Positions 1 through 64,000 of a DNA stretch of 64,000 bases are shown here, piece after piece; the stretch's first letter is position 1, and each line of letters opens with the position of its first letter. The notes under the pieces were generated by a model, which saw only the letters and a list, made by a program, of their open reading frames with translations, did not search any database and was not told the origin of the DNA. Both the position numbers and the translations under genes were made by a program. The stretch is taken from positions 1-64,000 of the forward strand of contig JBLNCY010000064.1 of NCBI GenBank assembly GCA_050261115.1, given 5' to 3'. The DNA is from Methanocella sp. (lineage in GTDB: Archaea > Thermoproteota > Bathyarchaeia > Bathyarchaeales > Bathycorpusculaceae).

Positions 1-1
1 G

Positions 2-784
2 GCGTCTTTACTGCTTGGGCGCTTTTTTTGTGGCTGGCTCTGTCCCTTTGGGCTATATCAGGATTTGATTACTAGGCTTCGCCGACTCCTGGGGCAACGT
101 CATTTAACTTTTTCAAAGAAAACCCTCGATGCCCTAAATCAAGCGCGTTGGGTAATCATCGCTGTGGTGATAATCCTTAGCGTAATTTTAGGGTCTTATG
201 CTATCTTTGGTTTTGAAATCGTGCCTGGAACAGCCTTGGACACTGGATCCGACGCGCTTCACTCAGGCATAGTTAGCTACGTGAATGAGCCTTACTGCTT
301 GGTTTGTCCTGAGCGGCCTCTGTGCATTCTTGTCCAGTGCGCGGTGGGTTCTATGGAGTGGTCCTATGTTTCCCAAATAGCATATGGTCCATTCTACATT
401 GCCGGTTGGTATGTAACCTCAATTAATTTGGCAGTGTTCATTGTGGTTTCGGTTTTGGCGTTTGCGTATCGGCGTGTATGGTGTCGAATCTGTCCCATGG
501 GTGCCTTAACAGCGCTTTTTAGTGCACATAAGCCTTTTAGTCGTGTTGCGTTGACTCGGCTGGAGAAGGATCAAAAGAAGTGCACCAAATGCGGCGTTTG
601 CAAACGAGTCTGTCCCATGGATGTATCGGAAGTGTATGAGCGTAAGGGCGGAGACGTGACAGCGTCGAACTGTACGCTTTGTCTGCGATGCGTTGAGCTG
701 TGTCCCTATAAAGATGCTTTAAAAGCAAAGTTTGCTGGTAAAACTGTTGTTGCATCAAGAGATTGGCTTGCGGGAAAAAGCTGA
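2..784 (+). CDS. Membrane 4Fe-4S binding protein (NapH/MauN-like), 5' truncated by window edge
   Basis: Frame is open from position 2 (…LLGRFFCGWLCPFG…). Second motif RRVWCRICPMG, TM segments, and two C-terminal CxxCxxCxxxCP ferredoxin motifs. Confidence 0.85.
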   Translation, partial: ASLLLGRFFCGWLCPFGLYQDLITRLRRLLGQRHLTFSKKTLDALNQARWVIIAVVIILSVILGSYAIFGFEIVPGTALDTGSDALHSGIVSYVNEPYCLVCPERPLCILVQCAVGSMEWSYVSQIAYGPFYIAGWYVTSINLAVFIVVSVLAFAYRRVWCRICPMGALTALFSAHKPFSRVALTRLEKDQKKCTKCGVCKRVCPMDVSEVYERKGGDVTASNCTLCLRCVELCPYKDALKAKFAGKTVVASRDWLAGKS

Positions 785-931
785 AAGGACTATCTTTGCT
801 TATATGTGGTGAGGCGTCTCTGAGAGCAAGACTCCCGCGTCTCTTGCTAAGTCCCAAAATACCCGCCTTAAGCTATGTGTGCAATTGAACTGCATCATTT
901 TACCGTTTGCAGCTCATAGTATTCAGTACAT

Positions 932-945
932 GCAAAACTTTATAA
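932..945 (+). promoter_or_regulatory. BRE/TATA promoter of the 986 gene
   Basis: GCAAAAC-TTTATAA about 40 nt upstream of ATG 986. Confidence 0.55.
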
Positions 946-985
946 CATCGCCAAACGATTTGAGTTCCTAAAAAGGTAGTAGCAA

Positions 986-1906
986 ATGAAATTCGGCACA
1001 TACATGTTTGAAGCAAAGAAAGTTCCGGGCTTCGACTTTGACCTTTTCCGCACTAAGCCTGAAGTCGGAAGACGATTACCCCCCAAAGCAGATATGTACA
1101 GCAACGTCGCAATTTTCGGTGACAACGTCGCGGCACGCCTACACCCAGACTGGATCAGCCAAAGCGACCTCGGTCCAGCTTGGAGAACCAACGACAATTT
1201 CAACGTACGCTGGGAAGTCCTCTGCCAAACACAACCAGAACACAGAGCAGAACAACTCGACTACATGGAAGATGTAGCGCGCAAAAGTCAAGGTGTCTGG
1301 CTAAACAGCATCCACTTCGCTGAACACGGCCACTGCACTTGCCCACGCTGCAAAGAACTACACGCAAAAAGCGGCTTATCCTGGTATGAATGGAGACGCA
1401 AAGAAGTCACAGACTACATGGCAGCAACAAGCGACCGTGTAATCAACAAAGCCAAAAAACCACTCTACATCGGTATCCTACCAGACCCAGTTACAAACTA
1501 TGAACGCTTCGGCGTCTGGTTTGACGACTTGCTGCCACTTACAACAGAAATGTTCGTCGTCATGTTCAGCAAGAACTACGCCACACCCTGGTACTGGGAA
1601 ATGCTCACACGCAACTTTAAGAAACTCTTCAAAGACGTAAAGCTAAACATTGCCCTCTACGTTATCGGCCCCGGCGATGACCCACGCGAAACTCCAACAC
1701 CAAGCGAACTCTTAACAGTCTCAGTCCGCATGGCCCGCGCAGGCGTTGACGGCTTACTGTACTTAACCGACAAAGCCTACCAGATGCAGGAATTCCAGAA
1801 AGCAGCCATCGCACAGAAAGACACCCGCGAGCGTCTAAAGACCTACGGCGGTAAAGCAGGCCAAGAAGTCCTCGACCTAGTCACAAGCTGGGAAAAGCTC
1901 TTCTAA
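986..1906 (+). CDS. Hypothetical protein, putative glycoside-hydrolase-like TIM barrel with HCTCPRC motif
   Basis: 306-aa ORF with strong C-ending codon bias. HPDW, GVWLNSIHF and CxCxxC resemble GHL10/DUF4015-type barrels (inference). Confidence 0.6.
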   Translation: MKFGTYMFEAKKVPGFDFDLFRTKPEVGRRLPPKADMYSNVAIFGDNVAARLHPDWISQSDLGPAWRTNDNFNVRWEVLCQTQPEHRAEQLDYMEDVARKSQGVWLNSIHFAEHGHCTCPRCKELHAKSGLSWYEWRRKEVTDYMAATSDRVINKAKKPLYIGILPDPVTNYERFGVWFDDLLPLTTEMFVVMFSKNYATPWYWEMLTRNFKKLFKDVKLNIALYVIGPGDDPRETPTPSELLTVSVRMARAGVDGLLYLTDKAYQMQEFQKAAIAQKDTRERLKTYGGKAGQEVLDLVTSWEKLF

Positions 1907-2053
1907 GCAAGCATGGAACAGTTAGGCTTCAACCAGCAATGGTTGAACAGCCAAGCCTCTTTTTATCATTTTAAACATACCAGTAGCCTGTGCTTTGGTT
2001 AAGACTAAATATCTAAAACGCATCTGTATTTGTTAGGGCGAGAGGCGAACAAT

Positions 2054-2560
2054 ATGGACATCGGCGAATTAGCGGAAATAAAAAAAGACCAAATTTCTAA
2101 AAAGGCAGAAACACTCAACGCAATCGAAACCCATTTTCTCGTAGAGAAACTCGCCGAAAAAGACGACAAACTACGCTACAACGCTTTTCTGCTTCTGCAA
2201 GCCCAATCCCAACTGGCACCTTCCGTCTATGCACATTGGGATACTCTGGCTGCAAAGCTTGACAGCGATAACTCGTATCAGAGAAGTTTAGGCGTTATGC
2301 TTCTTGCGGAGAACATCCGATGGGATAGCGAGGGAAAATTCAGCCAAGTCATCGACAAATTCCTGGCCTGTTGCTCGGATGAAAAATTCATTACGGCTAG
2401 GCAAACGCTTCAATCCTTGACCAAGGTTGTCATGGCCACAAATGCATACAACCAAATGATTAGTGCACATGTTGCTGCACTTGATTTATCCAAATACAAG
2501 GAAAACCAGCAGTCACTACTCAAAAAAGACATAGCTGCCCTACTAAAGAAGCTAACTTGA
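2054..2560 (+). CDS. HEAT/ARM-repeat-like hypothetical protein
   Basis: Helical repeats (DDKLRYNAF, DNSYQRSLG, DEKFITAR). ATG 2054 follows GAGG. Confidence 0.65.
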   Translation: MDIGELAEIKKDQISKKAETLNAIETHFLVEKLAEKDDKLRYNAFLLLQAQSQLAPSVYAHWDTLAAKLDSDNSYQRSLGVMLLAENIRWDSEGKFSQVIDKFLACCSDEKFITARQTLQSLTKVVMATNAYNQMISAHVAALDLSKYKENQQSLLKKDIAALLKKLT

Positions 2561-2569
2561 AGGACTTTT

Positions 2570-2609
2570 GTCTGTTGCTCTCACAGAGACCCCCTCCCTT
2601 ATATATAGA
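2570..2609 (+). repeat. Dispersed intergenic repeat, copy A
   Basis: GTCTGTTGCTCTCACAGAGACCCCCTCCCTTATATATAGA. Matches 35255-35291 (+) and 54267-54307 (-). Confidence 0.75.
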
Positions 2610-2846
2610 CCCAGCAACTGCAGCGGAGGATTGCGGTGGATATGAGTGTTTGCTGGCTTTTGGCGCTGGATGCTGTGTAGCTGCAGGATGGGCTGAATGG
2701 GTGGCTGCACAACTATTTTCAGATAGAAATCGCACTCACTATCAAGGGTCTGTATTCTGCGGGCGAACCTCCATAAAGGAGGCGACCTCTGGGGGAAAGA
2801 CCCAAAGCAAGCTCCCCAGACTAAAATAGGCCAGGCGTTCGATAGA

Positions 2847-3659
2847 TTACTTTTTACAGCATTTAAACAGGTATACAACCAAAAGCGCCAACAAAACAGC
2901 AACAACACCTAGCGTGACAAGCATGGCAATCTGCATCCAATCTAAACCCAACTGGGCCACCATTTGGGAACCAGATTGACCTGGCGAAGTTATTGGGCTT
3001 TGGCTCTCAGAGGGTGACACACTCGGAGGGGGGAAAGACGCATCGGGGTTAACTGCAGGTGTGCTCTCATCGATTGTTATTGTTTGAGTATTGCTCCAAT
3101 CACTTGCTTCGCCTTCCCAATAGAAATCATATGTTGGACCACCTGGAACTCCTCCCGGGTGTACGTAAGGCACTGCTCTAAAATCGCCAAATAACGCTTG
3201 AACTTGAATATCTAGCTTCCCGTTCACAGGAATATACGGTAGGAAATACAACGATACTACGGTATGGCTTGAAGTTGAGGCATGAAAAGGAACCGCATGC
3301 GCATCTGGAAGAAAATAGCCAAGTTCATTATTAGGATAAAAGGGATAATAATTCCATTCATCCTCATAGTGGCCTTTGTACCTGAAATTGTAGTATGATG
3401 CTCCATTATTGGTGATATAAGCATCTATAGTTTTATTTTCAACATGATATCCTGGAATAGTAGTGTCGATCATTTCGCCTGTATAGGGGTCCGTTGAAGA
3501 AGAGGGCTTTGGTGGCACATCATACGAGTGGTCTATATAGCTCAATGTAAATTCTGGCACAGACGGTTTAGACGACGCAGAACCACCTACAACTTGAACC
3601 ATTATTAAGCTCGAACTGATCAAAGCAAAAACAAGAAGAAACACTGAGCACTTGCTCAT
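2847..3659 (-). CDS. Secreted, membrane-anchored surface protein (KPSVPEFT family)
   Basis: Signal peptide, KPSVPEFT…YDVPP…DPYTG…GYHV.NKTI, S/P-rich linker and C-terminal TM. Paralog of 28346-29278. Confidence 0.8.
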   Translation of the reverse strand: MSKCSVFLLVFALISSSLIMVQVVGGSASSKPSVPEFTLSYIDHSYDVPPKPSSSTDPYTGEMIDTTIPGYHVENKTIDAYITNNGASYYNFRYKGHYEDEWNYYPFYPNNELGYFLPDAHAVPFHASTSSHTVVSLYFLPYIPVNGKLDIQVQALFGDFRAVPYVHPGGVPGGPTYDFYWEGEASDWSNTQTITIDESTPAVNPDASFPPPSVSPSESQSPITSPGQSGSQMVAQLGLDWMQIAMLVTLGVVAVLLALLVVYLFKCCKK

Positions 3660-3908
3660 ACTATTCCCTACTAGGCACGTTGTGGCGACTGTGTTATTAA
3701 GTTAACTTGTGCAGTTGACCAAAGGTGACTAAAGTTAATGCTATAGTCAGCTTGGTTACTTGGTTTGCAGATATGCTTTTTAATCGCCGCTACAAATTTA
3801 GCTGAACATATCAGGGGAGACTACAGGCAAAAAGGCTGTTGTTGCTACAAAAGCCATTAATAGACTTAATCAATTCAGCCTCAGAAAAACCAATTGGACG
3901 ATGATGCC

Positions 3909-5045
3909 ATGACCGAAAATCACGAAAAAACAGTTGTACGCGGACTTAAGGGTATAGCCGCGGCGGAAACCCGTATCAGCTATGTAGACTACAACGGTAA
4001 ACTATACTATGTGGGTTATGACATCGACGATTTGGTTGGTCGGGTTATTTATGCAGAGGTCGCATACTTGCTTCTTCATAGGCGCCTTCCAACCAAGCAA
4101 GAACTGGAGACTTTTAAGGCAGAACTCGTTTCAGCAATGCACCTGCCCCAACCTGTAATCGACAGCATCAAAAATTCTCCCAAAAACAGTCATCCAATGG
4201 ATGTCTTACGGACAGAGGTCTCTCACCTTGCCGAGTATGATCCTGACGGCAACACTTTCTCTGAAGCCGCAAACTATAGGCGCGCCACACGCTTGATAGC
4301 GCAGGTGCCCGTAATAGTAGCCACTCTCTATCGGAGCCGAATTGGCAAGTCAGTTCCCGAGCCAAAACAAGAATTCGGCTTTGCGGAAAACTTTCTCTAC
4401 ATGTTCAAAGGGGAAATTCCAGATAAAGCCGAAACCAACGTGCTGCACCGCTACATGACCCTTCATGCTGACCACGGCTTTAACGCTTCAACCTTTGCCG
4501 CACGAGTAACCGCAAGCACAAACTCAGATATGTACTCGGCCATAACGGCGGCTATTGGAACCCTCAAAGGACCCTTACATGGCGGCGCCAGCGAGAAAGT
4601 AATGGACATGCTGGACGACATTAACCTAGAAGCGGAAGTCGAAGAGTACATTCATGGCTTGCTAGATGATCAGAAGAAGGTCATGGGTTTTGGTCACAGA
4701 ATATACAGGGCCCAGGATCCAAGGACTAAGCATTTGAGAGGTATGGTTGAAGACCTCTGCCACCAAAACAAGAAAACCCTCGATCTCTACAATAAGTGTG
4801 TAAAGATAGAGCAGATTGTTTTTGGGCGGAAAAAGATTTACCCCAACGTCGATTTTTACGCTGCAGTCACCATGGATGCACTTGGTGTGCCTAAAGAGTT
4901 CTTCACGCCGTTTTTTGCTTCCAGCAGAATATCGGGTTGGGTTGCGCATGTAATTGAGCAATATGAGGATGCTGTATTGCTGCGTCCAGACTCGAAGTAT
5001 GTCGGCGAATTCGGCAGACCCTTTGTACCAATCGAAAGCCGATAA
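3909..5045 (+). CDS. gltA: Citrate synthase (Si-type; citrate/2-methylcitrate synthase family)
   Basis: DHGFNASTF, GPLHGGA, GFGHRIY and PNVDFY motifs. Confidence 0.93.
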   Translation: MTENHEKTVVRGLKGIAAAETRISYVDYNGKLYYVGYDIDDLVGRVIYAEVAYLLLHRRLPTKQELETFKAELVSAMHLPQPVIDSIKNSPKNSHPMDVLRTEVSHLAEYDPDGNTFSEAANYRRATRLIAQVPVIVATLYRSRIGKSVPEPKQEFGFAENFLYMFKGEIPDKAETNVLHRYMTLHADHGFNASTFAARVTASTNSDMYSAITAAIGTLKGPLHGGASEKVMDMLDDINLEAEVEEYIHGLLDDQKKVMGFGHRIYRAQDPRTKHLRGMVEDLCHQNKKTLDLYNKCVKIEQIVFGRKKIYPNVDFYAAVTMDALGVPKEFFTPFFASSRISGWVAHVIEQYEDAVLLRPDSKYVGEFGRPFVPIESR

Positions 5046-5170
5046 CTGCCCCCAAGGTGGGGTGGGCTCAGCAAAGGGCTGTATCCCTTTTCCTTTCTGA
5101 GCTATCCCTAGAAATTGCGTTATAAAGTGCTCTAAACCTTTTAAGCCAAACCTCCGATTCATACATACAT

Positions 5171-5614
5171 ATGAAACTAGTCTCTGCTTGCCTGCTTGGA
5201 ATTAACTGCAACTTTGAAGGGAAAAACAAACTTCAACCCCAACTCCTTGAAGAATTCAAAAAAGGCGAGCTCTACCCCATATGTCCCGAAGTCCTAGGCG
5301 GCCTCTCCATACCCCGCATACCCGCCGAGATACAAGGCGGCGACGGCCTAGACGTAATTGAAGGCAAAGCCTACGTAGTAAACATGCAGGGTATCGATGT
5401 TACGGATGAATTTATGAAGGGGGCCTACGAGGTGCTGCGGATTGCTGAGGTAATTGATGCGAAGGAGGCTTTGTTGGTTGAGAGGAGTCCTTCTTGTGGC
5501 TGCGGCGAAATTTTTGATGGTACTTTCACAGGGAAGCTTAAGTCTGGCGACGGTGTGACTGCTGCGTTGCTTAAGAAAAAGGGAATAAAAGTCACATGCA
5601 TTAAAGCACCGTAA
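5171..5614 (+). CDS. DUF523 / 2-thiouracil desulfurase family protein
   Basis: VSACLLG, PICPEVLGGL, SPSCG and GDGVTAALL motifs. Confidence 0.9.
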   Translation: MKLVSACLLGINCNFEGKNKLQPQLLEEFKKGELYPICPEVLGGLSIPRIPAEIQGGDGLDVIEGKAYVVNMQGIDVTDEFMKGAYEVLRIAEVIDAKEALLVERSPSCGCGEIFDGTFTGKLKSGDGVTAALLKKKGIKVTCIKAP

Positions 5615-5623
5615 AACGAGGGT

Positions 5624-6034
5624 TTACCAGTTTTTTAGGACTATCATGGTGTTTGTTTTCATGATGCCTTCGACGCGGCGTATTTTTTCGATGCATTCGT
5701 TGACTTCTGTGACGTTCATGCCGCTTATTACTGCGACGATGTCGTATTCGCCTGTGACTTCGTAGAGTGTTTCTACGTTGGGGATTTCTCGGATTCGTTT
5801 GGATACTTCTAGGGTGGGGTAGGTGGGGTTGGTGGCTAGGAGTGTGATGGCTTGGGCTCCTTCGGCGGTTGAGACTTTGATTGTGAATTTGCGGATGACG
5901 CCTTCGTCGGTTAGTGTTTTTATTCGTTTGCGTACGGCGCCTTCTGAGAGGTTGATTTGGTTGCCGATGTCTGCGTATGCTGCTCGGGAGTCTTCTTTTA
6001 GGATTTTTATGATTTGTTTGTCTTTTTCGTCCAT
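5624..6034 (-). CDS. lysM: Lrp/AsnC transcriptional regulator, LysM-type
   Basis: HTH (LSEGAVRKRI) plus RAM domain (EVTGEYD). Divergent from lysW. Confidence 0.8.
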   Translation of the reverse strand: MDEKDKQIIKILKEDSRAAYADIGNQINLSEGAVRKRIKTLTDEGVIRKFTIKVSTAEGAQAITLLATNPTYPTLEVSKRIREIPNVETLYEVTGEYDIVAVISGMNVTEVNECIEKIRRVEGIMKTNTMIVLKNW

Positions 6035-6281
6035 TTGGGTGTCCAGTGTGAGTATGGCTTGGAAAAATTTAACGTTTTCCGTACTTGCTTTTATGGGGTT
6101 GGTGCGGTTTACGCTTTATGCGTGTCTTAGCGGTGCGTTTTAGGTATCACAAAAGCGCTTTTTATCGTGTCCTAAATGGTACATTAGAAACTCAAGTTGT
6201 AACAAATACGTCACAATGTTTAAAAGGTACACGAAAATAACAGAATGCATTTCCAATCAAAAAATAAAGTGAACCAAAAAA

Positions 6282-6494
6282 ATGATCAAGCAAGCAAACC
6301 AACCCGAAGAGATGAAACTCATCACGGCAAAGTGCCCAGATTGTGACGCTGACCTCGACGTACCAGCAGACACAGAGAAGGGAGAAATCCTAAGTTGCCC
6401 AGGCTGCGGACTCGAACTCGAAGTCAAACAGATCAAAGGCGGCTGCGTTGACCTTCAAGAATTAACCATTGAAGGCGAAGACTGGGGCGAATAA
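6282..6494 (+). CDS. lysW: Amino-group carrier protein LysW
   Basis: CPDC…CPGC zinc ribbon and C-terminal EDWGE. Confidence 0.95.
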   Translation: MIKQANQPEEMKLITAKCPDCDADLDVPADTEKGEILSCPGCGLELEVKQIKGGCVDLQELTIEGEDWGE

Positions 6495-6557
6495 GCAGTA
6501 TCCACCTTGCCATCTTCTTTATTTAAACCACCCTTTTAAAGAAAGCAACTGCGGACG

Positions 6558-7751
6558 ATGACAGCGATGAGCATTGCACTCCTATACGAGCGCTCGGAGA
6601 ACGACGAAAACGGCATCAAATTAACTGCGCAACAACTGGGCATAGAGTTAGCGTTTATTCCATTCCGAAAAATCGCTCTCTCTATAGGCAAAGACGGCTT
6701 CACAGCCAAAACCAAAGGCAAAGATTACACCCAAACATTCAATGACACCAAAGTAGTGCTCAACCGTGCCCAAAGCAAAAACCGCCGTCTCCAAGCCAGC
6801 TACATCCTAGAAGGGCTGGGTAAAAAAGCCATAAACTCATCGCAAATCGAATTCGTCTGCTACAGCAAACTTCGCACCCTACTTAATCTACACAAAGCAG
6901 GCATACCAATCCCCAAAACCGTGTTTGTTCCCTGCGATGCCACAGACGTCATGAAGAACGGTCGAGAAATCCACAACGAAAAAGACATCGCCGACCTCTT
7001 TGAACAAGAACTAACCCTAAAAGACGGCATTGTCATAAAAGCCGATGCGGGAACACATGGAAAAATGATAATGCTAAGCAAAAACCGCGCCGTACTAGAA
7101 GCCAACATAAAAGAGACCAAACCAAACATCATTAACCCCATCGGGGTCGTCGCACAACAACTTATCGAGAAATGGTTCTATGACCTGCGTATAATCGTGC
7201 ACAAAGAAGCCGGCAAAGAACCAGTCTGTCACCCGACCGCGATGGTGCGGGCCGGCTATAAGGATTTCCGCACAAACACCTTCCTTGGAAACCTAGTCTT
7301 CCACTCCAAACTTCCCCAACGCATCCAGGAGTTGGCGGTAAAATGTGGAAAAACCTTAGGCGAAGGCAGCAACGCATACATTTTCGCGCTCGACGCCATG
7401 GTGGATGTTGCTGATAACAAGAACGCAGATGAAGCGTTCCTAAAAGAGCAGCTTGACAAGGCGGCACAGTCTTGGAGTGGTGTGCAGAAGGTTAAGGCTG
7501 ATGAAATACGCCTAACAGATTTCCCGGCCTGGAACCAGAAGCTAGAGGCTGCTTTCCAAACCTACAAGGAAACATCAGCCTACCAAAACATCACCCATAT
7601 AATTGAAGAGAGTGTAGAAGAGAACAAGAGCGCCCTAGTATTTCATGAGTCGAATTCTTGCCCCGAATTCTGGGAGAACACCCGACTCGCAACCGGATTA
7701 AACGTGGCCGTGCCATTGCTCAAAAGCGCTCAAAGCCTAATCGACCAATAA
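6558..7751 (+). CDS. lysX: LysX/ArgX-type ATP-grasp ligase with large insertion
   Basis: Sits between lysW and lysY. SKLRT…GIPIPKT, DLRI, FRTN and ESNSCPEF motifs. Confidence 0.82.
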   Translation: MTAMSIALLYERSENDENGIKLTAQQLGIELAFIPFRKIALSIGKDGFTAKTKGKDYTQTFNDTKVVLNRAQSKNRRLQASYILEGLGKKAINSSQIEFVCYSKLRTLLNLHKAGIPIPKTVFVPCDATDVMKNGREIHNEKDIADLFEQELTLKDGIVIKADAGTHGKMIMLSKNRAVLEANIKETKPNIINPIGVVAQQLIEKWFYDLRIIVHKEAGKEPVCHPTAMVRAGYKDFRTNTFLGNLVFHSKLPQRIQELAVKCGKTLGEGSNAYIFALDAMVDVADNKNADEAFLKEQLDKAAQSWSGVQKVKADEIRLTDFPAWNQKLEAAFQTYKETSAYQNITHIIEESVEENKSALVFHESNSCPEFWENTRLATGLNVAVPLLKSAQSLIDQ

Positions 7752-7775
7752 CAAAAGAGGGAGAGAAGAGAAAAA

Positions 7776-8834
7776 ATGACAACAAAAATTGGAATAATCG
7801 GCGGTTCAGGATACGTGGGCGGCGAACTCTTACGCCTGCTTCTGTTGCACCCTGAAGCAGAGGTAACCATGGTTACTTCACGTCAAAGCGCAGGCGAATT
7901 CATCTTTAACGTCCACCCCAACCTACGCGGGTTAACACAACTAAAATTCGTACCCCAAGACATGGAAGCGCTCAAGCAGAACTGCGAGGTAGTCTTCACA
8001 GCCACCCCACATGGCGGCTCACAAACCCTCGTCCCCAAACTGCTAGATGCAGGGCTAAAAGTTATCGATATGAGCGCGGACTTTCGCCTCAAAAACCCCG
8101 TGGACTATGAAACTTACTATGAGTTTAAGCATGCGCATCCAGAAATGCTAAAAGAAGCCGTCTACGGATTGCCCGAACTGCATCGGGAAGAAATCAAAAC
8201 CGCTAAACTCGTCGCTTGTCCCGGCTGCATGGCTACCTCGGCTATTTTGGGCTTAGCGCCAATCATCAAAGCAGGCCTAGTTGATCCCCAAAAAATAGTG
8301 GTGGACCTTAAAGTCGGCAGCTCCGGCGGAGGCAGCAAACCCAATCTTGCCAGTCACCACCCCGAACGCTTCAGCGGCGTTCGACCCTACCAAGTCGTCG
8401 GCCACCGACACACAGCAGAAGTTGAACAAGAACTAACCGCCCTCTCAGACCAAACTGTAAAAATTGGTTTCACACCCCACGCCGTCAACATGGTCCGCGG
8501 CATACTTGCAACCATCCACACTTACCCCAAGCAGAAGGTCGAAAACAAGGACCTCTGGCGTGCGCTCCGTGGCATGTATGGTTCTGAACCGTTTGTGCGC
8601 TTAGTCAAGTACCAGAAAGGCCCCTACCAGTTGCCTGACCCCAAGACCACCATGGGCACCAACTTCTGTGATGTGGGCTTTGAGATTGATGAGCACACGA
8701 ATCGTCTCATAATGTTTAGCGCCATTGATAACATGACTAAAGGCGCCGCAGGCCAAGGTGTGCAGTGCATGAATTTGATGTTGGGCTTAGAGGAGACCAC
8801 AGGCCTTAAGAGCACTGGGTTCCATCCGGTGTGA
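7776..8834 (+). CDS. lysY: [LysW]-aminoadipate/glutamate phosphate reductase (LysY/ArgC)
   Basis: GGSGYVG, DMSADFRL, ACPGC and DNMTKGAAGQ motifs. Confidence 0.93.
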   Translation: MTTKIGIIGGSGYVGGELLRLLLLHPEAEVTMVTSRQSAGEFIFNVHPNLRGLTQLKFVPQDMEALKQNCEVVFTATPHGGSQTLVPKLLDAGLKVIDMSADFRLKNPVDYETYYEFKHAHPEMLKEAVYGLPELHREEIKTAKLVACPGCMATSAILGLAPIIKAGLVDPQKIVVDLKVGSSGGGSKPNLASHHPERFSGVRPYQVVGHRHTAEVEQELTALSDQTVKIGFTPHAVNMVRGILATIHTYPKQKVENKDLWRALRGMYGSEPFVRLVKYQKGPYQLPDPKTTMGTNFCDVGFEIDEHTNRLIMFSAIDNMTKGAAGQGVQCMNLMLGLEETTGLKSTGFHPV

Positions 8835-8839
8835 TAGCC

Positions 8840-9649
8840 ATGTTGCTTGTAATCAAGATGGGCGGTAGCATCCTAAAAGAAGGCGCCTCAAGCGACCTTG
8901 TTAGCGACCTAAAAGAAATCGCAAAACAACACCAAGTTGTTCTGGTTCACGGCGGCGGCGCAGAAGTTACCGAAATCGCCTCCAAACTGGGCAAAGAACA
9001 GAAATTCATCATATCACCTGAGGGTTTCCGCAGCCGCTACACCGACAAAGAAACCATCGAAATCTATACCATGGTCATGGCGGGCAAAATGAATAAGCAA
9101 ATCGTCTTAGCCCTCGCAGCGCAGGGCATCCCCGCTGTTGGACTAAGCGGCTTAGACGCAGCGCTCCTTAAAGCCGAACGCAAAACCCGCCTAATTGCGG
9201 TTGATGAGCGGGGACGCAAAAAAGTCATTGACGGCGGCTACACTGGGAAAATTACCCAAGTGAACGTGGACTTGCTAAAGCTGCTGCTCGAAAAGGGCTA
9301 CCTGCCGATTGTGACTCCCATCGCATTAAGCCAGGACGCTGAGCCGCTCAACGTGGATGGCGATCGAACTGCAGCTATCGTTGCAGGTGCACTTAAAGCC
9401 GACAAACTCATCCTGCTCACTGACGTTGAAGGCTTAATCCTAAAAGGCGAACGTGTCCCCAAGATTGCAGCCACCGAAGTCAAAGAAGTTCTCTCCAAAA
9501 TAGGCGGCGGCATGAGCACCAAAGTCCATGCTGGCCTTGAAGCGCTTAACCAAGGCGTAGGCGAAATATTGGTCACTTCCGGAGTTGCCAAGCAGCCCAT
9601 TACTTCAGCGCTTAACCATCAAGTCGGAACTGTGATTACAAGTGAATGA
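8840..9649 (+). CDS. lysZ: [LysW]-aminoadipate/glutamate kinase (LysZ/ArgB)
   Basis: VIKMGGS, VHGGG, SRYTD, NVDGD and GGGM motifs. Alternative GTG start at 8831. Confidence 0.93.
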   Translation: MLLVIKMGGSILKEGASSDLVSDLKEIAKQHQVVLVHGGGAEVTEIASKLGKEQKFIISPEGFRSRYTDKETIEIYTMVMAGKMNKQIVLALAAQGIPAVGLSGLDAALLKAERKTRLIAVDERGRKKVIDGGYTGKITQVNVDLLKLLLEKGYLPIVTPIALSQDAEPLNVDGDRTAAIVAGALKADKLILLTDVEGLILKGERVPKIAATEVKEVLSKIGGGMSTKVHAGLEALNQGVGEILVTSGVAKQPITSALNHQVGTVITSE

Positions 9650-10856
9650 AAAAGAAATCATGGACATCGAAAACCGTTATTTAGCTAACGTGTTTTCCAA
9701 AAAACCCGTTGTGTTAACCCACGGCAAAGGCGCGCTCCTGTGGGATATTAACGGGAAGGAGTACGTTGACTGTGCAAGCAGCTACGGCGTCGCCGCGTTG
9801 GGACACTGTCACCCCAAGATTGTGGAAGCCGTCAAAGCCCAAGCAGAGGAACTCATAACCTGCCACAGCTGCTACTACAACGACAAACGCGCCGAATTCA
9901 TCCAGAAACTCGTCTCCATCACGCCTAAAGGCTTGGATAAGGCTTTTCTGTCAAACAGCGGCGCCGAATCAGTCGAATGCGCCATTAAACTTGCCCGCAA
10001 AGCCACCGGCAAAACCGAAATCATCGGCGTCATGGGCGCCTACCACGGCAAAACCATGGGTGCCCTCTCCCTGACGTGGGACAAGAAATACCGTGAACCC
10101 TTCCAGCCCCTTATCCCCGACATGAAACATGTCCCGCCGGACAACCCCGACAAGCTCCGTGAAGCCATCGGCGAAAAAACCGCGGCAGTCATCATGGAAC
10201 CCATTCGAGGCGAAGGCGGCATACGCGTTCCACTCGAAGGCTACATACAGGAAGTTCGCGAAATATGCGATCAACACGGCATACTTCTCATCTTTGACGA
10301 GGTGCAAACGAGTTTTGGACGCACAGGTAAGAACTTTGGTTGCCAAAACTGGGACGTTACGCCCGATGTTATGTGCCTCTCAAAACCCTTTGCAGGCGGC
10401 TTACCCATCGGCATTACGGTTGCCCGCGAGGACCTTATGTCAGCGTTTAAAATGGGCGAGCACACAACCACCTACAGCGGAAGCCCCCTAGTTATGGCGG
10501 CTGGTATAGCTGCAATCGATGCCCTAGTCGAGGAGAAACTTGCTGACAAAGCCGCCTCCAACGGTAAATACTTTAAAGCCCAACTTGAAGAACTCCAAGC
10601 CAAGCATAAAATCGTTAAAGACGTGCGTGGTTTAGGCTTAATGTTGGGCATGGAGCTACGCTATGACGTATATGGCGTACTGCTGAAAGCTCTCAACAGA
10701 GGCACCCTGGTTATCGATGCGGGTCGAACCGTTGTCCGCATGCTGCCCCCGCTGGTTATATCTAAACCCCAAATCGATCGAGTCATAACTGCCCTCGATG
10801 AGGCGCTAGGAGAAGAAGAGAATGAGCGAGGAGCAAGCAGTCCGGTTTCTAACTAA
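9642..10856 (+). CDS. lysJ: [LysW]-semialdehyde aminotransferase (LysJ/ArgD)
   Basis: NSGAES, YHGKT, DEVQT and LSK(PLP) motifs of class-III aminotransferases. Confidence 0.92.
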   Translation: MNEKEIMDIENRYLANVFSKKPVVLTHGKGALLWDINGKEYVDCASSYGVAALGHCHPKIVEAVKAQAEELITCHSCYYNDKRAEFIQKLVSITPKGLDKAFLSNSGAESVECAIKLARKATGKTEIIGVMGAYHGKTMGALSLTWDKKYREPFQPLIPDMKHVPPDNPDKLREAIGEKTAAVIMEPIRGEGGIRVPLEGYIQEVREICDQHGILLIFDEVQTSFGRTGKNFGCQNWDVTPDVMCLSKPFAGGLPIGITVAREDLMSAFKMGEHTTTYSGSPLVMAAGIAAIDALVEEKLADKAASNGKYFKAQLEELQAKHKIVKDVRGLGLMLGMELRYDVYGVLLKALNRGTLVIDAGRTVVRMLPPLVISKPQIDRVITALDEALGEEENERGASSPVSN

Positions 10857-11961
10857 CCTTTTGGGCATCTATAGCCCTTCCGGGAAGGAACAAGATGCAG
10901 CCAACTTTATAGCTACCGAAATGAAGCGGATGGGCTTTGAAGTCGGCATAGACAGCATCGGCAACGTTATTGGCGTGATCGGAAAAGGCGAGCCTGTCAT
11001 CATGCTCTGTGGCCACATGGATACGGTGGCTGGTCATATGCCTCTTCGCTTAGAGGAGGGCAAAATCTACGCCCGCGGCGCAGTAGACGCGAAAGGCCCC
11101 TTGGCAGCTATGATTATGGCTGCGGCAAGCGTCGGCAAAGACCCCCGGTTCAAAGGTAAAATCCTTATGGTTAGCGTAGTCGAGGAAGAGGCTACAAGCA
11201 AAGGCGTCCGACATCTCATCACTCAGGGCATTAAAGCGGACTATGCGGTTTTCGGGGAACCCAGCGGCGTAGAAAATATTACCATAGGTTACAAAGGCCA
11301 AATTCAGCTAAAAGTCGTCGTGAAAACTGAAACTGGTCATGCATCCACCCCTTGGCTATATGATAATGCGCTTGAGAAGGCCTATGAGCTCTGGGAGCGG
11401 ATTCGGGCGGCGTGCACTTTCCCCTCGATTGAGCCGCAGGAAACACCGTTCACTGCCATCACCGTTTGCCTTGTTCGTATGGTGGGTGGCCGCGGCAACT
11501 CTGTTATACCCTTTGAGGCCGAAATGAACCTCGACATACGCGTCCCCATCCAGTACACTACCTCGCAGGTTTATGAGAAGATGCTAAAGATAATTGAGGC
11601 CTACCAGAACAGCAATCCGAAGGTCAGCATAAAAACCTCAGTGACAGATACCGTAGAACCGTTTGAAGCCAGCAAAGCCACCCCCATCGTTAATGTACTT
11701 GCATCGTCAGTTCGCAGGGTCATCAACAAACCCGCCACACTGCTCCGAAAAACTGGCACCGGCGACATGAACATTCTAGGCAAAGCCATGCAGCTTCCCA
11801 TCGTAACTTATGGCCCCGGCGATGGCCATCTAGACCATACACCTGACGAGCACATCAAAATAGCAGAGTACCTCCAAGCCATAGAAATCTACAAGGATTT
11901 CCTGCTAAAACTAAGCGAAATCCACAATAACAAAGCCACCCGCGCTAATCAGGAATCTTAA
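10822..11961 (+). CDS. lysK: [LysW]-lysine/ornithine hydrolase (LysK, M20 family)
   Basis: GHMDTV, GAVDAKG, EEE, GEPS, GDMN and DHTPDE motifs. Confidence 0.92.
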   Translation: MSEEQAVRFLTNLLGIYSPSGKEQDAANFIATEMKRMGFEVGIDSIGNVIGVIGKGEPVIMLCGHMDTVAGHMPLRLEEGKIYARGAVDAKGPLAAMIMAAASVGKDPRFKGKILMVSVVEEEATSKGVRHLITQGIKADYAVFGEPSGVENITIGYKGQIQLKVVVKTETGHASTPWLYDNALEKAYELWERIRAACTFPSIEPQETPFTAITVCLVRMVGGRGNSVIPFEAEMNLDIRVPIQYTTSQVYEKMLKIIEAYQNSNPKVSIKTSVTDTVEPFEASKATPIVNVLASSVRRVINKPATLLRKTGTGDMNILGKAMQLPIVTYGPGDGHLDHTPDEHIKIAEYLQAIEIYKDFLLKLSEIHNNKATRANQES

Positions 11962-12059
11962 TCCCTTTTTGGGATTTCACTTTTTCCTATTTTGGCTGAA
12001 TCAGAGAGCAATACTTTAGAGTAACCAAAACATTTTGATTTGCAAATAAGGGTGTCCAT

Positions 12060-12185
12060 ATGCCTAACATGAAAAAGAAAAACATTAACACTCGCAAAGA
12101 ACAAGAAAAGAAAGCCAAACGTGAAAAAGAAGCTTCGAAAAAAGCCAAACTTAGTCAGCTTCCGCCAAAAGGACAGAAAAAATAG
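12060..12185 (+). CDS. Small Lys-rich basic protein (41 aa; below ORF-track cutoff)
   Basis: MPNMKKKNINTRKEQEKKAKREKEASKKAKLSQLPPKGQKK. Preceded by AGGGTG and followed by a pyrimidine/T tract. Confidence 0.55.
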   Translation: MPNMKKKNINTRKEQEKKAKREKEASKKAKLSQLPPKGQKK

Positions 12186-12310
12186 CTCTTTTCACCTCTT
12201 TGCTTTTTATCTATTCAAACTTATTTCTCCTGAATCTACTTTCGCTAGATACATACAAAAGCTTCCTCACATGAATAGTCAGCAAAAGGCATATGTGAGG
12301 TGCGAGGGGA

Positions 12311-15300
12311 ACGATCGAAGATGACTTCAGCATCGAAGTTGCATTAGACGACGATGAAGAAGAAAGCGAAGGTACCCTAACCGCATCAGGTATCGCCGAG
12401 TACATTCGCTTCAACTGTTGCCCCCGATTCTTTAAGCTCAAATTCGAAGGTAAAGAAGTCCGCAAGAGAGTTTGGCTGGAAGCCTTCAAACCCATCAGCC
12501 CCCTACTCTACGGCACAGGCAAGGCACTAGAAGAGAAGAAAGTGGAGGAACTCCGAGCCAAAGCCGCAGAGTACCACGATTTTACCTGCTATGACCCCAA
12601 AGCGTACGGTAAACATGGCTGGGAAAAAGCCAAAGACTCCATGAATAACCTGCGCTATATTATCGAGCACACTATCAGCCAAGGGGAAAACCCCGAAGGT
12701 AGCCCCATACTGCTCTACCAAGTGCCCATGAAGGGGCCCATTGGTGTCTGGGAAGTTAAGGGTATTGCGGACTTGATCGCTATCTGGCCGCTCAAGGACG
12801 GCAAAGTGCGGGTACGCATTTTTGAATTAAAATCCAGTTGGAAGGAGCAGACCGCTCACCGTATCCAAGTTGCCATCTATGTTATCCTGCTTTCAAGGGA
12901 GTTAGGCGGCTTATCTGCCAAGGTGGAAATCGAAGGAGGCGTCATCAACCGCGAAACCAGCCTCGAGAGCCTCGACCCCGATAGCCTCCCGAAGTTCAAA
13001 CTAAGCCCCCTTATTCAAGACGTAGAGCGCCTCCTAGCCAGAAACGGGGAATTAAACCGCATCCATAACACCCCAATTGAGGCTGTTGAGTACCAGTTGT
13101 GTTGGCGATGTGACAACTGCGGCTTTAACGAATGCTGCATCGTTTGCGCCGTAGAGAACGAAAGCATAGCACTGCTTAATCTGAGTCGAGGAGAACAGAA
13201 AGCGCTAAGACACCATGGCATAACAAAACTTGAGGACCTAGCTAAGCTAAAGCCTGTAGTCGACAACATGAACCTGCGCCCCTATGACTTCAGAACCATC
13301 CCCGCCAAAGACCACCAGAAAGTCCACGAACTATCCACTGACCCCATCGTCGGCGCAAAGCTTGATTGGCTAATCCAGCGGGCGCAGTTTATGCTTGGCG
13401 GCATCCGACCCAGCCCATATGCCAGCAAAAGCCGCTGGATGCCCTGGCTGACTGGCACAGGCTACGGTACCCTACCTGAAGACAGCCCCGCCGCGGGAAT
13501 GGACTCGGCGCTTCTCTACAACCCCGACGGCATGATTCGGGTCTATCTCTTTGTTGAATGGGACTACATGCTTGATGTTGTCTCGATGTTAAGCGCCAAA
13601 GTCAACTGCACCCGCTACCGAGGCGAACTCCTCTACGTTTCAGAGGTAATCGGTAGCCTCCCAGACGACCGCAACCAATGCATAGACGAAGAACGCGCGA
13701 TGATGGAGGCATTCTTCAAGGGCCTAACAGAGGCAATTACAAAAGTAGCAAACGCTGTCGGCAGCCCCGAGGAAGCACCCATTCACCTTTACTTCTTTAG
13801 CCGCCAAGAACGCGACGTACTCATGAAAGCGGTGTGCCGCCAACCCTCCCTAATCAGCGCACGGGCGGTTCGTGACCTGTTGGGGCTGCGGCAAGCCATC
13901 GACCAACCCATGTTTTCCATATTGCAAGATGAGGTTGCACATCGCAAGGCGCTTCGCTTCCACAGTTCAGGGTTGCTGCCTATCCTTGAGCAAGCCTGCT
14001 TCTTTGACCGCAACCAATGGAAAGCCAAACGCAAAGACGGCACCATAGTCGACTTAGCCATGGTTTTTCGTGATGGCTTCTTCAACTATTCTTTGCCTTT
14101 TCACAGAAATAAAGACGGCACCATAGCTTTCTTGAAAGAGGGTAAAAACGACGGCTACTACCCTGCCCGGGCACGTTTCGGCGACCAAATCCCTATAGAG
14201 TACTTATGGGGTGCCAAAGGACGTCTCGACAACTTTGAACAAGTCAAGGGTCCAGCTAAAATCCTGTTAGATAAGCGGAAATGGTGCGATTACATTCAGA
14301 AGAACCGCCGCATTACAGACGAGGAACTTAACTTGATGGGTCAGAAAATCTGTATGGCACTGGAGACCATCGAGCGGTCACTTAACATTCGAAACAGGCG
14401 GTTGGGTAAGAAGCCAATTGCGGTGCCTAAAATCAGCGAGTTCTCATTAGGCGAATCCACTTTAGAGCGTAGCTGCCGCGAGTTCCTTGACCTGGAGTAC
14501 TTCTCTAAGCGCCAAGAAATGTATCAGCATTACGCTATGTTGCCCTATCAACGTGTGGCTTCGGGGCGATCGGTGATTTTCCAGTGTACCCAAGTAGACG
14601 AATTCGAACGGGACTTTATTGTCCGTGGAAAACTCATCTATGAAGGCATTGGGCTACCCAAAGCCGAATGTGTTGCCAACGCGTGTCGCATCAAAGGCTC
14701 CGACGGCTCAAGCAGCGGCGACTGGATGGTCGTCACCGAACTAAGCAAAAACACACAAGGACAATTTGAGGAAACCGAGAAACGCTCCCCCTCGGAAGTC
14801 GAAAAATCCGCCCGCGCCATCGTAGAAATGGTGGATGTGGCCAAACTCGAAATCACCATAAAAGTCGTCTCTTGGCCAAGGGGCAAAGGTAGCAAATACA
14901 GCGCATGGCACAACCTGCCGACAACCGACCCCGAGAAAGCACAAAACAAGTTTATGCAGCTCTTCGAAGCAGGCAGATACTATATCCTAGACGAACTCGC
15001 CGATGACATCATCAGCGACCGTGCAGCCAAATGTCTCGACTATGCAGCCAACAACGTCCTATACTGCCAACTGGCGGCCTATTTAGCTGGTAAAACTGGC
15101 GGCTCCACACACACCGCCCTCTCGCCCACAGCGGCAGCCCCGTTTCTGAGTTGGATGGAGCATCGGCGACATCCGCCTAATCCCGAGCAGAAACGCTTTG
15201 TTGAACGCGTGTTTAGCGAAGAACCTATCGTTATGCTTCAAGGCCCGCCGGGGACAGGTAAAACCGAAACGCTGCAGCTAACCGTTTTGGCACATATTGC

Positions 15301-16654
15301 AGCGCATCGAGCTAACAGCCGCTGTCGCGTCCTCATGGTAGCTCCAACCCATAAAGCCATCCAAGAATTCGTCGCCAAACTCGCCTGCTGCTGGGAAGAA
15401 TACACAAGCCAGGGCGGCAAAGACCTCAAAGACCTACGCATCTACCGTGTCATGAGCAGTGACGTTAATAGAGAAACGGCGCTGCCGGGTGTCAAGTACT
15501 TTAACTATAATGACGACCCCGATACGGTGCAGGAAATATCTGACTGCCTCATGAACCAAACCTCACTAACCGCCAATAGCATCATCGGCGCTCCATTGGT
15601 GCTTTGCTTGACTCCGCCTGGGCTCTATGGGTTGATGAAGAAAATCGGCGACAAAGAGCCGCCTTGGGGCGAAGGCTTCTTTGATTTGCTAGTGGTCGAC
15701 GAGGCGAGCATGATGCGGCTCCCCGAACTCATCCTCTCAGGCAGTTTCCTAACCAAGAACAGCCAAATCCTAGTCGCAGGCGACCATCGCCAGCTCCCGC
15801 CTATTGTAGCACATAACTGGGAAAAAGAAGACCGCCGAACCCTCGAGGAAATGGCGTCTTTCCTATCTGCCATGGATTTCTTGCGGTTACTAAGAAATGA
15901 GGATTTAGGCTTGGAGCGCATCGTTTGCAAGCATTCCGCGCCGATTCCTGCCGAGCGGCTCAGTGAAAGCCACCGCTGTCACTCCATCGTCGCTGAATTT
16001 CTACGTGAATGGGTTTATGAGAAAGACAATATCGACTTCCGCTCTAACCGAACTGAAACGTTGCCTCCGCCAAAGGCTCCAACCGAGGGATTAGGCGTGG
16101 TTTTGGAACCCGAGAACGTGTTTGTGTTGGTGGTGCATGATGAGGCAGAGAGCTTCCAATCCAACCTTGTCGAAGCAGCCATCGTCAATGCCTTAGTTCG
16201 AAGTTCACCCACGGACAAAGTCGGAATCATTACGCCTCACAACGCCCAAAAAGGACTGTTAAAGAACCTACTACCTGGAGGCTCCAAAGACACACGAGTA
16301 GACACCGTCGAACGCTACCAAGGCGGCGAAGCAGACTTCATCATCATCTCTAGCTGCGTCAGCGATCCCGACTACGTCCGAACGGAAAGCGACTTCCTAC
16401 TCAACCTCAACCGTATAAACGTCGCCATTAGCCGCATGAAGAAAAAACTAGTCATAGTGGCTAGCAGGAGCATCTTTGAATTTATGCCACAGGACGCAAG
16501 GGACTATGATAAAGCGATGCTCTGGCGGGGCATCTCAGAAACGGTAGGCTTCACAGCCGATTCGACTCCAAAATGGAGCGGTTCACTGCCAGACTTTTTA
16601 GGTTCGGAGGCAGCAGCGGTTAAGGTAGAAGTTTACGTTAAATCAACTAAATAG
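12311..16654 (+). CDS. Cas4/RecB-like PD-(D/E)xK Fe-S nuclease fused to UPF1/Dna2-like SF1 helicase; start codon uncertain (ORF track 12542)
   Basis: Nuclease motifs TASGIAEY…CCPR (upstream of 12542), IADLI…FELKS…QVAIY and CDNCGFNECC. Helicase motifs GPPGTGKT, APTHKA, DEAS, GDHRQLPP, ITPHNAQ, TVERYQGGE and NVAISR. Confidence 0.85.
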   Translation, partial: TIEDDFSIEVALDDDEEESEGTLTASGIAEYIRFNCCPRFFKLKFEGKEVRKRVWLEAFKPISPLLYGTGKALEEKKVEELRAKAAEYHDFTCYDPKAYGKHGWEKAKDSMNNLRYIIEHTISQGENPEGSPILLYQVPMKGPIGVWEVKGIADLIAIWPLKDGKVRVRIFELKSSWKEQTAHRIQVAIYVILLSRELGGLSAKVEIEGGVINRETSLESLDPDSLPKFKLSPLIQDVERLLARNGELNRIHNTPIEAVEYQLCWRCDNCGFNECCIVCAVENESIALLNLSRGEQKALRHHGITKLEDLAKLKPVVDNMNLRPYDFRTIPAKDHQKVHELSTDPIVGAKLDWLIQRAQFMLGGIRPSPYASKSRWMPWLTGTGYGTLPEDSPAAGMDSALLYNPDGMIRVYLFVEWDYMLDVVSMLSAKVNCTRYRGELLYVSEVIGSLPDDRNQCIDEERAMMEAFFKGLTEAITKVANAVGSPEEAPIHLYFFSRQERDVLMKAVCRQPSLISARAVRDLLGLRQAIDQPMFSILQDEVAHRKALRFHSSGLLPILEQACFFDRNQWKAKRKDGTIVDLAMVFRDGFFNYSLPFHRNKDGTIAFLKEGKNDGYYPARARFGDQIPIEYLWGAKGRLDNFEQVKGPAKILLDKRKWCDYIQKNRRITDEELNLMGQKICMALETIERSLNIRNRRLGKKPIAVPKISEFSLGESTLERSCREFLDLEYFSKRQEMYQHYAMLPYQRVASGRSVIFQCTQVDEFERDFIVRGKLIYEGIGLPKAECVANACRIKGSDGSSSGDWMVVTELSKNTQGQFEETEKRSPSEVEKSARAIVEMVDVAKLEITIKVVSWPRGKGSKYSAWHNLPTTDPEKAQNKFMQLFEAGRYYILDELADDIISDRAAKCLDYAANNVLYCQLAAYLAGKTGGSTHTALSPTAAAPFLSWMEHRRHPPNPEQKRFVERVFSEEPIVMLQGPPGTGKTETLQLTVLAHIAAHRANSRCRVLMVAPTHKAIQEFVAKLACCWEEYTSQGGKDLKDLRIYRVMSSDVNRETALPGVKYFNYNDDPDTVQEISDCLMNQTSLTANSIIGAPLVLCLTPPGLYGLMKKIGDKEPPWGEGFFDLLVVDEASMMRLPELILSGSFLTKNSQILVAGDHRQLPPIVAHNWEKEDRRTLEEMASFLSAMDFLRLLRNEDLGLERIVCKHSAPIPAERLSESHRCHSIVAEFLREWVYEKDNIDFRSNRTETLPPPKAPTEGLGVVLEPENVFVLVVHDEAESFQSNLVEAAIVNALVRSSPTDKVGIITPHNAQKGLLKNLLPGGSKDTRVDTVERYQGGEADFIIISSCVSDPDYVRTESDFLLNLNRINVAISRMKKKLVIVASRSIFEFMPQDARDYDKAMLWRGISETVGFTADSTPKWSGSLPDFLGSEAAAVKVEVYVKSTK

Positions 16655-16819
16655 CAGCTAGTCGCATCAAAAGTTGTTGTATCTTGTGCTTCTTATGTAA
16701 GCTTCAGGAGATGTTCCCCGCCAAACTAGATAAATGCTTATCTTCACTTTTTTAAAAAACAAATGTATTTATTTTTACTTTTTTTAGGTGTACCATACGT
16801 TAAGGTTTAATGGTGAAAA

Positions 16820-18325
16820 ATGATGCCTAATAACTCCGTCATTATTATCGGCGCTGGATTGGCAGGTCTATCCACTGGCTGCTATGCCCAAATGAACGGT
16901 TACAATACTCAAATCTTTGAGATGCAAAACAAGCCCGGCGGGGTCTGCGTCTCGTGGAAGCGAGGCGACTACAATTTTGATTACGCTGTACACAACATTT
17001 TTGGCGTCTCAACTAAGCCTACTGGTTCTTTATACAATCGTTTGTGGGATGAGCTTGGAGCGCTAAGAAACACAAGCGTTTATGGTTTTAACGAGTTTGT
17101 CCAAGTGGAAGCAGACGGGAAAGCCTTAACTGTTTACTCTGACCCTGAAAAACTCGAGAAACACCTAAAAGGACTCTCGCCCACAGATGCCGCGGTAATA
17201 GATGAATTTGTTCGCGCTGTTAAGAAATTCAGGGGTCATGATGTCTTTTCTGCCTTATTTGGTGGGGCAGGCGCTAAACTAAAGATGTTGCCTCTTATGG
17301 GTACATTGATGAAGTATGCAAAAACACCGTTAAAGGAGTTCAGCCAAAAGTTCGCTGATCCCTTCCTCCAAAAAGCGTTCCCAACAATCCAATATGACAT
17401 ACAGGAGGTGCCTGTATTTATCCCAATTATTTTTCTATCCATGCTGAGCGTTGGGGATGCTGGGTGGCCAATCGGTGGTTCTGCAGCGTTGTCTAAAAAC
17501 ATCGAAAACAGCTACCTATCACTGGGCGGTAAAGTTCACTACAAATCAAGAGTCAAGAAAATCATTGTTAAGGAGGACGTCGCTAAGGGTGTGCAACTTG
17601 AAGATGACTCAGAGCATTTTGCCGATTTAGTGGTTTCTGCTGCCGATGGATACTCAACGATTTTCGGCATGCTTGATGGGAAATATACGACTCCATTAAT
17701 CGACGCCTATTACAAGTCATACCCCAAAACGCAATCGTTCGGGCTGGAGGTTTGGTATGGTGTTAAGCGGGATTTTGTTAATGAACCGCATGCTATGGTT
17801 CTATTCTTAGACAAACCTCTCAATGTAGAAGACACGCCCCGCGATAAGCTTGATATCGAAATCCTAAACTTTGACCCAACCCTTGCCCCCCAAGGAAAAA
17901 CGGTTATAAAAGTAAACTTCGACTCAAACTATGATTACTGGAAAAACCTCTCACAAAACACCGCTGCCTACAAACAACAAAAACGCCAAATCGCCGACGA
18001 AGTTGCAGAAAGACTGGACAAACGCTTCCCCAAATTTAAGAGCCAAATAGAATCTGTTGATGTAGTGACACCCGTCTCTGTTGAGCACTGGACTGGGGGC
18101 TTTAGGGGTTTTGCACAGCCATGGCCAGCCCCCTCAGATTTAGCCAAGGACATAAACAAAACTGGCGTCAGCAAAACTTTGCCTGGTCTTAAGAACTTCT
18201 ATATGGTTGGACAATGGTCAGGTGGCACCTTTGGTATAAGCACCGTCTGCATGATGGGAAAGGGTCTTGTTAGGGATATCTGTAAAGCCGATGGCAAGAA
18301 ATTTCAAATAAAACCTATCCCATAG
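16820..18325 (+). CDS. NAD(P)/FAD-dependent oxidoreductase, phytoene desaturase family
   Basis: IIGAGLAGL…E.Q.KPGG, WPIGGS, APQGK and LPGLKNFYMVGQW motifs. Confidence 0.85.
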   Translation: MMPNNSVIIIGAGLAGLSTGCYAQMNGYNTQIFEMQNKPGGVCVSWKRGDYNFDYAVHNIFGVSTKPTGSLYNRLWDELGALRNTSVYGFNEFVQVEADGKALTVYSDPEKLEKHLKGLSPTDAAVIDEFVRAVKKFRGHDVFSALFGGAGAKLKMLPLMGTLMKYAKTPLKEFSQKFADPFLQKAFPTIQYDIQEVPVFIPIIFLSMLSVGDAGWPIGGSAALSKNIENSYLSLGGKVHYKSRVKKIIVKEDVAKGVQLEDDSEHFADLVVSAADGYSTIFGMLDGKYTTPLIDAYYKSYPKTQSFGLEVWYGVKRDFVNEPHAMVLFLDKPLNVEDTPRDKLDIEILNFDPTLAPQGKTVIKVNFDSNYDYWKNLSQNTAAYKQQKRQIADEVAERLDKRFPKFKSQIESVDVVTPVSVEHWTGGFRGFAQPWPAPSDLAKDINKTGVSKTLPGLKNFYMVGQWSGGTFGISTVCMMGKGLVRDICKADGKKFQIKPIP

Positions 18326-18410
18326 AGCCCAATTCGTGCCCGTCTGATAACAGAACCAAAAACAACTTAAATCCCCCAACCCTTAAACATACAAGAGCTG
18401 CAAAGCGCCT

Positions 18411-18422
18411 TAAAGTTTATAT
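18411..18422 (+). promoter_or_regulatory. TATA box upstream of thermosome gene
   Basis: AAAGTTTATAT about 60 nt upstream of ATG 18479. Confidence 0.5.
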
Positions 18423-18478
18423 CCACGTTCGGGGTTTTGCAATAAACCGAAAAAACATTCTACTAGAGGGATAACAGT

Positions 18479-20119
18479 ATGGCGTATTTAACAACTACAG
18501 GTTCAGGACAGCCAGTCCTCATCTTAAAAGAAGGAACCACACGAAGCAGAGGCAAAGAAGCCCAACGAAACAACATCATGGCAGCCCGAGTAATCGGTGA
18601 AGTCCTAAAAACTACGTTAGGTCCACGAGGCATGGACAAGATGCTAATCGACAGCATAGGCGACATCACCATAACCAACGACGGCGCAGCCATCCTCAAA
18701 GAAATCGACGTAGAACACCCTGCTGCAAAGATGATGGTTGAAATTGCTAAAACCCAAGATGATATGGTTGGCGACGGAACCACAAGTGCAGTCGTCATTG
18801 CAAGTGAGTTGCTCCGCAAAGCCGAAGAGCTCCTTGACCAAAACATCCACCCAACTATCCTTGTGAGCGGCTACCGAAAGGCATCTCAGAAAGCCATAGA
18901 GGTTATCAACCAAACCTCCGTTCCACTCGACATAAACGATCGTCAAACTTTGCTCAAGGTTGCATTAACATCAATGAGTAGCAAAGCAGTCGGCGCCGCA
19001 CGCGAGCACCTCGCAGAAATCAGTATCGACGCAGTGAAGCAGATTGCTGAAGCCCGCGGAGACAAAACCATCGCAGACATCGACAACATCCAACTCGTCA
19101 AGAAAACAGGCAAAAGCCTACTTGAAACCCAACTCATCCAAGGCATCATAATTGACAAAGAAGTCGTCAACCCAGGCATGCCAAAGATGAAAGAAAACGC
19201 CAAAATCGCGTTACTTGACAGCGCCTTAGAAATTGAAAAGACCGAAATCTCCGCTGAGATCAGAATCAAAGATCCCTCACAAATGAAAGCATTCCTTGAC
19301 CAAGAAAACTCCATGATGGAAGACATGGTGACCAAACTAAAGGCCTCAGGAGCAGACGTAATCTTCTGCCAAAAAGGCATCGACGACATGGTCCAGCACT
19401 TCTTAGCTAAAGAAGGCATGATCGCAGCAAGACGAGTAAAAGAATCCGACATGGAGAAACTCGCCCGCGCAACAGGTGCAAGAATCGTCAGCGACCTCGA
19501 TGACCTCAAGAAGGAAGACCTCGGCAGCGCAGGCCTAGTTGAGGAACGCAAGATCGGCGATGACAAACTAATCTTCGTCGAGAAATGTAAAGATCCTCAC
19601 AGCGTAGCCATACTTATCCGCGCAGGCTTAGAACGTATGGTTGACGAAGCAGAACGCGCCATAACCGACTGCTTATCCGTCGTATCAGATGTTGTAGAAA
19701 ACAATAAAATTGTTCCAGGCGGCGGAGCAATCGAAATCGAAATCGCAAAAGAACTCCGCAAATACGCAACTAAAGTCGGCGGACGCGAACAGCTCGCAAT
19801 TGAAGCCTTCGCAGATGCAGTCGAAGTCATTCCACGCACGCTAGCAGAAAACGCAGGCTTAGAACCCATCGACATCCTCGTTGAAATGCGCAGTGTACAC
19901 GACAAAGCCGAAGGTAAAAACATGGGTGTCAATATCTTTACTGGCAAACTACAGGACAGCATCCAAAACGGCGTCATCGAACCAATCATGGTCAAAGAAC
20001 AAGCCATCAAATCTGCCTCTGAATCTGCTGCACTGATCCTACGCATCGACGATGTTATCACAGCTAAAGCGCCCAAAGCCCCAGCAGGCCCTGGCGGAAT
20101 GGGCGGCATGGAAGAGTAA
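18479..20119 (+). CDS. ths: Thermosome (group II chaperonin) subunit
   Basis: [28 protein letters not shown] and ILRIDD motifs, with a GGM tail. Confidence 0.97.
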
Positions 20120-20136
20120 ATCTTCCACCCCTAACA

Positions 20137-20165
20137 TTTCTTATTTTTTTGATATTTTTTGATTT
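20137..20165 (+). terminator. Archaeal oligo-T terminator after thermosome
   Basis: TTTCTTATTTTTTTGATATTTTTTGATTT directly after the stop codon. Confidence 0.6.
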
Positions 20166-20273
20166 AGTATAATCATCCTTTTCTTCTAGAGGCGTATCTG
20201 AGATAGGTTTTAGTCGAAAGCTTACAAAAACCTATTTATCTCTAAGAGCGAACAATTGTTGGCTAAAAAAAGC

Positions 20274-20348
20274 GCTCCGGTAGTATAGTCCGGTCAAGTA
20301 TGCCGGCCTCTCGAGTCGGCGACCCGGGTCCAAATCCCGGCCGGAGCA
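20274..20348 (+). tRNA. tRNA-Glu (anticodon CTC), intronless, CCA not encoded
   Basis: Acceptor stem GCTCCGG/CCGGAGC, anticodon arm CCGGC-CT-CTC-GA-GTCGG, T arm CCGGG-TCCAAAT-CCCGG. Upstream TATTTAT box. Confidence 0.93.
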
Positions 20349-20456
20349 CTAAATACTCTTCTTGGATGCAAAAAGCCGTTTTTTTAGTTTGGCAAATATG
20401 TTTGTATCAGTGTAGTTCTCGCAAGCAGGCAATAGGCAGGAAAATGTAGAGAAAGG

Positions 20457-21560
20457 TTATCGGTAGGTTAGTGTTGAGCAGAGTTCCTCTACAGTGCGGT
20501 TTAGCGTTAATTCCGCCATGTTACGGCTGTAATCCATGATTCGCCTTGTGCTGTCAAAGATCAAACGCAGAATTGAAACAACATTGGGGTCGAATTTTTT
20601 GCTTGAAATCAGCATCATCAACTCGTTCTCCATCGGGATTAGTGACTCGCGTTTTGAAATAAGCTTCTCTGCATCTTTATAGTCCCGCTTGAAAACTGCC
20701 TTAACCGAATCCTCATACATCTGCTGTGCATTGCTGAAATAGTTGGATAGTTGAGAAAACACTTCCTCATCTAGCGGATTTTTAACAAACAAAGTTTCGC
20801 TGTTGATGAGCTTCTGGAATGCACCTATATGGTTTACGATGTTGAGTGCATTTTCACCTATGATTTCGATGTCGTTTACGGCTATGCGGTAGAGCAGGAA
20901 TTCTTTGGGGTTGCTAAAGCCTAGTTCCCGGTAGAGGTTGCGTTCTATGCCGTATTTTAGTTGGCGGACAATGTAGAGGCCGATGCGGTTTACGTCGTTT
21001 CGGGCATGGATGACGCTTTCAAAGAGTTCGGTGGTGGGATCCTTAAAAGAGGCTATGGCGTCTCGGTTGGCGGCTAGGGCTACGATGGCCATGCGTCGGA
21101 CGGCTTTTTCGATGCCAAATTCGCTGTGTTTGATAAGGATTTGAAGGATGATTTCGTCTGGGGTTTCATCGATGATTTCGGCGCCGAGGAATTTGTCACG
21201 TACAAAGTTTTTGATTTCGGCTTTGTATTTGGTGGTGTCTTTTACGTTTTTGAAGTGTATGTGTATGATGTCGGCTCCGATGGCGTAGAGTGCTCGGAGT
21301 AAGCGTAGGGCGACTTCGGGGGGTTCTTTGGGGTCGATGTTTATGACGTATTCTTTTTGTTTGGTGACGGTGTTTTTTCCTTCTTTTTCAAGGATTTTTC
21401 GTGGTACTAGTGAGAGGCTGTTGTCGGGTTGGATGTTGAAGGCGATTTCGCTGCCTCGTTTAAGGCCTATGTCTTCGACCCATTCTTTGGGGAGGGAGAT
21501 GATATATGAGCCTCTGCCTGTGCATTGGACTCTGCGGAATCCGAGGTCTTTTTCTGCCAA
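20457..21560 (-). CDS. AbrB/SpoVT-domain plus PhoU-domain regulator
   Basis: RRVQCTGRGSYIISLPKEWV…LKRGSEI AbrB motif followed by two PhoU helical repeats. TTG start after GGTGA. Confidence 0.85.
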   Translation of the reverse strand: MAEKDLGFRRVQCTGRGSYIISLPKEWVEDIGLKRGSEIAFNIQPDNSLSLVPRKILEKEGKNTVTKQKEYVINIDPKEPPEVALRLLRALYAIGADIIHIHFKNVKDTTKYKAEIKNFVRDKFLGAEIIDETPDEIILQILIKHSEFGIEKAVRRMAIVALAANRDAIASFKDPTTELFESVIHARNDVNRIGLYIVRQLKYGIERNLYRELGFSNPKEFLLYRIAVNDIEIIGENALNIVNHIGAFQKLINSETLFVKNPLDEEVFSQLSNYFSNAQQMYEDSVKAVFKRDYKDAEKLISKRESLIPMENELMMLISSKKFDPNVVSILRLIFDSTRRIMDYSRNMAELTLNRTVEELCSTLTYR

Positions 21561-21689
21561 ACTTGTCACCGTGATATATGATTCATGTGTATAACATTCT
21601 TCGTTGACTGGCATATAAATGATTTTCAACAACGTTATATAGAATACATGCTATTTGGGTTTTCTAATCAACCAGATGAGGACCCCGAG

Positions 21690-21818
21690 ATGTCGCAAAA
21701 CACCTGCAAAGTAATAATAAAAAACCAAAAACAACTCACCGTTAGCCGAGCTGTGCACTGCACATGCGACATAGATCTCCACATCTCCATGCTAACACAC
21801 CACTGCAAGGATGAATAA
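21690..21818 (+). CDS. Putative leader ORF (42 aa) of the glutamate synthase operon
   Basis: GAGGA-ATG; MSQNTCKVIIKNQKQLTVSRAVHCTCDIDLHISMLTHHCKDE. Stops 3 nt before ATG 21822. Confidence 0.35.
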   Translation: MSQNTCKVIIKNQKQLTVSRAVHCTCDIDLHISMLTHHCKDE

Positions 21819-21821
21819 AAC

Positions 21822-22265
21822 ATGAAAAAAATTCTCGCTAAACAAGAAATCTGCATCGGCTGCGGCCTATGTGAAGTCGCCTGCACCACCGCACACTCAA
21901 AAACCAAAGACCCCATAAAAGCCTACAATAGCGAACGCCCCAAACCCCAAAGCCGCATCCGCCGGGAAATTCAAAAACCCGTCTCCTTTGCCATCCAATG
22001 TCGCCACTGCCAAGACGCCCCCTGCGTCGCTGCATGCCTAACTGGCGCCATGACAAAGGACCCAAAAACAGGCGAAGTGAAGCATAACAAAGAAAAATGC
22101 ATGGGCTGCTGGACCTGCATCATGGTCTGCCCCTACGGCGCAATAAAGATGGACAAAGAAAACCGTGTCGTCACCAAATGCGACCTCTGTCAGGGCCTCC
22201 CTGCGCCAGCATGCGTCACCAACTGCCCCCAACAGGCGTTGGTCTTATATGAGGTGAAACCCTAA
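21822..22265 (+). CDS. 4Fe-4S dicluster electron-transfer protein (CooF/HydN-like)
   Basis: CIGCGLCEVAC, CRHC…C…C, CMGCWTCIMVCP and KCDLC…CVTNCP motifs. Confidence 0.9.
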   Translation: MKKILAKQEICIGCGLCEVACTTAHSKTKDPIKAYNSERPKPQSRIRREIQKPVSFAIQCRHCQDAPCVAACLTGAMTKDPKTGEVKHNKEKCMGCWTCIMVCPYGAIKMDKENRVVTKCDLCQGLPAPACVTNCPQQALVLYEVKP

Positions 22266-22266
22266 A

Positions 22267-23547
22267 ATGGCCAAGTACGTGATAGTGGGTGCTTCCGCTG
22301 CAGGTACCGGTGCAGTAGAAGCCATACGAGCAGTTGACCCAGCAGGCGCCTTAACCGTCATCTCCGACGAAACCTGCACACAGTACAGTCGCCCCATGAT
22401 CAGCGACTTTGTCAGCGGCAAAGCAGACGTAGCTAAAATGAAGTGCCGAAGCGACAGCTTTTGGAGCCAAAACAACGTCGAAATAGTCACTGGCAAAAAA
22501 GCCACCGCACTAAACCTAACCCAGAAAACCGTTACCTTAGAAGACGGAACGCAAATCCCCTACGAGAAGCTGCTGCTTGCTACCGGCGGGAAGCCTTTTG
22601 TGCCAAAGATGGAGGGCCAAGAAAAAGACGGTGTATTCACCTTCACTACTCTTGGCGATGCGCAGCTTCTTTCCGCCAAAATAGCTGCAGTCAACGCAAA
22701 GTCCGCGGTTGTTATCGGGGGCGGCTTGATTGGGTTGAGCGTAACTGATGCGCTAAGTAAGCGTGGCTTGAAGGTTACTATGGTTGAGTTGCAGGATAAA
22801 ATCCTAAGTTTACTGCTTGATGCCCAGGCTTCGGAGTTGGTTGAGTCGGTTGTGCGGGCTGCTGGCGTGGATATAGTTACGGGTCAGTCTGTGCAGAAGA
22901 TCATCGGCAAACAAGGCAACGAAGGCGCCGTCGGAGGCGTCGTCTTAACCAAGGGTGATACGGTGCCCTGCGACTTAGTCATAATCGCCATCGGCGTCAT
23001 CCCCCGAACAGACCTCGCAGTTGGCTCAGCAATTAAAGTCAACCGTGGCATAGTAGTCGACAACTCTATGCAGACCAGTGTGCCAGATGTTTATGCTGCA
23101 GGCGACGTTGCAGAGGCTTACGATTTCATCTTAGGCCAGAACCGCACGTTGCCGCTTTGGCCGCTAGCCGTCGAGGAAGGCAAAGTCGCCGGCTATAACA
23201 TGGCTGGCCAAAAAGCGCTCTATAATGGGGGAACTAGCATGAGCAGCCTCAAATACTTTGGTTTACCCATCATATCCGTTGGTTTAGCTAACCCCAAAGA
23301 TGACCCCGCCCTTGAGGTATTAACTAAGCTAGATGTTGAGCGTAAGGTGTACAAGAAAGCTGTACTTAAAAACAACCAACTCGTTGGGTTAACCTTTGTG
23401 GGCTGCATCGAACTCTCTGGCGTCCTCTTCTATTTAATGAAGAACGCTGTAAATGTAAAGAAATTCAAAGACCAACTGTTAGCAGACAACTTTGGCTTAG
23501 CGACCCTGCCGGTTAGTCTGCAGAAGAAAATGAGTGTGATAATGTAA
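22267..23547 (+). CDS. FAD/NAD(P)H oxidoreductase (NirB N-terminal / rubredoxin reductase-like)
   Basis: IVGASAAG, LLATGG, IGGGLIG and YAAGD motifs. Confidence 0.88.
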   Translation: MAKYVIVGASAAGTGAVEAIRAVDPAGALTVISDETCTQYSRPMISDFVSGKADVAKMKCRSDSFWSQNNVEIVTGKKATALNLTQKTVTLEDGTQIPYEKLLLATGGKPFVPKMEGQEKDGVFTFTTLGDAQLLSAKIAAVNAKSAVVIGGGLIGLSVTDALSKRGLKVTMVELQDKILSLLLDAQASELVESVVRAAGVDIVTGQSVQKIIGKQGNEGAVGGVVLTKGDTVPCDLVIIAIGVIPRTDLAVGSAIKVNRGIVVDNSMQTSVPDVYAAGDVAEAYDFILGQNRTLPLWPLAVEEGKVAGYNMAGQKALYNGGTSMSSLKYFGLPIISVGLANPKDDPALEVLTKLDVERKVYKKAVLKNNQLVGLTFVGCIELSGVLFYLMKNAVNVKKFKDQLLADNFGLATLPVSLQKKMSVIM

Positions 23548-24662
23548 TGGATCAATACGATCAAAAGATAATCAACCCCTATGGCGACGACAAGGACTTC
23601 TCAGCCTGCGGCATATTTGCCATGATGGACACCAGCGGAGCACGCTTTGGCTGCAAAGATCCTGTCAAAGCCATGGTTAACATGCATGACCGCGGCAACG
23701 GCTTGGGTGGAGGCTTCGCAGTGTACGGTATCTACCCACAATTCAAAGACTACTACGCCTTCCACGTCATGTACCTAAGCAAAGAGGCAAAAGAAAAGAC
23801 CGATCGCATCCTCGCCTCCCGCTTCGACATCATCTATGACGAAGAAATGCAGACCAAACCCGCCAACGTCCAAGATCCACCAGTGGTTTGGCGCTACTTC
23901 GCCGCACCCAAGAAGCGTCGCCCACAAGGCCAATCAGAAGAAGACTACGTAGTGGAAGCCATCATGCGCGTAAACACTGAGAGCGGCAAGGCTTTCGTGT
24001 TTAGCAGCGGCAAAGACATGGGCGTCTTTAAAGGCGTCGGGTTCCCCGAAGACGTAGCTGACTTTTTCTGCCTCGAAGACTACCAAGGCTACCTCTGGAC
24101 CTGCCATAGCCGTTTCCCAACCAACACCCCCGGCTGGTGGGGCGGTGCACACCCATTCAACATACTAGACTGGACCGTTGTCCATAACGGCGAACTCTCC
24201 AGCTATGGCATCAACCGCCGCTACCTCGAAATGCACGGCTACAAATGCACCATGCAGACCGACACAGAAGTCATCGCTTACGCAGTCGACCTACTCATGC
24301 GACGCCAACATCTCCCAGAAGAGTTGCTAGTGAAGGTGTTTGCTTCGCCGCTATGGGGCGAAATCGATCGCATGGAACCCAAACAGGCAGAGCTAATGCG
24401 TGTGCTACGTCAAACCTACGGTAGCCTGCTTATGAACGGGCCGTTTAGCATAGTCATCGCTCATCATGGAGAAATGATCGGCTTAACTGACCGTATAAAG
24501 CTGCGTCCAATGGTTGCAGGCCAACGGGGCGACGTAGTCTACATTTCCTCAGAAGAGGCCGCTATGCGTCTGGTTGCCCCCAAACTGGATCGTTTCTGGT
24601 GTCCACGTGGCGGCGAACCCGTAATTGCACGCTTAAAGAGCCGACCTAACGGAGGCCAATAA
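23547..24662 (+). CDS. gltB1: Glutamate synthase amidotransferase subunit (type-2 GATase, GltB1)
   Basis: ACGIF (Ntn Cys), HDRGNGLG, HSRFPTN, AHPF, HNGE and TDTEV motifs. Confidence 0.9.
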   Translation: MDQYDQKIINPYGDDKDFSACGIFAMMDTSGARFGCKDPVKAMVNMHDRGNGLGGGFAVYGIYPQFKDYYAFHVMYLSKEAKEKTDRILASRFDIIYDEEMQTKPANVQDPPVVWRYFAAPKKRRPQGQSEEDYVVEAIMRVNTESGKAFVFSSGKDMGVFKGVGFPEDVADFFCLEDYQGYLWTCHSRFPTNTPGWWGGAHPFNILDWTVVHNGELSSYGINRRYLEMHGYKCTMQTDTEVIAYAVDLLMRRQHLPEELLVKVFASPLWGEIDRMEPKQAELMRVLRQTYGSLLMNGPFSIVIAHHGEMIGLTDRIKLRPMVAGQRGDVVYISSEEAAMRLVAPKLDRFWCPRGGEPVIARLKSRPNGGQ

Positions 24663-24663
24663 A

Positions 24664-26181
24664 GTGAACATGAAAACCTATCTAAACCCCGAATACCTCG
24701 TCGAACGTGACCCCCGACGCTGTATCCGCTGCAAAGTCTGCACTAACCAATGCACCTATGAGAGCCACTGCTATGACCAAGAAACCGACGCCATCGTCAC
24801 CAAAGATGAAAACTGCGTTAACTGCCAACGATGTGTAACCTTCTGCCCCACACACGCCATCACCATACGAAAGAACCCGAACGCTAACCGAGACAACGCT
24901 AACTGGACCGTCGAAGCCATCCGCGACCTAAAGCGTCATGCAGAAAGCGGCGCCGTCCAGATCACGGGCATGGGCAACGACAAACCCGCCTTCAGCTACT
25001 GGGACCGCATAGTGCTTAACGCCAGCCAAGTCACCAACCCCTCTATAGATCCCCTACGGGAACCTATGGAAATCCGCACCTACCTCGGCTCCAAACCCGA
25101 CCGCATCGAGGTAGACTTCAAAGACGGTATGCCTGAACTCAAAACTAAACTCGCACCCCAACTCTGTCTAGACACACCCATAATGTTCTCCGCCATGTCC
25201 TACGGAGCCATCAGCCTAAACGCACATGAATCCCTAGCTCGTGCAGCGACGGCTTGTGGCACCTACTTCAACACAGGCGAAGGCGGACTCGACAAGAGCC
25301 TCTACCAATACGGCGATCACGCCATCGTCCAAGTTGCTTCAGGACGTTTCGGTGTACACCCCAACTACCTAAACGCAGGTGCCGCAGTCGAAATAAAGAT
25401 TGGTCAAGGCGCAAAACCAGGCATCGGCGGCCACTTACCCGGCGAAAAAGTCACCGAACCCGTCGCCAAAACCCGCATGATCCCACAGGGCACAGACGCG
25501 CTCTCACCTTACCCCCAACACGACATATATTCCATCGAAGACCTCCGCCAACTAATCTACGCCATCAAGGAAGCCACCAACTACACCCGACCCATATCAA
25601 TCAAAGTAGCAGCGGTTCACAACATTTCAGCCATCGCAAGCGGCATCGTCCGTGCGGGCGCAGACATCGTAGCCATAGACGGTGTCCGAGGCTCCACAGG
25701 CGCAGCACCTAAAGTCATCCGAGACAACGTCGGCATACCCATCGAGCTAGCATTAGCACAGGTGGATCAGCGTTTACGAGACGAAGGCATACGCAACCGA
25801 GCTTCCATCGTTGCTGCAGGCGGCTTCCGAAGCTCCGCTGACGTCTTCAAAGCAATCGCATTGGGCGCAGATGCAGTCTACGTCGCAACAGCGGCATTGG
25901 TGGCTATGGGCTGCACGGTCTGTCAACGTTGCTACACAGGCAAGTGCCCCTGGGGTATCGCTACAAGTGACCCCTGGATTAGCAAACGTCTCAACCCAGA
26001 CATCGCATCACAGCGCCTCATTAACCTCCTCCACAGTTGGAGCCATGAGATTAAAGACATGATGGGCGGCATGGGCATCAACGCAATCGAAAGCTTACGC
26101 GGCAACCGACTTGCACTACGGGCAGTTGGCCTAAACGCGAAAGAACTGGAAATCTTAGGTGTTAAAATGGCAGGAGCATAA
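24664..26181 (+). CDS. gltB2: Glutamate synthase FMN-binding subunit with N-terminal ferredoxin (GltB2)
   Basis: MSYGAIS, NTGEGG, QVASGRFGV, GQGAKPGIGGHLP, HDIYSIEDL and CxxxxxCxxxxCP motifs. Confidence 0.93.
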   Translation: MNMKTYLNPEYLVERDPRRCIRCKVCTNQCTYESHCYDQETDAIVTKDENCVNCQRCVTFCPTHAITIRKNPNANRDNANWTVEAIRDLKRHAESGAVQITGMGNDKPAFSYWDRIVLNASQVTNPSIDPLREPMEIRTYLGSKPDRIEVDFKDGMPELKTKLAPQLCLDTPIMFSAMSYGAISLNAHESLARAATACGTYFNTGEGGLDKSLYQYGDHAIVQVASGRFGVHPNYLNAGAAVEIKIGQGAKPGIGGHLPGEKVTEPVAKTRMIPQGTDALSPYPQHDIYSIEDLRQLIYAIKEATNYTRPISIKVAAVHNISAIASGIVRAGADIVAIDGVRGSTGAAPKVIRDNVGIPIELALAQVDQRLRDEGIRNRASIVAAGGFRSSADVFKAIALGADAVYVATAALVAMGCTVCQRCYTGKCPWGIATSDPWISKRLNPDIASQRLINLLHSWSHEIKDMMGGMGINAIESLRGNRLALRAVGLNAKELEILGVKMAGA

Positions 26182-26186
26182 ACAGT

Positions 26187-26996
26187 ATGCAGGTACCCCA
26201 ACGAGTTAACTCTACAGAAATCGACCCCCAATACGAAAACCGAGTAGTCTACCAAGGCAAAGTCGTCAAAGTCGACGCTGAAGGCATCTACTACCGAGAC
26301 CTCAACAGCATCCTACGTGCCATAGTCCAAAGAGGCGGCATAGAAAAAATCCAACTGCACAATGTCTGTGGACAACGCTACATCGGCACCGACCTCAACG
26401 CCAACATCGACATAGAAGTATACGGCACCCCCGGCAACGATTTAGGCGCTTTCCTAAATGGCCCCCGCATATCCATCCACGGCAACGCCCAAGACGCAAC
26501 CGGCAACACCATGAACGAAGGCGAAATCGTCATCCACGGCCATGCAGGCGACCTAACGGGCCACAGCATGCGAGGCGGACGCATATTCGTCAAAGAATAC
26601 GTCGGCTACCGCGTCGGCATCCACATGAAGCAATACGAGCAAAAAGTGCCCACACTGGTCTTTGGCGAAACAGCAGGCGACTTCCTGGCCGAGTACATGG
26701 CAGGCGGCATCATCCTGGCTTTAGGCTTAAACCTCAAAGAAGGCCAGAAATGCGACTCCCGCTTCATCGGCACAGGCATGCACGGCGGCGTACTCTACCA
26801 ACGAGGCGAAATCTTTACGCCTGAAGCAGGCACCAAAGTGGAGCCAGCTGGCAAACGCGACATGAAAACCATCGAGAAGCTAGTCAAGGATTACTGCGGT
26901 TACTTCGGCGGCGACCCAAGCGCTATCTTGTCGGCAAAGTTCTACAAGATTCTGCCGATTTCAAGTCGCCCCTATGAGAAGATGTTCTCGCACTAA
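26187..26996 (+). CDS. gltB3: Glutamate synthase GXGXG subunit (GltB3)
   Basis: GQRYIG, GTPGNDLGAF, GNTMNEG and AEYMAGG beta-helix repeats. Confidence 0.9.
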   Translation: MQVPQRVNSTEIDPQYENRVVYQGKVVKVDAEGIYYRDLNSILRAIVQRGGIEKIQLHNVCGQRYIGTDLNANIDIEVYGTPGNDLGAFLNGPRISIHGNAQDATGNTMNEGEIVIHGHAGDLTGHSMRGGRIFVKEYVGYRVGIHMKQYEQKVPTLVFGETAGDFLAEYMAGGIILALGLNLKEGQKCDSRFIGTGMHGGVLYQRGEIFTPEAGTKVEPAGKRDMKTIEKLVKDYCGYFGGDPSAILSAKFYKILPISSRPYEKMFSH

Positions 26997-27107
26997 CCCT
27001 TTTTCATTTTTTGTTTTTGTGATTGTTTAGCGTCCACCACATACCAATAAAAGATAACCAAAGCACATTGTCTCAAGAGCTAAAACGTTACAAAACGAGG
27101 TATTGGT

Positions 27108-27383
27108 ATGAGCAACAGAGTTAAGGGTAAAAAGCCGCCCCCCTACTTCTACGATGGACCCCCACTTGACAAAGAAACCCGACAGGAACAGACCGACGAC
27201 ATCTATGACACTGACACGCGCGAAGCTATGCTAGACGGTGACGAGATGACCGCCGCCGAGGAAGGGTTCATGCGGGGACGCGAACAAGAACCGCCAAGTA
27301 AACGCGAGACACGCAAAAACGCGGTAAGTCACACTGATGAAATCGCAACTGAACTGGCCAAAGAAGACGCAGAAGACAGCTAG
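27108..27383 (+). CDS. Small acidic hypothetical protein
   Basis: GAGG RBS; DIYDTDTREAMLDGDEMTAAEEGFMRG. Confidence 0.65.
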   Translation: MSNRVKGKKPPPYFYDGPPLDKETRQEQTDDIYDTDTREAMLDGDEMTAAEEGFMRGREQEPPSKRETRKNAVSHTDEIATELAKEDAEDS

Positions 27384-27697
27384 CCAACGCCGCTATCTGC
27401 GGATCGCTGGGTAGGTGGGTGTTCTTCTCTGAAGCTGTGATCCTGTTCACCGGTAGTGCTCAGTGTGGCGGTTCTGAAATTATCCAGCGCTGCATGTGAC
27501 TTCTGCAGTAGGTCTTGAGCTTGTCTTATGGCTTCTTGGCGCCCCATATCCTGTGTCCATTCCTTTGCTTTTCTTTGTTCTACGCGGTCAGTTATGGTGT
27601 ATGCAATGGATTCCTCAAACCCTGCTAGCTTCAGTTGGTCGATGAGGGCCATTTTGTCATAGTTTCTTGTTGAAAGTCTAACCAAATGCATCTCCAA
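27380..27697 (-). CDS. Hypothetical protein (possible ATP-cone-like helical domain)
   Basis: 105-aa ORF, RNYDKMALIDQLKLAG…IAYTITDRVE. Upstream TATA at about 27718-27724. Confidence 0.55.
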   Translation of the reverse strand: MEMHLVRLSTRNYDKMALIDQLKLAGFEESIAYTITDRVEQRKAKEWTQDMGRQEAIRQAQDLLQKSHAALDNFRTATLSTTGEQDHSFREEHPPTQRSADSGVG

Positions 27698-27875
27698 GGA
27701 TGGGCAGATTTGTTGACATATAAAGGTGTGTTGTGCAACGCCTGAAGCAACCTCACAAACAAAGTCGATGCGTTATGATAATCGAGCTGTCTCATGGCTT
27801 TTGTGGCTGCGTTTGTGCAACAACACAATCTTAACTATTTCACTGCGCAGTACTCTGATTTAAGAGGTTTGAGAT

Positions 27876-28124
27876 ATGGTTTCAGCAGTTGTGTTATTGA
27901 GCACGGGTTTAGACGCCCCCGACAAGGTTGTTGATAACCTGCGAAGTATCAAAGGCGTTGAGGAAGCCCATGCATTGTATGGCGTGTATGATTTGTTTGT
28001 GAAGATTAGGGCGGACTCGATTGACGACCTAAAGAACATGACTAAGAAGCGGATAAAGAAAGTCGCAGGCGTAACCAGTTCATTAACCCTGATGGTAACC
28101 GACCCCCCAACGCACATGCCGTAG
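27876..28124 (+). CDS. Stand-alone Lrp/AsnC ligand-binding (RAM) domain protein
   Basis: GVEEAHALYGVYDLFVKI…GVTSSLTL; no HTH. Confidence 0.88.
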   Translation: MVSAVVLLSTGLDAPDKVVDNLRSIKGVEEAHALYGVYDLFVKIRADSIDDLKNMTKKRIKKVAGVTSSLTLMVTDPPTHMP

Positions 28125-28327
28125 CCTGCTTTTTCTATTTTGCCTTTTTTGTAACAGTAGTAGGCGACCTTCTCTTTGCGTTTCTTTTAAGTATAGGTTC
28201 AACCCAGCCTTGACTCTACATATGGATAAGTCGTTTTAGACGCTTTTTCTTTGAGATTTTTGATGTTTCGACGTTTTAAGTACATTATTTTAGGGTTAAT
28301 TATTGCTTACCTTGGCACTTATTAAAA

Positions 28328-28375
28328 ATGGCTGTGGAAAAAGGTTTACTGCTTTGAGTTAGCGGTTTTCCGATG
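28328..28375. repeat. Conserved gene-end repeat, copy 1 (direct repeat with 29350-29397)
   Basis: ATGGCTGTGGAAAAAGGT versus ATGGTTGTGGAAAAAGGT (17/18). Similarity continues through AGTTAG…CGATG. Confidence 0.7.
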
Positions 28376-29278
28376 CCTTCTAAGAAGCAATAAACCAAAG
28401 AAAACAACGGCAATTATGATGCCAGCAGCCACAGGGATAATAGGGAAAGTCTCTGGTGCTTCCACATTAAAAATAATTGTTTCTGAGGTTCCAACTCCCC
28501 ATGCTTCATCCATTGCGTAAACTGTTAAGTTATGTAGACCGTTAGACAAACCAGTAAGAGTTGTATTTCCAGTAATAGTAACATTCTCTTGGTTATCAAG
28601 GCTGTACTTGATTTCTAACGTTGGGTTATCCAATATGAAGGATATAAGAACATAGGAAACAGTATATCTCTCTGCCTTGGGAGATAGAATTGATATCTGA
28701 GTAAGAGTCAGGGTTTGTGTGTTGCTCCAACTGCTTGTTTCGCCAGTAAAAACGTCGTGATACAGTTTTCCAATCGGAAAAACATATTCGTCATAAATTC
28801 GAGTATAATATCCTATAAGTGCCTCAACTCTGAAATCTATCTGAATGGGGTCAGTAACTTTCTCTACGCCAGCAGGTCTGCTATAGTATTCTGAAATTGC
28901 AATAACAGTGTAATCCGAATCTGAAGCAGGGTAACCTTTGTCATCATTAGGGATGTACGTCCAATCATTTTCATAATGCCCTTTCATGCTAACATTATAA
29001 TATAAGCTATAAGGATTGGATGGTTGATTTTTAATCGTGACCTCTATAGTCTTGTTTAGTACGTGATAGCCTTCTGTTATGGTGACATTTTTTCCTGTGT
29101 ACGGGTCTATTCCATAAGTTGGTGGCACATCATATGGATGAGCGCTAAATTCAACAGTAAATTCTGGTACTGACGGTTTGGGTATTGTTTGGGCAGTAGT
29201 AGTTGGGAGTAGATTGAGGCCTGGAATGGCAAACGAAATTATGAGTAGTAGGATCAAGCTTTTGCTTAGAAGTCGCAT
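28346..29278 (-). CDS. Secreted, membrane-anchored surface protein (KPSVPEFT family) with Ig-like domain
   Basis: Signal peptide, PKPSVPEFT, YSLDNQENVTITGNTTLTGLSNGLHNLTVYA, TM and RRHRKTAN tail. Confidence 0.82.
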   Translation of the reverse strand: MRLLSKSLILLLIISFAIPGLNLLPTTTAQTIPKPSVPEFTVEFSAHPYDVPPTYGIDPYTGKNVTITEGYHVLNKTIEVTIKNQPSNPYSLYYNVSMKGHYENDWTYIPNDDKGYPASDSDYTVIAISEYYSRPAGVEKVTDPIQIDFRVEALIGYYTRIYDEYVFPIGKLYHDVFTGETSSWSNTQTLTLTQISILSPKAERYTVSYVLISFILDNPTLEIKYSLDNQENVTITGNTTLTGLSNGLHNLTVYAMDEAWGVGTSETIIFNVEAPETFPIIPVAAGIIIAVVFFGLLLLRRHRKTANSKQ

Positions 29279-29349
29279 AAGTACCCTATGAAGGTGCTTT
29301 CAATAATAGTTTACTCAAAAACTTGTTTTGAAAGCTAGGGTGGGGTAGC

Positions 29350-29397
29350 ATGGTTGTGGAAAAAGGTCTGTTGTCTTAAGTTAGTCTTCTTTCGATG
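29350..29397. repeat. Conserved gene-end repeat, copy 2
   Basis: Direct repeat of 28328-28375. Confidence 0.7.
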
Positions 29398-29530
29398 GTT
29401 TTGATTAACCAATAAACTCCGCTAACAATCACCACCGCTATGACTATGACTACTAAATACCAAATAGTTACAGTTGTAGTCATTGGAGTTGGTGTAGTTA
29501 TAGGCGTAGGCAGTACACTTGGAATTGGAA
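29368..29530 (-). pseudogene. Remnant 3' end of a surface-protein gene
   Basis: PIPSVLPTPITTPTP…WYLVVIVIAVVIVS, then in a shifted frame SLLVNQNHRKKTNLRQ. No N-terminal part. Confidence 0.6.
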
Positions 29531-29653
29531 AGGGCAAAATTCCTGTCCTTGCTCTGTCCTATATTGCCTCCATGATATCAAACAGACATAGTTCTCCAAA
29601 TCAACCGCTCTGACGTAAGCAGCAATAAAAGAGTCTACAACTAAAACTCCTGT

Positions 29654-30040
29654 ATGCAAAAACCCCAAGAAAAACAGCAAACAATAAACGAAGTTTTAGA
29701 CAACCTAACCCCCGCTCAAAAAGAGACAACCGAAAAACTTCGCCAACTCATAAAAAATACCGTTCCCCAAGCAGTCGAAATGGTGAAACAGGGTAAAATT
29801 GTGTATAAACTCGAAAACAAAGACTTCGCATGGATAAGCAACTATCAGGGCCACGTTGACGTTGAACTCGCCATGGGCAGCCGGCTCTCCTCTGACTTGC
29901 TAAAAAGACGCGGCGTCGCTGAACCCAACCCCCACAATCGACATATAGAAGCAGACAACTACGAGCTCATCGAACCCGAGTTAACCCGCCTGTTATGTGA
30001 AGCGGCAAACTTAACCCTTGAATGCGCAGCCCTCGAATAA
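29654..30040 (+). CDS. DUF1801 (YdhG-like) protein
   Basis: LRQLIKNTVPQAVEMVK.GKIVY…HVDV…G..L…RHI pattern. Confidence 0.8.
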   Translation: MQKPQEKQQTINEVLDNLTPAQKETTEKLRQLIKNTVPQAVEMVKQGKIVYKLENKDFAWISNYQGHVDVELAMGSRLSSDLLKRRGVAEPNPHNRHIEADNYELIEPELTRLLCEAANLTLECAALE

Positions 30041-30064
30041 CCCACTCATTATTAAGCGACTGCT

Positions 30065-31045
30065 TTAGAATTCAGTACCCTTAAGCATAGGGTTGCCGTC
30101 TCTGTAGCTGCATTTAATACCATACTTCTTAACGCAGTCAACACACAAGTTAGGATCACAGAGGGTAGTGCTAAGGTACCTTTCGCCACCATCAGGCGCA
30201 ATGCATACAATTAAGCCCTCTTTGAGTTCCTTGGCCTTCTGCAGGGCAACATGGAATATGGCGCCTGAACTAGAACCCACAAAAATACCCTCCTCAAGCG
30301 CCAAAAGCCGAGCCGCCTCGTCCGCCGTCTTCGGATTCACATAAAATACCTCATCAACCAAGCTTGGGTTCCAGATTTTGGGGATATGCTGGGTCTTTAG
30401 ATCTTTTAGACCCTGAATGGTGGTTCCCACTTCAGGTTGCACCCCAATTATCTGCACAGCAGAATTGTACTCTTTGAGACGCTTAGAAAGCCCCATTAGT
30501 GTTCCAGTTGTGCCAATCCCAGCAACAACATGGGTGACTTTGCCGTCGGTGTCGCGCCAAATCTCCGGCGCCGTGGTCTCATAATGCGCTACCACATTAG
30601 CCATGTTAGCGAATTGGTTAGGCATATAATACTTCTCAGGGTTCCTCTCTGCGATTTCCCGCGCCAAGTCCTCAGCGCCATCCATCCCCCTTGTGCCTTC
30701 ACTAAGCAACACCTTAGCGCCAAGCGAAATCAGGATTTGACGCCGCTCCATACTCATCGTTTCAGGCATAACAATCACGGCGTCATAGCCCTTAGCTCGG
30801 CAAACAAGAGCAATGCCGATGCCTGTGTTACCGCTGGTAGGTTCAATAACCGTTTTGCCCCCCGAGAGCTTACCTGACTTTTCAGCCTGCTCAATCATGT
30901 ACAGTGCCACACGATCCTTTATAGAGCCGCCCGGATTGTTCTTTTCAAGCTTGACAAGCAATTTTACAGCCGGGTTAGGGTTTAAACGTTGGACTTCTAC
31001 AAGGGGAGTGTTGCCGATTAAGTCAAGTATTCTCTTAGAGTTCAC
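30065..31045 (-). CDS. cysM: PLP-dependent cysteine synthase (CysM-like) with Cys-rich tail
   Basis: IGNTPLV, NPGGSIKDR, EPTSGNTG, NQFAN and GIGTTGT motifs. GTG start 31045 (ORF track 31141). Confidence 0.88.
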   Translation of the reverse strand: MNSKRILDLIGNTPLVEVQRLNPNPAVKLLVKLEKNNPGGSIKDRVALYMIEQAEKSGKLSGGKTVIEPTSGNTGIGIALVCRAKGYDAVIVMPETMSMERRQILISLGAKVLLSEGTRGMDGAEDLAREIAERNPEKYYMPNQFANMANVVAHYETTAPEIWRDTDGKVTHVVAGIGTTGTLMGLSKRLKEYNSAVQIIGVQPEVGTTIQGLKDLKTQHIPKIWNPSLVDEVFYVNPKTADEAARLLALEEGIFVGSSSGAIFHVALQKAKELKEGLIVCIAPDGGERYLSTTLCDPNLCVDCVKKYGIKCSYRDGNPMLKGTEF

Positions 31046-31173
31046 AGGGGTGCCACCTAGGCGTGAATGTTTAAGCGTAAAGGCGCTTAAAAATATGGTT
31101 CTAACCCACAGCGCTTTTCTGTAGCTAGCTGCTACACCCACCCAAAACTAGGGTTAATATAGAGAAAAAATTG

Positions 31174-32157
31174 TTAGTAGACGGGGCGATCACTCTTTAG
31201 GATTTCTGCAACCACCGCCGCAGTCCGCCGTCTCCGCCGAAAAACAACCAGCAACACCAAAACAACCGCAACCACAATCACTAAGACTCCCACGATAGCC
31301 ACCCAAGGCGTCTCTGACGGAGTAAAGACGGTCTCTTGAGGGATATGAACAGTAAACAAGTGTTCACTTTGAGGGTACAAGCATGAGACAACCCAGACGT
31401 CTCCTCGTGATTCACTGCTAAACGTGTGTTGGGTCCCATCAATTTTTAGCTGCAACATGTTAGCATCACCGACTAAAGTCTTGGGAACAGTTATGTAAAG
31501 GTGCCCTGCGGATTCTGTGGTTGTGTTTGTGACAAAGCTCAGTTGGCGAGTTGCCGAATCATAGGTTAAATCAGCTATGGATGAGTTGGATACGACGGAG
31601 AACTGGTTGCCATCAGTGTCAGGTGTTAATGCAAGGCTTAGAGTTGTAGTTAACCAATGTAGCGTCAAGTTACCATCCCATTGAGCACTCAACAGATAGT
31701 TGCCTGTCGAGTTAGGCATCCAAACGGTGCTAAAGCTACCGTCCGCTTTTGTCTGTACAAGAGAGAAGTTCTGCCAGGTGCTTCCGCCATCAGCGCTAAA
31801 CGCGGCGTATATTGGCGCCGACTCTATCCCTGAATTGTTGTACGTTAGGCTGCCTGAAATCTCAACTTTCGGGTTGCTGGCACTTGCAGAGGTAGTGACC
31901 GACATTTCGAGCGTGGGCCATGCAGAGGGTTCTGGTCGAGGCGTCGGCTCAGGCGTGGAGGTTGGCTGTGAGGTTGAGGTAGGAGGGGGTGTTGAATCTT
32001 CAAATTGAAAAGGATTATCTGCCATTGCTTCAACTGAAACGGCGCTTGCAGCTCCGATCAGTGCAAGGCTACATAACGCCACCATAGAGAGAACCAGTAA
32101 AACCCGAGGCCTATTTTGTGTTATCATGGAATCAACCATTTGTCGCATGTTATACAT
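31174..32157 (-). CDS. Secreted, membrane-anchored Ig-like surface protein
   Basis: Signal peptide, P/T linker, SADGGSTW…T.ADGSF…W.P..TGNY Ig-like fold, C-terminal TM and RRRRR. Confidence 0.78.
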   Translation of the reverse strand: MYNMRQMVDSMITQNRPRVLLVLSMVALCSLALIGAASAVSVEAMADNPFQFEDSTPPPTSTSQPTSTPEPTPRPEPSAWPTLEMSVTTSASASNPKVEISGSLTYNNSGIESAPIYAAFSADGGSTWQNFSLVQTKADGSFSTVWMPNSTGNYLLSAQWDGNLTLHWLTTTLSLALTPDTDGNQFSVVSNSSIADLTYDSATRQLSFVTNTTTESAGHLYITVPKTLVGDANMLQLKIDGTQHTFSSESRGDVWVVSCLYPQSEHLFTVHIPQETVFTPSETPWVAIVGVLVIVVAVVLVLLVVFRRRRRTAAVVAEILKSDRPVY

Positions 32158-32421
32158 TCGGTTGTATCTGTGGCGTGCATTTAAGACTTTTCAATCTCCC
32201 ACCCCGCCCTAAACTGTCCAAAAATTAGACGGAACCAACTGCACTGGCGATCGCTCTCATCTTACTCACTATATGGCATTGAGTTCCCTTATGATATGTA
32301 CTTTGTAAACACATAATTCAGAATTCTCCTTCGAACAGTCAAGAAAGTTTTGCAGTGTATAATTTGCGGGTAAAAACATAAATCCTAAGCATTGCATATT
32401 TCGTATACAGCGGTGACTGGG

Positions 32422-32577
32422 ATGCCACATCATTTATCCGTCATTGTTGTCCCTGGATTAGCTATTATGCTTGTTTTCATAGCTGGGTTTCTTTTCGATA
32501 AGGATTTGCTTACTTCAGTAACGGCTGGATTGATTGGTGGATACTTGATAGCTAAACGGTTTTTCTTGAGAAAGTAA
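32422..32577 (+). CDS. Small two-TM membrane protein
   Basis: GGTGA RBS before ATG 32422; two hydrophobic helices and a basic tail. Confidence 0.55.
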   Translation: MPHHLSVIVVPGLAIMLVFIAGFLFDKDLLTSVTAGLIGGYLIAKRFFLRK

Positions 32578-32826
32578 AAAACAGCTGCTTTTCTATGATT
32601 TGAGCGCGGTAGCGCTGTACCGCCGACGGCTTCCGGTCCTGTAATTCTGCCTATGAGACGACCTATAGTGGAAACTGTAGAAGCTCCTGCGCAAGACTAC
32701 CTGGTTATCGCTAGTTTTAGCATTAAACTCTGCTCTGTTAGTCAGGGATTTTCTAACCCTTTATGTGCGATACGTTTTATAAGTTCCTCGGAAAGATGGG
32801 TAGTTAACTCTGGAGGGGGAAATCCA

Positions 32827-33264
32827 ATGAGTGCAAGATGGAGAAGAACGATAAAGACTAGAAAATGGCTAGATTTGAATGAAATTTCCGGTTCGAAGCC
32901 AGTTAAAAAAACTAAATGTGCCCAGAAATGTAAAGCCCCTGCAGTAACTTTCCGCCCGCCAAATCGCTACTCTAAAAAGCAGGATGTCAAACCGTTAATT
33001 GACATTTTTCAGGATAATAATAACATAACAATCGTTGCAGAAATCGCAGGGTTTAATAAGGAAACCTTCAAGATAAATGTGAAAGATCAAAAAGTCACGC
33101 TGTCTGCCAAATCAAAAGAGCGCAGATACTATAAAAGTTTAAATTTGCCGAAAGTAGTCATTCCAGACGAAACGCGCACGAAATACAAGAACGGCGTGCT
33201 AGAGATTAAATTAAAGAAAGCTGAATCATCAGCAATAGGAAAAGCAGATCAACATGCCCCATAA
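32827..33264 (+). CDS. Hsp20/alpha-crystallin family protein
   Basis: PLIDIF…IVAEIAG…YYKSLNLP…YKNGVLEIKLKK. GGAGG before ATG 32827 (ORF track 32653). Confidence 0.88.
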   Translation: MSARWRRTIKTRKWLDLNEISGSKPVKKTKCAQKCKAPAVTFRPPNRYSKKQDVKPLIDIFQDNNNITIVAEIAGFNKETFKINVKDQKVTLSAKSKERRYYKSLNLPKVVIPDETRTKYKNGVLEIKLKKAESSAIGKADQHAP

Positions 33265-33682
33265 ACTTAGAAAAATCAGGAAATTCCGAGGCTCAAGGAC
33301 ACAGGGTTATGGACGTATCGGACAGCACCGTGATACAGGTAGCAAAGGCAACCGTAAAGTCGGCCGCCACAAGCACCTCTGGAGCAAAGTCGTTACCCAA
33401 AACCCTAGCTATTTTGGCAAACACGGATTCACTTCGCCGCAAAGCAAGCATCGCGTTGAATCCACCATTAACTTGCTAAAGCTAGATCAGATAGCTACCG
33501 GCGCAGAAGTCGACCTTACTGAACTCGGCTACACTAAACTACTCGGTACAGGCAAAATCACCAAGAAACTTACTGTAAAAGTCGCTGCAGCCTCCAAATC
33601 CGCTATAGCCAAAATCGAAGCAGCCGGCGGGAAACTCTTACTCCAAGAAGCCGAAGCAGAAGCAGAAGCCTCCGAGGAGTAA
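33254..33682 (+). CDS. rpl15: 50S ribosomal protein uL15
   Basis: RGSRTQGYGRIGQHR…G.G.HKH…YFGKHGF…KLLGTG…KIEAAGG. Confidence 0.95.
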   Translation: MPHKLRKIRKFRGSRTQGYGRIGQHRDTGSKGNRKVGRHKHLWSKVVTQNPSYFGKHGFTSPQSKHRVESTINLLKLDQIATGAEVDLTELGYTKLLGTGKITKKLTVKVAAASKSAIAKIEAAGGKLLLQEAEAEAEASEE

Positions 33683-33690
33683 AACCTTAA

Positions 33691-35100
33691 ATGGCCGGCA
33701 GATTCCTCACTCTATTCAAACCAATCGGTAGAATTCTTCCGGAAATCAAAAAGCCCGGACGCAAAGTTTCTTTTAATGAAAAAATCTTTTGGACAGCGCT
33801 TGTCCTAGTTGTCTTTCTTGTCATGACCGAGGTTCCGCTCTATGGTGTCAGCCAGGAAGCCGCTGACAGCTTTGGATCGCTTCGTGTCATCTTTGCCTCA
33901 AACAAAGGCTCGCTTATGGAGCTCGGTATCGGCCCCATCGTCACTGCTGGCCTGATTTTGCAGCTTCTCGCTGGTTCCGGTATCATTAAATGCGACTTAT
34001 CTAACCCCGAAGATAGAGGACTCTTTACCTCTGCAAGCAAAGTCTTCAGCATCCTATTAACAGCAGTCCAAGCAGGCGCCTACATCCTTAGCGGCATGTA
34101 TGGTGATATTGCGCAGCTTGGTATAGGGGTAATTTTGGCGATATTCTTCCAGCTTATAGCCGCAGGCATCATCGTTATGTTGATGGATGAACTTGTGCAG
34201 AAGGGCTGGGGCCTTGGTAGCGGCATCAGTCTCTTTATCATGGCTGGGGTTGCTCAGACCATCATATGGTCCGCCTTTAACCCCCAGACAGGACTCTTCG
34301 TCGGTGCCTTATCAACCTATTTAGGCGGCGGCTTGAGCACCTTCCAGTGGATATTTGGAACCGCGAGCGGTGTCTACCCAACCCTGATTGGTCTAATAGC
34401 CACAGTGGTTGTGTTCCTAGTGGTTATCTACTTGCAGGGTGTCCGCGTTGAGCTACCCATGAGCTACGCAGGCTACAAGGGTTTCCGCAGCCGATACCCC
34501 ATCAAGCTGCTCTACGTCAGCAACCTGCCAGTCATCTTTGCAAGCGCACTGTTTGCCAACGTGTACTTCTTCAGCCAACTACTCTGGAGCCAACTTGGAC
34601 GACCTGAACCTGGAACAAACCTATTCTTCCAGATCATCGGCGACTATAACTCGACCACTACCACCTCTGCCAGCGGCGTCACGAGCACCAGTGCATACCC
34701 AGTGGGCGGCTTAGCTTACTTTGTGACGGCACCAAATAGTCTGCAGGTTGTGGCGGCTGATCCGCTTCGCGCGGCGGCATACTTAGGTATACTCATAGCG
34801 TTCTGTGCCGTGTTCAGCTTGATCTGGCTTGAAGTCGGCGGATTAGGCCCCGCAAAGGTTGCTAAGCAACTAATGGACAGCGGCATGGAAATCCCCGGTT
34901 ATAGACGCAGCGAGAAACCCATCGAAGCCATCCTGCGCAGATACATCCCAGTCGTAACAGTGCTGGGCGGTATCATCGTCGGCTTAGTCGCAGGGCTATC
35001 GGACTTCTTTGGTGCCTTCGGCAGCGGCACCGGTATACTGCTCAGCGTGGGCATAATATACCATTACTACGAGCTACTGATGCGTGTGCGCGCGGCATAA
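33691..35100 (+). CDS. secY: Preprotein translocase SecY (Sec61-alpha); in-frame tail continues to 35136 past a TAA
   Basis: LMELGIGPIVTAG, GLGSGISLFI, YPIKLLYVSNLPVIF, IPGYR and GSGTGILL motifs. Confidence 0.95.
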   Translation: MAGRFLTLFKPIGRILPEIKKPGRKVSFNEKIFWTALVLVVFLVMTEVPLYGVSQEAADSFGSLRVIFASNKGSLMELGIGPIVTAGLILQLLAGSGIIKCDLSNPEDRGLFTSASKVFSILLTAVQAGAYILSGMYGDIAQLGIGVILAIFFQLIAAGIIVMLMDELVQKGWGLGSGISLFIMAGVAQTIIWSAFNPQTGLFVGALSTYLGGGLSTFQWIFGTASGVYPTLIGLIATVVVFLVVIYLQGVRVELPMSYAGYKGFRSRYPIKLLYVSNLPVIFASALFANVYFFSQLLWSQLGRPEPGTNLFFQIIGDYNSTTTTSASGVTSTSAYPVGGLAYFVTAPNSLQVVAADPLRAAAYLGILIAFCAVFSLIWLEVGGLGPAKVAKQLMDSGMEIPGYRRSEKPIEAILRRYIPVVTVLGGIIVGLVAGLSDFFGAFGSGTGILLSVGIIYHYYELLMRVRAA

Positions 35101-35254
35101 ATGTTCCCGGCGTTTAGAAGAATCCTAGGCGAATAAGCCTAAAACGCCACCTTTCCTTTTCTTTGTTTTTATCTTGTATTTTTCCTACCTTTTTTGATGC
35201 TGTGCGGGTAGAGTTTGGCTGTATTCAGGGGTTGTAGAACTTATGGCAATGTAT

Positions 35255-35291
35255 TGTTGCTCTAACACTTGACCCCTTCCTTATATATAGA
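35255..35291 (+). repeat. Dispersed intergenic repeat, copy B
   Basis: TGTTGCTCTAACACTTGACCCCTTCCTTATATATAGA, 30/37 ungapped identity to 2573-2609. Confidence 0.72.
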
Positions 35292-35511
35292 ATGAACTAT
35301 TGCTTCAACCTGTAGTTGGAGAAAACTATGGGTCGCCCCTAAAGCACAGTGTAATCTGACCTTGTACGGTAGTTGAAGTATCAGCGGCAAAAGTTACTTT
35401 AGCTTTACAAACTTGTGAGTGCAAAAACTTTTTTAGCGGTGAATTAACGTGTGAGTATCTGTTTGGGGCGTTATGTCCATGCTTATATCGTGCTGTTTTC
35501 TATAGTTCATT

Positions 35512-35904
35512 GTGCAAACCGTTATTCTTTGTGGAACCGTCGTTTCTGGTAGGGGTGGTGGTAGGGATTTTATTGCTGCTCCAGAGGTTCGGCGGCAGAT
35601 TGAGGAAAAGCTGGGTTTTACTCCGCATCCGGGGACGATGAATGTTCGTCTTACAGCGGAGAGCACAAAGAAACGCCAAGAACTCAGCAAAGACAAAGAT
35701 AACATTCTGCGGCCAAAGGTGCACTCCTACCCGGGTGCCCTGTTTAAGGCAAGAATAGGGCCCTACACATGCGCGATAATCCATCCCGAAGACCCCAACT
35801 ATCCTATCGACATAGTTGAGGTTATTGCGCCGGTAAATTTGCGTCAGGAACTCAGGTTATCTGACGGTAGCTTAGTCACTATAATAGCAGACGCCGCCTG
35901 CTAG
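35512..35904 (+). CDS. ribK: CTP-dependent riboflavin kinase (no N-terminal HTH)
   Basis: G.VVSG.G.G, KLGFTPHPGTMNV and EVIAPVNLR..L.L.DG motifs. Confidence 0.88.
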   Translation: MQTVILCGTVVSGRGGGRDFIAAPEVRRQIEEKLGFTPHPGTMNVRLTAESTKKRQELSKDKDNILRPKVHSYPGALFKARIGPYTCAIIHPEDPNYPIDIVEVIAPVNLRQELRLSDGSLVTIIADAAC

Positions 35905-35943
35905 GCTGGATGGCAAGGGATGGTTTGTCATTAACCTTTTTGG

Positions 35944-36798
35944 GTGCACCAAACATACCTTTTGCAGGAACGGATTTTGCAGACAGAAAAATATGGCTCC
36001 CCCCATGTGGGCATAACTTCGCGTATGATTACAGAAATCTCAGGGGGCCCTCTACCCGCCAGCGAAACTGAACTAATAGAGCTCAACCTTGACCACCCTG
36101 AAGTGATAAAAAACGGCGAAGTAAACTACCGATTCCTAGACCGCTTACTAGCGCTTGGCAACAACTACACCATACATGGCCCATACGTCGTTTACCCAGA
36201 GGAAAGCCGCAACCTTGCCTTAATGCGGTGTGTTTTTAGAATCGCACGCTACATCGACGCCCGCTATATTGTCATCCACACAGGCGTAGTCCGCACCGAC
36301 TACCGCGATGCGCTGCTTAAGACGGTGGCTTCTCTACGGCAATACTCCAAGATCGCGGCGGAATACCAAATCACCTTGCTAGTCGAGAATATGGTTCGGG
36401 AGCGGCTTTATGACCGCGTCGGGGTGTTGCCGAGGGAGGTTTTGCAGGTTATTGAATGGGTGGATGAGGAGAACCTCAAGTTCTGCTTTGATGCGGGCCA
36501 CGGGTTTCTTTCAGCTCGGCAGTATGGGTTTGATATTTTAGAGTTTGTTAGGGTGCTCTCGCCATACATTGTGCACATGCATATTCATGACAACATCGGT
36601 GTGCCGCCAGTCATCGATGACACCCTAGGCGACCAGCATCTTCCCATCGGGAAGGGTTCAATTGATTATGCCCTAATCATTGGAGCACTCGACAAAAGCA
36701 AAGTGAAAAATCTGATTTTGGAGTTAATGCCAAGCACAACCTCAAGGGATGATGCGCAGAGGAGTCTTGCGACCCTAAACAAGCTCGCCAAAATCTAA
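35944..36798 (+). CDS. Xylose isomerase-like / AP endonuclease 2 TIM barrel protein
   Basis: TIHGP, VIHTG, VENM, DAGH, HIHDN, DQHLPIG.G.IDY and LE metal ligands. Confidence 0.85.
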   Translation: MHQTYLLQERILQTEKYGSPHVGITSRMITEISGGPLPASETELIELNLDHPEVIKNGEVNYRFLDRLLALGNNYTIHGPYVVYPEESRNLALMRCVFRIARYIDARYIVIHTGVVRTDYRDALLKTVASLRQYSKIAAEYQITLLVENMVRERLYDRVGVLPREVLQVIEWVDEENLKFCFDAGHGFLSARQYGFDILEFVRVLSPYIVHMHIHDNIGVPPVIDDTLGDQHLPIGKGSIDYALIIGALDKSKVKNLILELMPSTTSRDDAQRSLATLNKLAKI

Positions 36799-36868
36799 GC
36801 ACATTGGGTTTCAGAACCAATTAATAGGCAAATACAGCCTATTCTATTGTTAGTTTTTGGTTAAACCT

Positions 36869-38575
36869 ATGCCTACCCCATTCCATGTTCTTTGTGAATT
36901 GCTTGAGAGAGTCGAAGCTACCAAGAAACGCCTCGACATCACAGAACACACCGCACGCTTCCTCCAAACCCTCGATGGAGACGAGGTGGAGCCCGCCGTC
37001 AACCTAATCGTCGGCCGAGGATTCCCCCGGTACAGCCAAAAAACCCTCGACGTATCCTGGGCTACTCTTCGCCGCATACTTGAGCAAATCAGCGACTTCG
37101 ACTGGCAGCTGTTTAGGTCGGCGATGGCTAAGACAGGCGACATCGGTTCGGCCACTAGGATGGTGCTAGAGCAGTCGCGGGGTAAACTTCAACTGCAACT
37201 GACCCAAAACCCGCTAAGCATCCTTGAAGTCAGGCGAACATTAGAGGCCATCGCCGACACCAAAGGAGCCAAAAGCCGCACTAAAAAGGAACGCTTAATC
37301 ACTGCGCTGCTAAGCCAAGCCACCCCAGTTGAAGCCAAGTATCTGGTGAAGGTGTTTACGGGTGAGATGCGTACGGGGCTGCATGAGGGGTTAATGGAGC
37401 AGGCTGTTGCCCATGCGTTTGGGGTGGCGCTTTCAAGGGTGCAGCATGCTGCAATGGTCATAGGCGACATCGGCGAGGTAGCGGCTAAAATCAGAGCAGA
37501 AGGCAACGAGAGCCTAGAGCAAGCTGGCTTCCAGGTGTTTAGACCTGTACAGCTCATGCTGGCGCAGACTGCCGATTCGGTGGAGCAAGCCTTAGAGCTG
37601 CAGGGTGGGACATCGGCGTTCGAGTACAAGTATGACGGTGCGAGGGTGCAAATTCACAAGCGGGGCTCTGAGGTGCGGATTTTTAGCAGGCGGCTAACTG
37701 ACGTTACTGAGAGCCTTCCCGAAGTGGTTAAAGTGGTACAGCAAAACATCCTTGCAGACACCGCTATCATCGAAGGGGAGGTCATAGCGTTTGATTCTGC
37801 GGGGTATCCGATTGCGTTTCAGCATCTGATGCGGCGGTTCAAGCGGACAAGGGCACTTAAGGAATTGCAGGAGCGGATTCCGCTAACACTCTACCTGTTT
37901 GACATCCTGTTTCTAAACGGAGAAAGCACCATCGCCAAACCCTCTGTGGAGAGGCGGCAGCTGCTAGCACAGAATGCAGGACAAATAGCGCTGTCAAATC
38001 AAATTGTAACTTCTCAGCCCACCGAAGCCCAAGATTACCTAAAAGAAGCCCTCGCCGCTGGTCATGAAGGCTTAATGGCCAAAAAGCCCGACAGCCCCTA
38101 TCTGCCTGGGCGCAGGGGGAACCGGTGGCTAAAAATCAAACCTACCCTAGAACCCCTCGACCTAGTCATAACCGCCGCCGAGTATGGGTATGGCCGACGT
38201 AGAGAATGGCTATCGGACTACTATCTCGGTGCACTAGACCCCGAGACCGGCGAATTTGTGAACATCGGCAAAACCTTCAAAGGCTTAACCGATGCAGAGC
38301 TGACTGAGTTGACGGCACGGCTAAAAGAAATCGCAGTCAACCAGCAAGGCCACAAAGTAACCGTCCTGCCCAGAATTGTTGTGGAAGTTGCCTATAACGA
38401 GATTCAGCAGAGCCCCAAGTACCCCAGCCAGATGGCGCTGCGTTTTGCCCGGATCACCCGCATACGAGACGACAAGAGCCCCGAAGAGGCAAGCACAATT
38501 GGGCAAGTTAAGGCGATTTATGAAAGGCAATTCAAGACGAAGGGCAAATTTATCCATGGGGCTGAGGGTAAATGA
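36869..38575 (+). CDS. lig: ATP-dependent DNA ligase
   Basis: EYKYDG.R.QIHK, EGE, FDIL, EGLMAK, WLKIK and LRFARI..IRDDK motifs. Confidence 0.95.
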   Translation: MPTPFHVLCELLERVEATKKRLDITEHTARFLQTLDGDEVEPAVNLIVGRGFPRYSQKTLDVSWATLRRILEQISDFDWQLFRSAMAKTGDIGSATRMVLEQSRGKLQLQLTQNPLSILEVRRTLEAIADTKGAKSRTKKERLITALLSQATPVEAKYLVKVFTGEMRTGLHEGLMEQAVAHAFGVALSRVQHAAMVIGDIGEVAAKIRAEGNESLEQAGFQVFRPVQLMLAQTADSVEQALELQGGTSAFEYKYDGARVQIHKRGSEVRIFSRRLTDVTESLPEVVKVVQQNILADTAIIEGEVIAFDSAGYPIAFQHLMRRFKRTRALKELQERIPLTLYLFDILFLNGESTIAKPSVERRQLLAQNAGQIALSNQIVTSQPTEAQDYLKEALAAGHEGLMAKKPDSPYLPGRRGNRWLKIKPTLEPLDLVITAAEYGYGRRREWLSDYYLGALDPETGEFVNIGKTFKGLTDAELTELTARLKEIAVNQQGHKVTVLPRIVVEVAYNEIQQSPKYPSQMALRFARITRIRDDKSPEEASTIGQVKAIYERQFKTKGKFIHGAEGK

Positions 38576-39132
38576 AAGTGTCGAGGTCTACGGTTCTTTG
38601 GAAAAATGCTTCTGGTACGAGTTTGGAGTATTCTACGCTTTGTTGCCATGAGCACGGGTTTGCCTTCGACGGCACAATAATAATGCTATTGGAAGATTTG
38701 CCTACTAAGGTAACTTACAGCATTAAAGGCGATTGCAACTGGCACACAAAACAGGCAGCCATCCTACAAGAACAGCCAAGAAAAACAAGCCAATTAACAC
38801 TAACCGTAGATGATAACAGGCGATGGTACGCAAGCAGTGCGCCGCTGCCGTTAGTGGAGAGCTTGTTTGACGTGGACTTGGAGGTGTCGCCTGCCACCAA
38901 CACCCTATCCATAAACAGACTACACCTCGCCATTGGACAGTCACAGGAGACCGACGCCGTATGGGTACGGTTTCCCAGCTTAACCATAGAGCGGCTAAAA
39001 CAGAAATACACTCGACTAAGCGAGCGCTGCTACGGCTATGAAGCGCCCACGCTTGGCTTTAAGGCACAACTCGAGGTAAACCCGTCTGGTTTAGTCACCA
39101 GATACGGTGAGTTATGGAAGCAAATACCTTAA
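38572..39132 (+). CDS. Putative glycolipid-binding domain protein (DUF1089)
   Basis: DVDLEVSPATNTL.I.RL.L…WVRFP.L…Q.YTR…GLV..Y..LW pattern. Confidence 0.85.
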   Translation: MKVSRSTVLWKNASGTSLEYSTLCCHEHGFAFDGTIIMLLEDLPTKVTYSIKGDCNWHTKQAAILQEQPRKTSQLTLTVDDNRRWYASSAPLPLVESLFDVDLEVSPATNTLSINRLHLAIGQSQETDAVWVRFPSLTIERLKQKYTRLSERCYGYEAPTLGFKAQLEVNPSGLVTRYGELWKQIP

Positions 39133-39172
39133 TTTGCAGCTCAACATCAATAGCAATACTACTCGAGGCGAT

Positions 39173-39928
39173 ATGGTGGAAACCGCAGATAAAATAGAGT
39201 TTGCTAAGCAGTTTTACAGTCGACAGACCCTCATAAGAGAAATCGGCGAGGCAGGGCAGGAAAAGCTCCGAAAATCCCGCGTGGCTGTGGTCGGCGTGGG
39301 CGGTTTAGGCTCTGTCTGCTCGCTATACCTTGCTTTAGCTGGCGTGGGCTATCTGCGGCTAATTGACCCCGATACCGTTGCCATTGCGAATCTGCATCGC
39401 CAAATCCTTTACAACCCCAACGAACTTGACCAGCCCAAAGCCGAACTTGCTGCAAAACTCCTCGCCAAAAAGAACCCCCTCATCAAAGTCGACGCGGCTA
39501 TGGCAAAAGTCGAAGAATCCAACGTGTTGCCGCTGTTGGAGGGCGTGGATGTCGTTGTGGATTGCTTAGACAACATCCCTAGCCGCTATCTAGTCAATCG
39601 GGCATGCGTAAAACTCGGCGTTCCTTATGTGTTTGCTGCGGTTATGGGTTTAGAGGGTAATCTCGCAGTGTTCAAGCCGCCACAGACAGGGTGCCTTGAA
39701 TGCACCATGCATAATCAGACGGTGGGTTCCGAGAAGCGGGTGCTTGGCATAATCGGTGCCTCCGCGGGGATAATGGGCAGCCTTGAAGCCCTAGAAACCA
39801 TCAAACTCTTAACGGGAGCAGGCTCAAGTTTGGCGGGCAAAATGATGGTCTGCGATTTCACAGACATGACCTTCACCACCGTGCCGCTGCCAAAGAACCC
39901 CAACTGCAAAACCTGCAGCGACCGCTAA
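39173..39928 (+). CDS. HesA/MoeB/ThiF E1-like adenylyltransferase
   Basis: YSRQ, GVGGLG, D.V..NLHRQ, DCLDN, CLEC and CKTC motifs. Confidence 0.9.
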   Translation: MVETADKIEFAKQFYSRQTLIREIGEAGQEKLRKSRVAVVGVGGLGSVCSLYLALAGVGYLRLIDPDTVAIANLHRQILYNPNELDQPKAELAAKLLAKKNPLIKVDAAMAKVEESNVLPLLEGVDVVVDCLDNIPSRYLVNRACVKLGVPYVFAAVMGLEGNLAVFKPPQTGCLECTMHNQTVGSEKRVLGIIGASAGIMGSLEALETIKLLTGAGSSLAGKMMVCDFTDMTFTTVPLPKNPNCKTCSDR

Positions 39929-40276
39929 AAAAGCGCCTCAAGAAACGCTCCGACATTGCTAATCAACATCAAATATCTTGAGGTTCTTCAGAAATCTAAG
40001 AAAGCTAAGGGCCCCCGCTTCGCTTCAAGAAGTGCGCAATAACAAAGAATACTTAACAGAGAGATCATCAGCCCGCTTGAGTAAACAAAATAGAACTATT
40101 ATTGACCAGTAAGGTCTGGCTTAATACTGGTTCACCAGCTTTCTGTTCATTTGTCCCAATGAAGGAGACAATATATTGTTTGAAAAAAGCGATAGAAATA
40201 ACATGTTAGACTTGCAACAGAATTAGAGCTTGGTTAAATTTATTAATTAACAAGACCATGTAGGCGTGTGATTTAA

Positions 40277-41080
40277 TTGCATTTCTGCGAAAAATGTGGA
40301 ACACAACTTACCCCTGAAGCGAAATTCTGCATGAACTGCGGAGCAAAAATGAACCCTATGATACCCTCAAGACCAGTTGAACCAGCATCAATTCAGCCAA
40401 CCGCTCCTGCACCGCAACCACCACCCATGCAGCCACAAGCGCAGCCTGCACCCGTGTATCAACCACCAATACCAAACTATCAACCAGCTCAAGTGCCTCC
40501 ACCTCCGATGTATCAGCCGCCCCCACCTGCTTCACAGGCAGCACCCAATGTTCAGGCACAGGCACCTCAAAACAATCAGGTTATCGCAGTCATAGCATTT
40601 AGGAAACCTAAATCGTTTGGACGATACGACAGCTTCACGGGAGTAATAACGCCTCATCAGCTGATTATTGCACAAATGACCGCCGATATGGTTAAAGCTG
40701 CGACAATGCAAGCACGTGAGCAAGCAAAAGCGGCTGGCAAAGGCTTTTGGGGACAATGGTCAGACCAGCTTAAAGCAACCTTTGGCTACACACAAAAGTA
40801 CCTAACCATGGATCCGGCAGCGATTCTTGCTGAGACACCTGGTAACTTTGCAATTGACAACAATTCAATTACAGAAATTAAAATGAAAACAAGGTATCTG
40901 GATCAGGACAGTTCTCGTTACGAATGGGAAGTACAGATACATTCACACGGCGGCAAGTATGAGTTCAGAATGGATGACAATAACGATTACCTTGAGTTGC
41001 TCAAAAGAGTTTATGCCGACAGATTGAAGATGCCGTCTGGATTCTTCTCGAAGGGTGGATTAAGAGTAAAATTCTTTTAA
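40277..41080 (+). CDS. Double zinc-ribbon protein with Pro/Gln-rich linker
   Basis: FCEKCG…FCMNCG N-terminus, P/Q low-complexity linker and a PH-like C-domain (inference). Confidence 0.75.
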   Translation: MHFCEKCGTQLTPEAKFCMNCGAKMNPMIPSRPVEPASIQPTAPAPQPPPMQPQAQPAPVYQPPIPNYQPAQVPPPPMYQPPPPASQAAPNVQAQAPQNNQVIAVIAFRKPKSFGRYDSFTGVITPHQLIIAQMTADMVKAATMQAREQAKAAGKGFWGQWSDQLKATFGYTQKYLTMDPAAILAETPGNFAIDNNSITEIKMKTRYLDQDSSRYEWEVQIHSHGGKYEFRMDDNNDYLELLKRVYADRLKMPSGFFSKGGLRVKFF

Positions 41081-41167
41081 ACAAACTTTTCTCTTTTTAG
41101 ATTCTGTCCCATTAAAGCCAGCCTTCCTAATAATTTATTCAGAGAAGGTTGCGGTCTGGGGTTAGGC

Positions 41168-42520
41168 CTAGAAAAGCTTGAACCCTAACAAGGCAATCAA
41201 CAGCCACAACACCACCGAAGCTACCACCACCTCCGCAATGGAGAGTACCGCGCCGACTTTGAGGTAGCTTTTGAGGCTGATGTTTACGCCTTTGCGTTTC
41301 ATAACTTCCAGCCACATAAGAATAGCAAGCGAGCCCAGTGGGAAGAAGTGGGGTCCGAGGTTGTTGCCGATGATGTTTGAGAACACCAGCCCCGTCAAGG
41401 CTGAACCGCTCAACGCCACGTTCGAGGCTATGTTGCTGATGGACATTAAGCCTAGGATGGTCATTGGCCAGTTATTCATAAAAGACGCCCCCACCGTTAC
41501 CACAAGACTCGGTGTCACGACACCTAACACCGACGGTAAAGCACTAGCAGAAAGCAGAACCTCCGAGAGCAACTCCGTTACGCCTGCATTGGTTAGGCCC
41601 TGCATGACAAGAAAGATGCTTAGCATAAACAGAACGATATCCCAGTTGATGCTGCGGGCTAAGGCTTTGAGACCTTTACGTTCACCCCGGATTATTTCGC
41701 CATTAAGGCTGGCAAGATAGACCGCAGCTAGGAAGACTGCGCCCGAGCAAATTACAAAGGACACTGGCACTCGAAACAGCGAAGCCGCAACATAGCCCAC
41801 ATCCACGACAACCAACGTTGCGATGCATATTTTGAGCATGCTTGATTTGATTGGTGTTGATTCTGCCAAGATGTCGATCACGGTGGTGTCGTAGGTTTTG
41901 GGGATATCCTTGCGGAAGAACAGGTAAACGATGGCTATGCTGGTTAGGATGGTGGCTACGGCGATGGGTGCCATGAATGTGAGGTGATCAAGGAAGGTGT
42001 AGCCAAAGAAGTCAGCGCTGAGAATGTTTATGGGGTTGCTGGTGATGAGTGGCATGGCTGCTGTGTCGGCTATGAGGCCGGCAGCGAAGAGGTATGCCAT
42101 TTTGCTGTTGCCGTCCATTTTTAGTTGACTGATTATTTCAAGCACTATAGGCGTTAAGATGAGTACGGCGCTGTCGTTGGCAAACAGGATTGCCACGGCG
42201 GCGGTTAGTAGTGAGATGTAGAAGTAGAGTCTCAAGCCGTTGCCCTTGGCGAGTGTAACTACTTTAAGCGCGGCCCATTTGAAGAAGCCCAAGGCATCCA
42301 AAACAACCGAGAACGCCACGATACCGATGAATGCTAACGCGGCATCCCAAATGTGGATAAACGACTCTGCGGTTTGACCTAAACTTACGGTGCCCAGCAA
42401 AAGAGAAGCCACAGCGCCAATGCCTGCTGCGTAACCCAGTTTTATGCCGTGTGGCCTTTTAATCATCAAGAAAAGCGTCGATATAAAAACCGCTAATGCC
42501 GCTACTGCAATGTAATCCAA
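41168..42520 (-). CDS. arsB: ArsB/NhaD-family anion transporter
   Basis: FANDSAVLILTP, ITSNPINI, NNWP and PLGSLAILMW motifs; about 12 TM. Confidence 0.82.
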   Translation of the reverse strand: MDYIAVAALAVFISTLFLMIKRPHGIKLGYAAGIGAVASLLLGTVSLGQTAESFIHIWDAALAFIGIVAFSVVLDALGFFKWAALKVVTLAKGNGLRLYFYISLLTAAVAILFANDSAVLILTPIVLEIISQLKMDGNSKMAYLFAAGLIADTAAMPLITSNPINILSADFFGYTFLDHLTFMAPIAVATILTSIAIVYLFFRKDIPKTYDTTVIDILAESTPIKSSMLKICIATLVVVDVGYVAASLFRVPVSFVICSGAVFLAAVYLASLNGEIIRGERKGLKALARSINWDIVLFMLSIFLVMQGLTNAGVTELLSEVLLSASALPSVLGVVTPSLVVTVGASFMNNWPMTILGLMSISNIASNVALSGSALTGLVFSNIIGNNLGPHFFPLGSLAILMWLEVMKRKGVNISLKSYLKVGAVLSIAEVVVASVVLWLLIALLGFKLF

Positions 42521-42629
42521 AGGGAGCCTCGCATAGCATAGCAGGCGCCGGGTTCGGGTATAAAAGATTAGCTAACACGAAAAGGCTGAATTAAGGTAAA
42601 ATACAGAAAATAGGTAAAGAAAAGAGTGG

Positions 42630-43694
42630 TTACTCTTTCTTTTGTTTGCTTGGGCGAAGTGAACGGACGGTTCTGCCTGCACGCCACATTTCGCTGTTGC
42701 CCATAGCGTTTAATTCGTCAGCCAGCTTCTGCTTGTAATCGGGTGCTTTGCTCTTTTCTAGGACAATGCGTGTTTCTTCGCCTGCGGCCGTTAACTCATA
42801 GAGGCTGTCAAATACTGGCTGGGTTGCGCTGCGGAATCGTTCTTTCCAGCGGAGTGCGCCGATGCGGGCTGTTTCGCTGCAGTTGCAGTACATCCAGTCC
42901 ATGCCGTTTTCGTCGACGAGGCGAATGAGGCTCTGTGTGAGTTCCTCAACGGTTTCGTTGAAGGCTTCGCTTGGGCTGTGACCGTTTGCGCGTAGGGTGT
43001 TGTATTGAGCTTCGAGTATGCCTGCTAGTGCACCCATTAATGTGCCGCGTTCGCCAGTTAGGTCACTGTAGACTTCTTTCTCAAAGGTTGTTGGAAACAG
43101 GTATCCTGAACCGATGGCGATGCCTAAAGCTTTTGCGCGGTCCATGGCTCTGCCTGTGGCGTCTTGGAAGACTGCAAAGCTGCTGTTGATGCCGCTGCCG
43201 TCGACAAAGTTTCGTCTGACGCTTGTGCCGCTGCCTTTTGGCGCGACAAGAATAACGTCGATGTCTGCTGGTGGGATAACGCCTGTTTGTTCCTTGTAGA
43301 CTATGCTAAAGCCGTGGCTAAAGTAGAGTGCATCGCCCTTTTTGAGGGTGGGTTTTATTCTTGGCCATACGGCTTTCTGTGCGGCATCGGTTAGCAGGAA
43401 CATTTTGATTGTGCCTTTCTGTGCCGCTTCTTCGAGTGGGAACAGGTTTTCGCCTGGAACCCATCCGTCTGCTACTGCTTTGTCCCAGTCTTTTTTGAAA
43501 ATGCCATCTTTTTCTTGTCCGATGATTACTTTTATACCGTTGTCTCTCATGTTAAGGGATTGGGCTGCGCCTTGTATGCCGTAGCCTAGGGAGACGACGA
43601 CTTCGTCTTTTAGTACTTTCTGTGCTTGTGCAATTGTAAACTCTGTACGGGTGACGACGTCTTCTATTACGCCACCGAAATCCATTTTTACCAT
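42630..43694 (-). CDS. ilvC: Ketol-acid reductoisomerase
   Basis: GYGIQG, FSHGF, APKGSG, SDLTGER, EAFNETVEE and CS.TA motifs. Confidence 0.93.
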   Translation of the reverse strand: MVKMDFGGVIEDVVTRTEFTIAQAQKVLKDEVVVSLGYGIQGAAQSLNMRDNGIKVIIGQEKDGIFKKDWDKAVADGWVPGENLFPLEEAAQKGTIKMFLLTDAAQKAVWPRIKPTLKKGDALYFSHGFSIVYKEQTGVIPPADIDVILVAPKGSGTSVRRNFVDGSGINSSFAVFQDATGRAMDRAKALGIAIGSGYLFPTTFEKEVYSDLTGERGTLMGALAGILEAQYNTLRANGHSPSEAFNETVEELTQSLIRLVDENGMDWMYCNCSETARIGALRWKERFRSATQPVFDSLYELTAAGEETRIVLEKSKAPDYKQKLADELNAMGNSEMWRAGRTVRSLRPSKQKKE

Positions 43695-43793
43695 TTTTAG
43701 GTTCCTCAAGCCTGACAATTTAGCAGGCGCAGTAATTAAGAATTTTGTAAGGAAACAACCAAAGCATAACCCAGAAAAAACCCGTTTTTGGGC

Positions 43794-44027
43794 TTAGATG
43801 ATTTTTAAGCGCTTTTCCACAATATAAAACGCCAAATAAACCACAACGCCAAGAGTAATCAATCCTGCACCCACAAGCAGGGAAACCAGAAACACTGCCA
43901 CCACACCGACGCCTATTAGGATTAAGCCCAAAATGCCCATGACAGCAAGAAAAGTCATTGAAGTATTGTCTACGGACTCTTCGGGTGGCTGCTCTTTTGG
44001 TTTGTTTTTCTTTTTGGGTTTTGGCAT
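43794..44027 (-). CDS. Small two-TM membrane protein
   Basis: Basic N-terminus followed by two hydrophobic helices. Confidence 0.65.
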   Translation of the reverse strand: MPKPKKKNKPKEQPPEESVDNTSMTFLAVMGILGLILIGVGVVAVFLVSLLVGAGLITLGVVVYLAFYIVEKRLKII

Positions 44028-44178
44028 GATAAGCAGAGAATGGTTACTGTATGTAATAACTTTACGCTACTATCCGTTACTCTTAACTTTTCTTTGATGG
44101 TTGGTGCCCGTCGTTTATCCTTTAGTTTTGCTTGTAATACTTCAACAAGGCACTTAAGTCCAACCGCTTATTCTCCTT

Positions 44179-44667
44179 ATGGAATCCGACCCGAAATTCA
44201 CTGCTGAACTCATCGGCCCCTGCGGCATGAACTGCGGCTTATGCAAAGCCTACCTAGCCTGCAGCCACGGCATCCCAGCCAAAAAGGGCCAAGTCTCGCA
44301 TTGTAGTGGCTGCCGGGCGCGGAACAAAAACTGTGCATTCATTAAGCGCGATTGCCCCCGAAAGGTTGGAAAAGCGCTATATTCTTGCATGGAGTGTCCC
44401 GATGTGCCCTGTGAAAGATTAGCCAAGCTAGACGAGCTCTATCGGGTACGTTATGGTGTAAGTTTTGTTGAGAACCTGAAGGTTATTCAAGAGAGCGGTA
44501 TGGATGAGTTTTTGAAGCGTGAGGCGGAGAAGTATCGGTGCCCCCATTGTGGTGATGTAGTTTCGATACATGATGGGAAATGTTACGCCTGCGGTTATCA
44601 GGGTCCCAAGCCTCAGACTTCTAATCCTAAATATCGGTGGAAACCAAACAAACCCTGCAAAAAATAA
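44179..44667 (+). CDS. DUF3795 Cys-rich protein
   Basis: PCGMNCGLC, CSGC, CMEC..PC, ENL..I…G and CPHCG…CYAC motifs. Confidence 0.85.
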   Translation: MESDPKFTAELIGPCGMNCGLCKAYLACSHGIPAKKGQVSHCSGCRARNKNCAFIKRDCPRKVGKALYSCMECPDVPCERLAKLDELYRVRYGVSFVENLKVIQESGMDEFLKREAEKYRCPHCGDVVSIHDGKCYACGYQGPKPQTSNPKYRWKPNKPCKK

Positions 44668-44869
44668 CCTGCCGCCGAACACTCTTTCTAAATCAAATGA
44701 CTGTACTTGGCTAGCAGAAAACCGGCTTAGGGCAGAACCAAAAGCAGTCGTTTGGAAAGTCCTCCTCGGGGCTCTGATGTTATAGGGTCTGGTGAGTTGT
44801 AGCTTGGATGCAGCAACATAATCTTAATAAGCTGACGCTAGCCCTCTAGAATTATAACAAGGGCTCCTT

Positions 44870-45691
44870 TTGAACAGAGTACTTCTAAGGCAATACACCC
44901 AACCGCTCGAATACGACGGTTTACAAACAAATGAGGCTAGAGGCAAAAAGGCAGAGTTGTATCTGGATGGAGCGTTAATTCTCAGTGGACACCAACCTAC
45001 CCTGCTTCCTTACCCCGGCTTTTTCTATCGCATGTACCACTCAAACATCATGGACATCTGCCCCTATGACCCCCTAAGCAAACATACCGATCGCTACCAG
45101 CACCGCGTCAAAATAGGCACGGACTCCAACTGGCGCTGGCTAACCATACCAATTGAATCCTCCAACGGCTGCTCTATAATTAACACAAAAATAAAGCATG
45201 AATTTATGTCCGAGCGCTGGATGGAACTAAAGCATGTTTACCAAACCTACCCCAATTGGGATCAGTATAAGGATGAGCTTAAGGAGATCTTTTTTGGCTA
45301 CAACTACTTATGGGAACTTAACTTCCGTTTTATCCTCTGGATTAGAGATATTTTAGGCATCAAAACTTATCTTTCCATATCCTACAGTGGCCAAGGCAGC
45401 GACACAACTGAGCGAGTAGCTTCCCAATTCTCTAGCTACGGCTCGGTGGTTTACTTGGCTGGAAAAGGCAGCATGGAATACTTGGACCTTAAAAAATACG
45501 AACGCTTAACCCATTCCACGATCGCCATAGTTACCTATACGCCGCCGGTGCCCTTCTCCACCGTCTCCACACTAACGCCTCTGCTAATGTATCCGCCCCA
45601 GAAAGTCCTAGACGTACTAAACATAAGGCGCGAACCGATAAGGGTGATAGTTAACGGCGCCGAATACAGCGTCGACTACCTAAACAGCTAA
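44870..45691 (+). CDS. WbqC-like protein
   Basis: HQPTLLPYPGFF…YQHR.KI…WLTIPI…YLAGKG…YLD pattern. Confidence 0.8.
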   Translation: MNRVLLRQYTQPLEYDGLQTNEARGKKAELYLDGALILSGHQPTLLPYPGFFYRMYHSNIMDICPYDPLSKHTDRYQHRVKIGTDSNWRWLTIPIESSNGCSIINTKIKHEFMSERWMELKHVYQTYPNWDQYKDELKEIFFGYNYLWELNFRFILWIRDILGIKTYLSISYSGQGSDTTERVASQFSSYGSVVYLAGKGSMEYLDLKKYERLTHSTIAIVTYTPPVPFSTVSTLTPLLMYPPQKVLDVLNIRREPIRVIVNGAEYSVDYLNS

Positions 45692-46602
45692 CTGACCTGC
45701 AAAAGTTTTAGGAAAAGCGCCTTCGCCGAGTAGAGGCGGTTTTCTGCCTGTTCATAAATCACGGATCTGGGGTTCTCTATGGCTTCTGCGGTGATTTCGT
45801 AGCCGCGATGAATGGGCATGTCATGCATGATATAGGCGCTGCTGCCTTTGAGTAGTTCAGCGTTGACTTGATAGGGCATCATGAGCTCGATGCGTTTCTC
45901 TTTCTCAGCGGCAAACTTGGGATCGGTAAAGAATTCCATATCAATCCATGTATCGGTATAGACAAAATCGGCGTCTTTGACGGCTGCCCTCACGTCTAGG
46001 GTGGATTCCCAAAGCCCCGACTTTTTAGCTTCGGAGAGAATCTGCTCGTCACGGGCTGCTTCATTGAAGAGCGGAGTAACGGTGGTTATCTTCACGCCTG
46101 TCTTTGTGCACCCCTCTAGGAGGCTGTTGGTTACATTGTTGTGAACTCCGATGTATACCAGTTTTGCACCTTCGAGTTTGCCGTGTTTCTCCTTTACGGT
46201 GATAAGGTCTGCGAGGGCTTGACTGGGGTGATACATGTCGTCACAGCCATTAATGACGGGTACACGGGATGCTTTCATCATCTTTAGCAAATCCCTGTTG
46301 TAGAGCAACCGCGCCATGATACAGTCAACGTTTCGGGACAAGTATTGAAGCTCATCAGAGATGTCTGCCAATGTGAAGTTGCTGCTTCTCCAATCAATAT
46401 AGAGTGCATGTCCTCCTAGCTGGGTCATGGCGACTTCAAAGGAGACGCGGGTGCGGGTGCTGGTTTTTTGAAATATGAGCGCGGCTGATTTGCCCTCGAA
46501 GGTTTTGAGGTACTTTTTTGGGTTAGCTTTAACCTCTATACCTAAATCTACCAGTTCTTCTAGGTCTCTACCAGTTAATTCTTTGAAGTTTAGCAGATGC
46601 AT
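45688..46602 (-). CDS. argF: Ornithine carbamoyltransferase (divergent motifs)
   Basis: KTSTRTRVSFE, HPSQ, NNV, YTDTW and QAENRL motifs; HDMP in place of HCLP. Confidence 0.85.
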   Translation of the reverse strand: MHLLNFKELTGRDLEELVDLGIEVKANPKKYLKTFEGKSAALIFQKTSTRTRVSFEVAMTQLGGHALYIDWRSSNFTLADISDELQYLSRNVDCIMARLLYNRDLLKMMKASRVPVINGCDDMYHPSQALADLITVKEKHGKLEGAKLVYIGVHNNVTNSLLEGCTKTGVKITTVTPLFNEAARDEQILSEAKKSGLWESTLDVRAAVKDADFVYTDTWIDMEFFTDPKFAAEKEKRIELMMPYQVNAELLKGSSAYIMHDMPIHRGYEITAEAIENPRSVIYEQAENRLYSAKALFLKLLQVS

Positions 46603-46894
46603 CTTTCCTTGCCTTCGCTACGCTTGAATCAGCCATGCAATAATAAGTTTTACTATATTCTCTCATTTAAAGTCGAAATCGTTTTTTTATGACTCTATTT
46701 GTGTAAACAGTTTAACGCAGACGAAGCTTGAACCTATAACGCTTGAGAGAACCAAGCCATGCCCCTAAGTTGCCTCCATTTTACTTCTACAACAACCATT
46801 TAACCCACGACCCCTCTTTTTGGTTAAGGGGAATTCGCTTTCTTACAAAAACCTTTTCCGTTCAACCCCCGAATAGTAGATGAAGGTGGTAATC

Positions 46895-47722
46895 ATGATT
46901 TTGCTCGTTGCCTCAATCAAAGATCCTGCAAGCCAAAACATCAAAATTCAACTCTTAAAAAACTACGTCTTTAGCAAAACAGACAAAACCTATGAGGGCA
47001 GCCCTATCTATGTCGCTGACGTAAACGAGAAAAAAGTCTCCCTCATAACCCTTAACCGCGAATCCGTCACCGCACAGGACTTACCCCAACAGTTCCCCCA
47101 AGCAAAACTAATAGTGTTTATATCCCGCCACAGTAGCCAAAGCGCCAAACCCACCCTAACCGTACATACCCCCGGAAACTTTGGCGATGCAGAACTCGGT
47201 GGCTTACCCAAACAACTCTCAATCTGCCCCGCGGTTGCCATGCAAACGGCGCTCAAGGCGCTGGTGCATTACCAAGAACAGTTTCGCCTAGTAAACTATG
47301 AAGTCTCCTATGAGGTCACCCATCACGGTCCAAGCCTAAGAGTTCCAACAATGTTTGTCGAATTAGGCAGTTCCCCTGAGCAGTGGAGTGATTCGGTGGC
47401 AGCGGAGGCTGTTGGGCACAGCGCTATGACGGCTATTGCTAACTTTGAGGATACGCCCTCATCAGCGGTTTTAGGCATCGGCGGAACCCACTACAACCAG
47501 CAATTCACGCTCCGCTCGCTATTGGGTGCAGCGACGTTTGGGCATATGATACCCAAATACGCTGTTGCCGGCATCGATGCGGATATGGTTCGGCATTGTG
47601 TAGAACGAACTTTTGATAGAGTGCAGTTGGCGCTTTTGGATTGGAAGGGCATTAAAAGCGAGGATAAACCGGCTTTACTTGCTGCGCTGGAGGAGGCGGG
47701 GTTACCTTATCAGAGGATTTAG
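46895..47722 (+). CDS. dtdA: D-aminoacyl-tRNA deacylase (archaeal DTD2)
   Basis: DPAS.NI, SRHSS, TVHTPGN, EVTHHGPS, FVELGS, GGTHY and GHMIPKY motifs. Confidence 0.92.
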   Translation: MILLVASIKDPASQNIKIQLLKNYVFSKTDKTYEGSPIYVADVNEKKVSLITLNRESVTAQDLPQQFPQAKLIVFISRHSSQSAKPTLTVHTPGNFGDAELGGLPKQLSICPAVAMQTALKALVHYQEQFRLVNYEVSYEVTHHGPSLRVPTMFVELGSSPEQWSDSVAAEAVGHSAMTAIANFEDTPSSAVLGIGGTHYNQQFTLRSLLGAATFGHMIPKYAVAGIDADMVRHCVERTFDRVQLALLDWKGIKSEDKPALLAALEEAGLPYQRI

Positions 47723-47839
47723 TTGCCGCCAGTTTGTTTATGAAGCAACATTTAAAAGGGCTAGCTGAGTAGTTTTTTAAACCTAAAGTTTCACAGTAAT
47801 GTTTATTATAGCTGATGAAATCTTGAGTGTGCGGTACAT

Positions 47840-48010
47840 ATGGATATTAAATCTTGGCTACAACAGGCGGCTAGGACTTTAAAGTTAGCCGTTAAACCTG
47901 ACCGTGAAGAGCTGTGGCTATCAGTTAAAATCAGCTTCCTAGGCATAGGCGCAGTCGGTCTAATAGGCTTCATTATTAGACTAATATCCACATCTCTCCA
48001 GAACATGTAG
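47840..48010 (+). CDS. secE: Protein translocase subunit SecE/Sec61-gamma (56 aa; below ORF-track cutoff)
   Basis: MDIKSWLQQAARTLKLAVKPDREELWLSVKISFLGIGAVGLIGFIIRLISTSLQNM. Conserved position before spt5. Confidence 0.92.
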   Translation: MDIKSWLQQAARTLKLAVKPDREELWLSVKISFLGIGAVGLIGFIIRLISTSLQNM

Positions 48011-48021
48011 AAGGTACTACG

Positions 48022-48501
48022 ATGACTAAAGACGAAGAGCAGCAAACATCCGACGTAAAGATTTTCGCCGTCAAAACCACCACTGGTCAGGAACGCAACG
48101 TTGCCAGGTTAATCAGTACCAAAGTGGAAATGGCCCACATACCCCTCAAGTCGCTTCTTGTTCCTGACACACTAAAAGGCTATGTATTCATAGAAGCAGA
48201 TGGCCCACACCTTGTTGAAGAAGCAATCTCAGGCGTCCGCCATGTCCGCGAACGCATCCCCGGCCTAATCAGCTTTAACGAGATTGAACGCTATATCGTC
48301 CGCAAACCAGTCATGGAAGACCTAAACGAGGACGACGTGGTAGAGATCACTGGCGGTCCATTCAAAGGTATGCGTGCTAAAATCACGCGGCTGGATAAAT
48401 CCAAAGGCGAAGTCACACTCGAATTACTTGAAGCAACATTCACTTTGCCCATCACAGTACATTCAGACTATGTAAAACTAGTTGAAAAAGCAAAAGCATA
48501 A
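48022..48501 (+). CDS. spt5: Transcription elongation factor Spt5 (NusG)
   Basis: TTGQE.NVA, KGYVFIEA and KOW motif GGPFKG. Confidence 0.95.
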   Translation: MTKDEEQQTSDVKIFAVKTTTGQERNVARLISTKVEMAHIPLKSLLVPDTLKGYVFIEADGPHLVEEAISGVRHVRERIPGLISFNEIERYIVRKPVMEDLNEDDVVEITGGPFKGMRAKITRLDKSKGEVTLELLEATFTLPITVHSDYVKLVEKAKA

Positions 48502-48512
48502 AGTGATACATT

Positions 48513-48995
48513 ATGGCAGACAAAAAAGTTGTAGAATTAATCGTCAGCGGCGGTCAAGCTAACGCAGGTCCCCCGTTGGGCCCCGCTTTGGGTCCCTTAG
48601 GAGTCAACATAGTGGCTATTGTCAACAAAATCAACGAAGTCACCAAAGCATATGCTGGCATGAAAGTTCCAGTCAAGATTTCTGTTGACACAGAAGATAA
48701 ATCCTTTGAGGTCACCGTTGGTACTCCTACTGCTTCGGCTTTGATTGTTGCAGAACTAAAGATCGAGAAAGGCTCCGGTACACCCAACAGTGTCAAAGTT
48801 GGTGATTTGTCTATGGAGCAAATTGTAAAGATTGCAAAAATCAAAGGCCCGCAACTATTAGCGCCTGACACCAAGAGAGCTGCCAAAGAAGTGCTTGGCA
48901 CCTGTGTGAGCATGGGCGTGACTGTTGAAGGTAAAGATCCCCGGGATGTACAGAAAGAAATAGATGCGGGGGACTACGATAAACTATTCGCTTAA
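48513..48995 (+). CDS. rpl11: 50S ribosomal protein uL11
   Basis: [18 protein letters not shown]…[12 protein letters not shown]. Confidence 0.97.
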
Positions 48996-49053
48996 ACTTA
49001 AGCGAATATTTTTATAAGTGGTTTATTATCCCCTATTGGCACGAGGCTTAAAA

Positions 49054-49704
49054 ATGCCCCTAGACAACAAGACCATATCTGAAGCAATAAAACAGGCAAA
49101 GTCTAAAGCTGGAGACAAGAAGTTCAACCAGACCGTAGACCTGATTCTGGATATCCAAGAAATCGACATGAAGGCACCTGAAGGCAAAATACAGGAGATC
49201 GTTGAGCTTCCCCACGACACTCTAAAACCCAACGCTGTCTGTGTTATTGCTCAAGGCGAAACAGCCTTAAAGGCAAAGAACGCTGGCGCTGAACGTGTTA
49301 TTGAACGCGCAGACCTTGATGCTCTTAACGGTAAAAAGAAGGAACTGCGTCAAATCGGAAGCCAATACGACGTTTTCATTGCTGAAGCGCCCCTGATGCC
49401 CCTGGTCGGTAGACTTTTGGGTCCCGTTCTGGGTCCACGCGGCAAAATGCCTATACCTGTTCCACCTAACTCGGACATAGCTGCCTTGATAAAGAAACAC
49501 CGCAATACCGTGGTTGTTCGCATGCGTAACCAACCAATCATCCAAGTTCCTGTTGGTACACAACAGATGAAAGACGAAGACCTCACCGAGAACGCTATGG
49601 TGGTTCTTCGTGTCCTTGACGGTAAACTAAAACGCGGTCTAAAGAACGTTAAACTTGCGTTCATCAAGACCAGCATGGGCGAGCCCGTTAAAATCAAACC
49701 ATAA
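49054..49704 (+). CDS. rpl1: 50S ribosomal protein uL1
   Basis: KFNQTVDL, LGPVLGPRGKMP and KTSMG motifs. ATG 49054. Confidence 0.96.
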   Translation: MPLDNKTISEAIKQAKSKAGDKKFNQTVDLILDIQEIDMKAPEGKIQEIVELPHDTLKPNAVCVIAQGETALKAKNAGAERVIERADLDALNGKKKELRQIGSQYDVFIAEAPLMPLVGRLLGPVLGPRGKMPIPVPPNSDIAALIKKHRNTVVVRMRNQPIIQVPVGTQQMKDEDLTENAMVVLRVLDGKLKRGLKNVKLAFIKTSMGEPVKIKP

Positions 49705-49718
49705 GCGAGAGAAATAGT

Positions 49719-50573
49719 ATGCCATCCCAACAAGTATTAGAGGAAAAGTCAAGCGAAGTCCAAGCAATCAAAGAGATCCTAAAAGAATACAAGTCCGTCG
49801 GCATCGCCAGTTTACAGAAGGTTCGCGCATCACAACTGCAAGAACTCAAGAAATCAATGAAAGGCCAAGTTTACCTCCGTGTCCTAAAAAACACACTAGT
49901 AAAGCTCGCCATTGAAGAACTCAACCAAGAACAACTCAAAAAGCTTGAGGAATACTTGGAAGGATCAAACGTTTTCCTCTTCACAGACCTAAACCCCTTC
50001 AAGCTAGCCCTTATGCTAGAGAAGGGCAAAGTCAAAACCTTCGCTAAAGCAAACGACATCGCAGCAGAAGACATAGTTGTACCCTCAAGCAACACTGGTC
50101 AACCACCTGGGCCAGTCATCAGCCAACTAAACGCCGTCGGCTTACCTACACGAATCGAAAATGGCAGCGTTTGGGTCAGCAAAGACACCCTTGTCGTGCG
50201 TAAAGGAGAACCCATCAACGACCGATTAGCCGGTGTCCTCTCAAAGCTGGGCATTAAATCCGTTGAACTCGGCCTATCTATGCGTGCCGTCTATGATAAC
50301 GGTATGATGATCAACGGCGACCAACTAAAAGTGGATGTAGCAGCAACCAAACGCAGTGTCGAAGTAAGCAACCAAGAAGCATTCGCTTTGGCACTCGAAA
50401 TCGGCTATGCAACCAAAGAGACAATCCAGCCACTACTACAACGCGCTCACCAGAAGGCAGTTTCGCTATCACTCGGCGCAGCTATTCCAACCAAAGACAC
50501 CATCGCTGACTTGATCCGCAAAGCCAACGCAGAAGCCACCAGCTTAGAATCAAAAACCAAAAAGGCTGCATAA
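49719..50573 (+). CDS. rpl10: 50S ribosomal protein uL10 (aP0), no acidic C-terminal tail
   Basis: KNTL, FLFTDLNPFKL, NTGQPPGP and LSKLGI motifs. Confidence 0.95.
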   Translation: MPSQQVLEEKSSEVQAIKEILKEYKSVGIASLQKVRASQLQELKKSMKGQVYLRVLKNTLVKLAIEELNQEQLKKLEEYLEGSNVFLFTDLNPFKLALMLEKGKVKTFAKANDIAAEDIVVPSSNTGQPPGPVISQLNAVGLPTRIENGSVWVSKDTLVVRKGEPINDRLAGVLSKLGIKSVELGLSMRAVYDNGMMINGDQLKVDVAATKRSVEVSNQEAFALALEIGYATKETIQPLLQRAHQKAVSLSLGAAIPTKDTIADLIRKANAEATSLESKTKKAA

Positions 50574-50677
50574 ACAGCCCTCCCTAATTCTTTCGTTATC
50601 ATTTATTAATTATTTTATAGCGCATTCGACCTATTGGTTAGGCTATTTTCTGTTTGAATTCAAGAAACGGTGGCTGA

Positions 50678-51013
50678 TTAGTCGTGGTGGTCGCTATGCC
50701 CGTGCCCATGCCCATCATTATGCGTATGTCTGTGTCCACTTCGGTATGTTGCTCGCCATGCTCTGCCAATAACTGCCGATATTATTGCAACCACCAAAAA
50801 CGTCACTGCCGTTAGAAACAGATCTCCACCGCCGCTAAGCCCGCCAGTCAAAACCCATACTAATAGCGCCGCTAGCGCTGCGATGGGGAATGCGAAGAGG
50901 AAACCCAGGACTACGATGATAATTAAGGCTATGATGACTAAGATGATAAGAATCCAGAGTAGTGACATAAAATCGGTGGGAATGACAATCTGTAGAGCCG
51001 TTAAATTTAACAA
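50678..51013 (-). CDS. Small membrane protein with His-rich C-terminal tail
   Basis: GAGGTGA RBS; three hydrophobic segments; tail HRHTHNDGHGHGHSDHHD. Confidence 0.75.
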   Translation of the reverse strand: MLNLTALQIVIPTDFMSLLWILIILVIIALIIIVVLGFLFAFPIAALAALLVWVLTGGLSGGGDLFLTAVTFLVVAIISAVIGRAWRATYRSGHRHTHNDGHGHGHSDHHD

Positions 51014-51099
51014 AAATTCACCTCTAAGGTTACTGGGTAAACATCGGTATTTATTGATTTGTTACGCGCAGGCAGTGCCCACAAAAAGGGCTACTGGAA

Positions 51100-51558
51100 C
51101 TATTTTTCTAGGCGGCGCCGATAGCATTCATAGTCAGGCAACCTCCGGGAGTAATCCTCGTCCATGAGCTTTGAAGAGATCAGAAAGTCAGCTGAGGAGC
51201 GGTTCATCGCTATGGGGATATTCCAGACCACCGCTACACGAAGCAAAGCTTTAACGTCGGGGTCATGCGGTAAGGGCTCAAGGGGATCCCAGAAGAAAAT
51301 TAAAAAGTCAATGTCGCCGTCAGCGATGCGGGCGCCAACCTGCATGTCACCGCCCAATGGACCCGACTCCAGAATGTTTATGGGCAACTCGCATTCTTTC
51401 TCAAGAATCATACCCGTTGTTCCCGTAGCGTAGAGTGTATGCTTTCTTAGGGTGTCTGCGTTGAATTTTGTCCACTGCAGCATATCCTCTTTTTTGTTAT
51501 CATGCGCGATGAGGGCTATTCTTTTTTTGGGTTTTAGGAGTGCGGTTTTAATAGTCAT
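51100..51558 (-). CDS. mgsA: Methylglyoxal synthase
   Basis: ALIAHDNKK, ATGTTG, SGPLGGD and FFWDPL..PHDPDV motifs. Confidence 0.94.
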   Translation of the reverse strand: MTIKTALLKPKKRIALIAHDNKKEDMLQWTKFNADTLRKHTLYATGTTGMILEKECELPINILESGPLGGDMQVGARIADGDIDFLIFFWDPLEPLPHDPDVKALLRVAVVWNIPIAMNRSSADFLISSKLMDEDYSRRLPDYECYRRRLEK

Positions 51559-51774
51559 GCAGTTCCCTGTCTAGCCGTCGTTTTGTGCGCTTAATAATGT
51601 TGTGTTGTGGCGCAGTCCACGCGTTTTGGGGTTTGGGAATAAAGGTTAATGGGAAAATCCCCCATATGGACCCTCTTGCGCGGCGGCGACCCATAACTTG
51701 CTGCAGTTTTATATCCCTTTAACTCTAAGGTACCTAATGACAAATTCTAAACTGCAACTCTCCACAAAAGTGGT

Positions 51775-51960
51775 CTAGAGGTGCTCCCTGCTCCTGCGTA
51801 CTCGGCGCAGGTAAAGATCCTCTTTGGTATCAGGCTTATGCAGGATTCCCGCTTTAGTGTAGGCTGTGGTTGTATGGTCTTTAGGCTCTACTTCCACATC
51901 CTCTGAGACAGTCTCGTTTTGCTCAACTCTATGCCGTTTATCACGGGGATCAACCAACAA
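51775..51960 (-). CDS. Small hypothetical protein
   Basis: GGAGGTGA RBS before TTG 51960; about 61 aa. Confidence 0.5.
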   Translation of the reverse strand: MLVDPRDKRHRVEQNETVSEDVEVEPKDHTTTAYTKAGILHKPDTKEDLYLRRVRRSREHL

Positions 51961-52228
51961 ATTCACCTCCAAACTATTATTCCTGTTTGGATTGCGTCAC
52001 CTATGCCAGAAGAGGAAAAACTTGACTTTAAGATGATGTGGGCTTGAAGCTGCTGTAACAAAATGAAAGGCAAGAATTGAAAAGTTGTTTAGACTATTTT
52101 TAAGTCAGGGCATAAGCATGTTGCTGTGTTATTGTTTTATTTTTTTCCGCTCGTTAGCAGCAAAATCCGCCGTTAGATAACAATTGAAGTGTAAAAGTGT
52201 TTGAGAATTAAAGACTAAGCAGGTGCTT

Positions 52229-52708
52229 TTACGTCAGCTTCTTTGTCATTACGTAGGCGTCTTCGCCGTCGCTGTAATACCCATTAATGGTTCGGGTTAT
52301 CTCAAACCCCAACTTCTTATACAGCGAAATCGCCGCGTCATTAGTCACCCTGACCTCGAGGAAGCCCTGTTTGGCTTTGTAATACTCCATGCCTTGAATT
52401 GCGCGGTTAATTATTGCTTGGGCGACGCCTTTTCTTCGATGTTGGGGCATAACTGCGATTGATACTATGTGGCCTTTTCTAACTAGGCCTCCGAAGCCAT
52501 AGTTTGACAAACCCACTTCGATTCGGCACATAATGTAGCCGATGATTTTTCCTGCTTCTTCGGCGACAATGAATGTTTCAGGGAACCTTTGGTGGAGGTC
52601 TACAAAGAAGAAGTCTGTGTAGTTTTCGGGTAGGCAGACGCGGTTAATCTGCATGACTGCTTGTAGGTCTTCTGGGACGAATTTGCGTAGAGTGAAGGTT
52701 TGCTGCAT
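52229..52708 (-). CDS. rimI: N-terminal acetyltransferase (Ard1/RimI GNAT)
   Basis: CLPENY, GHIVSIAV…RRKGVA, LEVRVTN and YYSDGEDAY motifs. Confidence 0.92.
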   Translation of the reverse strand: MQQTFTLRKFVPEDLQAVMQINRVCLPENYTDFFFVDLHQRFPETFIVAEEAGKIIGYIMCRIEVGLSNYGFGGLVRKGHIVSIAVMPQHRRKGVAQAIINRAIQGMEYYKAKQGFLEVRVTNDAAISLYKKLGFEITRTINGYYSDGEDAYVMTKKLT

Positions 52709-52801
52709 CTTTTCGCCTTGTCTTAGAGGATTTATCTGTTTAGACTTAAAGGTTACGCTTTGCGTTAAACCTTACCAGCGGATTAGCGCCCTTGCTGCTG
52801 T

Positions 52802-54085
52802 TTAGGCTTTGTTATCGTCTGGCGCCTTGTAGACTGGCAGAATATGATCGCCCTGCGGAAGCGCCCAGACCCTCGCAGCTGAACCCGCAAGCTTAAAAGC
52901 CTCATTTAGAGCGTCGTTGACTGCTCGGGCTGTCTTTAGTTTAAAGATCGTCTGAGCATAAAAGTCCGGCATGGACGAGACTAGTATGACTTGGTGGTTC
53001 TGGAGCGCTTTAAGTAGGTAGAGCGCTTTGTGGCCACCCATGACAAAGTTGCGTCTGACCTCTTTCTCAACGGCTTTCACTTCACCTAGCCGCGTCATCC
53101 AATCATAGAAAACTTGGTTACCATGCCCCTCTATACACTCTGCCACGAGGATAATTACTCCGCCGCGTTTGACAGCGTCTAATGCGTTATCTAAGCCCTT
53201 GTAGGCTTGGTAGAGGTTAATATCAGCTGGGTAGCCGCCTGCACTGACAACCACAATGTCTGCCCGGCGATCGACATAAACACGGTACATTTCGTCAACG
53301 AGTTTAACGCCCTCCATAAAAGCCGTCTCCAAGTCTCCTGCGAAGGCTTTCACGATTTCACCCTTACTGTTCTCAACCACATTAACTATAAAGTCCACTT
53401 TGGCCAATCGGGCGGCCTCAGTCATATCTATGTGGACGGGGTTGTTTTCTAGGTTGCCCGTTCGGGCATTAGCGTTTGTGAGCATGGCGTGATTGTGCTG
53501 TATGCTTTGGGCGCCGCTAACTGCCGGCAGTACACTTTTTCGGCCTCCCCCATAACCGGCATAGTAGTGATAGTTAATGTCTCCCAGCAGTACACGGACA
53601 TCGGCTTCTGCGAAGGCACGGTTGACCATGATTTTGTTACCATAGGTTTTGGTTGTGCCGATGTGGACGAGATCGTTGTCTGTGCAGCAGTGACTAATCA
53701 CCTTTACCCGCTTGAATGCTTCTTCGCCTACGAGTTCGACGGCTTCCTCTGGCTTTACTGCACGATGAGTTCCACAGCCAAAAATTACCGTGATGTTCTC
53801 GTCTTTGACGCCTGCACTGTTTAATTCAGCTAAGGCCGGTAGAAGCATGCGTTCGCTGGGAGCTTTGCGTGTGGCGTCATCGACCACTATCGCGACTCTC
53901 GAGGTGGGTGTGGCGATTTCGGATAGGCGTTTGGTTCCTATCGGTTCTTTGAGTGCCCGTTCAACTTCAGCTTTCTGGTCAGGTGCAGCGGGAACGGGTT
54001 TTGCTTCGATTGTGCCAAGTAGGTTTCGGGCGGGGACTCGGACGCATACCTCTGTTTTTCCATAGGGTAACCAAACGTCAACCAT
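52802..54085 (-). CDS. larA: Nickel-pincer-dependent lactate racemase family protein
   Basis: LPYG, DDATR, GTHR, HYYAGYGGGRKS and NLYQAYK motifs. Confidence 0.9.
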   Translation of the reverse strand: MVDVWLPYGKTEVCVRVPARNLLGTIEAKPVPAAPDQKAEVERALKEPIGTKRLSEIATPTSRVAIVVDDATRKAPSERMLLPALAELNSAGVKDENITVIFGCGTHRAVKPEEAVELVGEEAFKRVKVISHCCTDNDLVHIGTTKTYGNKIMVNRAFAEADVRVLLGDINYHYYAGYGGGRKSVLPAVSGAQSIQHNHAMLTNANARTGNLENNPVHIDMTEAARLAKVDFIVNVVENSKGEIVKAFAGDLETAFMEGVKLVDEMYRVYVDRRADIVVVSAGGYPADINLYQAYKGLDNALDAVKRGGVIILVAECIEGHGNQVFYDWMTRLGEVKAVEKEVRRNFVMGGHKALYLLKALQNHQVILVSSMPDFYAQTIFKLKTARAVNDALNEAFKLAGSAARVWALPQGDHILPVYKAPDDNKA

Positions 54086-54266
54086 GCCGATTCACTGTGT
54101 GGAATTTAGTCGGTGCACGAAACTATTAAGCCTTGTTAAAACCCAACAGTAAAACCACGCATATAGCCGAAAGACAGCAAGACCCACCAAAACAGCACAC
54201 CCGATTCAACCCAAAAATAGGGTTTCGCTGATATACCTTCCAACCACAGTTGAACCCTGGGGTGAC

Positions 54267-54307
54267 TCTATAAATGAGGGAGAGGGTCTATTGTGAGAGC
54301 AACAGAC
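54267..54307 (-). repeat. Dispersed intergenic repeat, copy C (inverted relative to A and B)
   Basis: The + strand reads TCTATAAATGAGGGAGAGGGTCTATTGTGAGAGCAACAGAC, the reverse complement of copy A with 4 mismatches and a 1-nt indel. Confidence 0.78.
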
Positions 54308-54438
54308 GACTCGATCCAAAAGGCCCCCCAGAAAACAACCCTCCAAACATAGAAACCAAACAGACACAACCGCCAAGACCACTGGAAGCAAAAACCAGTA
54401 GCAACGCCATTCACGTTTTGGAAAAGTTAGCTGTGCCT

Positions 54439-54951
54439 TCAAGGCTTTCTGTAAAGGTATATCGTGTGGGATGGGTACCCCAGCGGGGGATTTTCGCAAA
54501 ACGTTTCAATTTTTTCGGGGCGCCAACCGACCACTTCATAGTCATGGGATACCACGCGTGCCCCTGCTTTGAGGTCGCGTTCAAGTTTGGGTTTAAGCCG
54601 CTCATTTGCGCTCGTTGTCAGATACAGGTAAACGACGTCTGCAGCGGACAGGTTCACGTTGAACATGTCGTCGTTAACGATTGTTACTCTGTCGTCTAGG
54701 CCGGATTCGTGGATGCTGTTCATAGCTTTCTTGGCTAAGTCTTCACGTAACTCGATGCCTACTCCGCGAGCGCCGAACACTTTAGCCGCCGTAATCACCG
54801 TGCGACCATCTCCTGCGCCCATGTCAAAAAGTACTTCACCCGCCTTTAAACCCGCAAGTTTTAGCATGTACTCTACTACAGGCGATGGACTGGGAACAAA
54901 TGGCGCGATAAACAAACCATTTTGCCTCCTAAACAAATTGTTCTTTGACAT
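54439..54951 (-). CDS. Class I SAM-dependent methyltransferase (protein-lysine MTase-like)
   Basis: APFVPSP, DMGAGDGR, GIE, VYLYL and RVVSHDY motifs. Confidence 0.88.
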   Translation of the reverse strand: MSKNNLFRRQNGLFIAPFVPSPSPVVEYMLKLAGLKAGEVLFDMGAGDGRTVITAAKVFGARGVGIELREDLAKKAMNSIHESGLDDRVTIVNDDMFNVNLSAADVVYLYLTTSANERLKPKLERDLKAGARVVSHDYEVVGWRPEKIETFCENPPLGYPSHTIYLYRKP

Positions 54952-54952
54952 G

Positions 54953-55279
54953 TTATGCTACATAGGCGTTGTTTTTAGGTCTTGGCCTTTTTGCTTCGCC
55001 GCATTTTAAGCAACTCTGTGCACATAGGTCTAGATATTTCTCTTCATCGCTTGTGCCGATCGCTTGGGCTGCTTTCTCGCATAGGTTGCTGGGTTCACTG
55101 CAGCCTTCTTCTTTGCAGAGGTTTGAGATGTACTGGCAGATTTCATGCACGTCTTCGGGTTCAAGTACGGCTCTGTTGGTGCGTACAAGCAGGCAGAGTT
55201 CACGTGCCATAACGCATGTTTTGACGAATTTGATTCGTTCGAGAACTTCTTTGCGCAGGTTTTTTCGGCTTATTTCCAC
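54953..55279 (-). CDS. Small Cys-rich helical hypothetical protein
   Basis: AGGAG RBS before GTG 55279; nine Cys. Ends 1 nt before the MTase ATG. Confidence 0.7.
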   Translation of the reverse strand: MEISRKNLRKEVLERIKFVKTCVMARELCLLVRTNRAVLEPEDVHEICQYISNLCKEEGCSEPSNLCEKAAQAIGTSDEEKYLDLCAQSCLKCGEAKRPRPKNNAYVA

Positions 55280-55392
55280 AACGCGGTCTCCTAAAGCATA
55301 ACAAGCAAACAATCCAATAGAGAACAAATTTACTACTTAAAAAGATGCTGGCTACCCTGGACTCCCGCAGGCCGAAAATAAACCGGCAAATG

Positions 55393-58269
55393 TTACTTGA
55401 AGCGTTTACTGAGTGCTTTACGCTCCGCTTCTAGTACTAACTCAAAAAATCGCTCAGACATCTGCGGCTCCTTCTCCAAAACCGCCGCAACATCAGAAGC
55501 CAGAACCCTGCGTGCACTCAACGCCACTGCCGCTGCTTTGCCATACCGTTCAATAAGCTCGGAGGTTTTCTTTGCATACGACTGCATCTTCTCTTCGTAT
55601 TTTGCCAGATGTTCCCCTTTCTTCTCCAGCAACCCCGCTGCTTTCTCTTCTTCTACCTTCAACAAGCCGATCTTGTTGGAACCGCATCGGGGGCATTTAG
55701 GTTTATCTGGCAAGTCTTTGAGGCGGATGAGCTCCATGTAATCCCAGCAGTTAGAGCACACAAAATTGCCCGTCTCGTTAAGCAACCGCGCGCGAGCAGA
55801 TTCAACTAATACCATGCGCATCTGCTGAGGCGGAATTAAATCAGTCTTCATACTGACCCGCTCAATACCTACACGAGCAACCGGTGTCACGTTACCACCT
55901 GTCTCAATCGATTGAAGTCGTGCGTCTCCACTGCGCAGGCGATCCAGAACCATAACTAAGCCGTCAGCGTCAAGGTCTTTGCTAAAAACTTCTTTGAGGC
56001 CTTCTTCGTAGATTGGGGTGCCTTCGAAGCTGCTGATGAGCTTGGTTAAGCTTACGCTGCTAAAATCAGCCCACTTTTTAAGTGCTCCAAAACGGCGGGC
56101 GACTTGGATGACGCGGCGCTTGAATAATCCAGTTTTAACCGTCGATAGGGTAAGTGTATTGCGAATCGCAGTTTCGGGTAAGTTTTTAATTTCTTCTAGC
56201 ACTTCCACAAGACCCGATGCACACATAGCGCCCATAGTTTGCACGAAAATGCGGTAAGGATCGTGCTGAACAACAATGCCTCGTCCAAGCTTATCAGAGA
56301 GCACCTGTCCCAGCAACTGCGCCAACGCCCGATTAATCAGTGAACCAAAATTGCAATGGATGATTACAAACTCGTTCCAGTCTTCAATAACAATCCGTTT
56401 AGGCGTAGGAACGGGAAAACCGCTCTGCACCTGCTCGACCGTCTCTTCGATTGCATGCAAAATGTTCTCTGAATCAGCCGGGTAACGCTCTGTCAGCTCG
56501 CGACTGATCTCTTGGAGGGTGCAGCCCTGCTGAATCTCCTTCTCCACAAACCCGCGTACCTCGGCCACTTCCTGGGCAACCTCGTAGGGCACAGGAATCT
56601 CCTCACCGATCCAGCTTGGAATCGATCCGGTTGGGTCCTCGACGGGGCGCACGTAAACCTTGTCTTCGGTGGCATGAATGATTTGCCAGGGGCTTCCGCG
56701 GATGATGAATTTGGTGCCTGGTTTGCCGTATTCAGCCATGAATGCTTCATCTAAGACGCCGATTGAGGCGTCAGCTGTCTGGTCTATCACAAGGAACTGT
56801 TTCTCTTCGGGGATCATGGAGAGGTTATCAAAGTAGTATTCGAAAAGCGCTTTTGTCCGTTGGGGTTTGAGGACTACTTGGTCTTCAAAGGATGCCCAGG
56901 CAAGGCGTGGGAAGCGTTGGTGCATGTACTTGATGACTTTTTCCACGTCTTTGAGTGTCAGGTTTTGGAAGGGTGCGGCTTTCTGGCAGGTCTCAAGGAT
57001 CTCCTGAAATGTCAAGCGCCTATTCTTAAGCAGCAACCCCGCAATCTGATGAGTGAGTACATCATAGGGTTTATCGGGTATAGTGATGGGTTCAAGTTGC
57101 TCGTTTAGGGCTCTACGGGCGATAACCAATGCTTCAAGGGTGTCATCGGAGTCCATGCCTATAATGAGGCCTTCGGAGAGGTTACCGTAGGTGTGGCCTG
57201 CTCTGCCGACACGTTGGATGAGGCGGCTGACTTGGCGTGGACTCATGTATTGTATCACGAAGTCTATGTGGCCTACGTCGATGCCGAGTTCAAGGCTGCT
57301 TGTCGCAATCAAGCCTTTGAGATCACCGCGTTTGAGCCCTGCTTCGGCTGCGATGCGGCTGGGCTTTGCCAAGGAGCCATGATGGATAGATAGCGGAAAG
57401 TCTATGTCCCAGACTTTGAACCGAGAGGCCAATACTTCGGAGATTGACCGTGTATTTGTGAATAATAACACAGATTTGCGTTTACTCATGTAATCCCGAA
57501 TAATACGCAGGCGTGCGGCGACTTCGGGGTGGGTGTAGATTTTGCCTGCAAACTGGGCATCCTCCTCGGTTGGAGTGGGATAGATAACTTGGAGGTGAAC
57601 CATTTTTGCAACCGAAACCCTCACGATTTCGACTTGCCGCTGGTTACCCACAAGAAACTGTGCAACCTTATCGGGGGTGCCCACGGTGGCGGATAAGCCG
57701 ATGGTTTGGAAGTCCCTGCCGATTAAGCCTCGGATACGTTCCAGCGCCAAAGAGAGTTGGCTGCCGCGTTTGCTGTCTGCTAATTCGTGCACTTCGTCGA
57801 TTACTAGCCATTTGAGGCTTTGTAGGTGCTGCCGTAGTAGCCACCCTGAGAGAATCGCCTGCAGCGTTTCGGGTGTAGTGATTAGTATGTCTGGGGGACA
57901 TTGGCTTTGGCGAGTGCGCTCTTTCTGTTCGGTGTCGCCGTGTCGCACTGCAAGTTTAATGTCAAGATTATTGCACCACCATTGCAGTCGCTCAAGCATG
58001 TCTCGGTTAAGCGCTCGGAGAGGTGTGATATAGAGGACTTTTATGCCTGGCGTTTTGGGTTGCTGTAGGAGCAGGCTGAGAATTGGGAGGAAGGCGGCTT
58101 CTGTTTTGCCCGTTGCTGTGGGGGAGATTAGTAGGACGTTTTTGCCTTCGAGGATTTTGGGGATAACTTTTTCTTGGGGCTCGGTGGGTTTAGAGAATCC
58201 TCTTTGTTCTATTAGCCTTCGCACTGGCTTTACAAGCATTTCAAAAGCGTTTTCAGAAGTTGCCTGCAA
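55393..58269 (-). CDS. lhr: Lhr-family SF2 (DEAD/DEAH) helicase
   Basis: PTATGKT, TPLRALNRD, DEVHE, LSAT, HHGSL, SSLELGID and QRVGRAGH motifs; C-terminal CSNC/CPRC finger. Confidence 0.93.
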   Translation of the reverse strand: MQATSENAFEMLVKPVRRLIEQRGFSKPTEPQEKVIPKILEGKNVLLISPTATGKTEAAFLPILSLLLQQPKTPGIKVLYITPLRALNRDMLERLQWWCNNLDIKLAVRHGDTEQKERTRQSQCPPDILITTPETLQAILSGWLLRQHLQSLKWLVIDEVHELADSKRGSQLSLALERIRGLIGRDFQTIGLSATVGTPDKVAQFLVGNQRQVEIVRVSVAKMVHLQVIYPTPTEEDAQFAGKIYTHPEVAARLRIIRDYMSKRKSVLLFTNTRSISEVLASRFKVWDIDFPLSIHHGSLAKPSRIAAEAGLKRGDLKGLIATSSLELGIDVGHIDFVIQYMSPRQVSRLIQRVGRAGHTYGNLSEGLIIGMDSDDTLEALVIARRALNEQLEPITIPDKPYDVLTHQIAGLLLKNRRLTFQEILETCQKAAPFQNLTLKDVEKVIKYMHQRFPRLAWASFEDQVVLKPQRTKALFEYYFDNLSMIPEEKQFLVIDQTADASIGVLDEAFMAEYGKPGTKFIIRGSPWQIIHATEDKVYVRPVEDPTGSIPSWIGEEIPVPYEVAQEVAEVRGFVEKEIQQGCTLQEISRELTERYPADSENILHAIEETVEQVQSGFPVPTPKRIVIEDWNEFVIIHCNFGSLINRALAQLLGQVLSDKLGRGIVVQHDPYRIFVQTMGAMCASGLVEVLEEIKNLPETAIRNTLTLSTVKTGLFKRRVIQVARRFGALKKWADFSSVSLTKLISSFEGTPIYEEGLKEVFSKDLDADGLVMVLDRLRSGDARLQSIETGGNVTPVARVGIERVSMKTDLIPPQQMRMVLVESARARLLNETGNFVCSNCWDYMELIRLKDLPDKPKCPRCGSNKIGLLKVEEEKAAGLLEKKGEHLAKYEEKMQSYAKKTSELIERYGKAAAVALSARRVLASDVAAVLEKEPQMSERFFELVLEAERKALSKRFK

Positions 58270-58583
58270 TACAAATGGACCTTCGATTCGATTAGATGAA
58301 TCCTTGTTTGGGCTATAAAAAATCTTTTGGGGTATAAAGATGGTTTGCTGGCGGTTTATGCGGTGTTGTTAAGTGTTTGATGCGCCTGTTTTTGGTGCTC
58401 TTCTTGGCTATTCCCATTGAGTATGGGAGTTGGTTTCTACATTTTCATTTTAGGGTTTCCATAGATTTTACGTTTCCATGTATAATTTCAATGTTGAATA
58501 AACCGCTATGTGTGGGTATGCTATGGAAACATTTTAATCTAATCAGGATAATGCCATCAAAGCGATAATACGGAGAAATTAAA

Positions 58584-58754
58584 ATGGCAAAATGTCCAAA
58601 ATGCGGAACCGAAGTCTCAAAACCAAAGAAGACCTGGAAAATGGCAGGTCGCCCAGACAAAACTGGAAAACGCATGCAACTAGAAATCGGCCTATACGAA
58701 TGTGCCAAATGTGGTAACGTATTCCGCGAAGTATTAAGCAAAAGCAAAATCTAA
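58584..58754 (+). CDS. Cren7-like small chromatin protein with zinc ribbon (56 aa; below ORF-track cutoff)
   Basis: MAKCPKCGTEVSKPKKTWKMAGRPDKTGKRMQLEIGLYECAKCGNVFREVLSKSKI. P.K.W…IGL(F/Y)…G..FR is the Cren7 pattern. GGAG RBS. Confidence 0.8.
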   Translation: MAKCPKCGTEVSKPKKTWKMAGRPDKTGKRMQLEIGLYECAKCGNVFREVLSKSKI

Positions 58755-58857
58755 TTCTCTAAGTGTCTCAGAAGAGCACTCTCTATTTTTCTTTTAAAAG
58801 CGGTAGTTTTAAAGCCAGCTAGCAGTTATGAAGCTAAGTATATCGGTGAATTATCGG

Positions 58858-59532
58858 GTGGCTCACTCTAACCTTCTCAAGAACGAATACGTGAGAACTG
58901 CGGTCGCTATCGGGTTGGTGGTTGCGCTTGTTCTGGGCGGATATTTCGGTCTAGGGCTAGCATTGGGTACTGAAACGCCGGTGCGTGTGGTAGAAAGCGG
59001 CAGCATGTGCACTTCCACTTTAAGGTTTGGCTGCGATGGCTGGTCCGATGTGTTTGAGCAAACATTGCATGTGGGCGACTTAATCTTTATCCAAAAGGTA
59101 ACCGCAGGAGAATTAAGTGCCGATTACCCTAACAGTGACATTATCGTCTATGACAAGCCTGGTCAGAGCGGTAATCCAGATACCACGCCGATTGTTCACC
59201 GTATCGTCGCCAAATATGAGGTTGACGGTGTATGGTACTTTCAAACCAAGGGTGACGGCAACGGCGTGCATTGGCCTGCGCCTGTAAGCGAAGGCGAATA
59301 TGATTCAAATACACTTTGGCACACTGGGCAGGGTGTCTCGGAGGATCATGTTTTGGGCAAGGTTATCTTGCGTATCCCCTATGTTGGCTGGGTTACGCTG
59401 CTAATGCGGAACACTTCCTGGGTGCTGCCGCTGGTTATCCTGTTAATTGTGCTACTTGTGATGGTGGAGTTTGTGTATCCAGCCCTTAAATCCCACAAAA
59501 AACGTTCCAGCGAAGAACAAAACCAGCCATAG
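58858..59532 (+). CDS. Signal peptidase I (Sec11-type)
   Basis: VVESGSM, GDLI, IVHRI, TKGD.N and IPYVGW motifs. Alternative start 58828. Confidence 0.9.
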   Translation: MAHSNLLKNEYVRTAVAIGLVVALVLGGYFGLGLALGTETPVRVVESGSMCTSTLRFGCDGWSDVFEQTLHVGDLIFIQKVTAGELSADYPNSDIIVYDKPGQSGNPDTTPIVHRIVAKYEVDGVWYFQTKGDGNGVHWPAPVSEGEYDSNTLWHTGQGVSEDHVLGKVILRIPYVGWVTLLMRNTSWVLPLVILLIVLLVMVEFVYPALKSHKKRSSEEQNQP

Positions 59533-59597
59533 ATGTATTTATAACTTAAGCTTTCACTAAGTCACTAACTAAGGCGGTATAGCAGAGGGAAATTGAT

Positions 59598-60161
59598 TTG
59601 CCTAAAGTTAAAGCGCAAGTAAGCATCGAAAACGTAGTCGCTTCCGCAACGCTTAACCAGAAAGTTGACTTGAACTCAGTGGTAAAAGGCTACCCTGGCG
59701 TTGAATATCGCCCCGAGCAGTTCCCTGGGTTGGTTTTTAGGCTCAAACGTCCAAAGACTGCCACGCTGATTTTTAGTTCTGGCAAAATGGTCTGCACCGG
59801 TGCAAAATCCGAAAAAGAAGCCAAGCGTGCCGTCATGAAAGTAATCAAGGAACTCAAGAAAGGCGGCATCATTATCATCGGCAAGCCAGAGGTGAAAATC
59901 CAAAACATAGTTGCCTCTGGGGCACTCGGCGGCATGATTGACCTTGAGAAAGCGGCCTACACGTTGGGGCATGCAATGTATGAACCCGAGCAGTTTCCAG
60001 GCTTAATCTATCGGATGGATGAACCCAAAGTAGTCATTCTACTTTTTGCCAGCGGCAAACTGGTATGTACCGGCGCCAAAAAAGAACCCGATGCCTATGA
60101 AGCAGTCGATAAACTGCATATGCTACTCGAAGAAACCAATCTAATCTACTACGATAGCTAG
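59598..60161 (+). CDS. tbp: TATA-box-binding protein
   Basis: Two repeats NVVAS/NIVAS…Y.PEQFPGL..R…LIF.SGK.VCTGAK. Confidence 0.98.
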   Translation: MPKVKAQVSIENVVASATLNQKVDLNSVVKGYPGVEYRPEQFPGLVFRLKRPKTATLIFSSGKMVCTGAKSEKEAKRAVMKVIKELKKGGIIIIGKPEVKIQNIVASGALGGMIDLEKAAYTLGHAMYEPEQFPGLIYRMDEPKVVILLFASGKLVCTGAKKEPDAYEAVDKLHMLLEETNLIYYDS

Positions 60162-60162
60162 A

Positions 60163-60789
60163 CTACTTTTTAACTTGTTTTAAGATCGTTTTTAGGCTGT
60201 CTTTGTCGATTGCGCCTACATCATAAAGTGTCTGGGCTACTTCGCTTACGTTTAGTAATGTATGCACTTTTACCCCGTTGCTTTCCAATAGCTGCTTGCC
60301 GCCTTCTTCGCGATCCAAGAAAACCATCACGTCTGTGACGATTCCGCCTTCGGCGCGAACAGCGTCCACGGCGTTCTTTAGTGTTAAGCCCGTGGTGAGT
60401 AGGTCGTCGATGACTAGGACTTTGTCGCCTGAGATGAGGATGCCCTCTACCCGGCGTTCTCTGCCATGCAGCTTTATGTCTTTGCGGATGTAGAGGAAGG
60501 GCTTTTTGAGGTTGTAGGCGATCTGGGATGCGAATGGTATGCCTGCGATGGGGACTCCTGCGATGCGGCTAAAGTTGTTGAGGCCGATTTCTTGGGTGAT
60601 TTGTTGGCTGTAGAAGTCGCAGATTTCTCGAAAGGCATCGGGGAAGCTGGGGATTAAGCGGAGGTCTATGTAGTAGGGGCTTTGCTTGCCTGAACTCAGT
60701 TGGAATACTCCGAATTTTATGGCGTCAATCTTGTAAAGGATATTTGCCGTTTTTGCTTGTTTGTCAAGCGTAACCTTTTCTGTTTTCAT
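60163..60789 (-). CDS. pyrE: Orotate phosphoribosyltransferase
   Basis: F.LSSGK.SPYYIDLR, RK..K.HG and VIDDLLTTG motifs. ATG 60789 overlaps the upstream stop (ATGA). Confidence 0.92.
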   Translation of the reverse strand: MKTEKVTLDKQAKTANILYKIDAIKFGVFQLSSGKQSPYYIDLRLIPSFPDAFREICDFYSQQITQEIGLNNFSRIAGVPIAGIPFASQIAYNLKKPFLYIRKDIKLHGRERRVEGILISGDKVLVIDDLLTTGLTLKNAVDAVRAEGGIVTDVMVFLDREEGGKQLLESNGVKVHTLLNVSEVAQTLYDVGAIDKDSLKTILKQVKK

Positions 60790-61484
60790 TGGTTTTGCCT
60801 CTTTGAGACTTGGTAGATTTTGTTTTGTTCGGGAATCAAGCAGGCTGATTTTGGGAGTTTCTTTTTCATGAGTTGAGCGAATTTTTGCTGGTTTGCTACT
60901 GTGCTTGAATGGTAGGGAATCGCCAAAGCTGGTTTGGTTAACCATGCGATTTCAAAGCCTGATTCGGGGGTTGCGTTTGGAGCGATTCCGACTGTGCAGA
61001 AAACTATATCGAAAAGCTCGTTTTGTCCCATTAGTCCCATTTCGGGGAAGGGGAGGCTGTCGCTTGTGTGGTAGACTTTGACGTTGTCTTCGCTTGTAAT
61101 TATGTAAGTGTTAGGGGCCTGCGCGGGGGGATGGTTGGATTTTTCTGCTTTTACGGTTACAGCACCGATTCTCACTTTTGCGCCGGGTTTGAGTTGGATG
61201 AGTTTGTCGCTGGGTACGGTGCCTTGTATCTTCTTTGCCGATGCGGGGTCTGCGATTACTATGCAGTTGGTGTTGGCTTGTATGCTGCTAACAAGAGGCT
61301 GGTCAAGGTGGTCGTAGTGTTCATGGGTGAGTAAAAGTGCATCTACAGTTGTGTAGTCTTTAGCTTTTACATCAACCGGATCGATGAGCAGGGTTTTGGT
61401 TTGAGTTTTAATCAGGATGCCGCTATACTGGTTGAACCATGTGAAGAAGATGGTGTTAGGTTCCGGTGTTTTTTGAATGGACAT
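60786..61484 (-). CDS. MBL-fold metallo-hydrolase
   Basis: LLIDP, THEHYDHLD, NH, YHTSDS and IPYH motifs. Probable ATG 61484 (frame open to 61655). Confidence 0.88.
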   Translation of the reverse strand: MSIQKTPEPNTIFFTWFNQYSGILIKTQTKTLLIDPVDVKAKDYTTVDALLLTHEHYDHLDQPLVSSIQANTNCIVIADPASAKKIQGTVPSDKLIQLKPGAKVRIGAVTVKAEKSNHPPAQAPNTYIITSEDNVKVYHTSDSLPFPEMGLMGQNELFDIVFCTVGIAPNATPESGFEIAWLTKPALAIPYHSSTVANQQKFAQLMKKKLPKSACLIPEQNKIYQVSKRQNQ

Positions 61485-61542
61485 AACTTGATTCCTAAAA
61501 CTAGTATTGGGGATTTCTTTAAAGAAGTTACGCATAGGCGTT

Positions 61543-61658
61543 AGGTTGTATCTGTTGCGGTTCTGTCTCCCCTCGTTAGACCTTATTCCACCATCTACGA
61601 CTTGGAGCCGGCGCCGCGTTATTTGAGGCAGACCCTGCTGATTTGCTCCATACAAACC
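61543..61658. ncRNA. Candidate structured RNA (unassigned)
   Basis: Three nested complementary pairs: GGTTGTAT/ATACAAACC, GGTTCTGTCTC/GAGGCAGACC and TCGTTAGA/TCTACGA. Confidence 0.3.
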
Positions 61659-61715
61659 TCTGTTGATTAAGTAACAGTTTTAACCCACACCCTCCATCCA
61701 ATACCCGAAATCTCG

Positions 61716-62210
61716 ATGCAATACATTCCTTGGCGAAACGTGCAGAACTGGCAATGCAAAGCATGCGGCTACTGTTGCAAACTCTACTCTGTCGTGCTAA
61801 ATTTCGGAGAATACCTCCGCCTCACCCAAACCTACGGACAAAACGCCGCCGTAACTGACTTCACCCGCTTCTACATACAGCGCCATAGCAACGGAGACTG
61901 CGTATTTCTCGGCTGTAAATCACTAAAATACTATTGTGGATTGCAGCAGATGAAGCCGGAGGCCTGCAAAATCTGGCCCTTTAAAGTCACTGCGGAACCC
62001 AAGTATGGCGAGGCCGACTTGGCTGCTTACGACCTAAACGGCCGTGAAATCTATGTTTATGTAGACAACATGTGTAACGGTGTTAAGTATGGGACGCCAA
62101 CTTGGGAATTCCAAAACCAAATCCTGCGCGAATTTGTGGAGTTGGCTGTTCGGACAAGGGAGTTTCAGCATCACGCGACTGGTCGCATAGGGTTTGAGTG
62201 GCGCAAGTAA
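61716..62210 (+). CDS. YkgJ-family cysteine cluster protein
   Basis: CKACGYCC, CVFL…YCGLQ..KPEACKIWPF and C.GV motifs. Confidence 0.88.
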   Translation: MQYIPWRNVQNWQCKACGYCCKLYSVVLNFGEYLRLTQTYGQNAAVTDFTRFYIQRHSNGDCVFLGCKSLKYYCGLQQMKPEACKIWPFKVTAEPKYGEADLAAYDLNGREIYVYVDNMCNGVKYGTPTWEFQNQILREFVELAVRTREFQHHATGRIGFEWRK

Positions 62211-62269
62211 TTAAGTTCTTTAGGCTGCTTACCTTTTAACAAGAAACACTTGTACTAAGAGGATGCATT

Positions 62270-63052
62270 ATGTCTAAACCTAAAGTCGGCGTGTCAATGC
62301 TCTACAGTCTAGGCGACCCATTTAACCGCATGGTCAAGCGCATAACCACCTTGGAAACCAAAACCATCGAAGTTCTAGACGATGGCGACCACGAATTAAC
62401 CCCCACCCGCATAGCAAGCCTCAAAGAAGTCGCAAAAAAGCACGGGTTAGAATACTCCATTCATGCACCCTTCGCGGATGTAAACATCGCCTCCCCCATA
62501 AAGCCAATGCTGACCTTATCTCTAAAACGCGTAAAACAGTCCATAGCTCACGCAAGTGCCTTAGACGCGAAACTCGTCGTCATCCACCCCGGCGCCTACA
62601 CGGGCATAAGTAGCTTCACTCCGGGCGCAAGCTGGAAACAGAACACGGAGAGCCTAAAAGACATCTATGGCTATGCAGAAGAGAAGGGCGTCAACATAGC
62701 AATCGAGAATTTGCCCGCTAAATATTGGTTTTTGATGAGTTCTCCACAGGATTTTAGTCGCTTCTATAAAGAAACAGGTCTATCCATAGGCATAGTGTTG
62801 GATCTGGGTCATGCTCATCTGGAAGGTCAAATTGAACCCTTCTTCAACCAGATAGCAGACAAAATAGTTCATGTCCATGCAAGCAACAACGATGGCTCGG
62901 ATGATCAACATAATGGCGTTGAAGACGGCACCATAGACTACAACCTCTTCGCTGAGAACCTTAAAAAAATCGGTTATGACAAGTGGGTTATGGTTGAATC
63001 ATCAAGAAAAGTGCCCGAGAGCTTGGCCATACTAAAGGCTTTGCTCGTTTAA
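62270..63052 (+). CDS. Sugar phosphate isomerase/epimerase (AP endonuclease 2 TIM barrel)
   Basis: SIHAPFAD, VIHPG, IENLP, DLGHA, HVHASNN…DQH and VE motifs. Confidence 0.88.
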   Translation: MSKPKVGVSMLYSLGDPFNRMVKRITTLETKTIEVLDDGDHELTPTRIASLKEVAKKHGLEYSIHAPFADVNIASPIKPMLTLSLKRVKQSIAHASALDAKLVVIHPGAYTGISSFTPGASWKQNTESLKDIYGYAEEKGVNIAIENLPAKYWFLMSSPQDFSRFYKETGLSIGIVLDLGHAHLEGQIEPFFNQIADKIVHVHASNNDGSDDQHNGVEDGTIDYNLFAENLKKIGYDKWVMVESSRKVPESLAILKALLV

Positions 63053-63961
63053 GGGTAACTCAAGCTCCATGTAATCCTCAGCTAAGATGCTGTTTGGAAA
63101 CACCTTTTTAGCTTGCTCCAGTAGTGGCGACGCATCTGGGTAGCGTGCGCTGATATGAGTGAGTGCAAGGCGCTTGGCGTTTGCCGCTTTGGCCTGGGCT
63201 GCGGCTTGGCTTGGCGTCGAATGCCCATCCACTTCTGCCCGTTCAAGGAATGAATCATCAAAGGTGCATTCATGAATCAGCAGATCTGCTCCCTCCGCAA
63301 ACGGGATTAACGCCTCAAATGGTTTGGTGTCGCCTGTGTAGATGATTTTGCGGCCTGGTCGCTGTGGACCCATCACGTCGCTGGGTTGGATGGTTTTGCC
63401 GTTTGGCAAGGTGACGGTTTGGCCGCTTTGCAGTTTTGACCATAGCTCCCCTTGAGGGACGCCTAGTGCTTGGGCCTTTTTGGGGTAGAATTTTCCTGGA
63501 CGGGGCTTCTCGATGAAGGCAAAGCAGTAGCCATCGACTGAATGGTTGGCTTTTATGGCGCTTACCTGGTATTCTTGGTCGTCTATGATTAGGCCTTCGC
63601 CGGTGATTTCGTTGATTTCCACGGGGTAGGTTAAGCCGAAGTTTAGCGTCTCTTTGGTACAGATTAAGAATTTGCTCAAGCCAACTGGTCCGTACACTTG
63701 GAGGGGCTCTTTGCGATCCATCAAAGCCATCGTCTGCAGCAGCCCCGGTAAACCTAACACGTGGTCGCCGTGCAGGTGGCTGATTAAGATTTTCATTTTG
63801 CGGTGAAAGCTAACTTTGGCGCCCATCATCTGTCGTTGGACGTTTTCTCCGCAGTCAAACATCCACTGGTCGCGGGGGCACTGGATTACTATGCAGGGTA
63901 AGCTTCGCTTGAGGGTTGGTACGCTGCCGCTGGTTCCCAGAAATACAATGCGGATACTCAT
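63032..63961 (-). CDS. rnz: Ribonuclease Z
   Basis: FLGTSG..PT..R, DCGE, SHLHGDH, exosite (GVPQG), YTGDT, HECTF, HST and THISARY motifs. Confidence 0.96.
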   Translation of the reverse strand: MSIRIVFLGTSGSVPTLKRSLPCIVIQCPRDQWMFDCGENVQRQMMGAKVSFHRKMKILISHLHGDHVLGLPGLLQTMALMDRKEPLQVYGPVGLSKFLICTKETLNFGLTYPVEINEITGEGLIIDDQEYQVSAIKANHSVDGYCFAFIEKPRPGKFYPKKAQALGVPQGELWSKLQSGQTVTLPNGKTIQPSDVMGPQRPGRKIIYTGDTKPFEALIPFAEGADLLIHECTFDDSFLERAEVDGHSTPSQAAAQAKAANAKRLALTHISARYPDASPLLEQAKKVFPNSILAEDYMELELPLNEQSL

Positions 63962-64000
63962 AGTTGATCCTTATGGTTGTATGGTACTTATGAGGGTTTA

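Follow-up and report, generated by a model that had tools for sequence, protein, structure and literature searches.

The window, the whole 64,000-nt stretch of Bathyarchaeia DNA that was analyzed, carries three copies (A, B, and C) of an unannotated repeat in intergenic gaps of 286 nt (A), 411 nt (B), and 353 nt (C). Copy A lies between two convergent ORFs whose proteins have no Pfam family, copy B beside the genes for SecY and a riboflavin kinase, and copy C beside a methyltransferase gene and a LarA-like gene. The neighbors of the three copies are unrelated to one another, and the upstream gene is co-oriented with the copy in all three cases. The original prediction, made from the letters of the window, had placed the copies at 2570–2609 (+), 35255–35291 (+), and 54267–54307 (−), downstream of and co-oriented with unrelated genes, and was correct on each of these points, as it was in stating that A, lying between convergent ORFs, cannot be a neighbor's promoter. 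Its range for the gaps, 280–400 bp, covers A and C (353) and is exceeded at B.

A degenerate pattern allowing up to three mismatches matched the window only at A, B, and C (0.16 matches expected), and none of 100 shuffled windows reached three matches. The alignment of A and C gave 4 mismatches and 1 indel, exactly as predicted, and that of A and B ~31 of 37 identical positions with two 1-nt gaps, close to the 30/37 given earlier. The scores of the three copies with the sequence-only model R1, are highest for A and lowest for B (Table 1); all three are in the seed of the model and so match it by construction. A fourth, weak copy proposed at ~800–832 (−) is not supported as a member of the family: the site gave no R1 match up to E = 10 and no nhmmer match at E < 1e-3, and by eye it has just a loose TCT-TGCTCTCA-GAGAC...ACATATAAG likeness to the family.

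Table 1 Cassette modules of copies A, B, and C and the neighboring LarA-like promoter, in window coordinates.
Feature	Position	Strand	Sequence and basis
Copy A, module U	2570..2598	+	box TCTGTTGCT, variable 8–10 nt, C-run CCCCCTCCC; R1 match 2565–2623, 61.6 bits
Copy A, TATA box	2599..2608	+	TTATATATAG; sequence read
Copy A, D2 module	2609..2748	+	head ACCCAGCAACTGCAG, then G/T-rich body of ~125 nt; D2 profile match, E 2.4e-24
Copy B, module U, diverged	35252..35280	+	R1 match 35247–35302, 38.2 bits
Copy B, TATA box	35281..35290	+	TTATATATAG; sequence read
Copy B, degenerate D1 module	35291..35322	+	AATGAACTATTGCTTCAACCTGTAGTTGGA; nhmmer match 35245–35326, E 3.1e-11
Copy C, module U	54278..54307	−	R1 match 54261–54311, 41.6 bits
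Copy C, weakened TATA box	54268..54277	−	TCATTTATAG; sequence read
Copy C, D1 module	54238..54267	−	AGTCACCCCAGGGTTCAACTGTGGTTGGAA; nhmmer match 54314–54233, E 2.9e-13
LarA-like gene's own ordinary promoter, outside the cassette	54120..54140	−	CAAGGCTTAATAGTTTC; motif conserved across relatives

Downstream of C, the promoter motif of the LarA-like gene is kept in G000 and the 10 relatives examined, at ~45 nt from the ATG, and BLAST homology at this locus extends to query position ~1343. As the gene has a conserved promoter of its own, copy C is not its promoter.

The dispersed family that had been proposed, and the search for further copies suggested with it, were borne out far beyond what could be seen in the window: a profile search with nhmmer (E < 1e-3) gave 123 matches on at least 40 contigs of this 2.15 Mb Bathyarchaeia genome. 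A recognizable TATA box is present in 122 copies, 70 of which are of the D1 type, 34 of the D2 type, and 18 of other types. The unit opens with the upstream box TCTGTTGCT, continues with a C-run and the near-invariant TTATATATAG, and ends in a D1 or a D2 tail. The D1 tail (70 copies, B and C included) is 30 nt long with a CAACC-N3-GGTT palindrome, and the D2 tail (34–36 copies, A included) is a G/T-rich sequence of ~125–150 nt. The semi-palindromic box initially described in all three copies is the end of the D1 module in B and C; its supposed equivalent in A, CAACTGCAGCGGAG, is the head of D2, a different module. The third box described in A and C is part of the conserved D2 body in A (2689–2707), and C has a partial look-alike.

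The TATA box shows 80–99% column identity (70 D1 and 33 D2 copies), in agreement with the earlier remark that the TATA-like core resembles a promoter. Box 1 is 70–98% and the C-run 70–88% conserved in the family profile. Taken over box 1, C-run, TATA, and D1, column identity is 70–99% and falls off sharply, reaching background level at ~−40 and ~+42; the conserved unit spans ~34 nt before to ~40 nt after the start of the TATA box (~75 bp). Mean pairwise identity is 0.60–0.66 in the core, 0.43 in the D2 body, and 0.19–0.24 in the flanks; the maximum pairwise identity is 0.75–0.93, and no pair exceeds 0.93. The copies have diverged but their core is kept, and they are therefore old copies in which the promoter part was retained, although core conservation could stem from gene conversion instead of selection on each copy.

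The modules also recombine around the TATA box, with U-TATA-rc(U) and rc(D1)-TATA-D1 arrangements both found on contig C22. In D1, the palindrome core is kept, and the 3-nt spacer and the outer positions vary independently (GT/G 12, GT/C 12, AC/C 8, and AC/G 5, counted in those 42 of the 70 copies amenable to parsing), a variation that fits a protein site better than a hairpin. The D2 body is strand-asymmetric, with a G+T content of 0.66–0.79 at +40..+100. The word TGTKKGCTG occurs eight times in the 34 D2 bodies, always on the forward strand and at ~60 times the genome rate, its exact form being confined to a minority of the bodies.

Most copies (110 of 122) lie outside ORFs. Among the 115 with two neighbors, 34 lie between convergent and 24 between divergent genes, and in tandem gaps 31 copies are co-oriented and 26 anti-oriented; the cassettes thus lie in any orientation to their neighbors. 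Of 121 copies with a downstream neighbor, 65 point at the 3′ end of an opposite-strand gene. The D2 copies stand alone, half of them directed at the 3′ end of a gene convergent with them. In this genome, no real ORF begins at +22..+48 of the cassettes, no ORF was found within them, and only 3 of 41 tRNA genes are preceded by a co-oriented copy, at 187–220 nt upstream. No terminator was found at a constant distance; T5 runs first occur at a median of 211 nt, similar to the 226 nt of the A5 control. The cassettes are mostly not promoters of their neighbors, and most have no gene to drive.

Outside this genome, the cassette is present in 31 of 120 congeners, ~10 of which have at least 30 copies, and 89 have none. 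It is absent from the orthologous loci of the relatives compared (11 for the A side and 10 for the C side), cassette-rich species included. In one of these genomes, G048, the two genes flanking C are kept and separated by ~85 nt, against ~290 nt here; the two gaps cannot be aligned, and the empty site at C is therefore not a clean one. A search for a viral contig matching the cassette found none. G069 carries a related family, in which 6 of the 14 loci examined end at a contig edge within ~30 nt of the TATA box, and the copies that continue are near-identical over some 250 nt. This family appears young enough to break the assembly.

With a probability of about 0.5, we read A, B, and C as three members of a family of ~120 self-contained cassettes, shaped like promoters, that was copied into intergenic DNA. 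An ordinary archaeal core promoter consists of a BRE, a TATA box, a proximal element, and an initiator, and the archaeal pre-initiation complex covers a stretch like the conserved span of the cassette, upstream box apart. The cassette shares with such promoters the TATA octamer, a conservation that ends ~10 nt past the expected start, and, in the genes of two relatives, a distance of 28–32 nt to the ATG. It differs in the C-run CCCCCTCCC that occupies the place of the usual A-rich BRE, in its extra upstream box, and in the lack, mostly, of a downstream gene. For comparison, tRNA genes in this genome have AAAGGCTTTAWAT in their promoters, with AAAGGC/AAAGCT before the TATA box. TFB gene number does not track cassette count.

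If the cassette is a promoter, TBP and TFB would bind it, and RNA polymerase would start rightward, 28–32 nt past the initial T of the TATA box, which predicts starts at ~2627–2631 for A, ~35309–35313 for B, and ~54245–54249 for C. Archaeal repressors usually bind between the TATA box and the start. The CAACC-N3-GGTT palindrome lies between the TATA box and the predicted start, in this usual place of a repressor, and for that reason we read it as a putative operator, presumably for a dimeric regulator. Behind the promoter of the D2 type, transcription would run through ~125–150 nt of G/U-rich sequence and give a non-coding RNA without structure. The product of most copies would be a short transcript, whether non-coding, read-in, or antisense, or else nothing of use.

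The direction is suggested by two congeners in which this combination of box, C-run, and TATA immediately precedes a long ORF, with the ATG at +28 (326 aa) in one and at +32 (406 aa) in the other. Both ORFs have orthologs in this genome (83% and 69% identity). The spacing is that of leaderless mRNAs and fits a rightward promoter; as the TATA box is palindromic, the direction rests on just these two loci. Among 38 cassette loci of 12 other MAGs, an ORF starts at +22..+34 in three, none of them genic in look.

A decayed, MITE-like non-autonomous element, whose copies would be functionless relics drifting since an old burst and whose TATA-like center would be incidental or selfish, is possible, though we find it doubtful. 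Such an element would be multi-copy, intergenic, and inserted in any orientation, as the cassettes are, and would be patchy among congeners, with orthologous sites lacking it; the related family of G069 is moreover young and assembly-breaking, and all copies in this genome are diverged. The usual transposon marks do not follow. Terminal inverted repeats were not seen by eye, the consensus left end TCTGTTGCT not matching the reverse complement of the D1 right end TTCAAGTGCAGG. Flanking direct repeats, looked for as target duplications, were no longer than in a permuted control (4.17 versus 4.42 nt in 36 of 70 D1 copies and 4.63 versus 4.75 nt in 16 of 34 D2 copies), a comparison for which duplications of 2–4 nt are beyond reach. 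A domain search of the genome, whose assembly is 95% complete and may be missing repeats, found no Y1 transposase (Y1_Tnp 0), no reverse transcriptase (RVT_1 0), and no TnpB over the cut-off (two below it). Four tyrosine recombinases were over the cut-off, and one DDE_Tnp_1 gene was found, in single copy, unlinked to cassettes, and without an exact 14-nt inverted repeat around it. Finally, a neutral relic would decay evenly, yet the TATA box keeps 80–99% identity against a mean of 0.43 in the D2 body. The mobile element of the original prediction therefore survives in part: copying fits the patchy presence among congeners and the absence from the relatives' A and C loci, and the marks of a transposon were not found. 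Of its three readings, the element carrying its own promoter, taken as one that is copied around, fits best.

Another of these readings, a small-RNA gene family, could apply to the D2 type: A and ~35 others would be genes for a ~100–130-nt RNA with its own promoter that acts by sequence, for instance by sponging up an RNA-binding protein. The ~125–150 nt common to 36 copies after the TATA box, their solitary placement, half toward a convergent gene's 3′ end, and the strong strand asymmetry (G+T up to 0.79, forward-strand enrichment of TGTKKGCTG) speak for it, as does a D2-like body in G069 that has a different sequence of the same flavor. However, RNAalifold found 0 pairs over the 36 copies, the best single-copy hairpin, though paired in 72% of cells, was matched by 486–499 of 500 shuffles and showed no covariation, and copy A folded no better than its shuffles (z = 0.33). 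No Rfam match was obtained at E up to 1 for 20 of the 36 loci, the only match in the window at gathering score being a tRNA. The C box is absent from the first 45 nt after +22 in all 122 copies, no conserved terminator was found, and the exact word is restricted to a minority of bodies. A small-RNA family recognizable by structure is thus not upheld, and we rate one acting by sequence as quite unlikely. Improbable as well is a DNA-level site for a chromosome-organizing or other DNA-binding protein, in which a protein would occupy the palindrome and the inverted GTTG...CAAC around the TATA box and transcription would play no part. The palindrome is indeed kept while its spacer varies, the U-TATA-rc(U) and rc(D1)-TATA-D1 variants are symmetric, and most copies have no downstream gene; but conservation is highest in a canonical TATA octamer, the conserved span is that of a promoter footprint, two relatives carry the same module at leaderless spacing before real genes, and absence from 89 of 120 congeners would be odd for a core architectural system. 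The loose resemblance to ORB origin recognition boxes noted earlier comes down to a reverse-strand G-run. ORBs cluster in small numbers next to orc1/cdc6 at an origin, against ~120 dispersed copies here with no ORB dyad by eye, and this reading is hardly credible.

A literature search that covered subscription journals thinly found no published account of a comparable family in a cellular archaeon. The closest counterpart in print comes from a virus, the halovirus HF2 of Russ, Pfeiffer and Dyall-Smith 2021 (PMC8707807). HF2 has seven class I intergenic repeats of 56–58 bp with conserved blocks around the TATA box and the start; all nine cloned repeats were promoters, with the start within the downstream block (PMC8707807). 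The likeness lies in short repeats with blocks upstream of, around, and downstream of the TATA box that end just past the start. The HF2 repeats belong to a virus, stand each before genes, and are conserved in place among related viruses, whereas the cassettes are on a cellular chromosome, in ~120 copies, mostly without a gene, at non-orthologous sites, and of unrelated sequence. By analogy, the class I repeats may be taken as support for the promoter reading. The Correia repeat enclosed elements of Neisseria (PMC2649163) are likewise small, very numerous, and intergenic, and can supply a promoter and alter neighbor expression. These are bacterial elements with inverted repeats, which bind IHF and RNase III and have the promoter at their ends (PMC2649163); in the cassettes, no inverted ends were seen, and a whole archaeal-type promoter forms the center. 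In the archaeon Pyrobaculum calidifontis, Lui et al. 2018 (PMC6009581) describe a small, MITE-like C/D box sRNA element in 15 copies that makes non-coding RNA and is considered a means of spreading RNA genes. Conserved inverted repeats flank this element, which also contains C and D boxes (PMC6009581), unlike the cassettes, in which C/D boxes were found in 0 of 122 copies and inverted ends were not seen.

If the cassettes fire, an orphan promoter would stand in at least one fifth of the intergenic gaps of this genome, a large source of antisense and read-in transcription that could shape gene expression in Bathyarchaeia, archaea that abound in sediments and digesters and have for the most part yet to be cultured. 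The question raised is that of a promoter spreading without the usual transposon marks. Because they carry a C-run in place of the BRE, the ~120 aligned variants also amount to a natural experiment on the requirements of an archaeal promoter. An unlikely extension of the promoter reading is that some Bathyarchaeia run a second promoter class, made of the upstream box, the C-rich BRE stand-in, a perfect TATA, and a palindromic operator. A specialized factor would then read this class and a dimeric regulator would shut it off, so that at least 100 copied sites would act as a single, genome-wide switch for non-coding and antisense transcripts, including an unstructured ~100–130-nt G/U-rich RNA from ~36 loci. 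If true, it would be an archaeal counterpart of the regulatory networks borne by mobile elements in eukaryotes.

The genome also has three CRISPR arrays, and a single cassette lies nearby, ~200 nt before the C16 array. A role as CRISPR leader was rejected for this copy; the two complete leaders have a promoter in common that is distinct from the cassette.

The three strong copies predicted for the window (A, B, and C) were borne out by reading the sequence, and a degenerate 21-nt pattern with at most three mismatches matched the 64 kb at exactly these three places (0.16 matches expected; 0 of 100 shuffles of the 64-kb window gave three). The four mismatches and one indel between A and C were as claimed; A and B align at ~31 of 37 positions with two 1-nt gaps, where 30 of 37 had been given. 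The weak fourth copy proposed at ~800–832 on the minus strand was rejected as a family member, as it matched neither the sequence-only core model up to E = 10 nor the nhmmer profile at E < 1e-3. Further copies, whose existence the original prediction had left to be checked, are numerous: the profile built from 65 seed copies gave 123 matches at E < 1e-3 in the whole genome (2.15 Mb, 66 contigs, with the window on contig C64). The family is real, large, and unannotated.

A recognizable TATA is present in 122 of the 123 copies. Every copy has a module, U, made up of the box TCTGTTGCT and a C-run (for example, CCCCCTCCC) with 8–10 variable nt between them; after U come the TATA TTATATATAG and a tail, mostly D1 or D2. 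When U, D1, and D2 were searched with separate profiles, the two tails were found only beside U, and two U fragments had no tail. Contig C22 has two symmetric loci, one with U and the other with D1 bordering the palindromic TATA on each side; they hint at use in both directions. In an all-against-all BLAST of the flanks, homology past the core was confined to a D1 pair with 54 nt in common and a tRNA pair.

Table Positions and composition of the repeat copies, their tails, and other features (tail counts are approximate, because the motif rule put a few D2 copies into D1).
Feature	Position	Strand	Details
Copy A	window 2570–2609	+	D2 tail; neighbors: two proteins without a Pfam family
Copy B	window 35255–35291	+	D1 tail; neighbors: SecY, CTP-dependent riboflavin kinase
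Copy C	window 54267–54307	-	D1 tail; neighbors: methyltransferase, LarA-like protein
D1 tail			70 copies; AGAGTCAACC-N3-GGTTGAACCTGCACTTGAA; similarity stops ~40 nt past TATA start
D2 tail			34 copies by motif, 36 by D2 profile; ACTCAGCAACCGCAG, then ~125–150 nt G/T-rich
Other tails			18 copies
Symmetric locus	C22 ~33636–33721		U-TATA-reverse complement of U
Symmetric locus	C22 ~17440–17520		reverse complement of D1-TATA-D1
Promoter-like motif of LarA-like gene	window 54120–54140	-	CAAGGCTTAATAG / CAAGGCTTAATAGTTTC; ~45 nt before ATG
tRNA-Glu (CTC)	window 20274–20349	+	sole Rfam or ARAGORN match in the window
tRNA-like sequence	C6:5444–5560; L022:661–717 (G069)		GCCGGGGTGGCGGAGTGGTTATCGCGC...
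CRISPR arrays	C16:30212–31180; C9:8932–10150; C40:1–1000		common 37-nt repeat ending ATTGAAAC
Gene with deepest RNA contigs	L007:13443–16056 (C8:51443–54056)		depth 46–86 in two runs
G/T-rich stretches with G-runs	window 54315–54420, 54140–54237 (-); C12:19425–19480		both sides of some cassettes

Column identity is at background in the flanks (30–40%), rises to 70–98% in the box, falls to 40–60% in the variable stretch, and reaches 70–88% in the C-run and 80–99% in the TATA; through D1 it is 60–99%, returning to background at ~+42, counted from the first T of the TATA. Mean pairwise identity, with gaps as mismatches, is 0.60–0.66 for the core, 0.62 for D1, 0.43 for the D2 body, and 0.19–0.24 for the flanks. 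As these values are low and even the closest pair reaches just 0.75–0.93, the copies in this genome are old, and their promoter-shaped part is better kept than the remainder.

Each strong copy has an upstream gene in its own orientation, A lies between convergent ORFs, and the genes adjoining the three copies are unrelated to each other, all as predicted; the gaps of A (286 nt) and C (353 nt) are within the 280–400 bp claimed, and that of B (411 nt) is outside it. A rough map of ORFs of at least 90 aa (2034 in number, 85% of the genome) places 110 of 122 copies outside any ORF. The 115 copies with a neighbor on both sides are spread over convergent (34), co-oriented tandem (31), anti-oriented tandem (26), and divergent (24) gaps. 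Given this mixture, the cassettes are not, as a rule, promoters of the adjoining genes. The LarA-like gene beside C is a direct case, since it has an ordinary promoter of its own whose motif hardly varies between this genome and the 10 congeners examined, although the neighbor upstream is mostly a different one, with copy C 140 nt further upstream and present in this genome only. The tRNA genes make no use of the cassette; three of the 41 have a co-oriented copy 187–220 nt upstream, and the promoters of the tRNA genes themselves read AAAGGCTTTAWAT.

A tRNA-like sequence missed by ARAGORN, which may contain an intron, has a D1-type cassette 70–150 nt upstream in both this genome and the congener G069. 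Another D1 cassette, oriented toward the C16 CRISPR array, stands ~200 nt before it; the leaders of C16 and C9 have in common a promoter-like stretch of their own, CTTTATAAGGGAAC, different from the cassette.

Six metatranscriptome runs contain 36–59% of the words of window 1–10000, and metatranscriptomes of digesters and sludge show the organism to be active in those settings. Four of them, all assembled contigs, were aligned to 20 kb of contig C8 holding two D1 copies and one D2 copy. The RNA contig depth near the three cassettes was 0–6 (32 of 88 pieces listed), a value that, coming from assembled contigs, is uninformative on starts, ends, or expression. Three contigs, each of a different run, stop together where a well-covered neighboring gene starts, ~237 nt from the D1 TATA, which weakly suggests that the cassette does not drive this gene. 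By far the greatest RNA contig depth in the 20 kb is on the gene at C8:51443–54056 (Table), at whose start contigs of three runs stop.

Two congeners, G007 and G024, have this box, C-run, and TATA immediately upstream of long ORFs, whose ATG lies at +28 in one case and +32 in the other. This is the spacing expected for leaderless mRNAs, which argues that the module would fire rightward, ~28–32 nt after the first T of the TATA. The products, which we take from their appearance to be one aspartate carbamoyltransferase-like and one geranylgeranyl reductase-like protein, have orthologs in our genome (83% and 69% identity); the reductase ortholog is preceded by an ordinary promoter of its own and, right before that promoter, by a D2 cassette. 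Gene-linked cassettes are rare: among 38 cassette loci of other MAGs, 25 lack an ORF that stays open over the next 200 nt, and only 3 have a start at +22 to +34. Leftward or bidirectional firing was also considered, as both the palindromic TATA and the symmetric variants would permit it.

In the D1 palindrome, the core CAACC-N3-GGTT is kept, and the spacer and outer positions vary independently. Archaeal repressors commonly bind between the TATA and the start, and the palindrome, located between the TATA and the presumed start, is a putative operator. The leaderless spacing in relatives and the kept palindrome together lead us to take the unit as a complete promoter with its operator, which would have been amplified across the genome; most copies would be orphan promoters, whose transcription we infer. 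The best reading is thus a portable archaeal promoter cassette, with a probability of about 0.5. A published counterpart comes from halovirus HF2, whose class I intergenic repeats were identified as promoters by reporter assays (PMC8707807). Promoter-bearing dispersed repeats are a known kind of element, and the literature searched yielded no account of this family in a cellular archaeon.

One of the original proposals was a small-RNA gene. RNAalifold gave no consensus pairs for 36 D2 copies with either our own or the tool's alignment; on the plus strand copy A folded no better than shuffles (z = 0.33), and on the minus strand the shuffles folded better (z = 2.06). Across the family, 72% of cells are paired in the single hairpin seen in copy A, but 486–499 of 500 column shuffles equaled it on every measure, so that the pairing is a by-product of conserved sequence. 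A D1 hairpin was discarded, as its outer stem positions do not co-vary. Rfam matched only the tRNA in the window, and of the 36 D2 loci the 20 searched gave no match even with E as high as 1; a C box was found in none of 122 copies, and the cassette is followed by no ORF and by no T5 run at a set distance. The median ORF read from the TTG of the D1 tail had 16 codons, and in another frame it had 17 (33 of 70 D1 copies tested); the few ORFs starting at +22 to +48 look spurious. Hence, a structured small RNA is not supported. D2 may give an unstructured transcript; that the D2 type is a family of unstructured small RNAs is improbable. Iterons were also considered for the D2 body and rejected; TGTKKGCTG is enriched in it, yet its 8 occurrences in 34 bodies are too few to make three sites in each copy the norm.

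The family behaves like something copied, on its distribution among relatives (below). No terminal inverted repeats were seen by eye, flanking direct repeats were not longer than in a permuted control (36 D1 and 16 D2 copies), and the genome gave no match to a Y1 transposase or a reverse transcriptase and none to TnpB above the cut-off. It holds four tyrosine recombinases over the cut-off and one unlinked DDE transposase, which was dismissed as an IS link because its gene is single-copy and without an exact 14-nt inverted repeat. Insertion at stop codons was rejected, as no stop-triplet peak precedes U in either gene context, only a G/T-rich 15–25 nt (66 of 122 copies alignable). We regard a functionless mobile relic as possible but rather unlikely. 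A protein site other than a promoter is quite improbable. For the promoter cassette, a special TFB was rejected as a partner, since TFIIB-domain counts overlap between cassette-rich congeners (4–10) and others (2–14) and show no link with cassette abundance.

G/T-rich stretches with G-runs stand on both sides of some cassettes (Table); the run GGGTTTGGATGGGGGGTTATGGGTTTGGGCGGG on contig C12 could form a G-quadruplex. On average, the sequence is G/T-rich only over the 15–25 nt before U.

A strict pattern gave 46 matches in this genome versus 0–3 in each of 40 relatives (24 congeners). With the core model, 31 of 120 genomes of the genus had matches and 89 had none; ~10 had at least 30 (30–46, with up to 43 candidates scored per genome). 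No cassette was found at the loci orthologous to the left gene of A (11 relatives) or the LarA-like gene of C (10 relatives), the cassette-rich G050, G069, and G075 included; G043 has one weak partial match elsewhere. In G048, both genes flanking C are kept around a gap of ~85 nt, versus ~290 nt here, but the gaps are not alignable, and this is therefore not a clean empty site. Across GTDB, with one genome per species, the strict pattern found 39 stretches, 38 of them in 12 Bathyarchaeia-type MAGs and the other a chance match in a Bacillus relative; it matched no IMG/VR viral contig. In another Bathyarchaeia MAG, 4–5 cassettes (L093, L098, L100, L107; L105/L005) are followed by a common ~150 nt, GACTGAATT..TGAATAACTTTGCAA...GGGCACTAGCATGGCCCATTCGG, a third tail type that might be an RNA gene.

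G069 carries a young sister family whose upstream box differs. At 6 of the 14 loci retrieved, a contig ends within ~30 nt of the TATA; the loci that continue are near-identical and combine three successive promoter-like modules (L021–L024). In these composites, the variant box, TATA, and a D2-like body are followed by a second U-TATA, and this by a third, U-TATA-D1-like unit. The later units lie ~180–250 nt after the first TATA, several contigs end within the repeat, and the third unit has its U starting at the transcription start expected for the second promoter.
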